DNA of 64,000 nt, taken from contig NC_057749.1 in assembly GCF_004010195.1 (NCBI RefSeq), positions 6,167,933 to 6,231,932 on the forward strand, written 5' to 3'. Source of the stretch: Chiloscyllium plagiosum. Its lineage: Eukaryota. Below are positions 1-64,000 of this stretch, in pieces. The notes under the pieces are model-generated. The model did not search any database and had not been told where the DNA came from. It was given only the letters and a program-made list of their open reading frames with translations. The position numbers were made by a program, and so were the translations under genes. How positions within the stretch are numbered: position 1 is the stretch's first letter; each line of letters begins with the position of its first letter.

Positions 1-152
1 CAAAGTTCCAAAACAATGCAACAGCATATAAAACAGTAATTGCTGCTCCTGGAATTCGAGGAAATCACCTCCAACACCTAAAATACCTCAAAAAAAGGAG
101 CAGCTCTTACAGCCAGAAATTGTTCCCCTCCTCCATCTTGGATTGCCCAGAA
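1..152 (-). mobile_element. 5' end (5'UTR) of a CR1 LINE that continues off the left edge of the window
   Basis: Near-identical to 25269-25420 (caaagttccaaaac...ccatcttggatt(g/a)cccagaa). Similarity stops at the same base in both copies. Confidence 0.85.
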
Positions 153-1736
153 CTGGCTGTTATCAAAATGGAAGTGCTCACAATCCAGACTGACAGTGCA
201 GCGCTTTACTGAGGGAGTGCCAATGCGCTGAAGTTGCTATTCCTCGGATCAATCACTAAATGCAAGTTATATCATTCTGAAATAGGAATCTATGGCAATT
301 CCTGCAAATACAGGAGAGAGATAGACTGACACCTTCCATTCTGTCCATCATCAGTGTTACTTATTTTGATAAAGCTAATATATGATCCAAAATTCCTCAT
401 TCGTGTCCAGTCAAAGTAAAAATTGCCATCAGCAAACATTCATGGACTTAAACAGGAAACAGTATTTCATCACACACATTCATCTTGGAAGGGCTTCTCA
501 CAGCATAAAATGTAGAGCAAATACAAAAGAAAGATGCATTAAAGAGAAGAATGCTCTTGTACCTAAACTAACAAAATAATTTACAGCTACTTATATGTAA
601 AAACCAAGAGAAGGAGGGAACCTTTCACTCTGGAGTGGAAGTCCAGGGAAGTACAGATGGCTGTAGTCAGAGTTGGTAGAGTTCCTGCAAATGAAGTACT
701 ATTCAACAAGTCTTGTAAGCTAGTAGGCAAGCCCTGGTCGTAATTGTAGCTGGGGCACCAACTCCCTTTGCAGGTGAACTCTGCACCTCTAGGTATTCAG
801 GTTCCAGGAGGCTTTTAAAAGACTCCAACACCTTGCAGTTCTGAAATGGTAATGTGCTACAGCCTGGTTTCCACTGGGTTGATTTTTCTGAGGTCTTTTT
901 CAGAGCAGGCAGGACTTTGTTAAATTGAAAAACTTCAAAATCAGTATTTTGCCATGCACATGATGAATGAAACACAATGGAGGGCAATTAATAGTCTTTC
1001 CATGTGAATAAGAGGATCTGTTATAGGTATATGGTCTCAATTGCCTACCTTTGTTATCTGGCCAGATTTAGAATTAGAGTCTGGCCCCGTATTATCCTTG
1101 TGTTTTGGAGTAAGCCCCTTGTGAACAGCAGTGTGGAATTCTACAGATGTGTACTATTTAAGCATGTCCAGCTTAATTCTCCTTGTAAATTTCCAAAAGC
1201 TCATTGTGTATTCTTGATTAATAGCCTGGAAATCCATTAGTCTGTTGGAACTGTTGAACTCCAATGAAAGCATTGCTTGATTGATAGCTCTATCTTTCGG
1301 ATCCATTAAGAAAATTGAACAGTATTGATTTACGCAAATGTGAGAGGGTTCAAGTGTTTGCAATTTCTGCTGTTAATACTTATAAATGGTCTGGTTAATT
1401 GACATGTTTATTGACCTGTAGCAAAATTAGTGCTTTTTAACAGAAGTGAAAACAGTGAATGAATGACTTTATTTTATAAAGCTTTTTTTTAAACACAACC
1501 TATTGTCACAATAAAGTTCATTGCTTCTATACCTTTTACAGTGGGTGAATGGGCATGGATGTTCCATAGCTTGGCATGGGCATGTATGAGGAGACATGTG
1601 GGGACATGGAAAGCATGAAATTGTCTTGAACACATGAGGTGCCGTGGGGGATTTGGGTCGGCATACGAGAAGACGCTGCATGGGAGAGAGTGACAGAGTA
1701 AGAGGGAAAAGGACAAGAGGGCCTTACCTTTTATGC

Positions 1737-1860
1737 GGAGAAAGTGAGGACTGCAGATGCTGGAGATCAGAGCTGAAAATGTGTTGCTGGAAAAGCGCAG
1801 CAGGTCAGGCAGGAGAATCGACGTTTCTCCTGCTTCTTGGATGCTGCCTGACCTGCTGTG
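1737..1860 (-). mobile_element. Internally deleted fold-back element (family A)
   Basis: Begins ggagaaagtgaggactgcagatgctgg. Imperfect TSD cttacct(tt/aa)tatgc at 1723-1736 and 1861-1874. Confidence 0.75.
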
Positions 1861-2289
1861 CTTACCTAATATGCACCAAGTTCCATGCTACCAAAGTGGG
1901 ACTTATAAACAGTGTACCTCTGCAGTGGCCTGCCTGGCTGTGTTTTCAAGTGATCTCTTTCTCAGCTGGCCTGACTCAGCGGCCTGCCCAACATCCCCCC
2001 ACCCCCAACAATGAAGATCATGGCTTTGGAACAAACTTCTCCAGAAGTGACCGTGCAGAGCCGCGAATTTTCCCAGCTCCCTTCCTCAGGGGTAAGAATC
2101 CACGCCATTTCGCAAAACCAATTCGGTGGCTGTAAATTATTTTGGGACAAACTCAAATTGTGAGCTTCGTTGTTTGAACATAGTAAAACCAAATGTAGAA
2201 ATGCATTTTATGTTGCTTCTCATTGTGTTGCAATCCTGAAGTTAGACGTTTATAAAATTGGGGTGGGCGGGGTTGTTAGTGGTGGTGGA

Positions 2290-2475
2290 GAGGTGTGCAT
2301 GGATTGGATGAATAGCCAAGGCCTTTTCTTTAGGTTGGGGGAATCCAAAACTAGAGGGGAAATGAGACGGAAAACGTTTAACAGGGAACCTAAGGGGCAA
2401 CTTTTTCACTCAGAAAGGCGGTGTGCATAGGAATGAACTGCCAGAGGAAGTGGCAGAGGCTGGTACAATTACATC
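2290..2475 (+). mobile_element. Decayed CR1 ORF2 3' fragment
   Basis: Similar to the 3' ends of other CR1 copies (gaactgccagaggaagtggcagaggctggtacaatt). Confidence 0.75.
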
Positions 2476-3154
2476 AATAGTGCTCTCATGCATTCAGCAC
2501 CTTCAAATGTCGAGTCATAAAGAGTCTCCTTGGGAGGATTTAGAAAGTTCCAGAAGGCTAGCAGTTGGCTATACAGCAATCCTGCCTCCTGTGCATTGCA
2601 GTGCCAGGGAACCTGGTAACCTTAGGTTGAAGAGGAAGGCAATGGGCTTTGTTGATTCAATGGTGGTGTCTCTACCTCTGGACAGAGAGGACCCAGGTTC
2701 CATTGTCACCTGCTCCTCAGTTGTGCAATAGCAGCTTTGATCAAGTAGATTGGAAAATATCTAAAAAAGATGATGAGCTCGTGGCATTACAGCTGGACTA
2801 GTAATCCAGAATCCCAGCTAATGTTCCAAGGACCTGGGTTTGAACTCTATGAGACAGATGGTGGAATTTGGACTCAATAATATACTGGAATTAAAAGCCT
2901 AAATGATTATCATAAAAACTCAGCCTACACACTGGAGTTAATTTTCCAAAGAGTGGCAGGGAATCATGGTCCATTCCTTCACTAATGTTTTTCATGCCAA
3001 CATGTGTATCCAGACCCACTGAAATGTGGTTCACTGTTAGTTGTCCACTGAAATAGCTGTAAGTCACTCAATTGTAGCAACTGCTGAAAATGAATGACTC
3101 TGGGCGGATCTTCCAAACCCACAGCCGCTGCCATTTAGAAGGACAAGAACAGCA

Positions 3155-3292
3155 AATAAAAACCGAAAGAACTTGTGGATGCTGTAAATCAGAAACAAAA
3201 ACAGAAGTTGCTGGAAAAGCTCAATAGGTCTGGCAGCATCTGTGAAGAGAACTTTGAGTTAACGGTTCGGGTCCAGTGACCCTTCCTCAGAG
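3155..3292 (-). mobile_element. Penelope-like terminal repeat, family B (related copies at ~20845-20985, 27945-28200, 32060-32190, 39730-40200)
   Basis: The - strand reads CTGAGGA-a-gggtc-actg-gaccc-GAAC-cgttaactc, followed by cagatgctgccagacct..tgagcttttccagcaac. Confidence 0.65.
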
Positions 3293-3589
3293 ATAGCAGA
3301 TAGATGGGAACTCCACCCCTTACAAGTTCCCCTCCTATCCACTCACTATACTGACTTGGAAATACATTGCCCTCCCGTCAGTATTGGTCAAAATCTTGGA
3401 ATACCCTTCCTAATGGCATTGTGGGTGTACATACAGCAAATGGACTGCAGCAATTCATGAAGTCAGCTCACCACCACCTTCTGAAGAGCGAGTAGGAATG
3501 GTCAGCAAACGTTGGCCAGTGACACTGATGTGCTGTGAGTGAATTTCAAAAAAATGAAAATGTTGGTAGATTGGCAATTCCAGGGGTAA

Positions 3590-3738
3590 GAGTTGAGAAG
3601 TATGGCACTGGAAAAGCACAGCAGGTCAGGCAGCATCGGAGGAGCAGAAGAGTCAACGTTTCGGGCATAAGCCTTTTATCGGGAATGCGCCACACTTTTC
3701 AACTCTGATCTCCAGCATCTGCAGTCCTCACTTTCTCC
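3590..3738 (+). mobile_element. Decayed fold-back element (family A)
   Basis: Same arm sequence, ending cagtcctcactttctcc. Confidence 0.75.
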
Positions 3739-5570
3739 AATTCTCAGGATAAGTCCTGCTCTTTGACAGAGCAGCAGCACTAAGGCACATAGTGTGTAGT
3801 GTGAAAGTAACTTCACATTGAAGTGAAATATCACTCCAAGATATGTTAATATAAACTGAGGACAATGTGGGTAACTCTGCGTTAAGAAGGCTTGCACCTG
3901 GGTTTCCCCGTGTGATAATATTCCAACTGCAGCAGGGTGTCTGGGGAAGGTGTGACTCCTGGTGCCATTAGGAAGAATTATGTTCTCCTTCAGACATATC
4001 TGCCAATGCTTCATGGATAATGAACAACTTTGAAGTGCAGCAGCTGTTGTTATTGACCCAGCAGTCGGGTGATGAAGACTTTCTTTCCTCGATGTTGTGA
4101 TTTTTCTAGAAATGTCAGCCAGGAGAAATCTCAATGTTACACATGGACCAGGCTGACTCATCGCAGGCCGGTATGATGGAAAACCTGGAGCAGGATCCAC
4201 TGGGAACTCTCACCCAACTCGCCCAGTGGGTCTTTACACAGGTTGAGGCCTAGTCTGTGTTTTATGCCTAAAGATAAAAAAGAAAAGAAAGTAAATCTTT
4301 CGCAGCTGTACTTAAAAAAGCAGAGCAACACATCAGGGGATTGAAAGGGTGTCAAATAGATTGCTCAAAGATCCAATGCTTGTGATTTCTTAAGATTCAT
4401 CTAGTTAAACTGTGCTTTCTTTTAGAAACGTTATATAAGTAAGGAACCTTAGTCCACAAAGGACCATAGGCATGTTTCTTCTTTAGAAAAAGAATGGCAG
4501 CTGATTATATGAAAAGTGTAACCAATTCACAAGCATGAAATAAAAGGAGGAGGTAGGTTACGACAGGGATTGAAGCCATGCTGTTAGCTTTATTCTGCAT
4601 CCCCCTTTAGACATCAAATTAACTGTGCGAACCAATAACATTCCCCACCCCCACACCCCTGCCTAACCATTGCCTAACCAAAGTCTGTCTATCTCAGAGA
4701 ATCGACTTAGAGCTCAAGATCAACTTTGAACAAGAAAAGATGGAATAGAGTCTCATAAATGTACAGAATGGAAACAGACCCTTTGGTCCAACTTGTCTGC
4801 ACCGACCAGACATCCCAGTCTGACCTAGTCCCATTTGCCAGCACTTGGACCATATCCCTCTAAATCCTTCTTATTCTTGAACCAATCTAATGCCTCTTAA
4901 GTGTTGTAATTGTACCAACAACAACCACCACTTCCTCCAGCAGCTCATTCCATACACGCATTGTTTTCTGTGTGAAAATATTACCCCTCAGGTTCTTATT
5001 AAATTTTTGCCCTCGCACCTTAAGCCTGACCATCTGTTATGGACTCTCTTACCTTGGGAAAATGACACTGGCTGTTCACCTTATCCATGCCTCTCATGAT
5101 TTTATACACCTCAGTGAGGTCACCCCTCAGCCTCCAACACATCAGGCAATAAAACCCCACCCGATTCAGCCTCTCCCGATAATTCAAACCCTCCAATCCA
5201 GGCAGCAGCTTTTCTGCACCCTTTCAAGTTTAACAACATCATTCCCTTAGAAGGGCAACCACATTTGTAAACAATATTCTAAAGATGGCCTCATCTATAC
5301 AGCTACAACATTACGTTCCCATTCACTGTTCTGACCAATGAAGGCAAGCATGCCAAACGCCTTTGTCACCACCCTGTTTACTTGCGACTCCACTTTCAAG
5401 GAATTATGTACTTGCACCCTTAGGTCTCTTTGTTTGGCAATACTACCCAGGGCCCTACTATTAACTGTGTATGCCTTACCAAATGCAATACCTCACATTT
5501 ATCTAAATTAAACTCCATCTGCCACTCATCAGCCCATTATCCATCTGCTCAAGGTCTCATTGTACTTTGA

Positions 5571-5920
5571 GGGGTGGCACGGTGGCTCAGTGACTCAGTG
5601 GTTAGCACTGCTGCCTCACAGCACCAGGAACCCTGGATCGCTTCCAGCCTTGGGCGACTGTCTGTGTGGAGCTTGCATATTCTCCCTGTGTCTAGGTCGG
5701 TTTCTCCTCCGGGTGCTCCAGTTTCCTCTCACAGCGCAAAGATGGGCACGTTAGGTGAGTTGGCCATGCTAAATTGCCCATAGTGTTCAGGGATGTGTAG
5801 GTTAGATGCATTAGTCAGGGGAAACGTAGGGGAATAAAGTCTGGATGGGTTACTCTTCAGTGGGTCAGTGTGAACTTGTTGGGCCAAATGGTCTGTTTCC
5901 ACACCGTAGGGATTATATGA
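5571..5920 (+). mobile_element. V-SINE (HE1-like) inserted into CR1
   Basis: Same head, core and tail as 32751-33072. Confidence 0.88.
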
Positions 5921-6233
5921 TAATCTTCTTCACTGTCCACTACAGCACCTATTTTGGTGTTATCTGCAAACTTACTAACCATGCCTCTTATGTTCACATC
6001 CGAATCATTTATATAAATGACAAAAAGCGATGGACACAGCTCCAATCCTTGTAGCACTCCACTGGTGACAGGCCTCCAGTCCAAAAAGCACCATCGTCCT
6101 CTGTCTGCTACCTTCAAGCCAATTTTGTATCCAATTGGCTAGTTCCCATGGGATTCCATGTGATCTAACCTTGCTAACCAGTCTACCAGGCAGAATCTTG
6201 TCAAATGCTTTACTGAAGTCCATATAGACAACG

Positions 6234-6438
6234 AGGAGAAAGTGAGGACTGCAGATGCTGGAGATCAGAGCTGAAAATGTGTTGCTGGAAAAGCGCAGCA
6301 GGTCAGGCAGCATCCAAGGAACAGGAGAATCGACGTTTCGGCATAAGCCTGGGGAAGGGCTTATGCCCAAAACGTCGATTCTCCTGTTCCTTGGATGCTG
6401 CCTGACCTGCTGCGCTTTTCCAGCAACACATTTTCAGC
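6234..6438 (-). mobile_element. Fold-back Penelope-like element (family A) inserted into CR1 RT
   Basis: Inverted arms. TSD tccatatagacaacg at 6219-6233 and 6439-6453. Confidence 0.85.
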
Positions 6439-9400
6439 TCCATATAGACAACGCCTACCATTCTGCCTTCATCAATCTTCTTTGTCACCGCTTCACAACA
6501 TTTGATCAAGTTGGTGAGACATGATTTCCCATGCTCAAAGCCGTGTTGACTATCATTAATCAGTCCTTGCCTTTCTATATGCGTGTTAAATCCTGTCCTT
6601 TAGAATCCCCTCCAACAACTTACCCATCACTGACATAGTTGCTATATTCTTAGACTTACAGGGGCAGCATGAGAGCCAGACATTTTGACAGCTGCTGTGG
6701 AAGGGTAAATATATATGGTAATTGTGAGCACAGGGTGATAGGTGGGTTGTTTGCCAATGTGCCAGGTGGATAAAGGGGAGATTGCTAGTGGTTTGGGTGC
6801 CTGGATCTCAGGTATGTAGGGTACCACGTCAGCTGGTAAATCGATACAATGTCAAGGAGTGAGGAAAGGGGACAGCAAAGAGATGGAACGTTTGGGGCCA
6901 GTTAGGCTGAATGGGGGATATCAAGTCAAGGTCAGAGGGTAAGGTGTCTGGAGATGGCATGGTAAGTTGTGGGAGGAGCTAAATTTAATATCTACCCAGG
7001 TCTTTGACTAGATTTCTAATTCTCTAATTTTACCTGCATGACTATTTACTTGATGACAGTGGCACCCTCCAAATTCCTGTATATAAATACACACTTTTAG
7101 AAGAGTCCAAGCATAGGGAAAAGACCCATTGGAATCGTCAATTTCCTGAACATTTCCCTTGGAGTCTGCTACGTTGGGGATAATGCTGGGTCCCTGTGCA
7201 CAAGTCCCCTCTACACTGTAGTAATGATCATCTGGCCATCGGAAAAGCCAGGACTCTGTCCGGAAAGTGATCCTCACCACCAATGATAAGCTGACTTGCC
7301 TGTGGTTACTGAATTTATCCTTCTCCTCTTGTTAGTGTGAATAAATGATTGCAAAGTGCTGATATTTTCCAGGTCAGGGAAGGTTAAATTTCATAAATAT
7401 TAAACAGCAGCAGCCCTATTATTTTCTGTGAAGTAATATTTCAATATTATAATTTTGGTACTGCATTCAAAGAGCAGAAGGGGAACTGCAGAATAGTCTG
7501 TTTAATGAATAGGTAGTGTTCTGTACTCTTTGAATTTTTAGCCCTAGTTGAATTCATTTTTAATAAGTATTTAAGCTAACGATGTAGGTATAATCCAAAA
7601 TCGAATGTTCACACACTGGCAGAGTTCATAATGTAACATTGTCAATGTTTTAGACCCCCGTGTCCTGCTAGACAGTTTGAGCAATCCTTATTTGACTGAA
7701 AAAAACTTAAATCACAATCTGACTCACACTCTGAATCTGGGTCAGGAGAAGGTTCATTAATATTAGTCCCTCGTATGCTGTTAAATGATAATTCTTAATG
7801 ATGTTATTCCCAACGAAATGTGAGATGGAAATTCCCATGGTGTCAGGAAGCATAGAAACTGGACCCATTTAATTGCCAGAGAGGCCATTTATCAATCTCT
7901 TAACAACTGGAAAGAGCTAACGAGGGAAAAGCAAATGAATGTCAATTAGACTCATCAACAGGCCAAATTGACACCCATTAACCCTGAGCCCACCCTTCAA
8001 ATATGGGAACCACAGTGTACACAGTCTTTCAGGTGCAGTAAATGGCCAGTATAGTGGCAACAAAAGTTCCTTGCTTTTTAGCTCCAACCAACCATTCCCC
8101 ACTCCCACACCACCCCCCATTCCCCCCCTCCCAGCAATTAAGGCCTAATGTGCATTTGCCCTTCTTAACGACTTGCTGTATCTGCATGCTAACAGTTTGT
8201 GTTTGATACACAAGACCATCTGGACCCCTCTGTGCTTCACTGTTTTGGAGTTTACCTCCATTTATATAAAAATCTGCCTTTTGCTAGTCCTGCATTGTTC
8301 TGTAATGTCTGTTCTGCCAGACTGAACGTTACACTTGACAGTGCCTTTATCATTTTTGATCTTCTGTATAAACATCTTGATTATGCTTCTCTCTTTTAAG
8401 ATAGCAATAACTGAGATTGACAGCATTCCAATTTTGTCAAGTGCTTTTTAAAGGAAGGCACATGTGTAACTATTACAGATTGTAGTCTTTCATCTGAATG
8501 TTGCACATATTATATACCAGGGTCCATTTAGCAGTGCTCAGTGGGGAGGCGCATTCAAAGAAAATTTATGTCAGAAATTAGAGATAACACTTTATCTGAC
8601 AGACCCCCTAAAAATCAGGGCTGAAATAGAAATGTAGGGCTGAATTTTCCCAAAGTGTGATTTCAGTGCATTTTGTGATGGGTTTCCCTCTGTGAGCCCC
8701 AGTGACATTTCTCACCTGACGTTACACTGCTCACTTCATTAAGAGTGCACCCTCGCCTCTGCAGTGCTGCTGTTACACAATCTTGTAATTAGCGATGGCC
8801 AAAGTCCCAGGACCTTATGGTGCTCATGTCCCATGATTATGTCCCACCATTTCAAAGGTTGTCAGCCAGGTGTGAAGTAGCCACCTGGGTCAGTATGATC
8901 TGGAGGAACGTACAGTAATGTCATATGAAGGTTATTGACCTTCTGCATTCTTCAAGGATAAGTTCCACTATCTTCCCCCTACTACTTCACACTCTGCCAT
9001 TGCACTCATCTCCAACCAAGACTAATAGACTTCAACTCTTGATATTGCATGCAGCATCTTCTCTCAATGACTCTCACCCCTCTAAATTTTCTTCACTCTG
9101 CAATTCCTACTAATTCACTTGAGACACCTCATCACCTTTTTTGAACAAGGATGGACTAGCCCCTTGACTACCATGGTCTCCATTGACTGGACTAAGGACT
9201 GCTCCCCTTAGACTTAAATGGGTCCAGTTTCTATGCTTCCTGACACAATGGGGTTATTTGGTTGAAAGGTGTTTGCTGTATTAATTGCAGCCACATGTTC
9301 GAGGTGTGACAAAAGACATAGCACAGTGTCGTGCAGCAATATGTCCACCCCCTTGACTGCTCGAGCTGAATTTACCCAGAATTCATCTGAGTGTCAATTC

Positions 9401-9729
9401 TGGCGAGTTGTGTGTGGGGTTTCTCTCCGTGAATCCGAGCATTCCTTCCTCACCTAATCCTCGGCACTCGTCTCATTACTTGTGCACAGCACTCATCCTG
9501 TTTTCCGCTCAGCGTCGGCTGAAGATTTCACCACTGCCAGGAATCTCTTGCAATGACAACATTTTTAAATCCCAGCCACACACCAGGTCAGTGCACACAG
9601 TGAAAGGAGAATGTAAAAGGAACATTTTTTCAGGACATATTGGTGGGCCATCCAACACTTCAATGCAAATGCATATTAGGGGTGGGTGAGTGCCTGGGAA
9701 TATTACTTCTCTATTCATTTCTTTCCTTC

Positions 9730-10465
9730 ATTCATTCACAGATTGAGGGCGTCACTGGCTAGGCCAGCATTTATTGCCAATCCCCAACTGCCCAGAGGGC
9801 AGTTCAGAATCAACCACATTGCTGTGGATCTGGAGTCACATGTAGACCAGACCAGATGAGGATGGGAGATTTTCTTCCCTAAAGGGCATTAGTGAACCAG
9901 ATGGGTTTTTCCTGACAATTGGCGAGAGATTCATGGTCATCATTAGATTCTTAATTGCAGATTTTTTTAAAATTGAATTGTTGGGCCGAAGGGCCTGTTT
10001 CCATACTGTAGGGAATCTAATCTAAAAATCTAATCTCATTCAAGTTCCACCATCTGCAGTGACAGGATTCAACCCAGGTCCCCAGCACATTATGTGGATC
10101 CCGAAATTAGCAGTCCAGTAATAATCTCACAAGACCATTGCCTCCCCTGCTAGACTATTAATGCAGAGACCCAGATAATGTTCTGGGGACCTGGGTTTGA
10201 ATCCCGCCATGGTAAGTGGTGGAACTGAATTCAATAATAATAAGCATTTAATGATGACCATGAAACCATTGCCAATTGTCGGGAAAATCCCATATGGTTC
10301 ACTAATGTCCTTAAATCTGCCATCCTTACCTGGTCTGGCCGACATGTGGCTCCAGACCGACAACAATGTGGTTGACTCACAACTGCCCTCTGGACAATTA
10401 GGGATGGGCAATAAATGCTGGCCTAGCCAGAGATGCCTTCATCCTGTGAGTGAATTTTTTAAATA
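9730..10465. mobile_element. Two copies of a second tRNA-headed SINE family, head-to-head (- at ~9730-10145, + at ~10145-10465); other copies at ~2775-3070, 18950-19160, 54695-54840
   Basis: B-box-like gggtttgaatccc and shared core ccatccttacctggtctggcc.acatgtg.ctccagacc, with a tail ggcaataaatgctggcc. The family name (possibly a Deu-type shark SINE) is not verified. Confidence 0.75.
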
Positions 10466-10556
10466 AAACTTCATAACTGTTTTGCTATTGAAGAGCCAGG
10501 CTACATGGGTCGCCTATCTTTAGTATCATTCCATCTTAGACTCCAGTCTAAGAGTA

Positions 10557-10690
10557 GATGAAAGTGAGGACTGCAGATGCAGGAGATTAGAGTCGAGAGT
10601 GTGGTGCTGGAAAAGCTCAGCAGGTCAGGCAGCATCCGAGGAGCAGGAGAATCGACGTTTTGGGCAAAAGCCCTTCATCAGGAATGAGGC
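10557..10690 (-). mobile_element. Single-arm family A element with a mutated hammerhead core
   Basis: The - strand reads cattc-CTGATGA-a-gggc-tttt-gccc-AAAA-cgtc-gatt. Confidence 0.8.
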
Positions 10691-10974
10691 CTTGATTGTC
10701 TACTGTTTTCTTAATGCTCAGTGTAAGCTGAAGGATTCCCATTATTTAACATGGGTGTATTACAGACCTGAAAACCATCAAATGGTTGAAAACATTTGCT
10801 TTTATTCAGCAAAAGCAAAAGCAAAGAAAACGTACATCTGAGAACAGACAGATCAAAACAAATTTACAATCAGTGAGTGACCACCGGATTCAGCTTACAC
10901 CTATTGGAAGTCAGTGTCAATTGAGCCCTGTTTGACTTATTGTCCCCAATCCTGCAGTGCTCCATCATTCAGGT

Positions 10975-11283
10975 GAAACTAGAACTGGGGTGGCATAGCC
11001 TCAAAATAAAGGGGAGCAAATTTGGGACTGAGTTGAGGAGGAACTTCTTTACCCAAAGGGTCATGAATCTGTGGAATTCCCCGCCCAGTGAAGCAGTTGA
11101 GTCTACCTTGTTGAATGTTTTTGAGGCAAAGATAGATGGATTTTTGAACAGTGAAGGAATTAAGGGTTATGATGAGTGGGTGGGTAAGTGGAACGAGGCC
11201 ATGAAAAGGTCAACCATGATCTTATTGAATGGTGGAGCAGGCTTAACGAGCCTCCTGCTCCTGTTTCTTATGTTCTTATGTTC
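10975..11283 (+). mobile_element. CR1 LINE 3' fragment
   Basis: HSLKIKGSKFGTELRRNFFTQRVMNLWNS, with a ttatgttcttatgttc tail. Confidence 0.88.
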
Positions 11284-11971
11284 ACAAGCTTGTGTTCTCC
11301 CACTTAATGTCCTCAACTTGCTCCTCGGTAGACTGCTGCTACTCTCCCAGCTCTCTAGCGTCCATCCTATCCCCACTTCGCTTGTTGCAGTTGTGCAGAA
11401 AGTAGCGTGTTCGAGTGGTGTGGCACCCACTCCCTTTCCAGCATTAGTCACACTTCTGCCACATATGTTCCTCCTCCACATCTCTGTGCACATCACAGCA
11501 ATGGGGACAATAACCCCTGCTGTGCCTGGAATCATTGGTCTTGCTTCCAATGAACCTGCGTGGGGAATATCAGAAAACAAAGCAGATTTTTAATAGTGTG
11601 AACAGTCAGCATTCACATCACTCACAAACCACAACTTATGACAGTCCTTTATACAGTGGGACAGGAGGGCTCAGACAACGATGGCAGTAAAATACCTCTA
11701 AATGACCTTTGACATAGCCATCTCATTCTGATGAACACAGCGCTAGCCATGTCTTACAAATACAGTTGGAGATCGTACAATTATTGATCCCTTGCCTGTA
11801 TCCCCACCTCCACATTACCAAGAAAAGTAGCAATGCATATAAGAGCATGTTGGTAAATACTCCTGTTCAAGGTGAGAGTAGATCAACTCCATGCCCATGA
11901 GACCTTGGCTTGTTCTTGAGGATTGTGGCCCTGCAGGTGAGACTTTTAAGGTCACATGGCATCATTCTGCT

Positions 11972-12250
11972 TTACAGAAGGAGATAGAACACATGCTCTA
12001 AGATGGTATAATCAAAGTGAATTACACTGACAGGAGCTCACCTATAGTCATGGTGCCAAAGCCAGATGGTACCCAACAGTTATGTGTGGACTATTACAAA
12101 GTTAATGCCTTTACAAAGACTAATGCATATCCAGTTCCGCGGTTGGAGGACTGTGTTGAAAAGATGGAACAAGCAACTTACATTTCTAAGTTGGACTTGC
12201 TCAAAGGCTACTGGCAGGTATCTTTGTCTGAGGGAGCAAAGGCAATTTGC
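11972..12250 (+). mobile_element. Gypsy RT fragment in the orientation opposite to the adjacent element
   Basis: SSPIVMVPKPDGTQQLCVDYYKVNAFTKTNAYPVPRLEDCVEKMEQATYISKLDLLKGYWQV (ORF 12017-12256). Confidence 0.9.
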
Positions 12251-13156
12251 CATTAAGAAAGCCAAAATTGCCTTTGCTCCCTCGGACTTTCCAATAGTCC
12301 ACACATAACCGTTGGGTACCACCTGGCTTTGGCACCATGACTATAGGTGAGCTTCAGTCACTGTAACTTACGTTGATCCTACCATTTTAGAGCATATGTT
12401 CTATCTCCTTCTGAACCTGCGCCAACTTTAGAGGGTTATGCCTATAAGGATATTGTTTAATTGGAATAGCATCTCCCATATCTACGTCATGCACAATTAG
12501 GTTAATACTTCGCAGTTTGTTTCTGCATATCTCCCCATATGATAGTAATAACTCTTTCAGGTCATTTCAATTTTCTTGTGGAAGGTAAGTCAATAATTTA
12601 TCCGAATATTTGGACAATTTCCTCATTGTCCAATTTGATTTGAGGAATGTCCAATTCAGAATCCTCTGAACTTGGTTCTTCGTTCTGTGCTGTAATCATT
12701 AACACCTTCTCCTCTTGCTTTCCTTCCCTGTCAAAATACCTTTTGAGCAGATTCACATGTCACACTCTGTGAGATTTCTTCCTGTCTGGAGCCCCAATCA
12801 AGTAGTTCACCTCACTCAATTTCCTTTCAATTTCATAAGGTCCACTAAAACGTGATTTTAAAGGTTCACCTATTACTGGAAGTAACACCAATATCTTATC
12901 CCCAACAGTAAAATTGTGAATTTGTGATTTCTTATCTGCTTCCTGTTTCATTGTATGCTGCGATACTTTCAAATGCTGTCTAGTCAACTCTCCAGCTCTA
13001 TTTAGTTGTTCTGTAAAATTTGACACATAGTCCAAATGGGTGGTCTCTGAATTCTCTCTTGTTAATTTCTCCTTAATAAATTTTAATGGTCTTCTTACTT
13101 CATGCCCAAAAAATAATTCAAACGGATTGAATTTGGTTGATTCATTGGTGCATCTC

Positions 13157-14095
13157 ATAGAGTCATGGAGATGTACAGCATGGAAACAGACCCTTCAGTC
13201 CAACTCGTCCATGCTGACCATATATCAATCTAGTCTCACCTGCCAGCACCCGGCCCATGTCCCTCCAAACCCTTCCTATTCATATACCCATCCAGATGCC
13301 TTTTAAATGTTACACTTGTACCAGCCTCCACCACTTCCTCTGGCAGCCCATTCCATACACGCACCACCCTCTGAGTGAAAATGTTGCCCCTTAGGTCTCT
13401 TTTATATCTTTCCACTCTCACCCTAAACCTCTGCCCTCTAGTTCTGGGTTCCCTCATCCCAGTGAAAATACCTTGTCTATTTACCCAATCCATGCTCCTC
13501 ATGATTTTATAAATCTCTACAAGGTCACCCCTCAGCCTCTGACGCTCCAGGGAAAACAGCCCCAGCCTATTCAACCTCTCCCTACAGCTCAAATCCTCTA
13601 ACCCTGGCAACATCCTTGTAAATCTTTTCTGAACCCTTTCAAGTTTCACAACATCCTTCTGATAGGAAGGAGACCAGAATTGCACGCAATTTTCCAACAG
13701 TGGCCTAACCAATGTCCTGTACAGCCGCAACATGACCTCCCAACTCCTGTACTCAATAAAGGAAAGCACACCAAATGCCTTCTTCACTATCCTATCTACC
13801 TGCGACTCCACTTTCAAGGAGCTATGAACCTGTAGTCCTAAGTCTCTTTGTTCAGCAATATTCCTTAGGATCTTACCATTAAGTGCATAAGTCCTGATAA
13901 GGTTTGCTTTCCCAAAATGCAGCACCTCGCATTTATCAAAATTAAGCTCCATCTGCCACTTCTCAGCCCATTGCTCATGTGATCAAGATCCCATTGTAAT
14001 TCAAGGTAACCTTCTTCGCTGTCCACTACACCTCCAATTACTAACTATAAAAAGATACTAACTATATCTTTTAAGCTCACATCAAAATCATTGCA
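13157..14095 (-). mobile_element. 5'-truncated CR1 LINE inserted into the Gypsy integrase
   Basis: The 238-aa ORF 13236-13952 is the CR1 RT C-terminus (LYRTLVRPLLENCVQFWSP, RLRGDL). The tail is at 13157. The integrase is split at IRD|, with atctc on both sides. Confidence 0.93.
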
Positions 14096-16397
14096 ATCTC
14101 TGATTGGAAAAAGTCGAAACGGAACTCCCTTTCTCCAATCATTTGGATAGTCCTGATCATCAGCCCTCAATATGGCCGTTAATGTTTGATGCCATCTCTC
14201 TAGTGCTCCCTGTGATTGTGGATGGTATGCCGTAGATTTGAATTGCTTTATTCCCAAGTTATTCATAACCTCCTTGAATGGTTTGGATGTGAACTTTGAC
14301 CCTTGATTGGACTGTATCTCTATTGTTAGTCTGTATCTAGGAAAAACTTTGAATAATTCTTCTACAACCTGTTTAGCTGTGATATTGCATAATGGGACTA
14401 CCTCAGGAAATCTAGTCAATGCATCCGTCATTGTTAATAAATACTTATTCCCACTTTTTGCTTGAGGTAAGGGACCTACGCAATCAATCAAGACTCTTGT
14501 GAAAGGTTCCTCAAATGTTGGAATAGGTATTGAAGGTGCAGGCTTTATTACTGCCTGTGGTTTTCCGATTAGCTGACATGTATTAGCTGGCTGTACAGGT
14601 CACCTGGCAAAATTCAACTTCATCCCTGTGCAGTCCAGGCCAGTAAAAATGTCTTTGTATTTTAGCCTGTGTTTTCCTCACTCCTAAATGATCTCAAGTG
14701 GTAGCTCATGTGCCACTTGCAGCACCTCCTTTCTGTCACCTACTGGCAAAACAATTTAATGAACTTCTGCCCATTTCTCATCTGCTTGACTGTGTGATGG
14801 TCTCCATTTCATTACTAAGACATCATTTTGTTAAGTAATAACACACAGGATGCATTCACCCTCCTTCTCTGCATATGCCTTTTGATACAACTGTTTTAAG
14901 TTCTCATCTTTCTGCTGTAACTCAATAAGCTGAGCAGAGCTAAAGATACTTGCATTTCTAAAATTTGGGTCCCGCTCTGTCCCACTCATTTGATCAAAAA
15001 AAGTCTTTGATAATGCTACTTCCTTATCTGTGCCTTTTGATTTCTCTTGCTTCAGCTTGTGACTCTATGATCTTGTTACTACACAATCAGGGAAGATTCC
15101 TGAATAAACGTCTGCATTTCTTCAGTTGCCTATGTCTCCACTGGCTTTTTAACTAGAGTAGGCAGCACGCCTACCTGTGAATCAGCTATATCATTTGAAG
15201 GGCAAATTGTATTCCTGGGGCTGAGAGTTTGTCCAGTACACCTACCACATATTCTCCACTCTTTTCTGGACAGTTTAGCCTCACTTTTTGTCTCACTATG
15301 GATTTCCGTTACCAGTATCTTTTCTGGCAATAGTCCTTCAGGAGTACATATCTCCTCATTCTTTAGCATCACAAACTGAGAGAATCCTGTGTCCCTTAAT
15401 ATTGTAACTTCTTTACCTACTACTCCTGGCCTGTGTGAATACATTTTTATATTTTTTAGCAGATCTGGCACTTCCTCCTTAATCAACCTCTGATGCAGCT
15501 TTTTAGCTTCCATTGGGCTGTTTGTTACCATGCCAACAAAACTTCCAGGCTTGTCTTATTTTCCTACATCTGGCTTTCCCCCAGCCCACCAGCACTGTGA
15601 TTTCATGTGACCCACTTTATTACAATGAAAACACCGGAGCCTTTTTACCTTCTGTGTCCCCCTCATGGGTTTCTTTTTCACCCTGTGGTAAATTATCTTT
15701 ATGATCTTCACTGAGATCTACCTTTCCCTTTCCACGTGAGGATATCTCTTTGCCCCAGTTTCTATCCCTCATGGACTAAAATTGATTCTGGAGGCCAAAC
15801 TGTGTTTTATGGACCAGCTCATAATCATCAGCCACTTCAGCTGCTAACCTTGCCGTTTCAAACTCTTCAACATGAGTTTGCGCTGCTTCAAGCAGTAATT
15901 TTTTGAATTCCTTCAAATTAATTACCTCTCTAAGGGCATGGTAGGTTTGCTTTACTTTTTATAGCTCTTATCCATCTATCAGAATTTACTTTGTTTGATC
16001 CTTTCAAACTTAACATAGGTTTGATCAGGGTTTCTCCTTAAATCCCTGAAATGTTGTCCATTGGCTCCCGGGTATGTTCACATGCACTTATGTTGGTTTT
16101 TTCACCTCCTCATACTTCCCAGAAATTTCCTCTGATCGTGATCTCTCGCCCTACCTGCAAGTTTTGTTTAGATCAACAAAACCCACATGGTCACTACATT
16201 TGTTTAGCCACTTTTCCAAATGAGATGGAAAAGGCTTCCACGTGCCTTTCATCAAACTTAGGCAATGCTTGACCGTACTTAAACATTTCCCATCAGGCTT
16301 TCGCCCAGCATGGATTTGCTCATCCCCACTCTCTTCTTCACTAGACTTGCCTTTAGCCTTCATCTCCATCCTTTTAAGCTGACTTCCCTTTTTAAGT

Positions 16398-16609
16398 AAG
16401 CAAAAGTGAGGACTGCAGATGCTGGAAACCAGAATTTAGATCAGAGTGGTGCTGGAAAAGCACAGCAGGTCAGGCAGCATCCGAGGAGCAGGAAAATCGA
16501 CGTTTTGGGCAAAAGCCCTTCATCAGGAATCCTGATGAAGGGCTTTTGCCCGAAACGTCGATTTTCCTGCTCCTCGGATGCTGCCTGGCCTGCTGTGCTT
16601 TTCCAGCAG
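16398..16609 (-). mobile_element. Fold-back Penelope-like element (family A) inserted into Gypsy gag
   Basis: Inverted arms centred at ~16529. TSD ttc(c/t)ctttttaagt at 16384-16397 and 16610-16623. Confidence 0.85.
16528..16563 (+). ncRNA. Minimal type-I hammerhead ribozyme motif
   Basis: aatc-CTGATGA-a-gggc-tttt-gccc-GAAA-c-GTC-gatt, with stem I aatc/gatt. The mirror copy on the - strand has GAAA>AAAA. Confidence 0.75.
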
Positions 16610-17051
16610 TTCTCTTTTTAAGTGTCAGTTTTTGCAGTTCAAACTCTCTTTCTCTTTCTCTTCTGCTTCTAACCGTAATTCAAACTGTTTCATTTCTGCT
16701 GCCGTTTCCTTATCTCTCGCCTCTAACTCAAGCTGCTTCATTTGCAATTGAATTCTTGCCATCTCTATATATCCTGATGGTGTTTCCAGCAACTTTAAAT
16801 GCTGAGCTACTGCTGAAATCACCACATCTTTCCTCACATTAGGACGTAACTTCAACGCCAGCTTGTCTACTAACTCCTGCAGCTTGGTCTTCTTCGCCTT
16901 CTGTAAAACTTCCAAAGTCACCTTGTCCACCTCCAGAAAGCTCTTGGTGACTAAGAGAGCCATTGTTATCCCAAGCTTTGTCTACCCAACCAAACCAACA
17001 CCTGAAATAAAGACACTAGCACCTACGACCTACCACAAAGAGCCCCGAGTC

Positions 17052-17670
17052 TGTTATGCACTAGGCCAGACCACTCAAAGCATTCTTAAGCAGGCAGGCC
17101 AGACTGTAACTTTGCAACTTGTTTCAGTAAGTACACAGTGAAAATGACCTGGAGTATGTTAGCTGGGTTGACTACCAGGTTTTAAAACAGACAAAAATTT
17201 ATTCACAAAATTACAGAATGAAACACAAAGAACAGAATATAGAATACCCACAGAATTCAGACTATCCCAAACTAGACTTAATTATGCTGTTCCGAATATA
17301 CACAACGGTCCCAATAAACAAGATCCTTAAGCACAGTAAAAATGAAACAGAGGCTCACAGGTTGAAGTGAGAAGGGCAGAAACGGAGACAGTTTAGCAGC
17401 GTGTTTCCACATAGCTCCTGCTGCACTGACTAACAACAATTCCGCTTCCAGGACTGACCACTCCCCTTTCATCATAAAGATTACTTCTAAAACATAATAG
17501 TTTTGGCCTAAGGTCTCATCTGTTTATGTATAAGCAAATACCCTTTCATGTCTGTACCAAACCAGTCAATCCAGAGCCCAGACTGATTTATGACCCCTCT
17601 GAAAAAAATCAAGGACACAGTATCCTTCAGAAAAGGAACAGCTTTTAGACAAAGGACCAGCTTTGTCACA
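17052..17670 (-). mobile_element. 5' LTR of the Gmr1-like element
   Basis: TG...CA termini (tgttatg at 17052, gtcaca at 17670). It abuts the gag leader through a degenerate ggggctc PBS-like motif. A second partial copy lies at 53285-53480. Confidence 0.8.
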
Positions 17671-18131
17671 ATATGTTTTTGAGGGGGTTTGACCTGGTCC
17701 ATAACAGACCGGAAAAAACCTTGTCTTACTCCACCTGCTCTGGGCGTGGTCACAGCCATTTCCAGTATGCAGTTATGATGTTTGCAAGAGTAGAAGACAG
17801 CAGGCGCTGTGCTTGGCACAGTGAGTCACAGCCTGGTAATCAAGGAGCCCCCACAAGCCTCCATGTTCCTTTCTTCCTGGCTTTCCTGTTGAGCCCACCA
17901 GTGTGGACCCTCCACACGATCCCAGTAATCAATTTGAATTGTGACTTAATCTCCCAGCATTACCCCCTGAGCCCAAGACAGCTTAGTTATTGTGCTGCAT
18001 TGGCCCCCACCGTCAAAGTTGCAGCGCTTGTCATTGTCAGTGATTCTCCCCTTTCTGCGTGGTGTCAGTACAGCCGCAGGGCTATGTAAGTAATGTGAAC
18101 CAACTGATCGGAGTGGCATATACCCATGCTG

Positions 18132-18349
18132 AAACTTTATTGCTGGAACAGCACAGCAGGTCAGGCAGCATCCAGGGAACAGGAGATTCGACGTTTCGGG
18201 CACAGGCCCTTCTTCATTCCTGAAGAAGGGCCTGTGCCCGAAACGTCGAATCTCCTGTTCCCTGGATGCTGCCTGACCTGCTGTGCTGTTCCAGCAATAA
18301 AGTTTCAACTTTGATCTCCAGCATCTGCAGACCTCACTTTCTCCTCGAA
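18132..18349 (+). mobile_element. Fold-back Penelope-like terminal-repeat element (family A) with a 15-bp TSD
   Basis: Perfect inverted arms centred at ~18217. TSD catatacccatgctg at 18117-18131 and 18350-18364. Confidence 0.85.
18216..18251 (+). ncRNA. Minimal type-I hammerhead ribozyme motif
   Basis: attc-CTGAAGA-a-gggc-ctgt-gccc-GAAA-c-GTC-gaat. Stem I is attc/gaat, stem II is gggc/gccc, the catalytic core and GUC triplet are intact, and stem III is vestigial. Activity is untested. Confidence 0.75.
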
Positions 18350-19617
18350 CATATACCCATGCTGTAAATTCTGTGTGATTTTATGCTCAATATAGAGGTC
18401 TTGAAGTGACCCAATTGCATAAACATGAGAAAATGCTCAAAGAGCAGACATAATCCTGCCTTACATTACTCACCTCTCAAATCAATAGTGTAAATGATGT
18501 TTAAAAATAAACCCATTTATTACTTGTGGATAATTTTGGGATTATAGGCCACTTTTGAACATGATTACCACTTAAGGTATTAAAATTGATTCTGTTGTTC
18601 TGCAATTTCTAATCTTCAATAATTTTAATCTGTACTTAAATATCGATGGGTAGGAACCAGAGCCGTGCTAAATCCCACAACAACGGATTATTTGATAAGT
18701 GACTCACTGAAGCGCTTCCCGCATTTTATGCACATTAGAAATCTTTCTCAATGCCTTTCATTCGGCAAAGGTCTAGCATGATCAGCTCAATTCTCATGCA
18801 AACCGTGCCCTTTGAAGGAGTCGCTTTATTCCTTTACAGAGAATAGACTAATAGAACTTTAATGTACGGAAAAGTACAAAGCAATCTGGAAAGTTTCAAG
18901 TCTCATTCTTGGTCTTGATAGCTATGGGAGGGGAATTTATGGCAAAAAGGTGGCAATGGCCCAGTGGTATTATCGCTGTGTTCTTAATACATAGACCTTT
19001 ATAACATTCTGTGAACCTGGGTTCAAATCCTGCTATGGCAGGTAATGGTATTTGAAGCTAATAACAGCAGAAACAAATTTTGGATTAAGAGTCTAATGAT
19101 GTCCATAAATTGATTGTGGGGAGGAGCCACCACCTAATGCCCTGGCAGGTAGGACAGACCCATAGCCTTTCCCTGTAATGAAACTGAAGCATGGTTCTTT
19201 TATTATTGCCCTCGATAAAATCATCAACTGTGCAGTGACAGGCGATGAAACCTTTATAACATTTTCATTCCATTCATTGCATGAAACCATTAAGAATGAG
19301 GAGAAAATTCTGAGGAACGCAACTTTGCATAATTTTCTTTTCACCCATTGACAGTAATTTCTCCATGGGGAATAAAGGATTTGCTAGCATGTTGCAAGTA
19401 ATCAGTAGATTAATGCCTCTGTTACTAGCTAGGAGGATTACTGGAATTAATCCATTAATGCAAGGCAAAACCGTGCACACTCTGAATGACTTCACATTTA
19501 ACACACAATTTAATCTGATTTGGCCTGGCTAATCTCAGAAAAGTGACAGTCATATTATAGCCACATCTCTATTATTTCTTGGAGTATAGGTATGAGTTAT
19601 GAATCAATTCTGATGGG

Positions 19618-20281
19618 TCATAGAGTCATAGAGATGTACAGCAGGGAAACAGACCCTTTGGTCCAACCTGTCCATCCCACCCATTATCCCAACCTAATCT
19701 AGTCCCACCTGCCAGCACCCGGCCCGTATCCCTCCAAACCTTTCCTATTCATATACTCATCCAAATGCCTCTTAAATGTTGCAATTGTACCAGCCTCCAC
19801 CACTTCCTCTGGCAGCTCATTCCATACACGTACCACTCTCTGCGTGAAAATGTTGCCCCTTAGGTCTCTTTTCTATCTTTTCCCTCTCACCCATAACCTA
19901 TACCCTCTAGTTCTGGACTCCCCCACCGCAGGGAAAATACTTTGTCTATTTACCCTACCCATGCCCCTCATGATTTTACAAATCTCTATAAGGTCACCCC
20001 CTCAGCCAACGCTCCAGGGAAAACAGCCCCAGGCTATTCAGCCTCTCCCTATAGCTCAAATCCTCTAACCCTGGCAACATCCTTGTAAATCTTTTCTGAA
20101 CCCTTTCAAGTTTCACAACATCCTTCTGATAGGAAGGAGACCAGAATTGCATGCAATATTCCAACAGCGGCCTAACCAATGTCCTGTACAGCTGCAACAT
20201 GATCTCCCAACTCCTGTACTCAATACTCTGACCAATAAAGGAAAGCATACCAAATGCCTTCTTCACTATCCTATCTACCTA
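19618..20281 (-). mobile_element. CR1 LINE 3' fragment
   Basis: ORF 19994-20266 LYRTLVRPLLEYCMQFWSP, with a tcatagagtcatagag tail. Confidence 0.92.
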
Positions 20282-20990
20282 AGAAAGTCTCAATAGAAAT
20301 GTTGAGTGAAAGTGATTCTGATCTATAATTGACACTTTTTTCAAGCTAGTCTAAGAACTTGTTTTGCACTTTAAGGCAAACTATCCCCCTTTACCTAATA
20401 GGAAACACACACCACTTTGCCTTCCAATTGAGCGTAGCTTACAAAATACAAAATGTTTAAGCTGCAGTGGTTAGAGTCTGTACCTCTGGACAGAAGCTCT
20501 GAGTTCACTTCCCACTCCAGAATTTGATGGTGAGGAAAAGTGCAACATTACACAATCTAGAATGTTGGTTATCAATCTGCCTATCTTTCTGATTGCCAAT
20601 GGCAGGCTGTAAGAGCAGGCCAGTTTCCTGTTGCTGCAAATTAAATGATTTCGACTTCAGATACTTGCTATAAGCCAGTGTCATTCCCTTTCTGAGAGCC
20701 AGAGAGAGAGACACACCCACACAGTGACCTCCAACTGGCTAATTGTGTGAACCATCTGAGGTTTGATCAGTCTGCTGAAGGGAGCAAAGAAGCCCTTCCA
20801 ACCTTTCCCAAAAAAGGTGATAATGTTTTCTTTTCCGTCACAAGCAAAATCAGAAATTACTGGAAGATCTCAGCATCTGTGGAGAGAAAGCAGAGTTAAT
20901 GTTTCAGGTCCAGTGACCCTACTTCAGAATTGCTGAGTTTTTACAGCAATTTCTGACTTTGCTTCTGATTTCTAGCAACTGCAGTTGCAG

Positions 20991-23900
20991 TCATAGAGTC
21001 ATAGAGATGTTCAACATGGAAACAGACCCTTCAATCCAACTAGTCCATACTGATCAGATATCCCAACCTAATCTAGTCCCACTCGCCAGCACCTAGCCCA
21101 TATCCCTCCAAACCCTTCCTATTCGCAGACCCATCCAGATGCCTTTTAAATGTTGCAATTTTACTAGCTTCCACTACTTCCTCTGGCAGCTCATTCCATA
21201 CACGTACCATCCTTTGCGTGAAAAGTTTGCCCTTATGTCTCTTTTATATCTTTCCCCACTCACCCTATACCCATGCCCTCTAGTTCTGGACGCCCCACCC
21301 CAGGGAAAAAAACTTTGTCTATTTATCCTATCCATGCCCCTCATAATTTTATAAACCGTCATGATTTTATAAGGTCACCCCCTCAGCCTCCGATGCTCCA
21401 GGGAAAACAGCCCCAGGCTATTCAGCATCTCCCCATAGCTCAAATCCTCCAACCCTGGCAACATCCTTGTAAATCGTTTCTGAACCTTTTCAAGTTTCAC
21501 AACATCTTTCCAATAGGAAGGAGACCAGAATTGCATGCAATATTCCAACAGTGGCCTAACCAATGTCATGTACAGCCGCAACATGACATCCCAACTCCTG
21601 CACTCAATAAGGTCCGAGGACCTTACCATTAAGTGTATAAGTCCTGCTCTAATTTGCTTTCCCAAAATGCAGCACATCGCATTTATCTAAATTAAACTCC
21701 ATCTGGCACTCCTCAACCCATTGGCCCAGCTGATCAAGATCCTGTTGTAATCTGAGGTAAACATCTTCACTGTCCACTACACCTCCAATTTTGTTGTCAT
21801 CTGCAAACTCACTAACTATGCCTCTTATGCTCACATCCAAATCATTTATGAAAATGACAAAAATTACTGGACCCAGCACCAATCCTTTGGCACTCCCCTG
21901 GTCACAGGCTTCCAGTCTGAAAAATAACCCTCCACCATCACTCTCTGTCTTCTACCTTTGAGCCAGTTCTGTATCCAAATGGCTAGTTCTCCCTGTATTC
22001 CATGAGATCTAATCTTGCTAATCAGTCTCCCATGGGGAGCCTTGTCGAAAGTGTTACTGAAGTCCATATGGATCACGTCCACTGCTCTGCCTTCTTTGTT
22101 GCTTCCTCAAAAAACTCAATCAAGTTTGTGAGACATGATTTCCCACGCACAAAACCATGTTGACTGTCCCTAATCAGTCCTTGCCTTTCCAAATACATGT
22201 ACATCCTGTCCCTCAGGATTCCCTCCAACAACTTGCCCAAAACCAACGTCAGGCTCACCGGTCTATAGTTCCCTGGCTTGTCCTTACTACCTTTCTTAAA
22301 TAAAGGCACCATGTTTGCCAACCTCCAGTCTTCCAGCACCTCACCTGTGACTATCGATGATACAAATATCTCAGCAAGAGGCTCAGCAATCTCTTCTCTA
22401 GCTTTCCACAGAGTTCCATGGTACACCTGATCAGATCCTGGGGTATTATCCACTTTCATGCATTTCAAGACATCCGGTATTAATCTGTAATATGGACATT
22501 TTTCAAGATGTCATCTATTTCCCTACATTCTATATCTTCCATGTCCTTCTCCACAGTAAATACTGATGCAAAATACTCGTTTACTATCTCTCCCATGTCC
22601 TGAAGCTCCACACAAAGGCCGCCTTGCTGATCTTTGAGGGGCCCTATTCTCTCCCTAGTTACCCTTTTGTCCTTAATGTATTTGTAAAAGCCCTTTGGAT
22701 TCTCCTGAACCTGATTTGTCAAAGCTATCTCATGTCCCCTTTTTGTCCTTCTGACTTCCCTCGTAAGTTTGCTCTCACTTACTTTATACTCTCCTAAGGA
22801 TTCACTTGATCTATCCTGTCTATTCCTGCCATGTGATTCCTTCTCTTTCTTAACCAAACTCTCAATTTCTCTCTTCATGCAGCGTTCCCTATATCTACCA
22901 ACCTTTCCTTCCACCCTAACAGGAATATACTTTCTCTGGACTCTCGTTATCCCATTTTCCAGCCATCCCTTTACCTGTGAACATTTGCCCCCAGTCAGTT
23001 TTCAAAAGTTCTTGCCTAATACTGTTAAAATTCACCTTCCTCCAATTTAGAACTTCAATTGTTAAATCTGGTCTATCCTTTTCAATCACTACTTAAAAAC
23101 TAATAGAGTTATGGTTCCTGGCCCCAAAGTGCTCCCCCACTGACACCTCAGTCACCTGCCCTGCCTTATTTCCCAAGAGTAGGTCAAGCTTTTCACCTTC
23201 TCTAGTAGGTACATCCACATACTGACTCAGAAAATTGTCTTGTATATACTTAAGAAATTCCTCTCCATCTAAACCCTTAACACTATGGCAGTCCCAGTCT
23301 ATGTTTGGACAGGTTAAAATCCCCTACCAGAACCACTGCTTTATTCTTAAAAATAACTGAAACCTCCTTCCAAATTTTCTCAATTTCCCACTAACTATTA
23401 GGGGCGTCTATAATATAATCCCAGTAAGTGATCATCTCTTTCTTATTTCTCAGTTCCACCCAAGTAACTTCCCTGGATGTATTTCTGGGAATATCCTCCC
23501 TCAGTACAGCTGTAATGCTACCCCTTATCAAAAACGCCACTCCCCATCCTCTCTTGCCTCCCTTTCTGTCCTTCCTATAGCATTTGTATCTGGGAACATT
23601 AAGCTGCCAGTCTTGCCCATCCCTGAGCCATGTTTCTGTAATTGCTATGATATCCCAGTCCCATGTTCCTAACTATGCCCTGAGATCATCTGCCTTCCTG
23701 CTTAGACCTCTTGCATTGAAATAAATGCAGTTTAATATATCAGTCCTACTTTGTTCTCTGCTTTGTTCCTGCCTGCTCTGACTGTTTGAGTCACTTCTTT
23801 TCTCAACTGTACCAGTCTCTTTTCTCACTATCTCCCTGGGTCCCACCCCTCCAACCTTTCTTGTTTAAATCCTCCTGAGCAGCTCTAGCAAATTTCCCTG

Positions 23901-25420
23901 CCAGTATATTAGTCCCCTTTCAATTCAGGTACAATCCATCCTTCTTGTACAGGTCATTTCCACCCCAAAAGAGATTTCAATGATCCAGAAATGTGAATCC
24001 TTCTCCCATACACCAGCTCCTCAGCCATGCAGTCATCTGCTCTATCCTCCTATTCCTGCCCTCACAAGCTCGTAGCACCAGGAGTAATCCAGATATTACT
24101 ACTCTCGAAGACCTTCTTTTTAAATTTCTGCGTAACTCTCTACATTCTCCCTTCAGAATCTCATCCTTTTCCCTTCCTATGGTGTTGGTTCCAATGTGTA
24201 CAATGTCCTCCTGCTGCCCCCTCTCCTCATTGAGAACATTCTGCATGCTCTCTGAGACATCCCTGATCCTGACACAAGGGAGGCAGCACACCATTCTGAT
24301 TTTTCACTGCTGGCCACTGAAACGTCTGTCTGTGCCTCAGACCAGAGAGTCCACTAACACAATTGATCTTTTGGAACCCGAAGTACCCCTCATTGCATTA
24401 GAGCCAGTCCAAAACAGAAACTTGGCTGATCGTGCTACATTCTCCTGAGAATCTATCATCCCCTTCATTTTCCAAAACAGCATATGTGCTTGAAATGTGG
24501 ATAGCCACAGAAGACTCCTGTACTGCCTGCCTAATTCTCCAGCCTTTCCTGCAGTTAACACATCTATCTGATTGTATTTGTGACTTTTCTCCCTTCGTAT
24601 AATTGTCATCCATCAAACCCCCCTGCTCCTGTAAATTATTTGATGCCTCTAATTGTCACTCCCATCGATCCATTCAATCTGATAGGATTTGCAACCAACG
24701 GCATTTATTACAGATATAATCCTCAGTAATATGTAAAGTCTCCCTGAGCTCCCACATCTGACATGAAGAGCATATCACTCTACTAAGGGCTATTTTTGCT
24801 TCTTACAATTTTCACACCCAGAAAATAGACCCAGACAAATTCCTCTACAAAACACTACTCCAGGCTAACTTAATATTTATGGCTTATATTTTTCAGTTTA
24901 ATCCAGAGACACATCTCAAATAAAACGTATTATCAAGAAAGAACCCACTCTACTCACTGTTGTAGATTTACATCAAAACTATACTTAAAGCTATCCACTT
25001 ATCTGTTTCTATGCGTGACCTCTCCCAAATCGGTTCCTCCAAGATCAGTTGAGAATTTCACTGCTTGTTAATTTTCCCAGACACACTCTGATGTGAAGCG
25101 ATACATGAATTCAAACACCAAAGGCAGTAACTGTGCAGGTTCACTGCTGTGTCAGTTAACAGTGTGGGTTTCTTGTTCTCTCTCTCTCCTGCACTAACTT
25201 GACCATTTGCAGCCTTTGTCTGTACCTCTCCCTTTTAAAAGTGCTGTTGTTTTGACTGTTTTTTTCTCCAAAGTTCCAAAACAGTGCAACAGCATATAAA
25301 ACAGTAATTGCTGCTCCTGGAATTTGAGGACATCACCTCCAACACCTAAAATACCTCAAAAAAGGAGCAGCATGTTACAGCCAGAAAATTTTCCCATCCT
25401 CCATCTTGGATTACCCAGAA
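20991..25420 (-). mobile_element. Near full-length, disrupted CR1 LINE: 5'UTR, ORF1 (Cys motif plus SGNH esterase), ORF2 (APE endonuclease plus RT), octamer tail
   Basis: ORF1 contains VHIGTN and RVVISGLL (23977-24294). ORF2 starts LNCIYFNARGL...IIAITETWL (~23740). RT motifs: [60 protein letters not shown]. The tail is (gactctat)n at ~20991. Multiple frameshifts and stops are present. Confidence 0.95.
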
Positions 25421-26857
25421 TTGGTTTTACCTGTCTTCCATCCCTATCACTTTGTTCATATAATCCAGGACAATGCCTTATCCCTCTGGCTGTAATAACA
25501 TTTATTCACTGATAAGGATACCATAATATCCAGTTTCCTAATAATTCGGAGGTCAAAGATTTCCCCTAAGTCACATGGCCATGCAGATGTATGGCTGCAG
25601 GTTCCAGAAGACGTTGCCATACACAGACCATTATGTGGAGGTGCTGGTGCTGGGTTTTGGCAGGAAACATTGGGGTGAGCCCAGCCCCATATGGGTGCGC
25701 TGGTCTCATAATTACAGTCCTCCAGTTCCAGTCAGTGGTCTAGATGTTCACCTCCTACACATGCAAATTGAATTCAATAACTCTCAGCCAGATGTTCTGA
25801 TCAGGGTTGGTAAACCCTCTGTCGATTGTTCTGATGATAAAGAACCTACTTGCCATGAGATGACTTCAGTGCTGGAGATTCCGATAAAGGGGCTACCCTG
25901 TTATGTACCTGTCCAGGAAACTGTGAATCCAACAGCGAGTCATGTCCTCTCCCCCCCCCAGCCTTGTTCTCTGACTTAAACGTCCGACAGCACAACAAGG
26001 CATGTTGACAATTCTCATGAAAGTTTAGATATGCAAGGTAAGCGTGGATTGAGAGTGCCAGGTGATGGGCGGAGATGTGAAGAGTGCCAGCTGGATGATA
26101 GGTGAGAAGGGGTGCGGGCATGGTTGGCTACAGAGGGAACAGTCCAGGGTGGATTGTTGGATCCATAAGATGGGAAGGGGTTATCGGCTCTGGGGTCTGT
26201 CAGATCTGCATCAGGAAAGGCATGGCCAGGCCAGGAAAGGGGTTTGGAGTACCAAGATCGACTGTCGGCCTTTGCCTTGGGTCTGGTTAGATCAAGCCAA
26301 GTGAAGACAAGAAGGGGGGATAATGTCAGTCTGGTCAGGAGGCGAGGGTTTCTGGAATCAAAGAGGTGGAGACGGGGGATTTCGGATTTCTGGAGATGGG
26401 GATGTGGTGATGTGAAGGTGCCAGTCCATCAGTGTTGGTTAGGGGGATATTGGAAACAGATTGGGTTATAAGGGAGTTCTGGCTGGAGTATGGGGGTGGT
26501 GGTTGGGAGAAGTGGGGGAGTGGGGATGGCAGTCTTGGTCAGGAGTCCGGGTAGTGTAATGGATTGGGGGAGGTCTATTTAGGGGCGGAGGGTAGTGGAA
26601 TCTGTGATGAGTCGGGGGGTTCAGTTCAATAGTTACCTTGGACTTGGAATATGTTCACAATCCACAAATGTTTCCTGGGTGACTAATAGCTTAATTGAAT
26701 TGTAAATTCTGCAACTTTGGTGAACTCTTTCAGAATTGCTTATCGGAGGCATCTGCATTGGGAATTCTTCATGGTCACAATGTGCAACTTCAGTCTGCAC
26801 TGCACCAATAATGCCCTTGGAATAATCCCATTCTGACCCTTGGAGTATCTAGCTCCA

Positions 26858-27612
26858 AGCATAGAACATAGAACATTACAGTGCAGTACAGGCCCTTCAG
26901 CCCTTGATGTTGTGCCGACCTGTGAAAGCAATCCAAAGCCCATCTCACCTACACTATTCCATTTTCATCCATATGTGTGTCCAATGACTATTTAAATGCC
27001 CTTAAGGTTGGTGAGTCCACTACTGTTTGGGGCAATGCGCTCCACGCCCCTACTCTCTGAGAAAAGAAACTACCTGTGACATCAGTCCTATATCTATCAC
27101 TCCTTAATTTAAAGCTATGTCACCTCATGCTAGCCATCACCGTTTGAGGAAAAAGGCTCTCACTGTCAACTCGATCTAATCCTCTGATTATCTTATACAT
27201 CTCAATTAAGTCGCCTTTCAACCTTCTTCTCTCGAACAAAACAGCGTCAAGTCCCTCAGCCTTTCCGCGTAAGACCTTCCCTCCATACCAGGCAACATCC
27301 TGGTAAATCTCCTCTGCACCCTTTCCAAAGCTTCCACACCCTTCCTGTAATGCAGTGACCAGAACTGTACACAATACTCCAAGTGTGGCCTCACCAGAGT
27401 TTTGTACAGCTGCACCATGACCTCATGTTTCCAAAACTCAATCCCTCTACCAATAAAAGCTAACACACCGTATGCCTTCTTAACAACCCTATCAACCTGG
27501 GTGGCAAATTTCAGGAATCTACGTGCATGGACACCGAGATCTTTCTGCTTATCTACACTGACAAGAATCTTACCATTAGCCCAGTACTCTGCATTCCTGT
27601 TACTCCTTCCAA
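26858..27612 (-). mobile_element. CR1 LINE 3' fragment, second subfamily with a (catagaa)n tail
   Basis: LYKTLVRPHLEYCVQFWS and ERVQRRFTRMLPG. Confidence 0.92.
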
Positions 27613-28239
27613 AAGGAACTTGGTTTCAGCTAAATGATCATTAGTGTTTCTATTTATTTTATAAATCTAAGTGGATCATGAAAGGCAAGAGTAAATTTAA
27701 TCAAATATTGCCCATACCTGGGCTAACCTATGTGTAGTTAACTTTATTTCATTATATCTTCAGAAATATGAGAGCTAAGAAGCAATAATTGCATCCCTTT
27801 CAGCATTGCCTGTATTCTAAAAAACAATCAGAAAGCAAAAACAATAAAGACCTTCCCTCTACTGTAACATCAGAAGTGGGCGTGTATCCTGAGGATTGTG
27901 CATTGTTAACCGTCATATGTGAATCCTCAGTTACTGAAGTAACAAGAACAAAATCAGAAATTGCTGGAAAAAATCAGCAGGTCTGGCAGCATCTGTGGGG
28001 AGAAATGTTTTGGATCCAATGACCCTTCTTCAGAACTGATGATAGCTGGGAAAGGGTTGGTACAAATGCTAAAGAAGGGATGTGGGGAGGGCACAGGAGT
28101 AAACAATAGTGGAGGTAGAGCCCAGCGAGAGAGAGTACAACAGTTGGACAGACAAAAGTGTGGGTAAAGATCAGCCTGGGAGAATGCAGCAAGACCTGGC
28201 AATATCCAGTTTTAAATTGCCAAGTGGCAAAACACATTC

Positions 28240-28880
28240 ACACCACATGAGTACCAGGCAATGGCTATCTCCAACAAGAAAGAAAATCCAACCATCTCCT
28301 CATGGCATTGCCATCATTGAATCCACCAGTATCAGTCTCAGGGGGTTACCATTGACCTGAAACTAAAATGTTCCTGCCATAGAAATCCATGATTCCTCAA
28401 AGCCTGTTTAAGGCACAAGTCAAGAGTGAAATGGTCTATGCTCCCCTTGTGGAGATGAAAGTAGTAGCAATAACATTCAAGAAGCTTGACATCATCCAGG
28501 GCAAAATAGCCAGGTTGATTGGCTATCTACCTCGTTTAACACGCAATCCATACATGGCTGACACACACTGGCAGTGTACTATCTACAAGATATTTGAACA
28601 ACAGGACCTTCCAAACCCATGACTTCTACCACCTAGACCGACAAGGGCAACAGAGGCATGCGAACTGCACCCCCTGTAATTTCCCCTTCAAACCACACAC
28701 CATCCTGACTCAGAACTTTGTCACGGTTCCTTAAGTGCCCTGGAGTCAAAATTCTGGAACTGCGTGCCTACCTACACCGCAAGAACTGCTGCAGTTCATG
28801 GAGGCAGCTCACCACCACATTCTCAAGGACAATTACGGAGAGGCAGCCAGCAATAACCACAAACCTTGAGCGATTCTTTT
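28240..28880 (+). mobile_element. Decayed LINE 3' end (CR1/L2 group); related pieces at ~3100-3545 (+) and ~32585-33240 (-)
   Basis: LFKAQVKSEMVYAPL...KLDIIQGKIARLIG is an RT thumb-like segment, and gcagctcaccaccac..tctcaagg is shared among the copies. Confidence 0.65.
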
Positions 28881-29109
28881 AAAAAAAATGCATGGATGAC
28901 AGTATAGAGTTTGGTTTCCATGCCGAATGAAGATTGTATTTTCCTTAGAAGAAGAACTACAAAGGTTCACTGGATTGACACCTGGGACGACAAGGCTGAC
29001 TTATGAGTAGACATTGAACATAGTGAGTCTCTACTCTCTTGAATTCAAACAATTGAGGTGCATTCTTTTTGCAATACTGACAGGGTTTACACATTATAGG
29101 GGTGTGAGT

Positions 29110-29476
29110 GATCAGTGTTATCGTGAGTGGCATGGATATGGTAAATAAACAAGGTCTTTTCCCTGGGTTGGGAAAGACCAGAACTAGAGGGCATAGATTT
29201 AGGGTGAGAGGGGAAGGATTTAAAAGGGACCTAAGGGGAAACGTTTTCATGCAGAGGGTAGTGCGTGTATGGAATGGGCTGTCTGAGGAAGTGGTGGAGG
29301 CTGATACAATTACAACATTTAAATGGCATCTGTATGGCTACATGAATAGGAAGGGTTTAGAGGGATACGGGCCAAATGCTGGAAAATGGGGCTAGATTAA
29401 TTTACGATATCTGGTCGGCATTGACAAGTTGGACCGAAGGGTCTGTTTCCGTACTGTACGTCTCTATGACTCTATG
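29110..29476 (+). mobile_element. CR1 LINE 3' fragment
   Basis: TRGHRFRVRG..RDLRGNVFMQRVVRVWN, with a ctctatgactctatg tail. Confidence 0.9.
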
Positions 29477-29554
29477 TGTGGCAGAACCAGAAAAGAAACG
29501 GAGCAAAGGTCATCTCAATGTTGAGAGAATCTCACTTCATCAAATTCAATAACT

Positions 29555-29805
29555 CATAGAGTCATAGAGCATGGAAACAGACCCTTCGGCCGAACTTCTC
29601 CATGCCAATCAGGTTACCTAAACTGAAGTAATCCTGTTTTTCTGTCTTTGGCCCATAATCCTTTAAACCTTTCCTATTCGTGCAACTATCTAAATGTCAC
29701 TTAAATGTTGTAAATGTACCCACCTCTGACACTTCCTCTGGCAGCTCATTCCATATACCCACCACCCTCTGTGTGAAAGTGTTGCACTTCAGGTCCCTTT
29801 TAGGA
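29555..29805 (-). mobile_element. CR1 LINE 3' fragment
   Basis: tcatagagtcatagag tail followed by CR1 3'UTR and ORF2 end. Confidence 0.85.
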
Positions 29806-31634
29806 AATTTCAGGATTCCTGTTGCTATCACTCACACTTCTGTACCCATTGACTCATGGCGCTAAAATGTTTGAAAATGGATTATACAACCCAGAATCCC
29901 CTGTATGATGATGAGAGCCAATTGCTATCACATACTTCAGCCATTTAATTAACTGATAAGAGAGAACTCAGTGCCTGATTTTGAGTTGATGCTTCAATTA
30001 ATTACCCAATGACATTAAACACTGGGGGGAGTTATAGTAATGTTAATCATATGGTTTAATCAGATCCTCACAGTAGTCTGACACAAACTCCTCACAATAT
30101 ATTTTCTTCCAGTGTTTTATATCTCGTCCGCATTCCCCCAACCCTTTCATTCCAGTATTCTTTCTACTCCTGAAGGTGTCAACTCACAACAAACAATCAC
30201 ATTGGCATACTCTGTTTATTTTCTGAATTTAAGTTATTTAGTCATACAGCCACTCCAACCAAGCTCTCCCTCACCTTCTAAATGTACAATTTGCCTCAGA
30301 GGTCAATGACCATCAACTGGAAGTGGATCTACAATGATATTTTCCTTATTGTATTGCTACAGTCATCAAGTCTGTCCTTTTGTTCTAGTGCAAACTCTGG
30401 CCAGAGTAAACAGTCCTTAGTATGTCAAAGTCTGGCTTTCTAAGCCTCAATAGCGCTGAATAACATGTTCAGGATTTAAGGTCTGACTGAGACGATTACT
30501 AACTCAACATCAACTCACTTGTTCACAATAGGAAACATTGTCATCGATCATCAGATTGTGATCTTACCTGCAACAGCTACTGGAGTTCTGAGTGAGGGAA
30601 CAGTTTTGAATGGAGTTTTGTATTGATTTACTAAGACATGAGTGCTTTTATTAAGATCAACATGTGCAGTTTTTTGAAAATTGCATTGGGAATTTTGTCA
30701 ACCTAAAGCTGCCAGTGCACATGTACCAGCAGAGAGAGTCTGAATTGTAAAGAAATGGAACATTATACAATAAGTAATTAGATTTTAAGGACATGATCAT
30801 CATGGAGAGTAGATGAGGTTGAGTGGTGTCCCATATGTGATGGTACTGTGCCTTTGAGAGTTGTATTCTGTCCTGTTCCTTTGCAGAGGGGTGTTGACAC
30901 AGTTGTGCCAAAATATCTCCATCGAGCATGCAGTTGGTAAATAGCTTTTCAGTTCTCCCTTGATGTTTTGTTGAAATGAGGCAAAAGAGACATGAGTGGG
31001 TGGGTCCAGGACTCATTCATCCCTCAGCAAGAGACTGGATAGAACACATCTCTTAAAGGCACAGTACTGTCACACATATCAAGAAGAGAGCTTGTGAATT
31101 CTCTGTAGAGAACCCGCTATGATATTCTTGGGACGCAGCAAGTTACATATTCAGTCAAAGATATTTAGAGTTTGAACTGCTCAAGCTATTAAACAGGAAT
31201 CCTTTATTATATTATCAATTATTTCCTAGCAGATTCCAATTGCACAATTCAGCTTTAAGTAGACAAAATGCACAGTATAATTTTCAATAAGTTGCACAAA
31301 CTGATCTTAACAATGACAGTTATATCTTATGAAATCATCGCAAAGTTCCACTCAAAACTATTCTCTCACTCAGAACTCCGGTGGGTAAGATTGTGATGGC
31401 ATTGTGCTTAAAGTAGGACTCATACTGAAGGTTAATATTGCATGTTGGTGGCAAGGCAGAAGGATCAGAGGGGGTAAGTGGAGGGCATTATTTTAACTCC
31501 TCCCAACCACTCACTCTTCACTGGTTCACATTCCACCAGCTAGAGGACAGTCAACATTGGGATCGAAGAGTGCATAACTTTGCTAAAGCCTGGAGGTAGA
31601 AAGAAATATGGTGAAATGGTGAACCTTATGCTTC

Positions 31635-31888
31635 AATAACAATGGGGTGACAAAGTGCAGTAGGAGACTAAGGCTGGTACTCCATCATCAAGTCATCCTT
31701 TACTTACATGTGTGTAGTATGTGACACTGACCCAGATAGCTCAGAAACAGCTTTTAGAGTAAGCAGAACCCCTGATGCTCCCGTTTATCTGTCAGCCAGG
31801 GATCCCTGATTAGACCAGGTTAACAACTCCAATCCAGGAACTCATATTCTATGAGATCCACTTGGCTGACTTCACTTCAATCACTGCG
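31635..31888. mobile_element. Possible short solo LTR
   Basis: About 250 bp bounded by tgcagt...actgc inverted ends. This rests on pattern recognition only. Confidence 0.35.
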
Positions 31889-32204
31889 GAGAACATTCTG
31901 TCCATCAGCTTCTTTGAGAATGCTACCCAGTTCATTACATTCTCTTGTACTTTGATCACGACCCTCCAAATGTTCCAATTGATTCCATTCCATGTCAATA
32001 ATTAGCATTGAATCCGTTTCCAGTTCCATTTTCAGAAAACAACAACTATATCTGTAATAAAAGCAAAATAGTGGAGATGCTAGAAATCTGAAATTAAAGC
32101 AGAGATATTGGAGAAAGTCAACAAGTCTGGCAGCATCAGTGGAGAGAGAAACAAAGTTAATTTTCCAAGTCCAGTATGATTCTTCTTCACAGGCATATGT
32201 TTCT

Positions 32205-32570
32205 AAGTGCCTTTAATGTAACAACCCATGTTCCTATGCATCACAGACAATGCACAGTATAAGACTGAGCCACTTAAGGAGCTATTTGGCCACGGTGATA
32301 TATTTTAAGGTGTGTTAAGGGGAGTAATAGAGATTGAGGGAAGGGTATTCCAGAGCTTAGGGCTTAGGCAACTGAAGGTGTCGTTACCAATTGTACAAAA
32401 TGTCGGGTGCACAACAGGCCAAATATAGACAAATAGAGATCTCGACGGGTTATGGGGTTGAAGGAGATAACAGAAATACGGAAGAGCGAGGTCATTTGAA
32501 AGCAAGGAAGGGAATGTTAAAATCAAGGTGTTACTTGACTGGGAACCAAAGTAGGTCAGTGGACACAGGT
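32205..32570 (-). mobile_element. L2-type LINE remnant (a similar piece lies at ~46350-46600, +)
   Basis: FSCLSPKLWNTLP resembles the L2 ORF2 end, and the two loci are mutually similar. Confidence 0.6.
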
Positions 32571-32750
32571 CTTTTTTACCTGTTATTCATTTGTGGGATG
32601 TGTGTGTGTGTCACTGGCTGGGCTAACGTTTATTGCCCCTCCTGAGTTGCCCTTGAGAAGGTGGGGGCGAGCTGCCTTTTTGAATTGCTGCAGTTAACCT
32701 GCTGTAAATAAATCCACAATGTCCTAAAGGATCTATTTACCGTGCCTCAA

Positions 32751-33072
32751 GGCGGCACGGTGGCTCAGTGGTTAACACTGCTGCCTCACAGTGCCAGGGA
32801 CCCGAGTTCAATTCCCGCCTTGGGCAACTGTCTGTGTGGAGTTTGCACATTCTCCCCGTGTCTGCGTGGGTTTCCTCAGGGTGCTCTGGTTTCCTCCCAC
32901 TGTCCAAAGATGTGCAGGTCAGGTGAATTGGCCGTGCTAAATTGCCCGTAGTGTTAGGTGTCAGGGGTAAATGTAGGGGAATGGGTCTAGGTGGGTTGCT
33001 CTTCGGAGGGTCGGTGTGGACTTGTTGGGCCGAAGGGCCTGTTTCCACGCTGTAGGGGATCTGATCTAAAAA
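32751..33072 (+). mobile_element. tRNA-derived V-SINE (HE1-like)
   Basis: A box tggctcagtgg, B box gagttcaattcc, V-domain-like core tgtgtggagtttgcacattctccccgtgtctgcgtgggtttcc, and CR1-like tail gggccgaagggcctgtttcc. Confidence 0.9.
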
Positions 33073-33431
33073 AATACAGGTAGGAGTTCCGGGATTTTGA
33101 CCCAGCGACACTGAAGGAATGGCGATATATTTCGAAGCCAGGATGGTGAGTGGCTTGGAGGGGAACTTGAATGTGGTGGTCCCACATATCTGCTGCCATT
33201 GTCCTTCTAGATAGAAGTGATTGTGTATTTGGAAGGCAGATTTCTGGTGAATTTCTGCTCTGCAGGATGGTGAAGAAATAAAGTTAGGACATGGGTAGCA
33301 GAGATTTAGATTGACAGAAATTACACTTCACATCAGGAAAAGAAAATCTCTGGTTCTTTGGTGAATTGCGTTGAATGCTTTCAATCTCGCTAAACAGATG
33401 TCTAACATGTTCACACTTGCTGTTTCCACAG

Positions 33432-34981
33432 GCAAGAAAAATTCCATCTTGCTTCATAAAGTGCAGCATGACCTAAACTCTGGTGCCTTGAACTATCAGG
33501 AGAGTGAGATTATCCAGCAGATCGTGCAACATGACCGGGAGATGGCGCAGAACATCCAAAATAATCCAGTGCCCACAGTGTCCACGCCTACTCCGGTCAT
33601 CTGGACCCCGCTGGTTCAAGCCCCTCTCCAGACAGCAGCAGCGACCACTTCAGTGGCGATTGCATTGACCCATCCCCATTCACACCTCTGCGGCAACATG
33701 TTCCAGCCTTCGGTGTCCATATTGAACTCACTGGGGCAACAAGCCAGTCAGACGCCAGGCCAGCCGAAGCAGATGCCATGCTCTGCGCCCACCACCGGAC
33801 CCTCGTCCATGGGCTCCCCATCCAGCACACCATCTCAGATGCAGACCCCCTGCGCGGAATCGCCCTCGGCCGCTCTGTTCCAGACCCACCAGCTCAAGGG
33901 GGGCTCCGCTTCCAGCAGCCTGAGCCAACTCCAGCAGCCCCCGACGGGATCACCCCCACCCCGTAGCTCAGGGGTGACCCCTGCGGCTCTGAGTCAGGCC
34001 CAGCCACCATCCCCCAGCCTGAGCCAGCTCCAGCAGCTCCTGAGCCACTCGCCCGCCCCCGGCCTCCAGCCGTCCTCCTTGGGGTCGTCCTCGCCCGTCT
34101 TCACGCAGTTCCGCCAGCCTTCGCCCGGCTTGAGCCAGTTCCACCCCGCCACCAAACCGCCTCAGACACACACTGGTCCCCTTCAGCTCCCCCCGGGCAG
34201 CAGCACCCAGTCGGCGGAGCTGAAGCACTTCCTGCACCCGGTGTCAGGCTCTCCCTCGGCCAGTCAAGCGGGCACGGGCTCCCTTCCGTTCTGTCCGAGC
34301 CCCCTCCCTCCAGCTGCTTCGGGTTCTCCGTCGGCTCAGTTCCCGGTGCCGCAGAGTGGGAGAGGGCAGCTACCAGGATCCAGGATCCAAGCTCCACCAG
34401 AAAAGCCCAGCTACCCGTCGGCCGTGGTGTCACCGCTCCAGCAGCATCCAAGCACACCGTGCTACTCCCCCGGTGCTCTGAGCCCTCCGGTTCAAAGTCC
34501 AGTGACTAAAAGGACATTTCACTGCGGCTCCTCTGAGGCATCAGGCTCCCGCACGTCTCTCCTGACACCACAGACCCCTCCGGCCGTTCAGCAGATCATC
34601 ACTCTCAAAAGCACGCCACCGCTGCCAGTCGGACGCTTGACACAGGACCTTAAGGGGATCTCTGCCTCCCAGCCATCCTTGCCACAAGAGTTGGCTCAAG
34701 CAGCACATCAGAGCAGCCCTTCCTCAGGCAGAGAATCTGCTGGCAGCGTGATGAGTTTTACAAGGCCCAGGCGGCTGAGCAAACCGTGCAGCTCCATCCC
34801 TGAGCGTATGACTCTACCAAGGCAGATGTCATCAGGTTGTTTACCTCAGTCACAAGGACATGTACTTGGCACATTTTACCCAACTACGTTATCTAAGGAC
34901 GAGACTGGTCCTCAGAAGGGATCAGTAACCTTTGGTTCTGATTTGGAACCTGTTCGGTCGAAGCTCCCTTCCAATTTGTGA
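33432..34981 (+). CDS. HCN4: Terminal coding exon of an HCN4-type hyperpolarization-activated cyclic nucleotide-gated channel (end of CNBD plus Pro/Ser/Gln-rich C-terminal tail)
   Basis: The translation [39 protein letters not shown]...[29 protein letters not shown], later [19 protein letters not shown], and the terminus [11 protein letters not shown] match HCN4 as I know it. The acceptor tgtttccacAG ends at 33431 and is phase 1 (G|GC). The ORF is open for about 516 codons to TGA. HCN4 orthologue versus HCN4-like paralogue is not resolved. Confidence 0.9.
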
Positions 34982-35300
34982 GGTTATATGAACAGGTCAC
35001 GAGTAATCAAATTTATTATATATATATATATAAAATTCTCTTTACTTCTGTATAACTGTGATTTTTTTTAGATAACCAGTTATTCTAGAGCTATAGTTTT
35101 GTGTCGCATTATTTTATAAATTTTCATACGAAGGGAACTGTGTAAATTACTGCAGATAAATATAGTATGGCCTCTTTCGCAGTATTAGAACTAATAGCAA
35201 AATGGTATAGGGATACTCAAATGTAATTTTTCTTTTAGAAAGAAAACATACTTAATGATGCTTGAAGCTTCATTAAAGGTCAGAAACAATTTAGCACCAA
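34982..35300 (+). promoter_or_regulatory. Proximal 3'UTR of the HCN4-type gene, with a short (TA)n run and a candidate ATTAAA poly(A) signal near 35272
   Basis: AT-rich, non-repetitive sequence directly after the stop codon. The true 3' end is unknown. Confidence 0.5.
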
Positions 35301-36154
35301 CAAGTAGTCCAGTAATGCATCCAACGTCAAGGTTTCAACTCAGGTGAAGCTCAATTGATGCTCTACTCTTCACCAGTCGATGTACATGGGTAGGAGAAAC
35401 CTTTGCTCTCAGGTACTTAGAGCTGTCAGAATGTTCCAACGTTAATTGATATTTAAAATTGGTGTTAAATAGGGTCAAGGCTGGACGGACCGTGGAACAG
35501 TGCAAATGCGTAGGGGCAAGGGTTAAATCAAGTAACATTCAATATAATTTTCAAGCATTAAAGTTGGGTCTTTGAGCTAGAGTAACCTCATTGGCACATC
35601 CTTTACACGAAACACTTGCAACCGATTTTTTTCACCTCACATCCCATTTACTCTATTTGCATTTATAAAGCGTCTTTCAACATCTCACAGTGTTTCACCA
35701 AAGTGCCATCAAACAGAACTTGACACCAAACTACCCAAGAGGGTATTCAGACAGGTATGTATGTGCTTGGTCCAAAAGCATTATATTCATAAGATGATAT
35801 GAGACTAATGCAGGAGAGGGCCATTTTACTGATTGACTCCACTCTACTATTCAATAGAATCATGACTTATTTAAGAGTGGTCTTAACCCAACTTTCCAAC
35901 CTGTCCTCCATGTATCCCTGATTGTTCAAAAATCTTTCTAAGTCGAGCTTTAATGACCCAACTTTGATTGTTCCCTCTCAAAAGGAATTCCAAATGAGAA
36001 TGATCCTCTGAGAGAAGAAACTGCATCTTAAATGGGAGATGCCATATTTTTAAAACCGTCAATAGACGTGAGGCTGGAACAGCACAGCAGATCAGACAGC
36101 ATCTGAGGAGCTAGAAAGTCAATGTTTCAGGCTGAAGCCCTTTGAAACCCATCC

Positions 36155-36480
36155 GCTGGTGGGTGAGACTAGGATTAGGGGACATGGCCTCAAGGTTAGG
36201 GGGAGTAGATTGAGGACAAAGATGAGGAGGAACTGCTTTTCCCAGAGAGTAGTGAATCTATGGAATTCTCTGCTCAAGGAAGCAGTAGAGGCAGCGTCAT
36301 TAAATATATTCAAGACACAATTGCATGGGTTTTTGCAAATTAGGGGATTTAAGGGTTATGTGGATAATGCAGGTAGGAGGAGTTGAGACAATGGATAGAT
36401 CAGCCATGATCTTAATGAACAGTGGAGCAGGCTCGACGGGCCAAATGGCCTACTCCTGCTTCTATTCCTATGAAACTATG
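36155..36480 (+). mobile_element. CR1 LINE 3' fragment lying between the two arms of a fold-back element
   Basis: TRIRGHGLKVRGSRLRTKMRRNCFSQRVVNLWNSL, with a tatgaaactatg tail. Confidence 0.88.
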
Positions 36481-38634
36481 ACCTGCTGTGCTTGTTCAGC
36501 TTCACGTATATTGACTCTGGCTTCCAACACCTGCAGTTCTTCCTGTCCCCTAGTTTTTGAAAGAGTGCTGAGTTCCAAAGTGGAGTCATCCTCCCAACAG
36601 TCAGGGCCCCTTAGAATCAGAATATATTTCTTCAAGATCACCTCTCACTCTTCTAAGCACCAATGAATCAGTACACATACCTCATTTCAGGCCATGATAC
36701 ACTCTGAGTTCCCATTACATATATTTTTGATGAATGTCTTGAAGGAAAAGAGAGACGTTAAGCCATGATCTTTCCCCAGCAACTGATATTGAAGAAAAAC
36801 TTGGTAAACCATAACGCAAGTGGAAAATGTTTTAAGCTTACAATGGGAGGAACAAAGACCTTTCGAGATAAATTAAAGCAGAACATGGTTGACGCTGCCA
36901 AAGAAGCTGCTAAGAATTCCATCTCGTTCCCCACATGTAAAGAAAACAAGGGCTTCAGAAGCAAATATTTATGTGAATATTCCTTTAGTGAATTGACTTG
37001 TGAAATTTTGCAGTGAATGTAGACAGATTATACCAAAAACTCTCCAATTTGGGTTTTAGCACCTTACTAAGTAAGATTTTAAAATATCACATAAACGGCG
37101 GACAGGGTTGGCTGGCTAGCACTCTCAATGGTTCAGAAGCTTAATTCATGGCTCATTTTGATGCTGGACTTTATAGCCTGACATGATGTGGGTCTGACCC
37201 TCACTGTAGAGTGAGTTAACTCATTGCAGCCAAGAGAGCAGTTCAGGAGTTATAAGCATTATGAGGACCTTGGACCAAGTCAAAGGTCAAAATGGGCAGG
37301 CAGACCTTCTACTTGTGACCCTGTTCAACCTGGCATCTACCAGGTGCAGATGGAATGTGAGGAGCACCCAGGTTAGCTGCAAGGATAATATCCTCAAATA
37401 GCTCACTTGTGCTCACTGCCTGTGCAGTGAAGATTAGTCAATTTGGTGAGATTCTGGAATTTGGTGAGTGCCTATTGAGCCATTAGAGTGTGCCTTCGTG
37501 GGAAAACATTGGAGGGATCAATAATATTCAAAATTATTTATTTAATTGATAATATTCTAACAACCTTTTGTCAGATGTTGCAAAAAATGTCTCTGAACAA
37601 GCAATGGGAAATAAAATAAAGACTCATAATCAATATTATCAGAAAAGAATATTTCTTAAAGAATCCCACCCAAGCGATAAATGTAAAAAGATAATTTAGT
37701 CTTTCCCCGCTGCACACCAGTAACATTCCTCTTCAATCTCTTCCTATACAGTTGTGAAAGTGTGTTTTTTAAACAGGTTAACTAATTCATTAGAGTAGCA
37801 CAGAAAGGAATCAACCAGTGCACAGAAAACATCAAACGATAGTGTGACTGCTAAATCTGGAATCTGACTCCAGAATCATTGTAAGATCTACACACCATCC
37901 TAATGCCACAGGTAAGCAGGTTGGATGAGCGAAGAAGACAATGATTAGAGCTGACAGAACATGATATGCCGCCAACTTGTCGAATCGAGAATGAGAAGTG
38001 AAAGATTAAGTTATCTATTTTGTTGGGATTTTTTTCCCCATTTTAAGAATGGGAATTATTTTGTTTGCAGGGAGTTTGCTTGTCGATGTCATCAATCTGT
38101 GTTAGATGCATGAATGGAGAGCACATGATGTTAATTCTCAAGATACGAGCGTCGCTATCTGGCCTAACATTTATCACTTAGCCTTGGTTGGACCATCATG
38201 CAATTAACTGACTTGTGGGCTACTTTAGGGAGTGGTTAAGACTCAACCACATTGGTGTTATGTATGGTCCATATCCCAGGTAAAGACAGCATGTACAATC
38301 TCCCTATAAAACATCAATGAATCAGTTGACCTTTATGTCAGATTAGCAGTTAGTTTTATTTCTATTATATAATTTGCAAATATATTTTTAAACAGAATTA
38401 CAATTTGAACTTATTTTTTCTGAATTTCTAGTCGAGTAACAGAAACAGTACATGACCAGGTCCTACGGTGGCAACTAAAAAGAAGTCAATTTGTCTAGTA
38501 AAGAAATACCTTGTAAAATTTGCATATAATAATAATTCTCACTTTGAAGTCATTGTATGTCTGGTGACACATAGCTGTTCTTTCACCATTGATCTCAAGG
38601 TAAGACCATGCAGTCCAAGGCTGAGGTGACATTA

Positions 38635-38846
38635 AGGCTGAAAATGTGTTGCTGGAAAAGCACAGCAGGTCAGGCAGCATCCAAGGAGCAGGAGAATCGA
38701 CGTTTCAGGCATGAGTCCTTCAGGAAGAAGGACTCATGCCCGAAACGTCGGTTCTCCTGCTCCTTGGATGCTGCCTGACCTGCTGCGCTTTTCCAGCAAC
38801 ACATTTTCAGCTCTGATCTCCAGCATCTGCAGTCCTCACTTTCTCC
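38635..38846 (+). mobile_element. Fold-back Penelope-like element (family A)
   Basis: Inverted arms. TSD ctgaggtgacatta at 38621-38634 and 38847-38860. Confidence 0.85.
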
Positions 38847-39386
38847 CTGAGGTGACATTACGTTATGCTTGATTTCTCATTCTAGATGACACAGACCTTT
38901 TCAAGGCTTGAAAATTGTCATCATCATTTGGAATAAGATATCAAACACAGCATACCAATCTCCAGTTCTGGAGAAGAGTTGCTGTTCTCAAGACATTGGC
39001 TCTGCTTTCTCTCCACAGATCCTGCCAGACCGGCTGAATTTATTGAATCATATATTCCCCACAGTGTGAAAAGAGGCCATTCAGCCCATCAAGCCTGCAC
39101 TAACCCTCCAAAGAGCATTCCATCCAGACCAGCATCCCAACCCTATCCCCTTAACTCAACACTTATCATGGCTGGTCGGCATGGACGGGTTGGACCGAAG
39201 GGTCTGTTTCCATGCTGTACATCTCTATGACTATGACTCTATAACCTGCACATCCATGCTGAATTTCTTCAGCCGTTTCTGTTTTAGTTTCATTGTAATT
39301 TTCCCTTCATTATTCTTTCACAGCTTGTGAACTTCCCTAGTTAGTCAGCATTAATTCCTTATTTAATTGCCTTTGGGAAGGTAGCA

Positions 39387-39510
39387 GGAGAAAGTGAGGA
39401 CTGCAGATGCTGGAGACCAGAGTTGAAAAATGTGGTGCTGGAAAAACACAGCAGGCCAGGCAGCATCCGAGTAGCAAGAGGCATTTCGGGCATAAGCCCT
39501 TCTTCAGGAA
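39387..39510 (-). mobile_element. Single-arm family A element
   Basis: Arm sequence flanked by ggaaggtag(c/t)ag direct repeats. Confidence 0.75.
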
Positions 39511-40609
39511 GGTAGTAGTGAGCTGCCCTCTTGAACTGCTGTCATCCTTGTGGTGTAGAAACATTTCAGTTAGAAAGGAAGATCCTGACCCAAAATGATG
39601 GACTGCACGCAACCCAGAGAAAGAAATTCCCAAAGAGATGTCGGGTGTCCCCACTATTTCATCAGACAGTCAAACTTTCACATCAAAAACAATCATTGGA
39701 CAAGTCCGTCAAACATCATTAACTAACTAAAAGCAAAATACAATGGATGCTGGGAATCTGAAGTGAAAACAGAGAATGTTAGAGAAGCTCAACAGGTCTG
39801 GCAGCATGTTTGGAAATTGAACAGATCAATCATTTTGAAAGCTTGTGTTTTCAAATAAACCCGTTGGACTATAACCTGGTGTCGTGTGATTTTTGACTTT
39901 GTCCATCCCAGTTCAACACCTCTACATTTTGAGTCCAGTATGACTTCTTGGAAAATCAATCAGAGTTAACAGTTCGGGTCAAGAATGTCTGAGGAGGGGT
40001 GACTCGAGCCAAGACATTAACTCTCATTTTTGTCCACAGATGCTGCCAGACCTGCTGAGCTTTTCCAGCAAAACTTTGTTTTCTTTCTGTTTTACTGCAT
40101 CCTCAAATCTTTTGGTTTTTAAGAAGAGTTGTAACAGAGTCAAAGCTCTCTCCACAGATCCTGTCAAACCTACTGAGTTTCTCCAGCACCCTCTGGTTTT
40201 ATATCATTAACCAACTATTCTGATTTGAACTGAATAGCTTCCCTGTGTCATACTTGAGGAATTGGTATGACAATGCATTGGGCAATGCATTCCATGAATT
40301 CAGCAAGTCTGGCAAGATCTGTGGAGAGAAAGCACAGCCAACATCTCAAGTCCAGCAATCCAACTTGCCATAATTCAAGTTCTCCAGTCCAAAATGCTTA
40401 CGATCAAGTCATTTCCAGATAGCATAATTTTCTGGATTACAGAATGTTAGAATGCCTAAATACATGCATGCAAACTGGAAAACACCGCTGATGTAACTAC
40501 TTGCCTGAAACATAAAACAGTGACAAGATTCAAAACTGTTTAATGCAAATTGTGTTGTCCATTCAGGAATATATCGCTGGTGCTTTGCTTGTTTGTTAAA
40601 AAAATACAT

Positions 40610-41040
40610 AGTCATAGACCATACAGCAAGGAAATAGACTGTTTGATCCAACCAATCCATGCTGCTCAAAATCCAAAACTAAACTAGTCCCACCTTCCTG
40701 CTGTTGACCCATACCCATGCAAAACTTTCCTGTTCATGAACTTATCTTAAACGCTGTAATTGTCCCCACATCCTCAGGAAGTTCATTCCATATGCAAACC
40801 ACCCTCTGTGTAAAATATTTGCCCCTCATGTCTTTTTAAATCTCTCTCCTCTCACCTTAAAAATCTACCCCTTAGTCTTGAAATCTCCCATCCTAGGGAA
40901 AAGACACCCATTACTAAGGCCATCTAAAGGGTTATTTTATAAACCTCTGTAAGGTACCTCTCACGTCCTATGCTCCAGTGAAATAAGTCCCAGCCTATCC
41001 AACTGTCCTTTATAACTCAATCCTTCCATGCCTGGCATCA
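40610..41040 (-). mobile_element. Decayed CR1 3' fragment
   Basis: catagtcatag tail and similarity to 13157-13620. Confidence 0.8.
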
Positions 41041-41947
41041 TAATAATAATATCCTTCCTATAACATATAAATGAACATAAATAATAACAATGAAAGAGAA
41101 AAAGTAAATCTTTGCAAAAACTGGCTCTGATTAAATATATTTAAAACTACTTCAGTGCTTCTAAAGCAATTAATGAGGTGATAAACCCATTGTAGAAAAA
41201 ACAAAACATGATGTTTCTTAAAATTTCTGAAGTTTCTTTGAACTTAAGCCCCCTTTTCCATAAATCGTCTAATTTCCCCAGAATTCTAAAGAACTTCACA
41301 CCAAAAAAGAAAACAATGAATAGGCTCCATGAGAATAGCTGCCATCGCCGAACTAAGAGGTAAAATCAATTATAAAACAGTAACAAAAATGATTTGCCTT
41401 ATCCAAGTGTTGTGTCTTTCATTTATCCACTCTCAAAAATACTGTGCGACAATAATGCCAATGACATTGAGGTGTTTCCACACGCTGCTTCACTACAACA
41501 ATAGTTTTTGACATGCTTCAAACATATACTTTTAAAAATACTATGCCCCACAGTTAGAAGGAGGTAAATGTTCATTATCATTCCTGAGACCATGCCTTTT
41601 TGATTTTTTGGCAGTGCATGATCAATCAAGTGACAAATCCACAAGTTGCTCAAACAATCTCCACACAACTGTTGTTTTTGAACACTATGTTTCTGGATGG
41701 TAGAAAGTCTACTGTCTATTCAGAACAACCATAAGAAGGGAAATAGCCAGTTGGAAAGAGCTGGTCTACATGTATACATTATTCAAAAATTCTTTTGTGA
41801 GATTGGGGTATCAGTGACAAGGCTGGCATCCCCAATTGCCCTTGAACTGAGTGGCTTCCTGGGTTGCATTTGAGAGCAAAAGGGCACAAGACACAGCTGT
41901 GGGTCTAAAGTCATGTGTAAGCCGGACGAAGCTAAGGAAGATACATT

Positions 41948-42405
41948 TCATAGTCATAGAGATGTACAGCACAGAAACAGGCCCTTAGGTCCAACTCCTG
42001 TCCATGCCGACCAGATATTCTAAATCAACCTAGTCCCATTTGCCAGGATTTGGCCCATATCCCTCCAAATCCTTCCTATTCATACACCCATCCAGATGAT
42101 TTTTAAATGTTGTAATTGTACCAACCTCCATCACTTTCTCTGGCAGCTTATTACATATACAAACCACTCTCTACCCCTTAGGTCCCTTTCAAAACTGTCC
42201 CCTCTCACCTTAAACCTTTGCCCTCTTGTTTTGGTCTCCCCAACTCTGGAGAAAATACCTTGACTATTCATCCTGTCCATGCCTCTCATAATTTTATACA
42301 CTTCTATAAGGTTCCCCCCTCAGCCCCTGACATTCCGGGGAAAACAGCCCCAGCCCATTCAGCCTCTCCCTATAGCTCAAACCCTCCAATCCTGGTAACA
42401 TCCCT
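41948..42405 (-). mobile_element. CR1 3' fragment
   Basis: catagtcatagagatgtacagc tail and similarity to 19618-20075. Confidence 0.85.
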
Positions 42406-43526
42406 TTCCTATAAGGTATTCATAAACCAGATGGGGTGTTATTGTTTTGGCAAATGATGATTGTTTTATACTTAACATTACTAGCTTCCAATCTATATTG
42501 AATTGAGTTCAAACTTCATTAGCTGCCAATATAGGACTTGAATCAGTGCCTCTAAAGTGTTATCCTGTGCCCCAGGAGTCCTAGCCAAAAGGGATGACCA
42601 CTATCTCCTTGCATGCAGCTCAAGAAGGATGTTTCAAAGTCAAATGTATTTTTTCCATCAAATTACATGTGATATTGCTCACAGTGAGTCAGCCCAATTC
42701 TGGATTTTGTCCAGATCTTGTTGCATTTGAAAATGGACTACTTCAGTATCTGAGGATGGTTTCAGGTGGATTGCACTGTGTGGTTGGTTGAGTTTACAAC
42801 CCGAGAGGAATTGTTAAGATGAATATATTTTGAAAAAATTTTTTTTTAATAAGTGGTTTATTTGACCCTGCTTTGCAGTAAAATCCTACCATTACCTTTA
42901 TGAGAGTGCTTTTGTGGTGCATTGATAGTGTCCCTCCCTCTGGGCCAGGAGGTCTGGCTTCAAGTCTCTCCTCCTCTAGAAGTGTGCTATAACATGTCAG
43001 AGCCAGATGATTTAAAAATATCTGTTTTTTATGAGGATAATGATGGTTTTTGAGTTCCAAATTTCAGTGTGGCACCAAGATAGAAAATAAACCTATTGTT
43101 GTTAAAGGTTATAAATTTATTCCTCGTGAAGATGTATTAAGTCAAACTCCCTTCTTCACTTGTCTCATAATTAGCTTGTGATGACAAAACAGGTCCAACT
43201 TGAATTTATGAATTGATGGAATAGTTGTTATTTAGGGTAAATACAGAGAATGCAAGGTGCTACTTCTTGGAAAAATTTGATTTTCTCAGGAGAGAGCACG
43301 ATAGCAATATCAGGGAGCCCAGCTTTGCTTGATGTGATCACGGAACTGTCTCAATTATAACAAAGGGAGAGTAGTGGGTTGATACACTTTCAAGTTAATT
43401 TGTATGGTCACCAAAGTAAAACAACAGTATTGGTAAAGGGTATCTAGGAGATTTTAATGAGTTTCAGGGAGTAGGGAAGGAGGTAACATAAGGGTCTGTT
43501 ACTCAATACATAGTGACAAATATTAA

Positions 43527-43699
43527 AGTCAAAGAGTGGGGTGCTGGCAAAGCATAGCTGGTCAGGCAGCATCCGAGGAGTTGACGTTTTGGGCATAAGC
43601 CCTTCATCAGGTTGCTCCTCGGATGCTGCCTGACTGGCTGTGCTTTTCCAGCACCACACTCTTCAACTCTGATCTCCATCTGCAGTCCGCACTTTCTCC
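43527..43699 (+). mobile_element. Decayed fold-back element (family A)
   Basis: Inverted arms flanked by tagtgacaa direct repeats (43511, 43700). Confidence 0.78.
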
Positions 43700-44237
43700 T
43701 AGTGACAAGGGTTAAGTATGCAGTAAAATCAAACAAATTAAAAGGCTTCATGGTGGGTGCATTTTCCCTTCCTTATATCCAGTGGAAGTTTGATATCCCA
43801 CGCAACGAAGAACAACTCACACAGCCTCAGAAACCTACATACATCAGCCTCACTGTCTTCATGTGCTCAGCCCTTACCTCATGTTGCTGGTCATCGTAGT
43901 TGTGGTGGGGAACACTTATGATTAAAAAAGAGAAATTGCTCCATTTCCAAGTAACCAATTCTCTTAACCATGTCCCGCAATCTCCTGTGCACCAACAATC
44001 ACAGTTCCAGATCCAGTCTGATCTCAGGGAGGAAAAAAACAGAAATACAGTCCACTGATCCGAATTAAAAAAAATACTACTTCCTCCAAAATGAATGAAA
44101 GGGTCATGGAAGTGAAATTAGAAAGGTCTTTGTGGAAGGGGTTAGCATTTGGCACAATAGACAGGTGTAAGTGGCTGGGTCATCTTGTTTTGTAGGTAAT
44201 TATAGTGTAAAAGTCTACTGCTGGCCTCAGTGTTATA

Positions 44238-44437
44238 AATACAGCGGTCCACAATTAACAAATGCTCATTCTTACAGGCACGATCTCATACAGGGATGTC
44301 ATTTTAAAGACCTGACATACAAACATTCCTGTCCTTATGAATGGTTCCTTTACATTGTGTTCCATCTTGCGTACAAATTGATTTGCAAATGGACTGCAGA
44401 ATGCAACACATTTGCAACCCAAGGACTGCCTATACTG
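44238..44437. mobile_element. Possible decayed pogo/Tigger-type MITE (related end at ~60235-60290)
   Basis: Both loci end in catttg(c/t)aaccca(a/g)ggactgcct(a/c)ta and share gcgtacaaatt. The end resembles a TA-flanked caggcagtcc TIR. Confidence 0.45.
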
Positions 44438-45274
44438 TAAGAGGTCATTACATATCATGACAACTTGCAAATGTTGATCCCTGCTATTCACTTGACCCTT
44501 CGACAATCTGCAACCATTCTGTATTCTATCAGGTTTACAACGACAAGACAGCACCACAGGAGATCCATGGAAAAGCAATGTTCTAAAATGGTCCTAATCA
44601 TACAAGAACATGTGTTGTACAGATTAGATACAACTTGATATGAGCAATGGAAGTTAATTGTGCCTCTGGTGTTTAGGATCATATAACTATAGTCACTGAA
44701 TAGTTCATTTTGCACATTCAAGTGTCCTTCAACATGTTTCCTCAATTTGTTGTGCAATTTACTCTTTTTTTTCCTGAATACGCAGGTCAGGAATATATTA
44801 ATATTTAAGGCAGGAACAAATTATAAAGTAATTTGCAGCAAAATAGCTGGACTCACAATCACGATGCTGATATTCTGATTGTCTAATGAATTCCTTCTAC
44901 ACCAACTTAAGAAATAAGAGCAGGAGGAGGCCATTTGGTCTGCTCTACCATTCTTCAAATCTGCTTTCCTGCCTAGCTTCTGCAACCCTTGGCATGCTCA
45001 AAAATTGAACAATTTGGGTAACTGTTTGATGTTATTTTTATTTTCTATTAAAAACGCACTTAGAAGGTGTGCACTAAGCTCTCCTACTTTAAACCAGTGA
45101 CTGGCCATCCCTCCAGCCTAGGGATGTTAGCACAAGAGTAGGGAGGCAGTGTTCGGAGAGTTGAACGTCCATTTCTAATCACATTCTAGAATCCGCGGGG
45201 AATATTGATGTATGGACATCAGATGAGTTGCGAATGGGACTCCATTGTGACTCCCTCCAGGCAACTTGGTGGGG

Positions 45275-45552
45275 TGGGGGGCATTGTGACTCAGTGGTTA
45301 GCACTGCTGCCTCACAGCACTAGTGATCCGGGTTCAAATTACCCTCAGTTGACTGTGTGGAGTTTTCACATTTTCTGCTTGGGTTTCCTCGAGGTGCTCT
45401 GGTTTCTTTCCACAGTCCAAAGATGTGCGGGTTGGATGGATTGGACAAGGGAAATACAATTGCAGGAATAGGGGGGCGTCTGGGTAGGAAGCTCTTCAGA
45501 GAATCAGTGTGAACTTGATGGGCTGAATGGCTTGTAGAGTTTCTATGATTCT
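45275..45552 (+). mobile_element. Decayed V-SINE
   Basis: Head ctcagtggttagcactgctgcctcacagc and core present. Confidence 0.8.
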
Positions 45553-46599
45553 CAGAAAATTGCCCAGCTCAATTCAAGAATGAAGGACTCCCTGTGTGAA
45601 GTACCAGATGATGGCTAACAGTCTTGGATGTAACCACAATAAATCATCACTGTCTTCAGGTGGAGGAGCTGAACTCTTTTACAGAATATTTTTGGATTGC
45701 ATTGAGATCAGTTGACAAACTACCTGCCAATTGTTACATTTCTAACTTACAATATTTCATAGAACCCATAGCGTATAGGGTTGCAATTCCATTCATTACA
45801 CCCTTGCTAGAGCATCATGTCTGCTTCTCTGACATTCAGTAGGAGATGAACAAAGATTTCCTCTTCGTTTTCCCTTAGAAGACTGAAACCATTGTTTTCA
45901 GTCTTCTGCATCAAACTCCATTCCCTAGCTATTGACTTCATTCCTCTCTGTGGAGAGGTTTTGCCAGTCTGCTCACAACTTTGGAGTCACATCCCAGAAG
46001 GAACAACACAGTAAAACTTGCAAATAATGTATATGGTCCAACTCATTTTGTACACTTTAAAATGGAGCTGCTAAACTTCCAGTGTATGCATTTTAAAAGA
46101 TTTCTGTTTTTCTTTCACTGTTTTTTCCCTCTGGTCTTTGATCCTGATATGAGCTTCCTAACTCAATTTTCTGGTATCACTATGACTGTCTATTTTCATC
46201 TCTGTTATATCATCAATATCACCTCTGTTATGTCATCAACACAATCTCTGTCTCAGCTCGTCTCTAGCGGAAGTCCTCCTTCATGCCTTCATTATCCTTG
46301 GGCTGGACTATTCCAATGCATTCCCAACTAATGTCCGACTTTCTACAAACTTTAAATTTGAGATTATCCTAAACCTTGCTGCCTGTATCTTAACTTGTTG
46401 AAATCCTATTCCCTTCACCCATGTGCATGCTGATCTACATCGGTTCCTGGTCAAACAACATTTTGATTTCAGGATTCTCATCTTTGTCTGCAAATCCTTT
46501 CATAATCTCCCACTTCCTTATCTCTGTAATCATTCCCAGTCTCACAATCCCCCAAGATACCTACACTCCTCCAACTATAGCTTGTTGTAAGACTTTGAT

Positions 46600-47130
46600 T
46601 TTAATTGATTTGATTTGTTGTTGTCGCATGTACCAAGATACAGTGAAAATTGTTGTTTTGTCTGCTAACCAGACAAATCATACTTTACATGAGTACATCA
46701 GGATAATAGAACAGAATGCTGAAAATAGTGTTACAGCTACAGAGAAGGTTCAGAGAAGGATCAACACTAATATATGAGAGGACAGTTCATAAGTCTGATA
46801 ACAGCTGGGAAGAAGCTGTTCCTAAATCTGTTAGCACGTGTTTTCAAACTTTTGCATCTTCTGCCCCATGTTAGAGGGTGGAAGCAGTATAACTGGGGTG
46901 GGGAGGGGTCTTTGATTATGTTGGTTGCTTTCTCAAGTTAGCAGGAAATGTAGGTGGAATTAATGGATGGAGTCTGGTTTGCGTGAATGACTGGGTTGCA
47001 TTCATAACTCTCTGTAATTTCTTGTGTTCTTGGGCAGAGCAGTTGCGATACCATAGGATGCTTCCTATGGTACATCTATAAAAATTGGTAAGAGTGATTG
47101 TGGACATGCCGAATTTCCTTGGATTTCTTG
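46600..47130 (-). mobile_element. Rex1/Babar-type LINE 3' remnant (3'UTR copies also at ~55085-55310 and ~59700-59800)
   Basis: RKFGMSTITLTNFYRCTIGSILWYRNCSAQEHKKLQRVMNATQS (46916-47209). Confidence 0.8.
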
Positions 47131-47817
47131 CTGTGCTTCCGGTGAAATTCCGGCATTGGAATAGGAGCGATGAAACGTCCTGACCCAGTCGACTGGCTCC
47201 CACTGACAATTTCCTCAGGAGCTCAAAACTGAGGGGTGTCTTTTATCCTCTTCAGTCTTTCTCTCCTGTCACAAGCATTCAAAACCCAAGCTGAGTTTCA
47301 TTTAATGCTACACCATGATTTGCCTCACACACGGACATCTTAATTTACCTCAACATTCACCTTTTCATCCTCAGTGGCAAATGAACAGCTTGAGCTTCCC
47401 ATTGAGATTTTCTCATCAACAAATACACATTACTGTACAATACGTTCCATGTGTGGTTAGGTAGAAGAATAATTAGATACATCTTTTTTTCAGAAAAAGC
47501 TTAATGAGCAAATTGACTTATACAGTATTTTGAAATATTGTTCAAATATTGATAAAGTTACTAATGTTATAAAATGCTTTTCTTTTTTTAAAATGTAAAT
47601 AACACAGTCAACATTTGGCAAAGCTTTCTTTTGGAATATGAAAAATAAATTATGAAGAGGATACTTTATACGGCTTTTGCAAAGAAGACACCAACTGTTT
47701 AAGTTATAGCAGGCACTGTAATATTATATTCTAAAATATCTTTTAGAAACCCAGAGGCTGTGGCACAACAAGTTACATGTCTGATTACGAATCCATAATT
47801 TGGAGGCTTGACTCTTA

Positions 47818-48260
47818 GGGGCAGCTCAGTGGCTCAGTGGTTAGCACTGCTGCCTCACAGCGCCAGAGACCCAGGGTCGATTCCAGCCTCGGGTAACTGT
47901 CTGTTGAGTTTGTATGTTCTCCCCATTTCTGCCGTGTGCTCCAGTTTCCTCTCACAGTCCAAAGATGTGCAGGTCAGGTGAATTGGCCATGCTAAATTGC
48001 CCGTAGTGTTAGGTGAAGAGGTAAATGTAGGAGTATGGGTCTGGGTGCTATACGCTTTGGCGGGTCGGTGTGGACTTATTGGGCCAAAGGGCCTGTTTCC
48101 ACACTGTAAGTAATCTAATCTAATCTAATCTAATCTAAACTGCCCAGAGTGTTAGGTGTATTGGTCAGAGGAAAATTGGTCTGAGTGGGTTACTCTTGGG
48201 AGGGTCGGTGTGGACTTGTTGGGCCGAAGGGCCTGTTTCCACACTGTCGGGAATCTAATC
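47818..48260 (+). mobile_element. V-SINE with an (aatct)n tail, followed by a second 3' half
   Basis: Full copy at 47818-48137, then a second 3' segment at 48138-48260. Confidence 0.88.
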
Positions 48261-48549
48261 TTCAAAGAAAGGTGTTAGATCTTATGAACAAAAGTTCATT
48301 GCAAAGCTGCTGTCACATTTTCCCTCCTGTCACATCTTCCTCTTTCATTGCAAATACTTCCATCAAGGAGATTAGTTTCAGTGAGATACAATATGAAAGA
48401 TAAATGCTGGATGGGTAATGTTTAATCACAAAACTCTTCAAAATGCAAGACACCACCAAGAATGAGAGATGGCTAGGAATAAATGCTGGCTGTGTGGTAT
48501 CTCCTGATCATTTGCTGTAGCTTTGGTGAAAGATTCGCAGAAACGTGGA

Positions 48550-49085
48550 AAATAAGAATAGAAGTAGGCCATTCAGCCCTTTGAGTCTGGTCTGCCCATG
48601 TCCATTTCCCTTTACTCCCCTGGCTGACCATCCAACTCAGTACCCTGTTCCATTTTTACCCATTAGCCTTTGATCCCTTTAACGCTAAGATCTGTATCTA
48701 ACTCTCTCTTGAAAACATTCAATGTTTTGACCTCAACCACTTTCTGTGGCAGAGAATTTCTTAGGGTCCCCACTCTCTGGGTGAGCAAATTTCTCTCAGT
48801 CCTAAATGACCTACCCCATATCCTTCAACTGTGACCCCTGATTCTGGACTCCCTGGTCATTGGGAATATCCTTTCTGCATTTTCCCTGTGTGGTTCTGTT
48901 AAAATTTTATAGGAAATCCTGCCACACCCCCATTCTTCTCATCTCCAGTGAACATCATCCTAACCTATCTAGTCTCTCTTCATAAGTCATTGCTGCCTTC
49001 TTCGGAATCAGTCTGATAAACCTCTGTTGCACTCCGTCTATCGCCAGACCGTCCTTCCTCAGAGAAGGAGACCAAATCCACAGAC
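48550..49085 (-). mobile_element. Decayed CR1 3' fragment
   Basis: IWSPSLRKDGLAIDGVQQRFIRLIP...YEERLDRLG (48955-49143). Confidence 0.8.
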
Positions 49086-50494
49086 AGTTCTGGGAACTCC
49101 AAAAGTAGCATAAATGCTCATCGTGTTGATTCTTCAGATTCAATCAAAGGCCCATCAGGGAATTCAGCCCTGTGATCTTTGGGCTTACATTTAACCTATT
49201 TCATTTCATGTTTTAAAGCAACATAGAGGATATGTCTATGTCCTGGTTGCCTATTGGTGGAGCTGAGTTCCTCTTACCGTCACTACAAACTTGGCTCATT
49301 CAGGATTCAACGCCATCCCCTCTCTTCCTCCACAAAGTAAACACAAGTACTAGACATTAAAAGGCAGGGCAGTCTCAGTTTCCAAAGGGCAACTGAAATC
49401 ATCATTGAAACAATTACATGGTTTATCCGAATGGGTTTGTCTCTCTATGGGAGTGTGCATTCAGGCATGTCTCACACACTAGTGTGATACAGAACAAGCT
49501 CAATCTGCAAAGGACACAGCTACAGAGTCATCTGGTTCATCAGCTGTAACAGTGATCATCAGGGATATCCGAGTGACACTAAGGAATCTCGTTGTGGCCC
49601 TTTGTAAAACGTTAACAAACAACCTTCATTAGAAGCAACAGTAGGCCGATACCCATTGTGTTGTAGCTCTGTAATATGTTCCTAGCCATCCACTATTGTC
49701 AGTCTTTCTCTGACTGTTAAGGATTATTGATCAAGAACAGCATTCCATTTGAACTAATGATAAACTTGATAACTGCATTTCAAGACAGAAATATGAACAG
49801 AGAAGAGAGATGAGAAACTAAAAGTATGCTTTTCAGTAAGGCTGGGATTAATTTTACTTTATTGTAAGTCAAATAGATGTATTTATATTGACAGATATAC
49901 CTGACAGTATTAGAATTTTTTTTAGAACTTTTCAAATCAACTATGACCAGCTTCCTTCCATTATCAAAAAAACTGTGGTATTGTTTAGCCACAAGATTTC
50001 CACTGTGGATGTTAGTGCACAATGGGGAGGCAGAGATAGTTACATGAAGCCTTTACATACATGCACATTCTGCCATTTTAGTTCCTACTGTGTATTTTTC
50101 AAAGGGAATTAAATCCATCTGTCTTCTTGTTTCATCAACCTAGCCTCTAATACATTCTCTCTAAAAGTGCACCAGCCATCAGATTTGGGGAAGGCCAGGC
50201 AGAGTTAAAGGTAGTGCAGCTTTAATACCCACCTCACTCGTTTCTATTTACTTATTGAATGTAGAATAAAACATACTTGGAAAATAAGCAAATGTAAATA
50301 CCTAGCTCATTTGCTACAATAAACATGAAAATAAAATGTGCGCAAAAGTGACTCATTGTATTTCTGGACAGCCAGTGGAAGTTAAAGAAGAATGGTATTT
50401 CTCTGTGAGGAAGGAAGGGGAAAATCAGTGAACGTGAGAGCGTGTGGCATAGAGAGTGTTAGTGAATGTGTCTGTGTGTGAGAGAGAAATGGAG

Positions 50495-50812
50495 AGTCAT
50501 AGAATCCCGACAGAGTGGAAACAGGCTATTCTGCCAATCAAGTCCACACCAATCCTTTGAAGACCATCCATTTACCAAAGCTAACCCACCTAGTCTGCAC
50601 ATCCCTGGACACTATGAGAAATTTAGCTGGGTCAATCCATCTAACCTGAACATCTTTGAACTGCTTGAACAAAATCAGCTCTCCCAAAGGAAACCCACAC
50701 AGACACAGGGAGAATGTACAAACTTCACACAGCCAGACACTCAAGAGTGGAATTGAACCCAGGTCCCTGGTGCTGTGAGGTAGGAGTGCTAATCATTGAG
50801 CCACTGTACTGC
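50495..50812 (-). mobile_element. Decayed V-SINE
   Basis: Reverse-complement head and core. Confidence 0.78.
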
Positions 50813-50819
50813 CTGAGAC

Positions 50820-51330
50820 TGCTTGTGAGAAATAGTGTGTGAATGTGTGAACTTGAAGGATAAAGAGTTTTAGTGAATGTGTGTAAAAGATATAGATTGT
50901 GAGTGTATGTATGAGATAGTGTGTGTGTTTGTGTGTGTGAGAGAGAGATAGAGAGAGAAGAGAATGTGAGTGAATGTGTATGTGAGAGAGATAGGAATAA
51001 ATGTGAGAGCATGTAAGTGAATGTGTGTCTGAGAGAGATTGAGTGAATGGGTGAGAAAGAGGGAGCAATTGTGTGCATGTGATAGAGAGTGTAAGTGAAC
51101 ATATGTGCATGAGATGGAAAATGTAAGTCAATGTGTGTGGGGTATAGAAATTGCAACTGAATTGTATGTGAGATACAGAGTGTGAGTGAATGTGTGTATG
51201 AGTGAATGCATGAATGAAAGCGTATATGAGATACAGACTCTGAGGGAATGTGTGGGTGTACATATGAGCATGTGTGTGACTGTGAATAGAGAGGTTGTTT
51301 TAATGTTTGCGTGAAATATAGAAGTGAGAC
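50820..51330. repeat. Degenerate (GT/GA)n low-complexity tract
   Basis: Seen directly. Confidence 0.9.
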
Positions 51331-51691
51331 ATAGTTTGACCCTGAGATTAGTTCGTGAGGCATGTTTCATGGAAGAGGACTCTGTGTCACCATGAAGCCT
51401 GGAAGGAATTTCAATGTATCAGTATACTTTTCCACCTTTGAGGTAGCTATTAATTTTATGGCTGTCCATAAGTGATGTGGACCCATACACTGCCTTTCCT
51501 ATACCAGCATTTAAAAGCCAAATCAAATGTGGAATTTGGAGGAATTTAGAGCTTTTACATAAAGATGCACAATTGCAGAAAATGAAGGCTTAAAGAATGT
51601 TTAATTATTCCTCTTTCATAGAACCCCAACAGTGCAGAAAGAGGTTGTTCAGCCCACCACATCTGTAACAACTGTCCAAAGCAGCATCCCA

Positions 51692-52942
51692 ACATTACCA
51701 GGGCTAACAATTACGATGCGATTAGGCAAGATTTAGGAAGCATAGGATGGAGAAGGAAATTGCAGGGGATAAGCACATTAGAAATGTGGAGCTTATTCAA
51801 GGAAAAGCTACTGTGTGTCCTAGGTAAGTATGTACCTGTCAGGCATGGAGGAAGCTGTAGAGCGCGGGAGCCGTGGTTTACGAAAGGAATGGAACCTCTG
51901 GTCAAAAGGAAGAAGAAGGCTTATGTTAGGGTGAGATGTGAAGGCTCAGTTAGGGTGCTTGAGGGTTACAAGGTAGCCAGGAAAGACCTAAAGAGAGAGC
52001 TCAGAAGAGCCAGGAGAAGACATGAGAATTTGTTGGTGGATAGGATCAGGGTAAACCCTAAGGCTTTCTATAGGTGTTTAAGAAATAAAAGAATGACGAG
52101 AGTAAGATTAGGGCCAATCAAGGATAGTAATGGGAAGTTGTGTGTGGAGTCAGGGGAGATAGGGGAAACACTAAATGAATATTTTTCAACAGTATTCACT
52201 CTAGAAACGACAATGTTGTCGAGGAGATTACTGAGATACAGGCATCTAGACTAGGTGTGATTGAGGTTCACAAGGAGGCAGTATTAGAAATCCTGCAGAG
52301 TGTGAAAATAGATAAGTCCCCTGGGCCGGATGGGATTTATCCTAGGATCCTCTGGGAAGCCAGGGAGGAGATTGCCGAGCCTTTGGCATTGATCTTTAAA
52401 TCGTCATTGTCTACAGGAATAGTGCCAGAAAACTGGAGGATAGCAAATGTGGTTCCCCTGTTCAAGAAGGGGAGTAGAGACAACCCTGGTAATTATAGAC
52501 CAGTGAGCCTTACTTCAGGTGTTGGTAAAGTGTTGGAAAAGATTATAAGAGATAGGATTTATAATCATCTAGAAAAGAGTAATTTGATTAGGGATAGTCA
52601 GCATGGTTTTGTGAAGGGTAGGTCGTGCCTCACAAACCTTATTGAGTTCTTTGAGAATGTGACCAAACAGGTAGATGAGAGTAAACCGGTTGATGTGGTG
52701 TATATGGGTCTCAGCAAGGCGTTCGATAAGGTTCCCCACAGTAGGCTATTGTACAAAATGCAGAGGAATGGGATTGTGGGAGATATAGCTGTTTGGATCA
52801 ATAATTGGCTTGCTGAAAGAAGACAGAGGGTGATGGTTGATGGGAAATGTTCATCCTGGAGTCCAGTTACCAGTGGTGTACCACAAGGGTCAGTGTTGGG
52901 TCCACTGCTGTTCGTCATTTTTATAAATGACCTGGATGAGGC
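51692..52942 (+). mobile_element. CR1 ORF2 internal fragment (linker plus RT N-terminal half)
   Basis: [36 protein letters not shown] and [22 protein letters not shown] in ORF 52257-53165. Confidence 0.95.
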
Positions 52943-53284
52943 AGTACACCACCAATTTTGGTATTACCAGAAACTTACTAACCATACTTTTGATCTTCTA
53001 ATCCTAGCCATTTACATAAATGACAAGCAAAAGCAGACCCAGCACCAATCCCTGTGGAACTGTTGGTCACACCCTTTCAACAATACACTCTGCCTCCTGC
53101 CGTTAAGCCTATTTTGTATCCAATTAGCAGCTCACCCTGAATCCCATGTGACCTACCTTTATTAATTAGTCTACCATGCGGAACCTTGTCAAGGGCTTCA
53201 CTAAGTCCAAGTAAACAATGTCTACTGCTCTGCCCTCATTGATCTTTATGATTATTTTCTCAAAAAACTCAATCAAGTTTGTGA
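52943..53284 (-). mobile_element. Inverted, more decayed CR1 RT fragment
   Basis: Similar to 21780-22131 (caccaattttgg...aaaaaactcaatcaagtttgtga). Confidence 0.8.
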
Positions 53285-53480
53285 TGTTATGAACTAGGCC
53301 AGACCACTCCAAACATTCTTAAGCAGGCAGCCCAGACCATAACTTTGGAGATTGTTTTGTTAATTGTACAGTGAAAATTACCTGGAGTAAGATAGTTAGG
53401 TTGATTACTAGATTTTGAAACAGGCAAAAGTTTATTCACAAAATTACCAAATAAACACAAAGAACAGAATAAAGAACTCC
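53285..53480 (-). mobile_element. Partial LTR of the same Gmr1-like family
   Basis: tgttatgaactaggccagaccactccaaacattcttaagcaggcag... aligns by eye with 17052-17250. Confidence 0.85.
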
Positions 53481-53732
53481 TAAGGGGTGATAGATATAGT
53501 ACAGATGTCAGAGGTAGTTTCTTTACTCAGAGAGTAGTAAGGGTATGGAATGCTTTGCCTGCAACAGTAGTAGATTCGCCAACTTTAAGTACATTTAAGT
53601 CGTCATTGGACAAGCATATGGATGTACATGGAGTAGTGTAGGTTAGATAGGCTTCAGATTGGAATGACAAGTTGGCACAACATCGAGGGCCGAAGGGCCT
53701 GTACTGTGCTGTAATGTTGTATGTTCTATGTT
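53481..53732 (+). mobile_element. CR1 3' end, (ttctatg)-tail subfamily
   Basis: Reverse-complement similarity to 26860-27105 and 62674-63040. Confidence 0.85.
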
Positions 53733-53734
53733 TT

Positions 53735-53935
53735 ATAACACACTTAACCTCTTCAACACAGCCAATCCACCTAAACCGCACATCTCTGGACTGTGGAAGA
53801 AAACTGGAGCACCCAGGGGAAACCCATGCAGACATGGGGAAAATGTGCCAACTCCAGTCACCTGAGGGTGGAGTCAAACTCAGGTCCCTGGCACTGTGAG
53901 GCTGCCTTAATAATCACTGAGCGATCATGACACTG
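53735..53935 (-). mobile_element. Partial V-SINE
   Basis: Reverse-complement head and core. Confidence 0.75.
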
Positions 53936-55754
53936 CTCAATGCTTCTCTGGGAGCTGCATAGAGGCAGAAAGAGATACTATCTCCCTGCAATATGCCGGT
54001 GGGAAGAAACTGGAGCTTCTGTTCACCATGCTGGATGCAGAGCTTAAGCACTGTTCTCCTGCAATAGGCAATTTGAGTGACACTGACACCATATGCTCAC
54101 CCAAAAGACCATAAGGTACTTGGTGAGGGTTATTACCATTGGTGAGTTGTCAGACTGCATAGGGATCAGGGTGGGTGGGTCTGGTAGATGGGGGTGTGCA
54201 GATATGCATAGATACATATATACGAGTGAATATGAAGAGTGATGTGATGTGGCTGACTTGACAAAGCACCGTGAGGTCAGACAAATGATATGTATAGCAG
54301 GTTATATGCAAGTGTACAAGTGTGCTCACTTTTCCTGACCTGGTAAGCTCATTAACATGCTTCAGCCCTACATCCAGAATGGTGAATTCAGCTCCAGCTT
54401 CTTATCACTGGAACTACCTTCAGCTTTAGCTTTCTGGTGCCACCTGTAGGTTTCCCTCTCATATTGCAGGGAGACGGTATCTCTTTCCACCTCTTCGCAG
54501 CTCCCAGTTTAGAGGGGTGGTCTGGACTCGATGGGCTGAATGGTCTCTTTCCGTACTGGAGGGATTCCATGATTTTGTGATTCTATTTGCCTTGCAATTA
54601 AGGATATCATTCTGTTTCCCTTCCTAATAATTTGCTCTGTCTGCTGGATCCACTGGGCCAGCACCTTGCTGCTTGGTTATGTTGCGCAGAGTCCATGAAT
54701 CCATTGTCAATTGTCGAGAAAAACCCATCTGGTTCCTTTTGTGGAAAAACACTGCCATCCTTACTTGGTCTGGCCTACATGTGACTCCAGACCCACAGTG
54801 ATGTGGCTCACTCTTTATTTTCTGACATCTTCGTCTGTGAATGAATAAAAATGAAATAGTAGGAAGCCATAGCTCTGCAAAAAAAAAACCCATTTAGTGA
54901 AGACTGAAGGTCACTCCAGAACAACGAGAGTCCTGAAGCAGATCTTGTGCAGGCCAATTGTTTATCCAATTGCATTTCCTGTGATCATATGAATTTCACT
55001 GTCCTGCTCATGGGTTTCCCTTTGGCATTATTAGCCAGGTTTGTGATCTAACAGCCAGCCCTCATGTTTTGATTTTTGGTTTGCTTTGATTTGATATATT
55101 ATTGTCATATGTACTGAGATACAGTGACAGGTATTGTTTTGCATGCTACCTCGGCAAATCATACCTTACATTGGTGCATCAGCGTAATAGAACAGAATGC
55201 AGAATATAGTATTACAGCTACAGAGAGAAAGGTCAACTCTAATAGATGAGAGATCTGTTCATAAATCTGATAACAATGGGGAAGAAGCTGTTCTTGAATC
55301 TGTTGGCACAGTCCATAGGGACCTGACCTGCTATAGGATAAATGCATCCTGGAAATTCCTGGCACATGTCCATAGAATGCTTTTTTCCTTGTATTTGCAC
55401 AATGGCTGCATATTGAAGGATGAGCAGTCAATGCCATGCTACACCTGTGGAAAACCAAACAAAGTTACCCACCAGAGACCAGCCATTCTAACCAGCGTCA
55501 CCACAAGCAAAGTTCATATCATTCTCAATTCTGAACAAACCAGCAGCCCCTGTCTTATGTAGTTCTTCAAATCCTGGAAATATTCTCTCGCAGAGCCCTG
55601 GAAGAATCCCAAGCTGAAAAGATTGAGGGTGTGTGGTGACTTACACTAAGAACTAGTATCACACTGTCAACGAGAGCTCGTCTTCTTCTTAGAGAGTGAC
55701 TTTGTTTTCACAGTCAAGCCTCTGATGAACTGCATATCTGTTCTCTCAATGTTG

Positions 55755-56790
55755 TTACTCTCACCTTTTGTTTTGCTTCTCTCCCTCACTCTCTGTTCTC
55801 CCCTCCCCACTGCTCTCCCCTCTATCTGCTATTTTCATCTCTCTACTGTATGCCCTGGTCTCTATTATTCTGCCCTCTCTACTGCTAGTCTGCCCTCTCT
55901 ACTGTACTCTCCCTCTCTCTCTCTGCTCTCTCCATTCTCTGTTCTCCCCTCTCTCTGCTTTACTCCCCACTATCAGCTANNNNNNNNNNNNNNNNNNNNN
56001 NNNNNNNNNNNNNNNNNNNNNNNNNNNNNNNNNNNNNNNNNNNNNNNNNNNNNNNNNNNNNNNNNNNNNNNNNNNNNNNNNNNNNNNNNNNNNNNNNNNN
56101 NNNNNNNNNNNNNNNNNNNNNNNNNNNNNNNNNNNNNNNNNNNNNNNNNNNNNNNNNNNNNNNNNNNNNNNNNNNNNNNNNNNNNNNNNNNNNNNNNNNN
56201 NNNNNNNNNNNNNNNNNNNNNNNNNNNNNNNNNNNNNNNNNNNNNNNNNNNNNNNNNNNNNNNNNNNNNNNNNNNNNNNNNNNNNNNNNNNNNNNNNNNN
56301 NNNNNNNNNNNNNNNNNNNNNNNNNNNNNNNNNNNNNNNNNNNNNNNNNNNNNNNNNNNNNNNNNNNNNNNNNNNNNNNNNNNNNNNNNNNNNNNNNNNN
56401 NNNNNNNNNNNNNNNNNNNNNNNNNNNNNNNNNNNNNNNNNNNNNNNNNNNNNNNNNNNNNNNNNNNNNNNNNNNNNNNNNNNNNNNNNNNNNNNNNNNN
56501 NNNNNNNNNNNNNNNNNNNNNNNNNNNNNNNNNNNNNNNNNNNNNNNNNNNNNNNNNNNNNNNNNNNNNNNNNNNNNNNNNNNNNNNNNNNNNNNNNNNN
56601 NNNNNNNNNNNNNNNNNNNNNNNNNNNNNNNNNNNNNNNNNNNNNNNNNNNNNNNNNNNNNNNNNNNNNNNNNNNNNNNNNNNNNNNNNNNNGTTCTCCC
56701 TTCTCTGCCGATCCCCCTCCCTGCTCCCCCTCTCTATATTGACTTGTCTTTAATGTTACTGCCTCTCTCTCTCTGCTCCTCCCCCTGTGG
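55755..56790. repeat. CT-rich low-complexity tract spanning an assembly gap
   Basis: Pyrimidine-rich sequence on both sides of the N run. Confidence 0.8.
55980..56692. other. Assembly gap (N run)
   Basis: Seen directly. Confidence 1.
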
Positions 56791-57177
56791 CTGTCCACTG
56801 ATTGAACTCGCCACATTAGGTTTCATTGCTTCTGACATTCATTTTGCTGAAAATCTGAGCCGTAATCTAGGCCAGGCCTGACCTGAGTCTCAATCTCTCC
56901 AAAGTGATCACATGTATTCTGAACAAATCTGTGCTTCGATTGTATGCATTTCCAATGGATCCTTTACATTGTCCTTCTTTTCTCGTTGATTCCAAAGCCA
57001 AGTTTCATGAGCCCCAGGAAACAGGTAATTGTGTCATTGAAATTGGACGCAGACTGAAATATCACTGCAATGATTCATAAACTTATGCTGCTAACCTGCC
57101 TTTCTAAAGGGGATTACTGGTAACCTGCTGAAAATATGTATGTTCAACTCAAATGTCAATGCGTTGGATTTAGCTTA

Positions 57178-57380
57178 GTGAGAAGTCACATGACCCCAGG
57201 TCATAGTCCACCGGGTTGATTTGAAATCACAAGCTTTTGGAGTGCTGCTCCTTCCTCAGGGTCTGGCGAAGGAACAGTGCTCCAAGGGCTTGAGATTTCA
57301 AATAAGCCCGCTGGACTATAACTTAGCGTCTTGTGACTTCTGATTTTATCCACCCCAGTCCAACATCAGCAACTCCGCAT
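57178..57380 (+). mobile_element. Fold-back Penelope-like element, family C (partial copy at ~39838-39927)
   Basis: Imperfect inverted arms centred at ~57261. The - strand reads CTGAGGA-a-ggag-cagca-ctcc-AAAA-gcttgtg. Confidence 0.65.
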
Positions 57381-57394
57381 ATTGAAATTAGCTT

Positions 57395-57770
57395 GCATGT
57401 GAGAGAATAGGAGCGCATCAATGTGTGTGACACAGAGAAAGAGAGAGTGTGTTTCAGTGTATGTTTGAGAGAGCATGTAGAGGGTGTAGACATGTGTGAG
57501 CGGCAAGGCAGCATGAACATGTGACAGAGTATGCGTGTGGGAGTTTGCACATGTGAGAGCATATATGTGTGTGCATGAAAGAATATATGTATGCTCTGTC
57601 TGTGTGAGAGAGAGAGGGTTTGTATGTATCAAGTGTGTGTGAAGAGAAAATGTGTGTGAGTGCATATGTGTGAGTGAACATAGACATATAGTGTGCATTT
57701 GTGAGTCAGAACATACATATGCAATCTATATGTGTTAGAGAAAGAGAACATACATCTGCATGTATGAGTA
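57395..57770. repeat. Degenerate (GT/GA)n low-complexity tract
   Basis: Seen directly. Confidence 0.88.
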
Positions 57771-57786
57771 CATTTATGGCACTCAT

Positions 57787-58112
57787 GGGGTGGCTCAGTA
57801 GCTAGCACTGCTACCTTACAGCACCAGGGACCCAGGTTCAATTCCATCCTCGGGTGATTGTCTGTGAGGAGTTTGTACATTCTCCCTGTGTCTGCGTGGG
57901 TTTCCTTTGGGTGCTCCGGTTTCTTCCCACTGTCCAAAGATGTGCAAGTTAGGGTGGACTGACCATGCTATATTGTTAGGTTAGGTGGTGCAGACATGGG
58001 AAATGCAGGGATAGCGGGGGCAGGGGTTGGCCTGGGCCGAGTGGCCTTCAGGAGGTCAGTGTGGACTCAATGAGCTGAATGGCCTGCTTCTGCACTGAAG
58101 GGATTCTATGAT
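57787..58112 (+). mobile_element. V-SINE
   Basis: Head, core and decayed tail. Confidence 0.85.
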
Positions 58113-58563
58113 AATTGCTCAAAGCCACAATTGCTCAGTGTTATGGAGAGGATTGTGTGGTGGATAATTCAACCCTCTTTTCCACAGGCATTTAGAACAA
58201 AGGTGAAGAACATTTCTGCCTCTCTCTCTCTTTTAACCAGAAGGTTTCAGCATTTGACTTGAAATAAATAGCAGTATCTTCAACTCCAACAATTATCCTG
58301 GCACGTTCACAACTGGGCTCCAAATTGGTCTGAGACTCATCTGCTGAGCATTTTTCAGAATTCCCTGCACTTATTTTAATTTCAGATTTCCAGTTTATTT
58401 TGAAATTGATGGAGCTGCTTCCTGATGTGGTTACCTTGGACCTTATTCTTATCTGAGGTGGACGCAGTCATTGGAGCCTGCTTCAGACTTTAATAGGGTT
58501 GGTATTTCAAAAAGCCCACGCATCTTACACTGGAGAAGGGGGCCATGTGACTCTGTACTGGTC

Positions 58564-58876
58564 TTAGATTAGATATTAGAAACAGTGTGGAAACAGGCCC
58601 TTCGGCCCAACAAGTCCACACCGACCCGCCGAAGCGCAACCCACCCATTCCCCTACATTTACCCCTTTACCTAACACTACGGGAAATTTAGCATGGCCAA
58701 TTCACCTGACCTGCACATCTTTGGACTGTGGGAGGAAACCGGAGCACCTGGAGGAAACCCAGGCAGACATGGGGAGAATGTGCAAACTCCACACAGTTAG
58801 TCGCCTGAGTCGGGAATTGAACCCGGGTCTCTGGCCCTGTGAGGCAGCAGTGGTAACCACTGTGCCACCGTGCCGC
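58564..58876 (-). mobile_element. V-SINE (HE1-like), well preserved
   Basis: Reverse complement of the 32751 copy. Confidence 0.9.
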
Positions 58877-60687
58877 TCCGTCTTTTGAAGGAGCTATCCA
58901 CAAAACCAATATTGCCTGCCCTTTCCCCTCAGCACGGCATATTTCCTGTCTTCAGGAGACCATCTGTGTGGCAGCTTACATTTTCGGAACATTTTCCTGC
59001 TTGGTTTGCAAAGTTGTAAGCACCAATTGAGTTTGATGTCCACTCTGCTGGTGTAGGAGGTTGTCATGCCTAATTTCATTCCCCACTATCCCCACCCTTC
59101 CATTACAGCTCTGTTTTGAATCTGAATTACCAATAGATTTTTCAATTACAAATATGCCAACAACAATTATAGTAAATTGATGGGTTTTCAAGTCCAGTTA
59201 AAGTCATGCCTATTATCTCCAGCTTATAGTATTCCCTATGGAACTTGGGTTGTCAGTGAGGGAATGGGAATAAATGTCTGCTTTATTGTTTTACTCAGCT
59301 CTCACGCCCACCCATTTGTAATTCTTCAAACGATGTCTGCTCAACACAGCCTCAACATCAACACAACGGTTAAGATCTTGCTCCAGGTGAACTTGCATTA
59401 TAAAATGACGATCTGAAATGTGTTTGCTTGTCTTCATTCTGGGAAATGGGTTCAGGTCTCTGGGCTATCACAACATCATTAGTGGAAGCATCTGCAAAGA
59501 AGCCGACCATTTTGAGCATCTCTAACAGGCCCAAGTGGATGCCAAACTCAAACAGTGAGAACAATCTGGAACAAGATGGCACCGATGCAGGGTGACTCTT
59601 TGCGAGCGCCCTGCAGTAAATCTTATTATCAAATTTCTCACAATCATTCTGCACTTTTAAAACCTCAATCATTCCTTGCTCTGTTCAATCATCTTATAAT
59701 CTTTGTGTCTTTTCTGTTATGATCTGCCTATACGGCATGCGAGACAAAACTTTTCACTGTATTAAGGTACATCTGAGAATAATAAACCAAATCAAAGCAA
59801 AGAGGAGTGGGTGAAATCCTGAGCATTACACCCACTCATTTCAACATTTACCACCCGGTAAACCTGTGGCTGGGCATGTCAGTCAAATGCTCAGTCACAT
59901 CAGGATCCACAGTACTGTGAGTGCGAGAGAGTCATCCTTAACCCAAGGGACTGCTTAAGCAGGAGATGAGTTATAATGGCACTCAAATTGTGCCATCCAT
60001 TCAACAGAATGCTCTGGACTTAAAATCCCAAAAGAAACATGGAATCTGAGCTTCGTGCAGTGAATTCCCAATTGCTAATGTAGCTGGTGGTCCCTGACTT
60101 ACAATCCCTGTCTTCACAACATTCATACTTCTGAATAAAATCCTGCCTTATTATTCGTCTCAAGGATCCAACAGGCAAACACTTGGTCGTAGTCACAAAC
60201 AGATAGTTTATACTGCACTGTACCGTGTATTGATACGCGTACAAATTTATTCTGGAATGGAGCCCATTTGTAACCCAGGGACTGCCTCTAGCATTTTTGA
60301 CTATAGCTTAAATACAATATGTATGAGAGTGGTTCAATTAAAGTGTTTCTGTGAGGGTGAGAAATAGTGTGCGTGTACGAGATAGAGGGATTGTGAGGTA
60401 TGCCTATTCAAGACAGAGATGAGGAAGATTTTGTTTTCTCTGAGGATAGCTCAATCTATGGAATTCCTTACAGCAGAGGATAGCCAAGGCTGGGTCATCA
60501 AGACTGAGATGGATGCATTTTAAATCAGTAAGGAAATCGAGGATTATGTGGAAAATGCAGAAAGGTGAAGTTGAGGATTATCAGTCTGGTCAGGGTCTCA
60601 TTGAATAGCAGAACAAACCCGATCGACTGAATTAATTACTTTACTCCTAAAGCGTATGAATTGGATGAAAGCAAGTAACAATATATT

Positions 60688-60972
60688 AGGGGTGGCTCAG
60701 TGGTCAGCAGTACTGCTCCACAGCACCAGAGACCCAGGTTTGATTCCCCCCTTCAAGAGACTGTCTGTGTAAAGTTTGCAATGTTGTCCCTGTGTCTGTG
60801 TGGGTTTCTTCCAGGTGCTTCCCACAGTCCATAGATGTGCAGGCTAGGTGGATTAGCCAACGGGAAATGCAGGGTTACAGGGATAGGGCAGAGACGTGGG
60901 TCTGGGTGGGCTGCTCTTCAGAGGGTTCGGATGGACTGAATAGCCTGCTCCCATACTGTAGGGCTTCTATGT
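60688..60972 (+). mobile_element. Decayed V-SINE
   Basis: Head and core. Confidence 0.75.
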
Positions 60973-61084
60973 ATTTGTGAGAATGAAAATATTCCTGTAG
61001 CTTTGCTTACAGAGATTCAGAGGGTTATGGAGGAACAGAAATGTAATCAGCAAATGTAACCTGAAGTAAGTATGATACAGGAAG

Positions 61085-61165
61085 TTTCTTGATGAAGGGC
61101 TTATGCCTGAAAGGTCGATTCTCCTGCTTGTCGTATACTGCCTGACCAGCTGTGCTTTTCCATCA
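61085..61165 (+). mobile_element. Partial, decayed family A arm
   Basis: ttcttgatgaagggcttatgcctgaaaggtcgattctcctgc...gctgtgcttttcca. Confidence 0.65.
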
Positions 61166-62673
61166 GTAAGTGCCCACTGCGCAAAACTCTTTAAATCTTT
61201 TTTTTTGTGTAAATTGGAAAAATTGAAGCAAATATAGTTAGATCATTATTTTTTTCAATGAAATTCTTCCAAAACTACGAGTGATCATTTCGCAGGTCAG
61301 TCTAAAAGGAATACTCAAGCACTGAGATAATATTGAGAGGATTTAGTAATGCATTCTATGAAAATGTGGTCTATAAGTAGACTGAAAGCATGCTTCCTAC
61401 TCCATTTAGATTTGGTTATCTGCTTTGCTGGCTACCAGAAATTATTTTGTTTCCCTCAAATAGATAATAATGATTCTTTCCAGTCGACATCAGGAAACCA
61501 GGAGACAGAGCTTCAATTATAGCACTTCATTTCAAGATAGATGCCACTTCACTGAACAAACACACTGTGCTCCCCTCAAGCACCTGATAAGTTTTGACAT
61601 GCATTGCTGTCAACAACACAGTCTCTCTGGTCCAAAGGTGAGAGATGAGAAGGAACAGACTCCTTCCTGATATTGTTTTGGGCTGAAGACATCAACTTGA
61701 GACATGAAATGGTTAGCATTAATTATATTTACCGATCTACATTGGTTGCTGTTTAAGCGACACGTCAATTTAAAGAAAAAATCAACTATAAATAGAGTTG
61801 TCACTAGGCTGGCTTTTGTGTTCACCGTCTGCTGAGGTCGGTTTGAACTCATACCCCCTGAATGTTGACCGTGGGCTCTTGGATTACCGGTCTAGTGATA
61901 ATCCCATTTCACTAGCACCCTGCCTATGAAGGCAGTCCACTGACTCTGCTCTGTCCTTGGGGTGGGGAAGCTGTTAAGGGCAGGTCAATTGTGCCTCCAT
62001 TTCTGGCCCCGTTTTGAGATCAAGCACCAAATCCACTGCCAAGATCTTCCCGTCCTTTGGTCAGCATTCATGTCCTCTCCACCTCGAGCGTGTTCCCCTA
62101 ATTCCCACCCTGAGACCCTCATATCACATCCAAACTGAAGTCCAGGACTTCCCCAACCACAACTCCCTGTGGGGATTCTAGGACTACTGAGTTGCCAACC
62201 AATCAGATTCTAGAACTACAGAGACAAAAAAAACCTGCAGATGCTGGAATCCAAAGTAGACAAGCAGGAGGCTGAAAGCAGCCAATTAGATTCGAGGACT
62301 ACAGAGCCGCCAACCAATCAGATTATCTAACAGCTCTCTGAAATTGGACATTCTCCCAGATGGCTGAATTCCATCTTCAGCCAACTAAAATGTTGAATAG
62401 TTGTGGGGGAGTTGGGACGTGCTCCTTATTAACTTCTCTCACGAGAGGAAGTCGTTTCTCTCTCTCCTGATCTTACTAACCCCTTCAATCATCTCAAACA
62501 CCTCAATTTGATTACCTGCTAATCTGCTAATTTACATTCCAAGAAATAATGTACCTCTTGCTGTAAAGTAATGTATCGTCCCAACCTGCTCCAAACAAAA
62601 GAACACCAGATCAGGCACTATTACAAGTCTCTATTAAATACCTCAGTAAATATCTCTACCATCTAAAAGGACA

Positions 62674-64000
62674 ACATAGAATATAGAACATTACAGCGCA
62701 GTACAGGCCCTTTGACTCTTGGCTGATGATCCAAGAATGAAAGCCAGCATTCGTCGCTATCTTTATTTCACCTTCTGGTCTGCATGTTGTCAATCTTGCT
62801 ATGTAGTTGGCTCGAGGGAGTGGGAACAACTACATAGTTGCTCCAACTTGTGAAACCAATCTAAAGCCCATTTAACCTATACTATTCCATTATCATCCAT
62901 ATGTTTATCCAATGACTATTTAAATGCCCTTAATGTTGGTGAGTCCACTACTGTCACAGGCAGGGCATTCCACGCCCCTACTACTCTCTGAGTAAAGAAC
63001 CTACCTCTGACATTTGTCCTATATCTATTACCCCTCAATTTAAAGCTATGTCCCCTTGTGCTAGCCATCACCATCTGAGGAAAAAGGCTCTCACTGTCCA
63101 CCCTATCTTACCTTCTGATTATCTTATATGTCTCAATTAAGTCACCTCTCAATCTTCTTCTCTCTAACGAAAATAGCCTCAAATTCCTCAGCCTCTCCTC
63201 ACAAGACCTTCCCTCCATACCAGGCAACATCCTGATAAATCTCCTCTGCACCCTTTCCAATACTTCCACATTGTTCCTACAATGCGGCGACCAGAACTGT
63301 ATGCAATACTCCAAGTGCAGCCACACCAGACTTTTATACAGCTGCAAAATGACTTCATGGCTCCAAAACGCAATCCCTCTACCAATAAAAGCTAACACAC
63401 CATACTCCTCCTTAACAACCCTATCAGCGTGGGTGGCAACTTTCGGGGATCTATGCGCACGGACACGGAGATCTCTCTGCTCATCCACTGTCAAGAATCG
63501 TACCCTTAGCCCAGTACTCTGCATTCCTGTTACTCCTTCCAAAGTGAATCACCTCACACTTTTCTACATTAAACTCCATTTGCCACCTCTCAGCCCAGCT
63601 CTGCAGCTTATCTATGTTCCTCTGTAACCTGCAACATCCTTCCGCACTGTGCACAACTCCACCGACTTTAGAGTCATCCGCAAATTTACTAACCCTTCCA
63701 CACCCTCATCCACGTAATTTATAAAAATGACAAACAGCAGTGGCCCCAAAACAGATCCTTGCAGTACCCTGCTAGTAACAGCACTCCAAGATAAACATTT
63801 CCCCATCAACCGCCACCCTCTGTCTTCTGACAGCTAGTCAATTTCTGATCCAAACCACTAAATAACCCTCAATTCCATGCCTCCATATTTTCTGCAATAG
63901 CTTACCATGGGCAACCTTATCAAATGCTTTACTGAAATCCATATACATCACATCAACCTATTTGGTCACCTTCTCAAAGAACTCAATAAGATTTGTGATG
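62674..64000 (-). mobile_element. CR1 LINE 3' portion running off the right edge of the window
   Basis: [37 protein letters not shown] and TRGHSFKLRG, with a catagaatatagaa tail. Confidence 0.93.

Follow-up and report, generated by a model that had tools for sequence, protein, structure and literature searches.

Three repeat families in the genome of the shark Chiloscyllium plagiosum carry a putative minimal hammerhead motif of the kind known from Penelope-like elements

The window analyzed here, 64,000 nt of Chiloscyllium plagiosum contig NC_057749.1 (GCF_004010195.1, positions 6,167,933-6,231,932), contains 31 pieces of three repeat families, A, B and C, identified by BLAST with family representatives. 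Twenty-three arms reach the hammerhead region (14 of A, 7 of B and 2 of C) and at least six head-to-head pairs are present, with no direct tandem of motif-bearing units among the 31 pieces. An earlier note, made from the letters of this DNA, had listed fewer copies than these, but those that it listed were all present: B copies at 3290-3256, 20927-20895 and 28033-28005 and a C copy at 57259-57228, all on the minus strand and reading as described, together with A copies bearing the loops TTAT (39507, minus), TTTT (16532, plus), CTGT (18220, plus) and TCAT (38722, plus, and 38723, minus).

Every invariant core letter is kept in only two of the 23 arms, 16532+ and 18220+, both of family A, and these are also the only arms in the window to pass a strict descriptor of the minimal hammerhead motif (min-HHR); each of the other 21 has lost one. 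The first lies in an A (TTTT) head-to-head palindrome (16420..16611, both strands), whose plus arm (16532-16559) has helix I GAUU/AAUC and whose minus arm, from 16526, carries G12>A (AAAACGTC). The second belongs to an A (CTGT) head-to-head palindrome (18127..18312, both strands), in which the plus arm (18220-18247) keeps an intact motif whose helix I is 4 bp long (GAAU/AUUC) and whose predicted cleavage triplet is GUC, and the minus arm, from 18217, has C3>A. Both arms of an A (TCAT) palindrome (38625..38814, both strands) are decayed, the minus arm lacking part of the CUGANGA-stem junction and the plus arm reading AGGAAGA for CUGAAGA. The A (TTAT) copy at 39427..39510 (minus) has an intact core box and stem II and reads GAAATGCC instead of GAAACGUC, so that positions 15.2 and 16.1 are changed. 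Two further A (TTAT) insertions occupy both strands: at 43540..43656, the minus arm at 43610 has G12>A (AAAACGTC) and a short inverted partner at 43614-43656; at 6256..6446, the plus arm at 6349 reads CTGGGGA with G12>A and has an inverted partner arm at 6256-6361. The remaining A copies are a TTTT copy with G12>A (10600..10689, minus) and copies at 3602..3686 (minus; decayed core, CCGATAA), 36073..36148 (minus; core box lost) and 61086..61169 (plus; decayed, with TTGATGA and GAAAGGTC).

Among B copies, that at 3154..3291 (minus) reads CTGAGGA-A-GGGTC-ACTG-GACCC, then GAAC (A15.1>C), CGTT and AACT; that at 20838..20932 (minus) has CTGAAGT (A9>T), stem GGGTC/GACCT and GAAACATT (16.2 G>A); and that at 27930..28037 (minus) has G12>A (AAAAC) and stem GGGTC/GATCC. 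They score 50.1, 52.5 and 32.3 bits, respectively, with R1, a covariance model built from 28 B copies. B copies at 32076..32190 (minus) and 38964..39041 (plus) are strongly decayed and decayed, respectively, the latter with CTGGAGA and an altered stem, and a cluster of decayed B pieces spans 39744..40369 (39744-39814 minus, 39988-40119 plus, 40147-40200 plus and 40300-40369 minus), along with a C tail piece at 39837-39920 (plus). In the C head-to-head pair (57193..57376), the minus arm, from 57259, has G12>A, an A.C mismatch at the stem top and no helix I, and the plus arm, from 57263, reads CTGGCGA and has lost GAAA. Judged by their letters, the 23 arms in the window appear to be dead insertions. 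The claim that all copies keep the core apart from copy-specific mutations therefore holds at the level of families, but within the window no B or C copy has escaped a core-disabling change.

At family level, exact core patterns found genome-wide show that A, B and C have in common CUGANGA, one extra A, a paired stem II and GAAA, as had been proposed. An unpaired A between A9 and G10.1, followed by the closing pair G10.1-C11.1, is built into each counted pattern. The C stem, previously given as GGAG-CAGCA-CUCC, is instead GGAGC-NNN-GCUCC in intact genomic copies, with 5 bp and a 3-nt loop. In all three families a palindromic ACGU or AGCU replaces helix III: ACGU is fixed by the pattern in A and present in 10 of 30 B copies, ACAU occurs in 19 of 30 B copies, as expected from CpG decay, and AGCU is found in 29 of 31 C copies. 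The predicted cleavage triplet in A is GUC. U16.1 is kept in 27/30 B and 31/31 C copies, and H17 is U in 29/30 B copies and A in 28/31 C copies, with G in only 2 of the 31.

In this layout A, B and C match the min-HHR known from Penelope-like elements (PLEs), and self-cleavage would be expected from it. Such motifs have been described in the pseudo-LTRs of metazoan PLEs, where they cleave poorly in vitro (Cervera & de la Peña 2014, PMC4209133). Three features noted there beyond the descriptor, an extra nucleotide between 9 and 10.1, the G10.1-C11.1 pair and a palindromic 15.2/16.2, are all found in the shark families. Also shared with the published motifs are a type-I layout with a short helix I and no helix III hairpin, the presence of several consensus families per genome with compensating changes, and a predominance of single or inverted dual motifs from truncated elements (PMC4209133). 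The published helix I has 4-5 bp, whereas here it has 4 bp in B, 3 bp in C and four positions, often with U.U, in A; helix II has 4-5 bp here versus 7-8 bp in Schistosoma families (PMC4209133). No shark genome is named in the main-text parts of that paper, and we found no description of hammerheads in shark PLEs in the literature on sharks, although its supplementary tables may add species. The motif is thus already known from PLEs, and the shark members are new.

With the Rfam hammerhead families the shark motifs share the CUGANGA and GAAA core and helices I and II, but the helix III hairpin is absent and no match was obtained at E<=10. Rfam hammerhead models expect that hairpin; we take the canonical type I family to be Hammerhead_1 (RF00163). 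On the window, Rfam gave 0 matches at the gathering threshold and no hammerhead at E<=10, and a 71-nt slice likewise gave no hammerhead at E<=10.

Genome-wide, exact cores number 87,506 for A (43,730 plus, 43,776 minus), 974 for B (486 plus, 488 minus) and 26,672 for C (13,431 plus, 13,241 minus), with 0+0 for the reversed-pattern control of each. The family-blind pattern CTGANGA-N12-17-GAAANNTH has 158,244+157,727 = 315,971 matches versus 6,544+6,532 = 13,076 for its reversed control (24-fold). For comparison, about 4,000 and 9,000 motifs are reported for coelacanth and Xenopus (PMC4209133), against some 316,000 family-blind matches here, although the descriptors differ and the numbers are not strictly comparable. 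Within the window, the two matches to the strict descriptor compare with 0 in 300 first-order Markov resamples, whereas the loose pattern CTGANGA-N8-30-GAAA is unenriched (8 versus 6.15 expected; 26 of 100 shuffles reach 8).

A chance hammerhead-like string could in principle have been amplified by transposition, the covariation then being an accident of comparing three unrelated repeats. This would fit the unenriched loose pattern and the missing Rfam match; moreover, since copy number reflects amplification and is not independent evidence, the covariation rests on about three lineages and their subfamilies. Nevertheless, about 17 specified positions, 4-5 stem pairs, the extra A, G10.1-C11.1, the palindromic 15.2/16.2 and U-H are all found again in C, a family without detectable sequence similarity to A or B that is missed by the B and A+B models even with filters off. 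In addition, PLEs from many animals have been reported with this layout (PMC4209133), and the A and C motifs lie at a matching place relative to PLE-type endonuclease frames. We therefore regard a chance origin as extremely improbable.

Differences between the families preserve pairing. In stem II, families A and B share G-C at 10.3-11.3, where C has A-U; pair 10.4-11.4 differs among all three (C-G in A, U-A in B, G-C in C), and the stems of B and C are longer by a fifth pair. Helix I reads GAWU/AUUC (A), AACU/AGUU (B) or GUG/CAC (C). At 15.2/16.2, the C-G of A and B is replaced in C by G-C, which turns ACGU into the likewise palindromic AGCU. Different stems around a fixed core, as the earlier note had it, are thus seen as compensatory changes in stem II, helix I and 15.2/16.2. 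In genome copies unselected for helix I, pairs 1.1-1.4 of B are formed in 22, 23, 26 and 22 of 30, pairs 1.1-1.3 of C in 28, 27 and 26 of 31, and the four pairs of A in 12, 15, 5 and 15 of 17; for each family, none of 1000 shuffles reaches the observed value. Helix I is only 3 bp long in C and 4 bp in B. Of the 17 A copies, 12 are mismatched (U.U) at 1.3-2.3, and the register in A is ambiguous, a partner slid by -1 pairing at 43/68 positions versus 47/68.

A model-fitted A+B alignment of 107 distinct rows has 84.4% of cells paired, versus 79.6 +/- 0.5 when shuffled (0/500 reach it) and 18-51% when slid, and both-side changes in 7 of 9 pairs; its covariation score is 0.183 versus 0.120 shuffled and at most 0.062 slid. 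A single structural alignment of A, B and C failed: MAFFT shifts C by one column, R1 retrieves B and A and no C, and the A+B covariance model, run without filters at E<=10 over 96.8 kb containing 22 C loci, missed the C motif as well. Cross-family pairs were therefore taken from script-anchored positions and exact patterns. For A+B, a covariation count of the kind proposed earlier thus came out above shuffles. Over some 80-110 nt of tail, B representatives are 70-73% identical to A copies, which suggests that A and B are related sister lineages and C a separate one. Of the "three distinct families", then, C stands apart but A and B are not independent. As far as sequence can tell, the compensatory changes support the earlier reading of selection on RNA structure in the parent elements.

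Families A and C can be linked to PLE coding sequence. In the sense orientation, about 0.45-0.85 kb upstream of the motif, lie reverse transcriptase (RT) thumb and GIY-YIG-like endonuclease (EN) frames, in C at loci L071-L073 and in A at L072-L074, in keeping with the Penelope affinity that had been suggested. For C, at least 5,787 candidate copies exist of the segment that lies 630-950 nt upstream of the motif, and at L072 and L073 this segment consists of an RT thumb, a linker and a Cys-rich VVYLIRC..WYIGETEQRLRQ..H frame, in sense. The frame's relatives are proteins of sharks, among them one of Chiloscyllium punctatum at 84% identity, and they also carry PF26215 and PF28514; the long ones carry PF00078, with RVT_1 in three at E 3e-10 to 6e-9, and L071:2909-3520 (minus) itself has an RVT_1 match at E 2.7e-7. 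A profile of these relatives compared with the PDB had as its best match T4 endonuclease II, a GIY-YIG enzyme, weakly (E 0.02) over the ..YLI..YIGET..LR.R.N.H stretch, followed by a group II intron RT (E 0.15). For A, a frame VLYIGETGRLL...HFNSPSHS...LIFRLGT ends about 160-450 nt before the motif at L074, L072 and L073 and aligns to the C-linked profile in hhalign with 90.9% probability, E 1.1e-6 and 17% identity. That the A- and C-adjacent EN frames are only 17% identical bears out the earlier suggestion that several lineages co-existed in this genome. Pfam GIY-YIG (PF01541) did not match the EN-like frames and, genome-wide, gave one weak match among 150 scored of 14,403 candidates. Among ORFs of at least 110 aa near motifs in the first 68 loci, the 40 of 86 scanned gave no PLE signal and contained LINE-type RVT_1, PH domain and similar sequences. 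L070 and the window RT at 52179-53162, considered as hammerhead-linked RTs, were set aside: they are 58% identical to each other, LINE-like by motifs that we take to be those of LINEs, and unlinked to hammerheads.

Homology among copies ends 85-140 nt after the box in A, B and C, and its upstream reach varies from 0 to 532 nt. The 3' ends are thus fixed and the 5' ends variable, and a head-to-head inverted partner is frequent, being present in all three long loci examined (L071-L073). A tandem pLTR-ORF-pLTR unit was not found among the genome loci examined. The Poseidon element PAc of Anolis carolinensis likewise inserts as a unit whose hammerhead is close to the 3' end and is followed by a short fixed tail, and its ORF has RT followed by GIY-YIG EN (PMC11167929); the shared 3' placement fits reverse transcription starting shortly downstream of the motif. 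Unlike in PAc, whose ORF start codon is reported to lie inside the hammerhead (PMC11167929), the frame opened here by the ATG of CUGAUGA runs for 8 codons in C, and for about 17 in A, before a stop, and some A subfamilies have CUGAAGA and hence no ATG.

These results make it probable that A, B and C represent the 3' termini of PLEs from two or more deeply diverged lineages, each with a min-HHR, and that the copies in the window are dead insertions. Each piece would consist of pseudo-LTR sequence, the hammerhead motif and a tail of about 60-110 nt, the motif being a type I min-HHR with a helix I of 3-4 bp, CUGANGA, an unpaired A, a helix II of 4-5 bp (G10.1-C11.1), GAAA and a U-H site. By analogy with the published model, two motifs in a multimeric PLE transcript may pair through the palindrome to form helix III in trans, and the RNA would be cut after GUC in A, GUU in B and CUA in C; this cleavage would probably be slow and assisted by the element's protein. 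Master elements would have been selected for the fold while the helices drifted, hence the compensation between families. Copies would arise by target-primed reverse transcription, with initiation in the tail, termination at differing 5' positions and, often, a head-to-head inverted partner left behind.

Folding predictions agree with part of this scheme. The monomer MFE structures of A (18220) and B (L017) contain helix I and helix II with an open core. The predicted homodimer MFE lacks the ACGU/AGCU helix III, RNAcofold giving domain-swapped stems, and the motif would be buried in palindromic copies, which fold into hairpins of -165 to -171 kcal/mol (16420..16611 forms a single hairpin at -165.4 kcal/mol and 18127..18312 folds at -171.2 kcal/mol). 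In polyA single-cell RNA reads (X20, 1,151 reads at >=90%), no read-end pile-up was seen anywhere, in a library type that shows ends poorly, and read depth runs across the predicted cut at 18247/18248. A second read set, X21, placed 0 reads.

Read end distribution and dimer folding, together with the weak helix I of A and C, would also be expected if PLE masters kept the motif for a non-catalytic reason, such as a site where the RT/EN protein binds or is positioned or a structure near the RT start, the hammerhead likeness being a relic with little or no self-cleavage in vivo. Published work in part points the same way: min-HHRs have low activity in vitro (PMC4209133), and for Anolis, catalytic hammerhead mutants left in vitro insertion unchanged, cleavage needed protein and RNA-seq ends were not seen at the cut (PMC11167929). 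However, three diverged families retain every invariant catalytic letter together with a permitted H17 (C, U or A); an exact hammerhead core would be superfluous in a mere protein site, which counts against this explanation. The Anolis hammerhead, moreover, does cleave and obeys the C3/G8 rescue rule (PMC11167929). We consider a purely non-catalytic role unlikely.

If A, B and C are PLE ends, hammerhead-like strings in this genome are ordinary Penelope-type debris, neither a new ribozyme class nor a host gene feature, and can therefore be masked or annotated as such. They would be of modest value for the study of PLE-hammerhead function through their very high copy number, a young A-TTTT lineage, a preferred 5' end and frequent perfect palindromes.

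The preferred 5' end raises the possibility that short A and B units are not randomly 5'-truncated ends but discrete hammerhead-led non-autonomous elements, retrozyme- or SINE-like and mobilized by PLEs in trans; this complements the PLE reading and does not exclude it. Anchored homology upstream of the box is lacking in 9/19 A and 19/30 B copies, the shared sequence starts only 4-6 nt before CUGA, short A subfamilies have a CUGAAGA box, and X20 reads that stem from other copies cease to match the window copy at 18214-18216 (71 and 56 reads). A preprint derives animal retrozymes from PLE pLTRs and reports them in one chondrichthyan genome (10.64898/2026.07.22.740005). Yet the window has no tandem arrays, upstream of the motif the A-TTTT subfamily and C continue into EN-coding sequence, and a 5'-end pile-up may equally come from a strong stop or from snap-back of the RNA 5' end. 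Discrete units are thus conceivable, though we would not favor them.

A-TTTT flank copies are 96-100% identical, and this lineage is joined to a PLE endonuclease frame. More speculatively still, and doubtfully as a whole, this shark genome could hold by far the largest vertebrate min-HHR load yet counted (about 3x10^5 pattern matches, 24 times the control), the A-TTTT lineage could be young and possibly still active, and short A/B units could be discrete elements of about 100-135 nt whose 5' end, 4-6 nt before CUGANGA, reflects a specific process, which could be initiation of transcription, a strong RT stop or palindrome-making snap-back, and not random truncation. Were the discrete-unit and young-lineage reading true, the shark would offer a tractable vertebrate system for the in vivo role of PLE hammerheads. 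Like animal non-LTR retrozymes, the short units are non-coding hammerhead-bearing retroposons related to PLE pLTRs (PMC7229834; 10.64898/2026.07.22.740005). Retrozymes differ in forming tandem arrays of canonical type-I hammerheads with helix III (PMC7229834; 10.64898/2026.07.22.740005), whereas the shark units are dispersed, single or head-to-head and devoid of helix III. The miRNA models matched the palindrome at 16420..16611 only below threshold, and one direct motif pair, 121 nt apart, was found at genome locus L021.

The three repeat families with a minimal hammerhead motif could be recognized by homology in the window, which spans G000:C40:6167933-6231932. Using family representatives as BLAST queries, we found 31 family pieces, with 23 arms (14 A, 7 B and 2 C) reaching the hammerhead region, and on re-reading, the copies that the earlier note had assigned to named families have the sequences it described. 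At least one invariant letter has been lost in 21 of the 23 arms, including all B and C copies. A strict minimal-hammerhead descriptor (CUGANGA box, a single additional nucleotide, a G-C-closed stem of 4 bp or more, GAAA, complementary positions 15.2/16.2 and a U-H site) matched the window twice, at the family A motifs starting at 16532+ and 18220+, versus no match in 300 Markov resamples. The loose CTGANGA...GAAA string showed no enrichment, occurring 8 times in the window versus 6.15 expected. Many of the pieces form head-to-head palindromes, two of which each fold into one hairpin (-165 and -171 kcal/mol); such folding explains why the only Rfam matches at these sites are miRNA-like and below threshold. 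Both intact A motifs lie within perfect palindromes and would be buried there if the two arms were co-transcribed.

Across the genome (3.56 Gb in 101,977 contigs), pattern searches found 87,506 exact cores of family A, 974 of B and 26,672 of C, and the same patterns read backwards as a control had no match genome-wide. A family-blind pattern matched 315,971 times versus 13,076 for its control. Further motif variants, at G000:C1:1054689-1054717 (+) on another contig and at 2997 (-) in locus L070, have other stems, such as AAUCUG-GGC-CAGAUU and GGGU-UAU-ACCC, which suggests that hammerhead-bearing lineages number more than three.

Stem II sequences, obtained by anchoring on the CUGANGA and GAAA boxes, are GGGC-N4-GCCC in family A, GGGUC-N4-GACCC in B and GGAGC-N3-GCUCC in C. 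The first two pairs from the core are invariant G-C in all three families and pairs three and four differ on both sides between families, bearing out the earlier claim of different stems around a fixed core. Positions left free by the patterns were scored in genome copies of A (17), B (30) and C (31); six loci overlapping their neighbors were left out, as were loci L069-L073 and any copy lacking 10-nt flanks. The agtt/aact stem I that had been pieced together for family B agrees with its helix I (AACU/AGUU), each of whose four pairs forms in 22-26 of the 30 copies. Family C has GUG/CAC as helix I; each of these pairs forms in 26-28 of the 31 copies, and the fourth position pairs in only 2/31. 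In family A, helix I is GAWU/AUUC with a third-position U.U mismatch in 12 of 17 copies, and its register is ambiguous because sliding the partner by -1 pairs nearly as many positions (43/68 versus 47/68 unslid). At 15.2/16.2, families A and B have C-G and family C has G-C, a swap that keeps the tetramer self-complementary. H17 is U in 29/30 B copies and A in 28/31 C copies (G in 2/31); in family A, C at this position was fixed by the search pattern.

In an A+B alignment, the covariation score was 0.183 versus 0.120 for shuffled and at most 0.062 for slid alignments. The model-fitted A+B alignment, which is biased towards structure and has rows related to each other, has 84.4% of its cells paired and two-sided changes in 7 of 9 pairs. 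A single structural alignment of all three families failed when C was added to A+B, which itself shows that outside the core C has nothing in common with either of them. Of the three families previously called distinct, C stands apart, but A and B have common tails that are 70-73% identical by BLAST.

Copy comparison placed the downstream limit of homology 85-140 nt past the box, and upstream reach varied from 0 to 532 nt. In this the family copies act like retroposon tails. An inverted, 5'-truncated partner is present in three loci from the same genome (L071, L072 and L073). In roughly half of the A copies and in 19/30 B copies, common sequence reaches no further than 4-6 nt upstream of CUGANGA, and the palindrome centers coincide with this preferred 5' end, which immediately precedes helix I (window 18214-18216). 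In locus L021, two family B motifs at 1500 and 1621 (+) lie 121 nt apart in direct orientation, the only tandem-like pair seen. The upstream flank of A copies with loop TTTT (L004:1405-1500) is 96-100% identical over 96 nt (40 scored of 527 candidates), and loci L074 and L075 share 94% identity over 267 nt. Compared with the decayed B copies, the A loop-TTTT lineage looks much younger.

The segments 200-495 nt and 630-950 nt upstream of the C motif have at least 2,970 and at least 5,787 candidate copies, respectively. At two loci the latter contains, in sense, a frame with a reverse transcriptase (RT) thumb, a linker and a Cys-rich VVYLIRC..WYIGETEQRLRQ..H stretch. Relatives of this frame are uncharacterized shark proteins, the long ones with RVT_1. 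Against PDB, a profile of these relatives matched T4 endonuclease II, a GIY-YIG enzyme, over the YIG stretch (weak, E 0.02), followed by a group II intron RT (E 0.15); the Pfam GIY-YIG model had no match on the endonuclease-like frame. Shortly before the A motif with loop TTTT, a frame VLYIGETGRLL...HFNSPSHS...LIFRLGT stops in three loci, and it matches the C-linked profile at 90.9% probability with only 17% identity. Judged by sequence, A and C are two old Penelope-like element (PLE) lineages. In L071, a C copy also lies head to head with an N-terminal and RT fragment of PLE appearance, in which we take the strings IKPADKG, LPKIHK and YRKPT to be PLE-like. Pol frames nested beside PLE fragments in L071:1-2500 (-) and in L046 are about 70% identical to each other and, from their YLNDMLI motif, presumably Gypsy-like.

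Helix III would arise on a multimeric transcript from base pairing between the ACGU or AGCU tetramers of two motifs, which would then cleave after the U-H site. Minimum-free-energy folds of A and B monomers have helix I, helix II and an open core; those of predicted motif dimers did not include the dimeric helix III. Family A sequence is present, on both strands, in polyA single-cell RNA reads that have the same species label (1,151 reads at >=90%), and copies in these reads diverge at 18214-18216 and 18296-18297, which are unit boundaries. Read ends did not accumulate at the predicted cut (18247/18248 for the 18220+ motif).

The layout of A, B and C is that of the minimal hammerheads of PLEs described by Cervera & de la Peña (PMC4209133), and the families also show the features that this paper says emerged beyond its descriptor; it describes the in vitro activity of such motifs as low. 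For the Anolis Poseidon element, PMC11167929 describes hammerhead cleavage as protein-assisted and dispensable for in vitro insertion, and places the start of reverse transcription shortly downstream of the motif, which the short fixed tails of A, B and C fit. Hammerhead retrozymes in one chondrichthyan are reported in a 2026 preprint (10.64898/2026.07.22.740005). The kind of element is already known; our literature search found no published description of these particular shark families.

Several other sequences lie in the window. Long open frames across 55980-56692 were rejected as artefacts of a run of 713 N, which is either an assembly gap or withheld sequence. At 14048-14599 (-), a 184-amino acid frame carries an integrase core domain (rve, E 2.7e-10) and was probably left by an LTR retroelement or a DNA transposon. 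The near-perfect inverted repeat at 12209-12299, with below-threshold mir-548 and mir-550 matches on both strands, is a MITE-like hairpin with no relation to families A-C. A 328-amino acid open frame at 52179-53162 (+), which matches RVT_1 (E 5.5e-27) and is 58% identical to an RT fragment in L070, looks LINE-like and has no connection with the hammerhead repeats.

What the first reader, a model, noticed from the sequence alone, without database searches (positions are those of the whole stretch)
18117..18364. Non-coding ~200-bp fold-back mobile elements built around a hammerhead ribozyme, inserting with 14-15 bp TSDs
Seen: this element is a perfect palindrome with an exact 15-bp TSD, and its axis sits immediately 5' of an intact hammerhead motif (attc CTGAAGA a gggc ctgt gccc GAAA c GTC gaat). 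Sister copies at 6234, 16398 and 38635 have their own distinct 14-15 bp TSDs, so each is an independent insertion. Two of them sit inside older CR1 or Gypsy copies. One arm runs to a fixed end (...cctcactttctcc or a close variant), the other arm is variably truncated, and the inversion point falls in or beside the ribozyme core. Established: Penelope-like elements carry minimal hammerheads lacking a stable stem III in their terminal repeats and often insert with an inverted repeat. Inference: this is a young, high-copy, ribozyme-processed non-autonomous (or severely truncated) Penelope derivative in a shark, and self-cleavage or template switching near the ribozyme may set the fold-back point. 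No GIY-YIG or RT coding sequence for it is visible in this window.
Basis: partly seen in the sequence, partly recalled or inferred. Interest (0 to 1): 0.85.

Follow-up and report, generated by a model that had tools for sequence, protein, structure and literature searches.

The report
Truncated head-to-head Penelope retroelement copy
The 220-base palindrome is a real, recent insertion, but it is the ordinary dead-end product of a Penelope-like jumping gene: two short copies of the element's end, each with a small hammerhead motif, joined head to head.

Summary
There is a perfect 87-nt inverted repeat, an exact 15-bp target duplication, a minimal hammerhead motif beside the axis, and sister copies with their own duplications.

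The ~125-nt unit is the terminal segment of a Penelope-like element (PLE). Elsewhere in the genome, longer copies continue upstream into a frame with reverse transcriptase and GIY-YIG domains.

The shape matches the published PLE insertion pattern: an inverted 5'-truncated copy, a 30-40-bp "tail" on one side only, and variable duplications (PMC8557442, PMC3846280).

In 46 sampled copies, 24 are fold-backs. The shorter arm usually ends at a second fixed site about 33 nt inside the 3' end, which fits the two reverse-transcription start sites shown for an anole PLE (PMC11167929).

The axis lies at the 5' edge of the hammerhead. It does not lie at its GUC cleavage site.

In 10 of 24 fold-backs each arm holds sequence the other lacks, so both were copied from RNA.

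Nothing here points to a new element class. An earlier scan report on other DNA of this genome reached the same verdict. Why most copies stop exactly at the hammerhead's 5' edge stays unexplained.

The parts
18117..18131 (.). left target-site duplication, CATATACCCATGCTG (its last 2 nt also pair within the palindrome)
18132..18216 (-). inverted arm: unit positions about 90 down to 2, without the terminal 'tail'; its hammerhead box lacks the first C
18217..18220 (.). 4 nt between the arms (TTCC), the axis of the palindrome, at the 5' edge of the hammerhead motif
18220..18349 (+). forward arm: unit position 1 (C of CTGAAGA) to the 3' end ...CACTTTCTCCTCGAA
18216..18252 (+). PLE-type minimal hammerhead motif: helix I attc/gaat, CTGAAGA, bulged A, helix II GGGC/GCCC, GAAA, palindromic ACGT, predicted cut after GTC at 18247
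   Evidence: feature list from PMC4209133; no Rfam match
18308..18349 (+). one-sided extension ('tail'): the part of the forward arm with no inverted partner, lying between the two preferred outer end sites
   Evidence: PMC8557442, PMC11167929
18350..18364 (.). right target-site duplication
6219..6453 (-). sister fold-back (arms 6235-6349 and 6349-6440) with a 15-bp duplication at 6219-6233 and 6439-6453, inside an older element with a reverse-transcriptase-like frame
16388..16623 (-). sister fold-back (arms 16403-16530 and 16530-16608) with a duplication at 16388-16397 and 16614-16623
38621..38860 (+). sister fold-back (arms 38628-38722 and 38724-38846) with a 14-bp duplication
43511..43708 (+). 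older fold-back: the inverted arm reaches unit position 0, the forward arm starts at 39; 9-bp duplication
1737..1866 (-). fold-back whose arms do not mirror each other (forward 50-125, inverted 73 down to 21)
3589..3738 (+). fold-back with a twin-priming layout: inverted arm 75 down to -4, forward arm 75-125
39376..39515 (-). simple (single-arm) copy, unit positions 1-125, with a 9-bp duplication
10559..10690 (-). simple copy, unit positions -8 to 123

Best explanation
The element is a dead-on-arrival, extremely 5'-truncated insertion of an endonuclease-bearing Penelope-like element (PLE), in the head-to-head (inverted) form typical of PLEs.

What the unit is. The repeated unit is about 125-130 nt long. 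It runs from the element's minimal hammerhead motif to the place where the PLE reverse transcriptase starts copying. In this family the segment lies in the leader just upstream of the ORF. It is repeated at the 3' end as a pseudo-LTR.

Likely course of events (inferred).
1. The GIY-YIG endonuclease nicks both target strands about 15 bp apart.
2. Each 3' end primes reverse transcription of element RNA at one of two internal start sites. These are near unit position 90 (...CAYATTTTCAG) and near positions 125-130 (...CACTTTCTCC).
3. Both cDNAs run to, or close to, an end of template at the 5' edge of the hammerhead.
4. The two ends are joined, often through a few shared bases.

This gives two inverted arms, one about 33-40 nt longer (the 'tail'), inside a duplication of about 15 bp. 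Some copies with very short or exactly mirrored arms may instead arise by self-priming of the first cDNA.

Role of the hammerhead. It is carried along as part of the sequence. Its cleavage site plays no visible part in setting the ends.

Shown versus inferred. Shown: the anatomy, the link to coding PLE copies, and the statistics of the ends. Inferred: the order of events and the priming of both strands.
For: 1. Link to a PLE.
- 971 genomic sites carry the hammerhead box joined to 27 nt of fixed upstream sequence, against 0 for the reversed-pattern control.
- 30 such loci show variable 5' truncation up to about 925 nt upstream.
- L061:7562-8461 matches Pfam GIY-YIG (E 6.4e-5, 23.6 bits, cut-off 22.6).
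- L067 has a 649-aa open frame with RVT_1 (E 2.5e-6) and GIY-YIG (E 3.2e-4). About 155 nt after it comes the unit, 92.7% identical to the window copy and with the same subfamily-specific letters.
- L066 has the unit at both ends, 96 of 103 nt identical, around an ORF.
- L088 shows the same subfamily's unit continuing into the ORF start.

2. Copy number (reversed-pattern controls 0).
- 72,922 exact 29-nt 3' ends.
- 30,051 hammerhead boxes.
- 12,782 hits at up to 1 mismatch for a 33-mer specific to the finding's subfamily.

3. Architecture in 46 copies not selected on their 5' structure.
- 24 are fold-backs.
- The inner end of the inverted arm lies within unit positions -4 to +8 in 20 of 24.
- Its outer end lies within 86-98 in 16 of 24, and at 125 in 1.
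- The outer ends fixed by the duplications read ...CACATTTTCAG(C).

4. Exact duplications of 9 bp or more were found in 37 elements. In the 23 fold-backs they are mostly 14-16 bp.

5. In 10 of 24 fold-backs the inverted arm holds at least 10 nt of 5' sequence that the forward arm lacks, while the forward arm holds the tail. Neither arm can therefore be a copy of the other.

6. Published parallels.
- An inverted 5'-truncated copy and a 30-40-bp tail, often at one end only (PMC8557442).
- A 31-bp tail on one inverted pLTR, palindromic junctions, and TSDs of 8-10 bp (PMC3846280).
- The anole PLE protein cleaves and extends both strands, starts at two adjacent internal RNA sites with the tail between them, and does not need hammerhead cleavage (PMC11167929).
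Against: - The RVT_1 score on L067 (27.8 bits) and its GIY-YIG score (21.4 bits) are just below Pfam's cut-offs. P0001 found no solved structure by sequence.
- I have no intact full-length copy of the finding's own subfamily. L067 is 5'-truncated, L066 is a more distant family, and part of L066 reads N.
- Priming of both strands is taken from in-vitro work on another species' PLE, not shown here.
- The strong pile-up of 5' ends at the edge of the hammerhead is not explained by simple random truncation.
- The sample is small: 46 elements from the window, the first 0.8 Mb of contig C1 and bystander copies. BLAST ends are good to about 3 nt.
- Two 'simple' copies turned out to have inverted arms of 8 and 14 nt that do not end at a start site. 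These fit self-priming better.
Confidence: 0.85

Rival explanations
1. A true non-autonomous family. On this reading the ~125-nt unit, or the fold-back, is itself transcribed and repeatedly mobilised in trans by PLE proteins, like a SINE or a 'non-LTR retrozyme'.
For: - The 5' ends are sharply defined, at -8 to +8 in 12 of 22 simple copies.
- Copy number is very high.
- Short units far outnumber those followed by the ORF start: 12,782 against 748 pattern hits.
- Tandem arrays of hammerhead-bearing monomers with a 224-nt period exist.
- A 2026 preprint argues that animal retrozymes derive from PLE pLTRs (abstract and passages).
Against: - The unit is letter-for-letter the end of coding copies of the same subfamily.
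- Inserted copies end at the start site. They therefore lack the ~55 nt downstream that the anole PLE needs for activity in vitro (PMC11167929).
- Arms of a fold-back are no closer to each other than to the best other copy. Only 10 of 32 reach or beat the best other copy, so private lineages are not visible.
- The RNA reads laid lie on both strands, and their depth follows copy number.
Confidence: 0.1
2. Hammerhead self-cleavage of the template RNA defines the end of the cDNA, and so the fold-back point.
For: - The motif has every feature listed for PLE minimal hammerheads.
- The axis is always near it.
- Core and helix II positions are somewhat better kept than the rest (0.963 against 0.904; one-sided Mann-Whitney p = 0.029).
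Against: - Cleavage would leave a 5' end at unit position 29. Of 70 arm ends in the sample, 44 lie at -8 to +8. Only scattered ones lie at 31-39, and none sits cleanly at 29.
- The inserted copies contain the whole motif, including the part 5' of the cut.
- The laid RNA reads show no pile-up of starts or ends.
- In the anole PLE, catalytic hammerhead mutants insert normally (PMC11167929).
Confidence: 0.03
3. A fold-back DNA transposon or MITE with terminal inverted repeats.
For: Palindromic shape and flanking direct repeats.
Against: - The ends are asymmetric. One arm has a 33-42-nt extension.
- Duplications vary from 9 to 17 bp.
- Many copies are single-armed or have non-mirrored arms.
- Longer copies show graded 5' truncation and carry reverse transcriptase and GIY-YIG domains.
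Confidence: 0.01

Closest known systems
Endonuclease-bearing Penelope-like elements (Penelope/Poseidon type): pLTR with an adjacent inverted 5'-truncated copy and a one-sided 30-40-bp tail
   Same: [quoted passage not shown]
- The unit repeated at both ends.
- A minimal hammerhead in that repeat.
- Head-to-head inverted copies, with an extension on one side only.
- Strong 5' truncation and variable target duplications.
   Different: - Here both arms are cut down to about 90-130 nt, so nothing but the hammerhead-to-start-site segment remains.
- Duplications centre on 14-16 bp, against 8-10 bp in the rotifer examples read (PMC3846280).
- In this family the ORF start lies about 40-50 nt beyond the unit's 3' end (seen in L066 and L088). 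In the anole element the ORF starts inside the hammerhead.
PAc, the Anolis carolinensis PLE studied in vitro (Frangieh et al. 2024, PMC11167929)
   Same: - Two preferred outer ends about 33 nt apart, downstream of the hammerhead.
- The tail lies between them.
- The products are compatible with priming from both target strands.
- There is no sign that hammerhead cleavage is needed.
   Different: - No biochemistry exists for the shark-type element.
- PAc's preferred target (ATT, AT-rich DNA) was not examined here.
- The start sites share a CAYTTTC-like motif here, rather than the 'AC-rich stem-loop' described for PAc.
Minimal hammerhead ribozymes of metazoan PLEs (Cervera and de la Pena 2014, PMC4209133)
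   Same: - CUGANGA and GAAA boxes, and a UH cleavage site.
- An extra base before helix II.
- A G10.1-C11.1 pair.
- No real helix III, but a palindromic ACGU.
- A short helix I.
- Pairs on opposite strands 100-700 bp apart were already noted there.
   Different: - Activity is untested.
- Helix II is invariant in this family, so covariation gives no support.
- Rfam's hammerhead models do not match.
L1 5' inversions by twin priming
   Same: It works alike in the copies where the inverted arm carries the 5' part and the forward arm the 3' part (for example 3589-3738).
   Different: - In most copies here the two arms cover the same stretch of the template.
- The second primer site is a preferred internal start site rather than a chance microhomology.
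- The enzyme is a PLE reverse transcriptase with GIY-YIG, not L1 ORF2p.
Non-LTR retrozymes (tandem hammerhead repeats of animals)
   Same: Same type of hammerhead and the same PLE origin. 224-nt tandem arrays of the unit plus the ORF start occur elsewhere in this genome.
   Different: The finding is a dispersed inverted pair, not a tandem array. No circular RNA evidence exists.

Membership tests
Penelope-like element (EN+) | Single ORF with a reverse transcriptase followed by a C-terminal GIY-YIG endonuclease | tested here: met
   L067 649-aa frame: RVT_1 E 2.5e-6 (27.8 bits, cut-off 29.6) and GIY-YIG E 3.2e-4 (21.4 bits, cut-off 22.6), in that order. L061 ORF: GIY-YIG 23.6 bits, above the cut-off. 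These are related long copies, not the window. The L067 scores are marginal.
Penelope-like element (EN+) | The short unit is continuous with such coding copies | tested here: met
   In L067 the unit lies about 155 nt after the ORF. It is 92.7% identical to the window copy and shares its subfamily-specific letters. Graded upstream extension is seen in L031-L060.
Penelope-like element (EN+) | Pseudo-LTR: the same segment at both ends of a full-length copy | tested here: met
   L066: 5' and 3' repeats, 96 of 103 nt identical, covering unit positions -15 to 88. This is one copy of a related family, and part of its interior reads N.
Penelope-like element (EN+) | Adjacent inverted 5'-truncated copy and a 30-40-bp tail at one end | tested here: met
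   24 of 46 sampled copies are fold-backs. 16 of 24 shorter arms end 27-39 nt short of the 3' end. In the finding the unpaired extension is 42 nt.
Penelope-like element (EN+) | Reverse transcriptase groups with PLE and telomerase enzymes in a tree | not tested
   No phylogeny was made. P0001 found no solved structure by sequence.
Hammerhead ribozyme (PLE minimal type) | Core boxes CUGANGA and GAAA, with a UH cleavage site in the right order | tested here: met
   18220-18247. Boxes are intact in 42 of 66 sampled arms that cover them.
Hammerhead ribozyme (PLE minimal type) | Helix II with G10.1-C11.1, an extra base between positions 9 and 10.1, and palindromic 15.2-16.2 | tested here: met
   A + GGGC/GCCC and ACGU, read from the sequence. 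Criteria come from PMC4209133. All 4 pairs are formed in 65 of 79 arms.
Hammerhead ribozyme (PLE minimal type) | Helix I between the sequence before the box and the sequence after the cut | tested here: inconclusive
   4 bp (AUUC/GAAU) in the finding's subfamily. In the two other subfamilies read there are only 2 bp plus 1.
Hammerhead ribozyme (PLE minimal type) | Match to curated hammerhead covariance models | tested here: not met
   No hammerhead family appeared at gathering score in the window. None appeared at E up to 10 around the finding or in its natural upstream context. Minimal hammerheads lack helix III, which these models expect.
Hammerhead ribozyme (PLE minimal type) | Compensatory changes in the helices | tested here: inconclusive
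   Helix II shows only one-sided changes (G-U or mismatches) and no double changes. Non-CpG positions of the core and helix II are kept at 0.963 against 0.904 elsewhere (p = 0.029).
Hammerhead ribozyme (PLE minimal type) | Self-cleavage | not testable with these tools
   Needs in-vitro transcription of monomer and dimer. The laid RNA reads showed no ends at the site, but that library is not suited to the question.
Non-LTR retrozyme | Head-to-tail tandem array of hammerhead-bearing monomers | tested here: not met
   The finding is an inverted pair. Arrays with a 224-nt period do exist elsewhere (L088; the spacing of hits).
MITE / fold-back DNA transposon | Symmetric terminal inverted repeats and a target duplication of fixed length | tested here: not met
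   The ends are asymmetric. Duplications range from 9 to 17 bp.

The most novel reading that the evidence does not exclude
Most insertions of this PLE may be 'leader-only' retrocopies.

On this reading the element's RNA starts at an initiator-like TCATTC that ends right at the hammerhead box. The hammerhead would then sit at the very 5' end of the transcript. The reverse transcriptase recognises its two start sites within the first ~130 nt of that same RNA.

Initiation on the 5'-proximal copy of the sites, instead of the 3' pseudo-LTR copy, would run off the RNA after about 90-130 nt. That would explain why about half or more of arm ends stop at the hammerhead's 5' edge: 44 of 70 arms in the 46-copy sample and 38 of 78 in the window-and-bystander set. 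It would also explain why tens of thousands of such units, half of them head-to-head pairs, litter the genome.

It would make genomic copies a direct read-out of PLE transcription start and start-site choice in vivo.
Probability: 0.3. Interest if true: 0.45.

Novelty: new member of a known kind. Interest (0 to 1): 0.2.

Why it matters
On its own the finding matters little. It is one of at least tens of thousands of dead copies of a Penelope-like element family in a 3.56-Gb genome, and its shape is textbook for that class.

Its use is as data. The copies give a natural census of PLE insertion products, and that census agrees with the only in-vitro study of a PLE on three points:
- two start sites, with the tail between them
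- products expected if both target strands are extended
- no role for hammerhead cleavage

The census also adds an unexplained point: a sharp stop at the 5' edge of the hammerhead.

There are practical consequences too. Tens of thousands of near-perfect 90-bp hairpins can break assemblies. They also mimic microRNA precursors; Rfam's mir-3158 model scored 56.5 bits on this one.

Tried and rejected
- Rfam, with gathering scores on the window and E up to 10 on two stretches. No hammerhead family matched. The only hits were hairpin look-alikes of microRNA families below their cut-offs, which I read as an effect of the perfect palindrome.
- DNA search of the own genome with the 133-nt unit. It found nothing because very common words are skipped. 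It was replaced by pattern searches.
- C5:53362874, a hit reported with a 1088-aa open frame. The long frame was an effect of a withheld N run, and the copy is 5'-truncated.
- RNA evidence. No RNA holder was listed for the stretch. I laid two raw single-cell polyA RNA runs and two contig sets on L067:60-560. One raw run gave 0 reads. The other gave 1,823 reads on both strands, with depth following genomic copy number and no place where many molecules begin or end. The library type cannot map 5' ends, so nothing can be concluded on a transcription start or on cleavage.
- Test of whether full-length copies start at the same point as the short ones. Of 10 small stretches then fetched, 4 read N, 4 showed an inverted arm in front of the 5' unit, and 2 were off target. 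The question stays open.
- Same-molecule origin of the two arms. Arms are more alike than average pairs (0.93 against about 0.87), but no more alike than the best other copy. The test cannot separate one RNA from two RNAs of one subfamily.
- Hairpin just upstream of the box as a stop for the reverse transcriptase. It is present in one subfamily (GAGGCT...AGCCTC) but not in the finding's subfamily, so it is not a general explanation.
- Downstream promoter element at the expected distance from the initiator-like motif. It does not fit the register, so it was not claimed.
- Sequence search of P0001 against solved structures: no match.
Full report
**1.

Window 18130-18216 and 18221-18307 are perfectly complementary arms of 87 nt, with 4 nt between them. 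CATATACCCATGCTG stands at 18117-18131 and again at 18350-18364. The right arm continues to 18349 (...CACTTTCTCCTCGAA), so 42 nt have no inverted partner.

The hammerhead-like string lies at 18216-18252: attc CTGAAGA a GGGC ctgt GCCC GAAA cg TC gaat. Its GTC is at 18245-18247, and the axis (18217-18220) sits at its 5' edge.

A 30-nt core pattern and a 26-nt end pattern each had 0 matches in 100 shuffles of the window.

BLAST of the unit against the window finds these copies:
- fold-backs at 1737-1866, 3589-3738, 6235-6440, 16403-16608, 18130-18349, 38628-38846 and 43522-43699
- single-armed copies at 10559-10690 and 39387-39507
- older fragments

These are 15 bp, 10 bp (13 of 14 if extended) and 14 bp.

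**2. The unit is the end of a Penelope-like element**

I number the unit from the C of the CTGA(T/A)GA box (position 1). The predicted cut is after position 28. The common 3' end is at 125, or 130 in the finding's subfamily.

Counts in the window's own 3.56-Gb assembly, with reversed-pattern controls at 0:

| Pattern | Matches |
|---|---|
| 29-nt 3' end | 72,922 |
| box...GAAACGTCGA | 30,051 |
| 33-mer specific to the finding's subfamily, up to 1 mismatch | 12,782 |
| box joined to 27 nt of fixed upstream sequence, up to 1 mismatch | 971 |

The perfect palindrome therefore reflects youth within a large, homogeneous subfamily.

Thirty loci carrying the upstream sequence show graded 5' truncation up to about 925 nt upstream. 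The upstream sequence is coding:
- L061:7562-8461 matches Pfam GIY-YIG above its cut-off.
- L067 has a 649-aa open frame with RVT_1 and then GIY-YIG, both just under the cut-offs. About 155 nt further on comes a unit with the same subfamily-specific letters as the window copy, at 92.7% identity.
- L066, a more distant family, has the segment from -15 to 88 at both ends (96 of 103 nt identical). An ORF starts about 50 nt after the 5' unit.
- L088 shows the finding's subfamily unit running on into that ORF start.

A search with the GIY-YIG part gave 138,554 first-look candidates, of which 150 were scored. The window itself has no such coding sequence.

**3. Anatomy of the copies**

I assembled 46 copies that reach the 3' end and were not chosen on their 5' structure. 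They comprise:
- 9 copies from the window
- 19 of the 20 centre copies of the loci anchored on the 3'-end pattern (one was too short for BLAST)
- 18 bystander copies in other loci

The centre copies of loci picked through the box or the upstream pattern were left out.

Twenty-four are fold-backs and 22 single-armed. At least 2 of the 'single-armed' ones carry inverted arms of only 8 and 14 nt.

| Feature | Result |
|---|---|
| Inner end of inverted arm (fold-backs) | -4 to +8 in 20 of 24 |
| Start of forward arm (fold-backs) | -3 to +7 in 12 of 24; the rest spread over 10-75 |
| Start of single-armed copies | -8 to +7 in 12 of 22; 6 run further upstream; 4 start at 33-91 |
| Outer end of shorter arm | 86-98 in 16 of 24; at 125 in 1; 36-81 in 7 |

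Where the duplication fixes the boundary, the shorter arm reads ...CACATTTTCAG(C), and the long arm reads ...CACTTTCTCC(TCGAA). The 'variably truncated' arm thus mostly stops at a second preferred site about 33 nt inside the first. Both sites share a CAYTTTC-like string.

Exact duplications of 9 bp or more were found in 37 of the 87 elements listed. In the 23 fold-backs among them the lengths were:

| Length (bp) | 16 | 15 | 14 | 13 | 12 | 11 | 10 | 9 |
|---|---|---|---|---|---|---|---|---|
| Fold-backs | 3 | 7 | 6 | 1 | 1 | 3 | 1 | 1 |

The 14 single-armed copies had 9-17 bp.

**4. What this says about mechanism**

In 10 of the 24 fold-backs the inverted arm holds at least 10 nt of 5' sequence that the forward arm lacks, while the forward arm holds the tail that the inverted arm lacks. 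Neither arm can be a copy of the other, so both were reverse-transcribed from RNA.

Twelve are near-mirror images, the finding among them. For these, self-priming of the first cDNA cannot be excluded. The arms of 8 and 14 nt fit it better.

L088 is a single insertion bounded by a 13-bp duplication. It contains four units, a 224-nt tandem and two pieces of the ORF start. This shows that the enzyme readily jumps between templates and re-enters at the 125-130 site.

These features match published PLE biology:
- Craig et al. 2021 (PMC8557442; passages) describe the adjacent inverted 5'-truncated copy and a 30-40-bp tail, often at one end only.
- Arkhipova et al. 2013 (PMC3846280; passages) describe a 31-bp tail on one inverted pLTR and palindromes at the inverted junction. 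They read these as self-priming.
- Frangieh et al. 2024 (PMC11167929; main text read) show that the anole PLE protein cleaves and extends both target strands. It starts at two adjacent internal RNA sites with the tail between them, and it inserts equally well with catalytically dead hammerheads.

**5. The hammerhead**

The motif meets the traits that Cervera and de la Pena 2014 list for PLE minimal hammerheads (PMC4209133; first two of four parts read):
- the core boxes
- an extra base before helix II
- the G10.1-C11.1 pair
- a palindromic ACGU in place of helix III
- a short helix I (4 bp in the finding's subfamily)

That paper already notes pairs of such motifs on opposite strands 100-700 bp apart, and ascribes most single motifs to truncated PLEs.

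Rfam's hammerhead models do not match, even at E up to 10.

In 106 sampled arms, the non-CpG positions of the core and helix II are kept at 0.963 against 0.904 for the rest (one-sided Mann-Whitney p = 0.029). The free positions (N7, loop II) vary most. Helix II shows no double changes. 34 of 66 arms keep the boxes and all four pairs.

There is no pile-up of ends at position 29, where cleavage would leave one. The ribozyme's cut does not set the axis.

**6. What stays unexplained**

About half or more of the arm ends stop within a few bases of the 5' edge of the motif: 44 of 70 in the 46-copy sample and 38 of 78 in the window-and-bystander set. Random truncation does not give that.

Three candidate causes remain:
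- An RNA 5' end. D. virilis Penelope has an internal initiator-type promoter (PMC2377424; passages), and rotifer pLTRs have initiator-like motifs.
- A stop of the reverse transcriptase.
- Cutting by the element's own endonuclease.

I could not decide between them. The RNA reads available were single-cell polyA reads on both strands with no pile of starts. L066's 5' repeat starts at -15, and the L088 jumps occur at -18 and -2. RNA ends in this region therefore look heterogeneous.

**7. Comparison and verdict**

The thing works like, and by the tests above is, a PLE insertion product. It is not a new class of non-coding mobile element, and it is not a DNA transposon. PLEs are already listed among shark repeats (PMC8455134; one passage).

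I found no description of this particular family or of the stop at the hammerhead edge. The searches cover open-access papers and bioRxiv only. The supplements of the 2026 retrozyme preprint, which sampled one cartilaginous fish, were not seen.

An earlier report of this scan on another piece of the same genome reached the same verdict. My tests agree with it independently.

I did not verify that the genome is a shark's.

Noticed in passing
L088 (G000:C1:26521700-26523100), 241-1117: One insertion bounded by a 13-bp duplication holds four units, a 2.5-copy tandem of 224 nt (99% matches) made of unit plus ORF start, and a further ORF piece. It reads as a string of template jumps. Hits spaced 224 nt apart recur at many genomic places, so these retrozyme-like arrays are either a recurrent product or an amplified form.
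   Followed up: partly
window 18180-18257 (-): Rfam's mir-3158 model scores 56.5 bits (E 4e-10, cut-off 97) on the palindrome. Several other microRNA models also score, below their cut-offs. Tens of thousands of such fold-backs could be mistaken for, or act as, hairpin RNA precursors.
   Followed up: no
unit positions -6 to -1, e.g. window 18214-18219 and L067:263-268 (-): The bases just before the hammerhead box read (C)TCATTC in three subfamilies. This fits an initiator-type start-site consensus (recalled), with its A 4 nt before the box, where many copies begin.
   Followed up: partly
L067:60-127: Beside the PLE copy lies another very high-copy repeat with an A-run behind it. Its read depth in the laid runs was as high as the PLE unit's. 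It is probably a SINE.
   Followed up: no
window 32759-32935, 45362-45448, 47825-47987, 53692-53850, 57783-57950, 58696-58869: The first ~60 residues of the L067 frame are not part of the PLE. They match six places in the window at 45-62% identity, so another repeat family is shared between L067 and the window.
   Followed up: no
window 55980-56692: A run of 713 N in the window.
   Followed up: no
window 5860-6232 (-): The 6234 fold-back interrupts an older retroelement whose frames give weak RVT_1 matches. Another genomic copy (L020) sits in what looks by eye like the same reverse-transcriptase motif region of such an element.
   Followed up: partly
runs X1-X18: Contig sets labelled with four different coded organisms hold 32-72% of the sampled 31-mers of the finding's subfamily unit. 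Near-identical copies therefore exist in more than one labelled organism.
   Followed up: no
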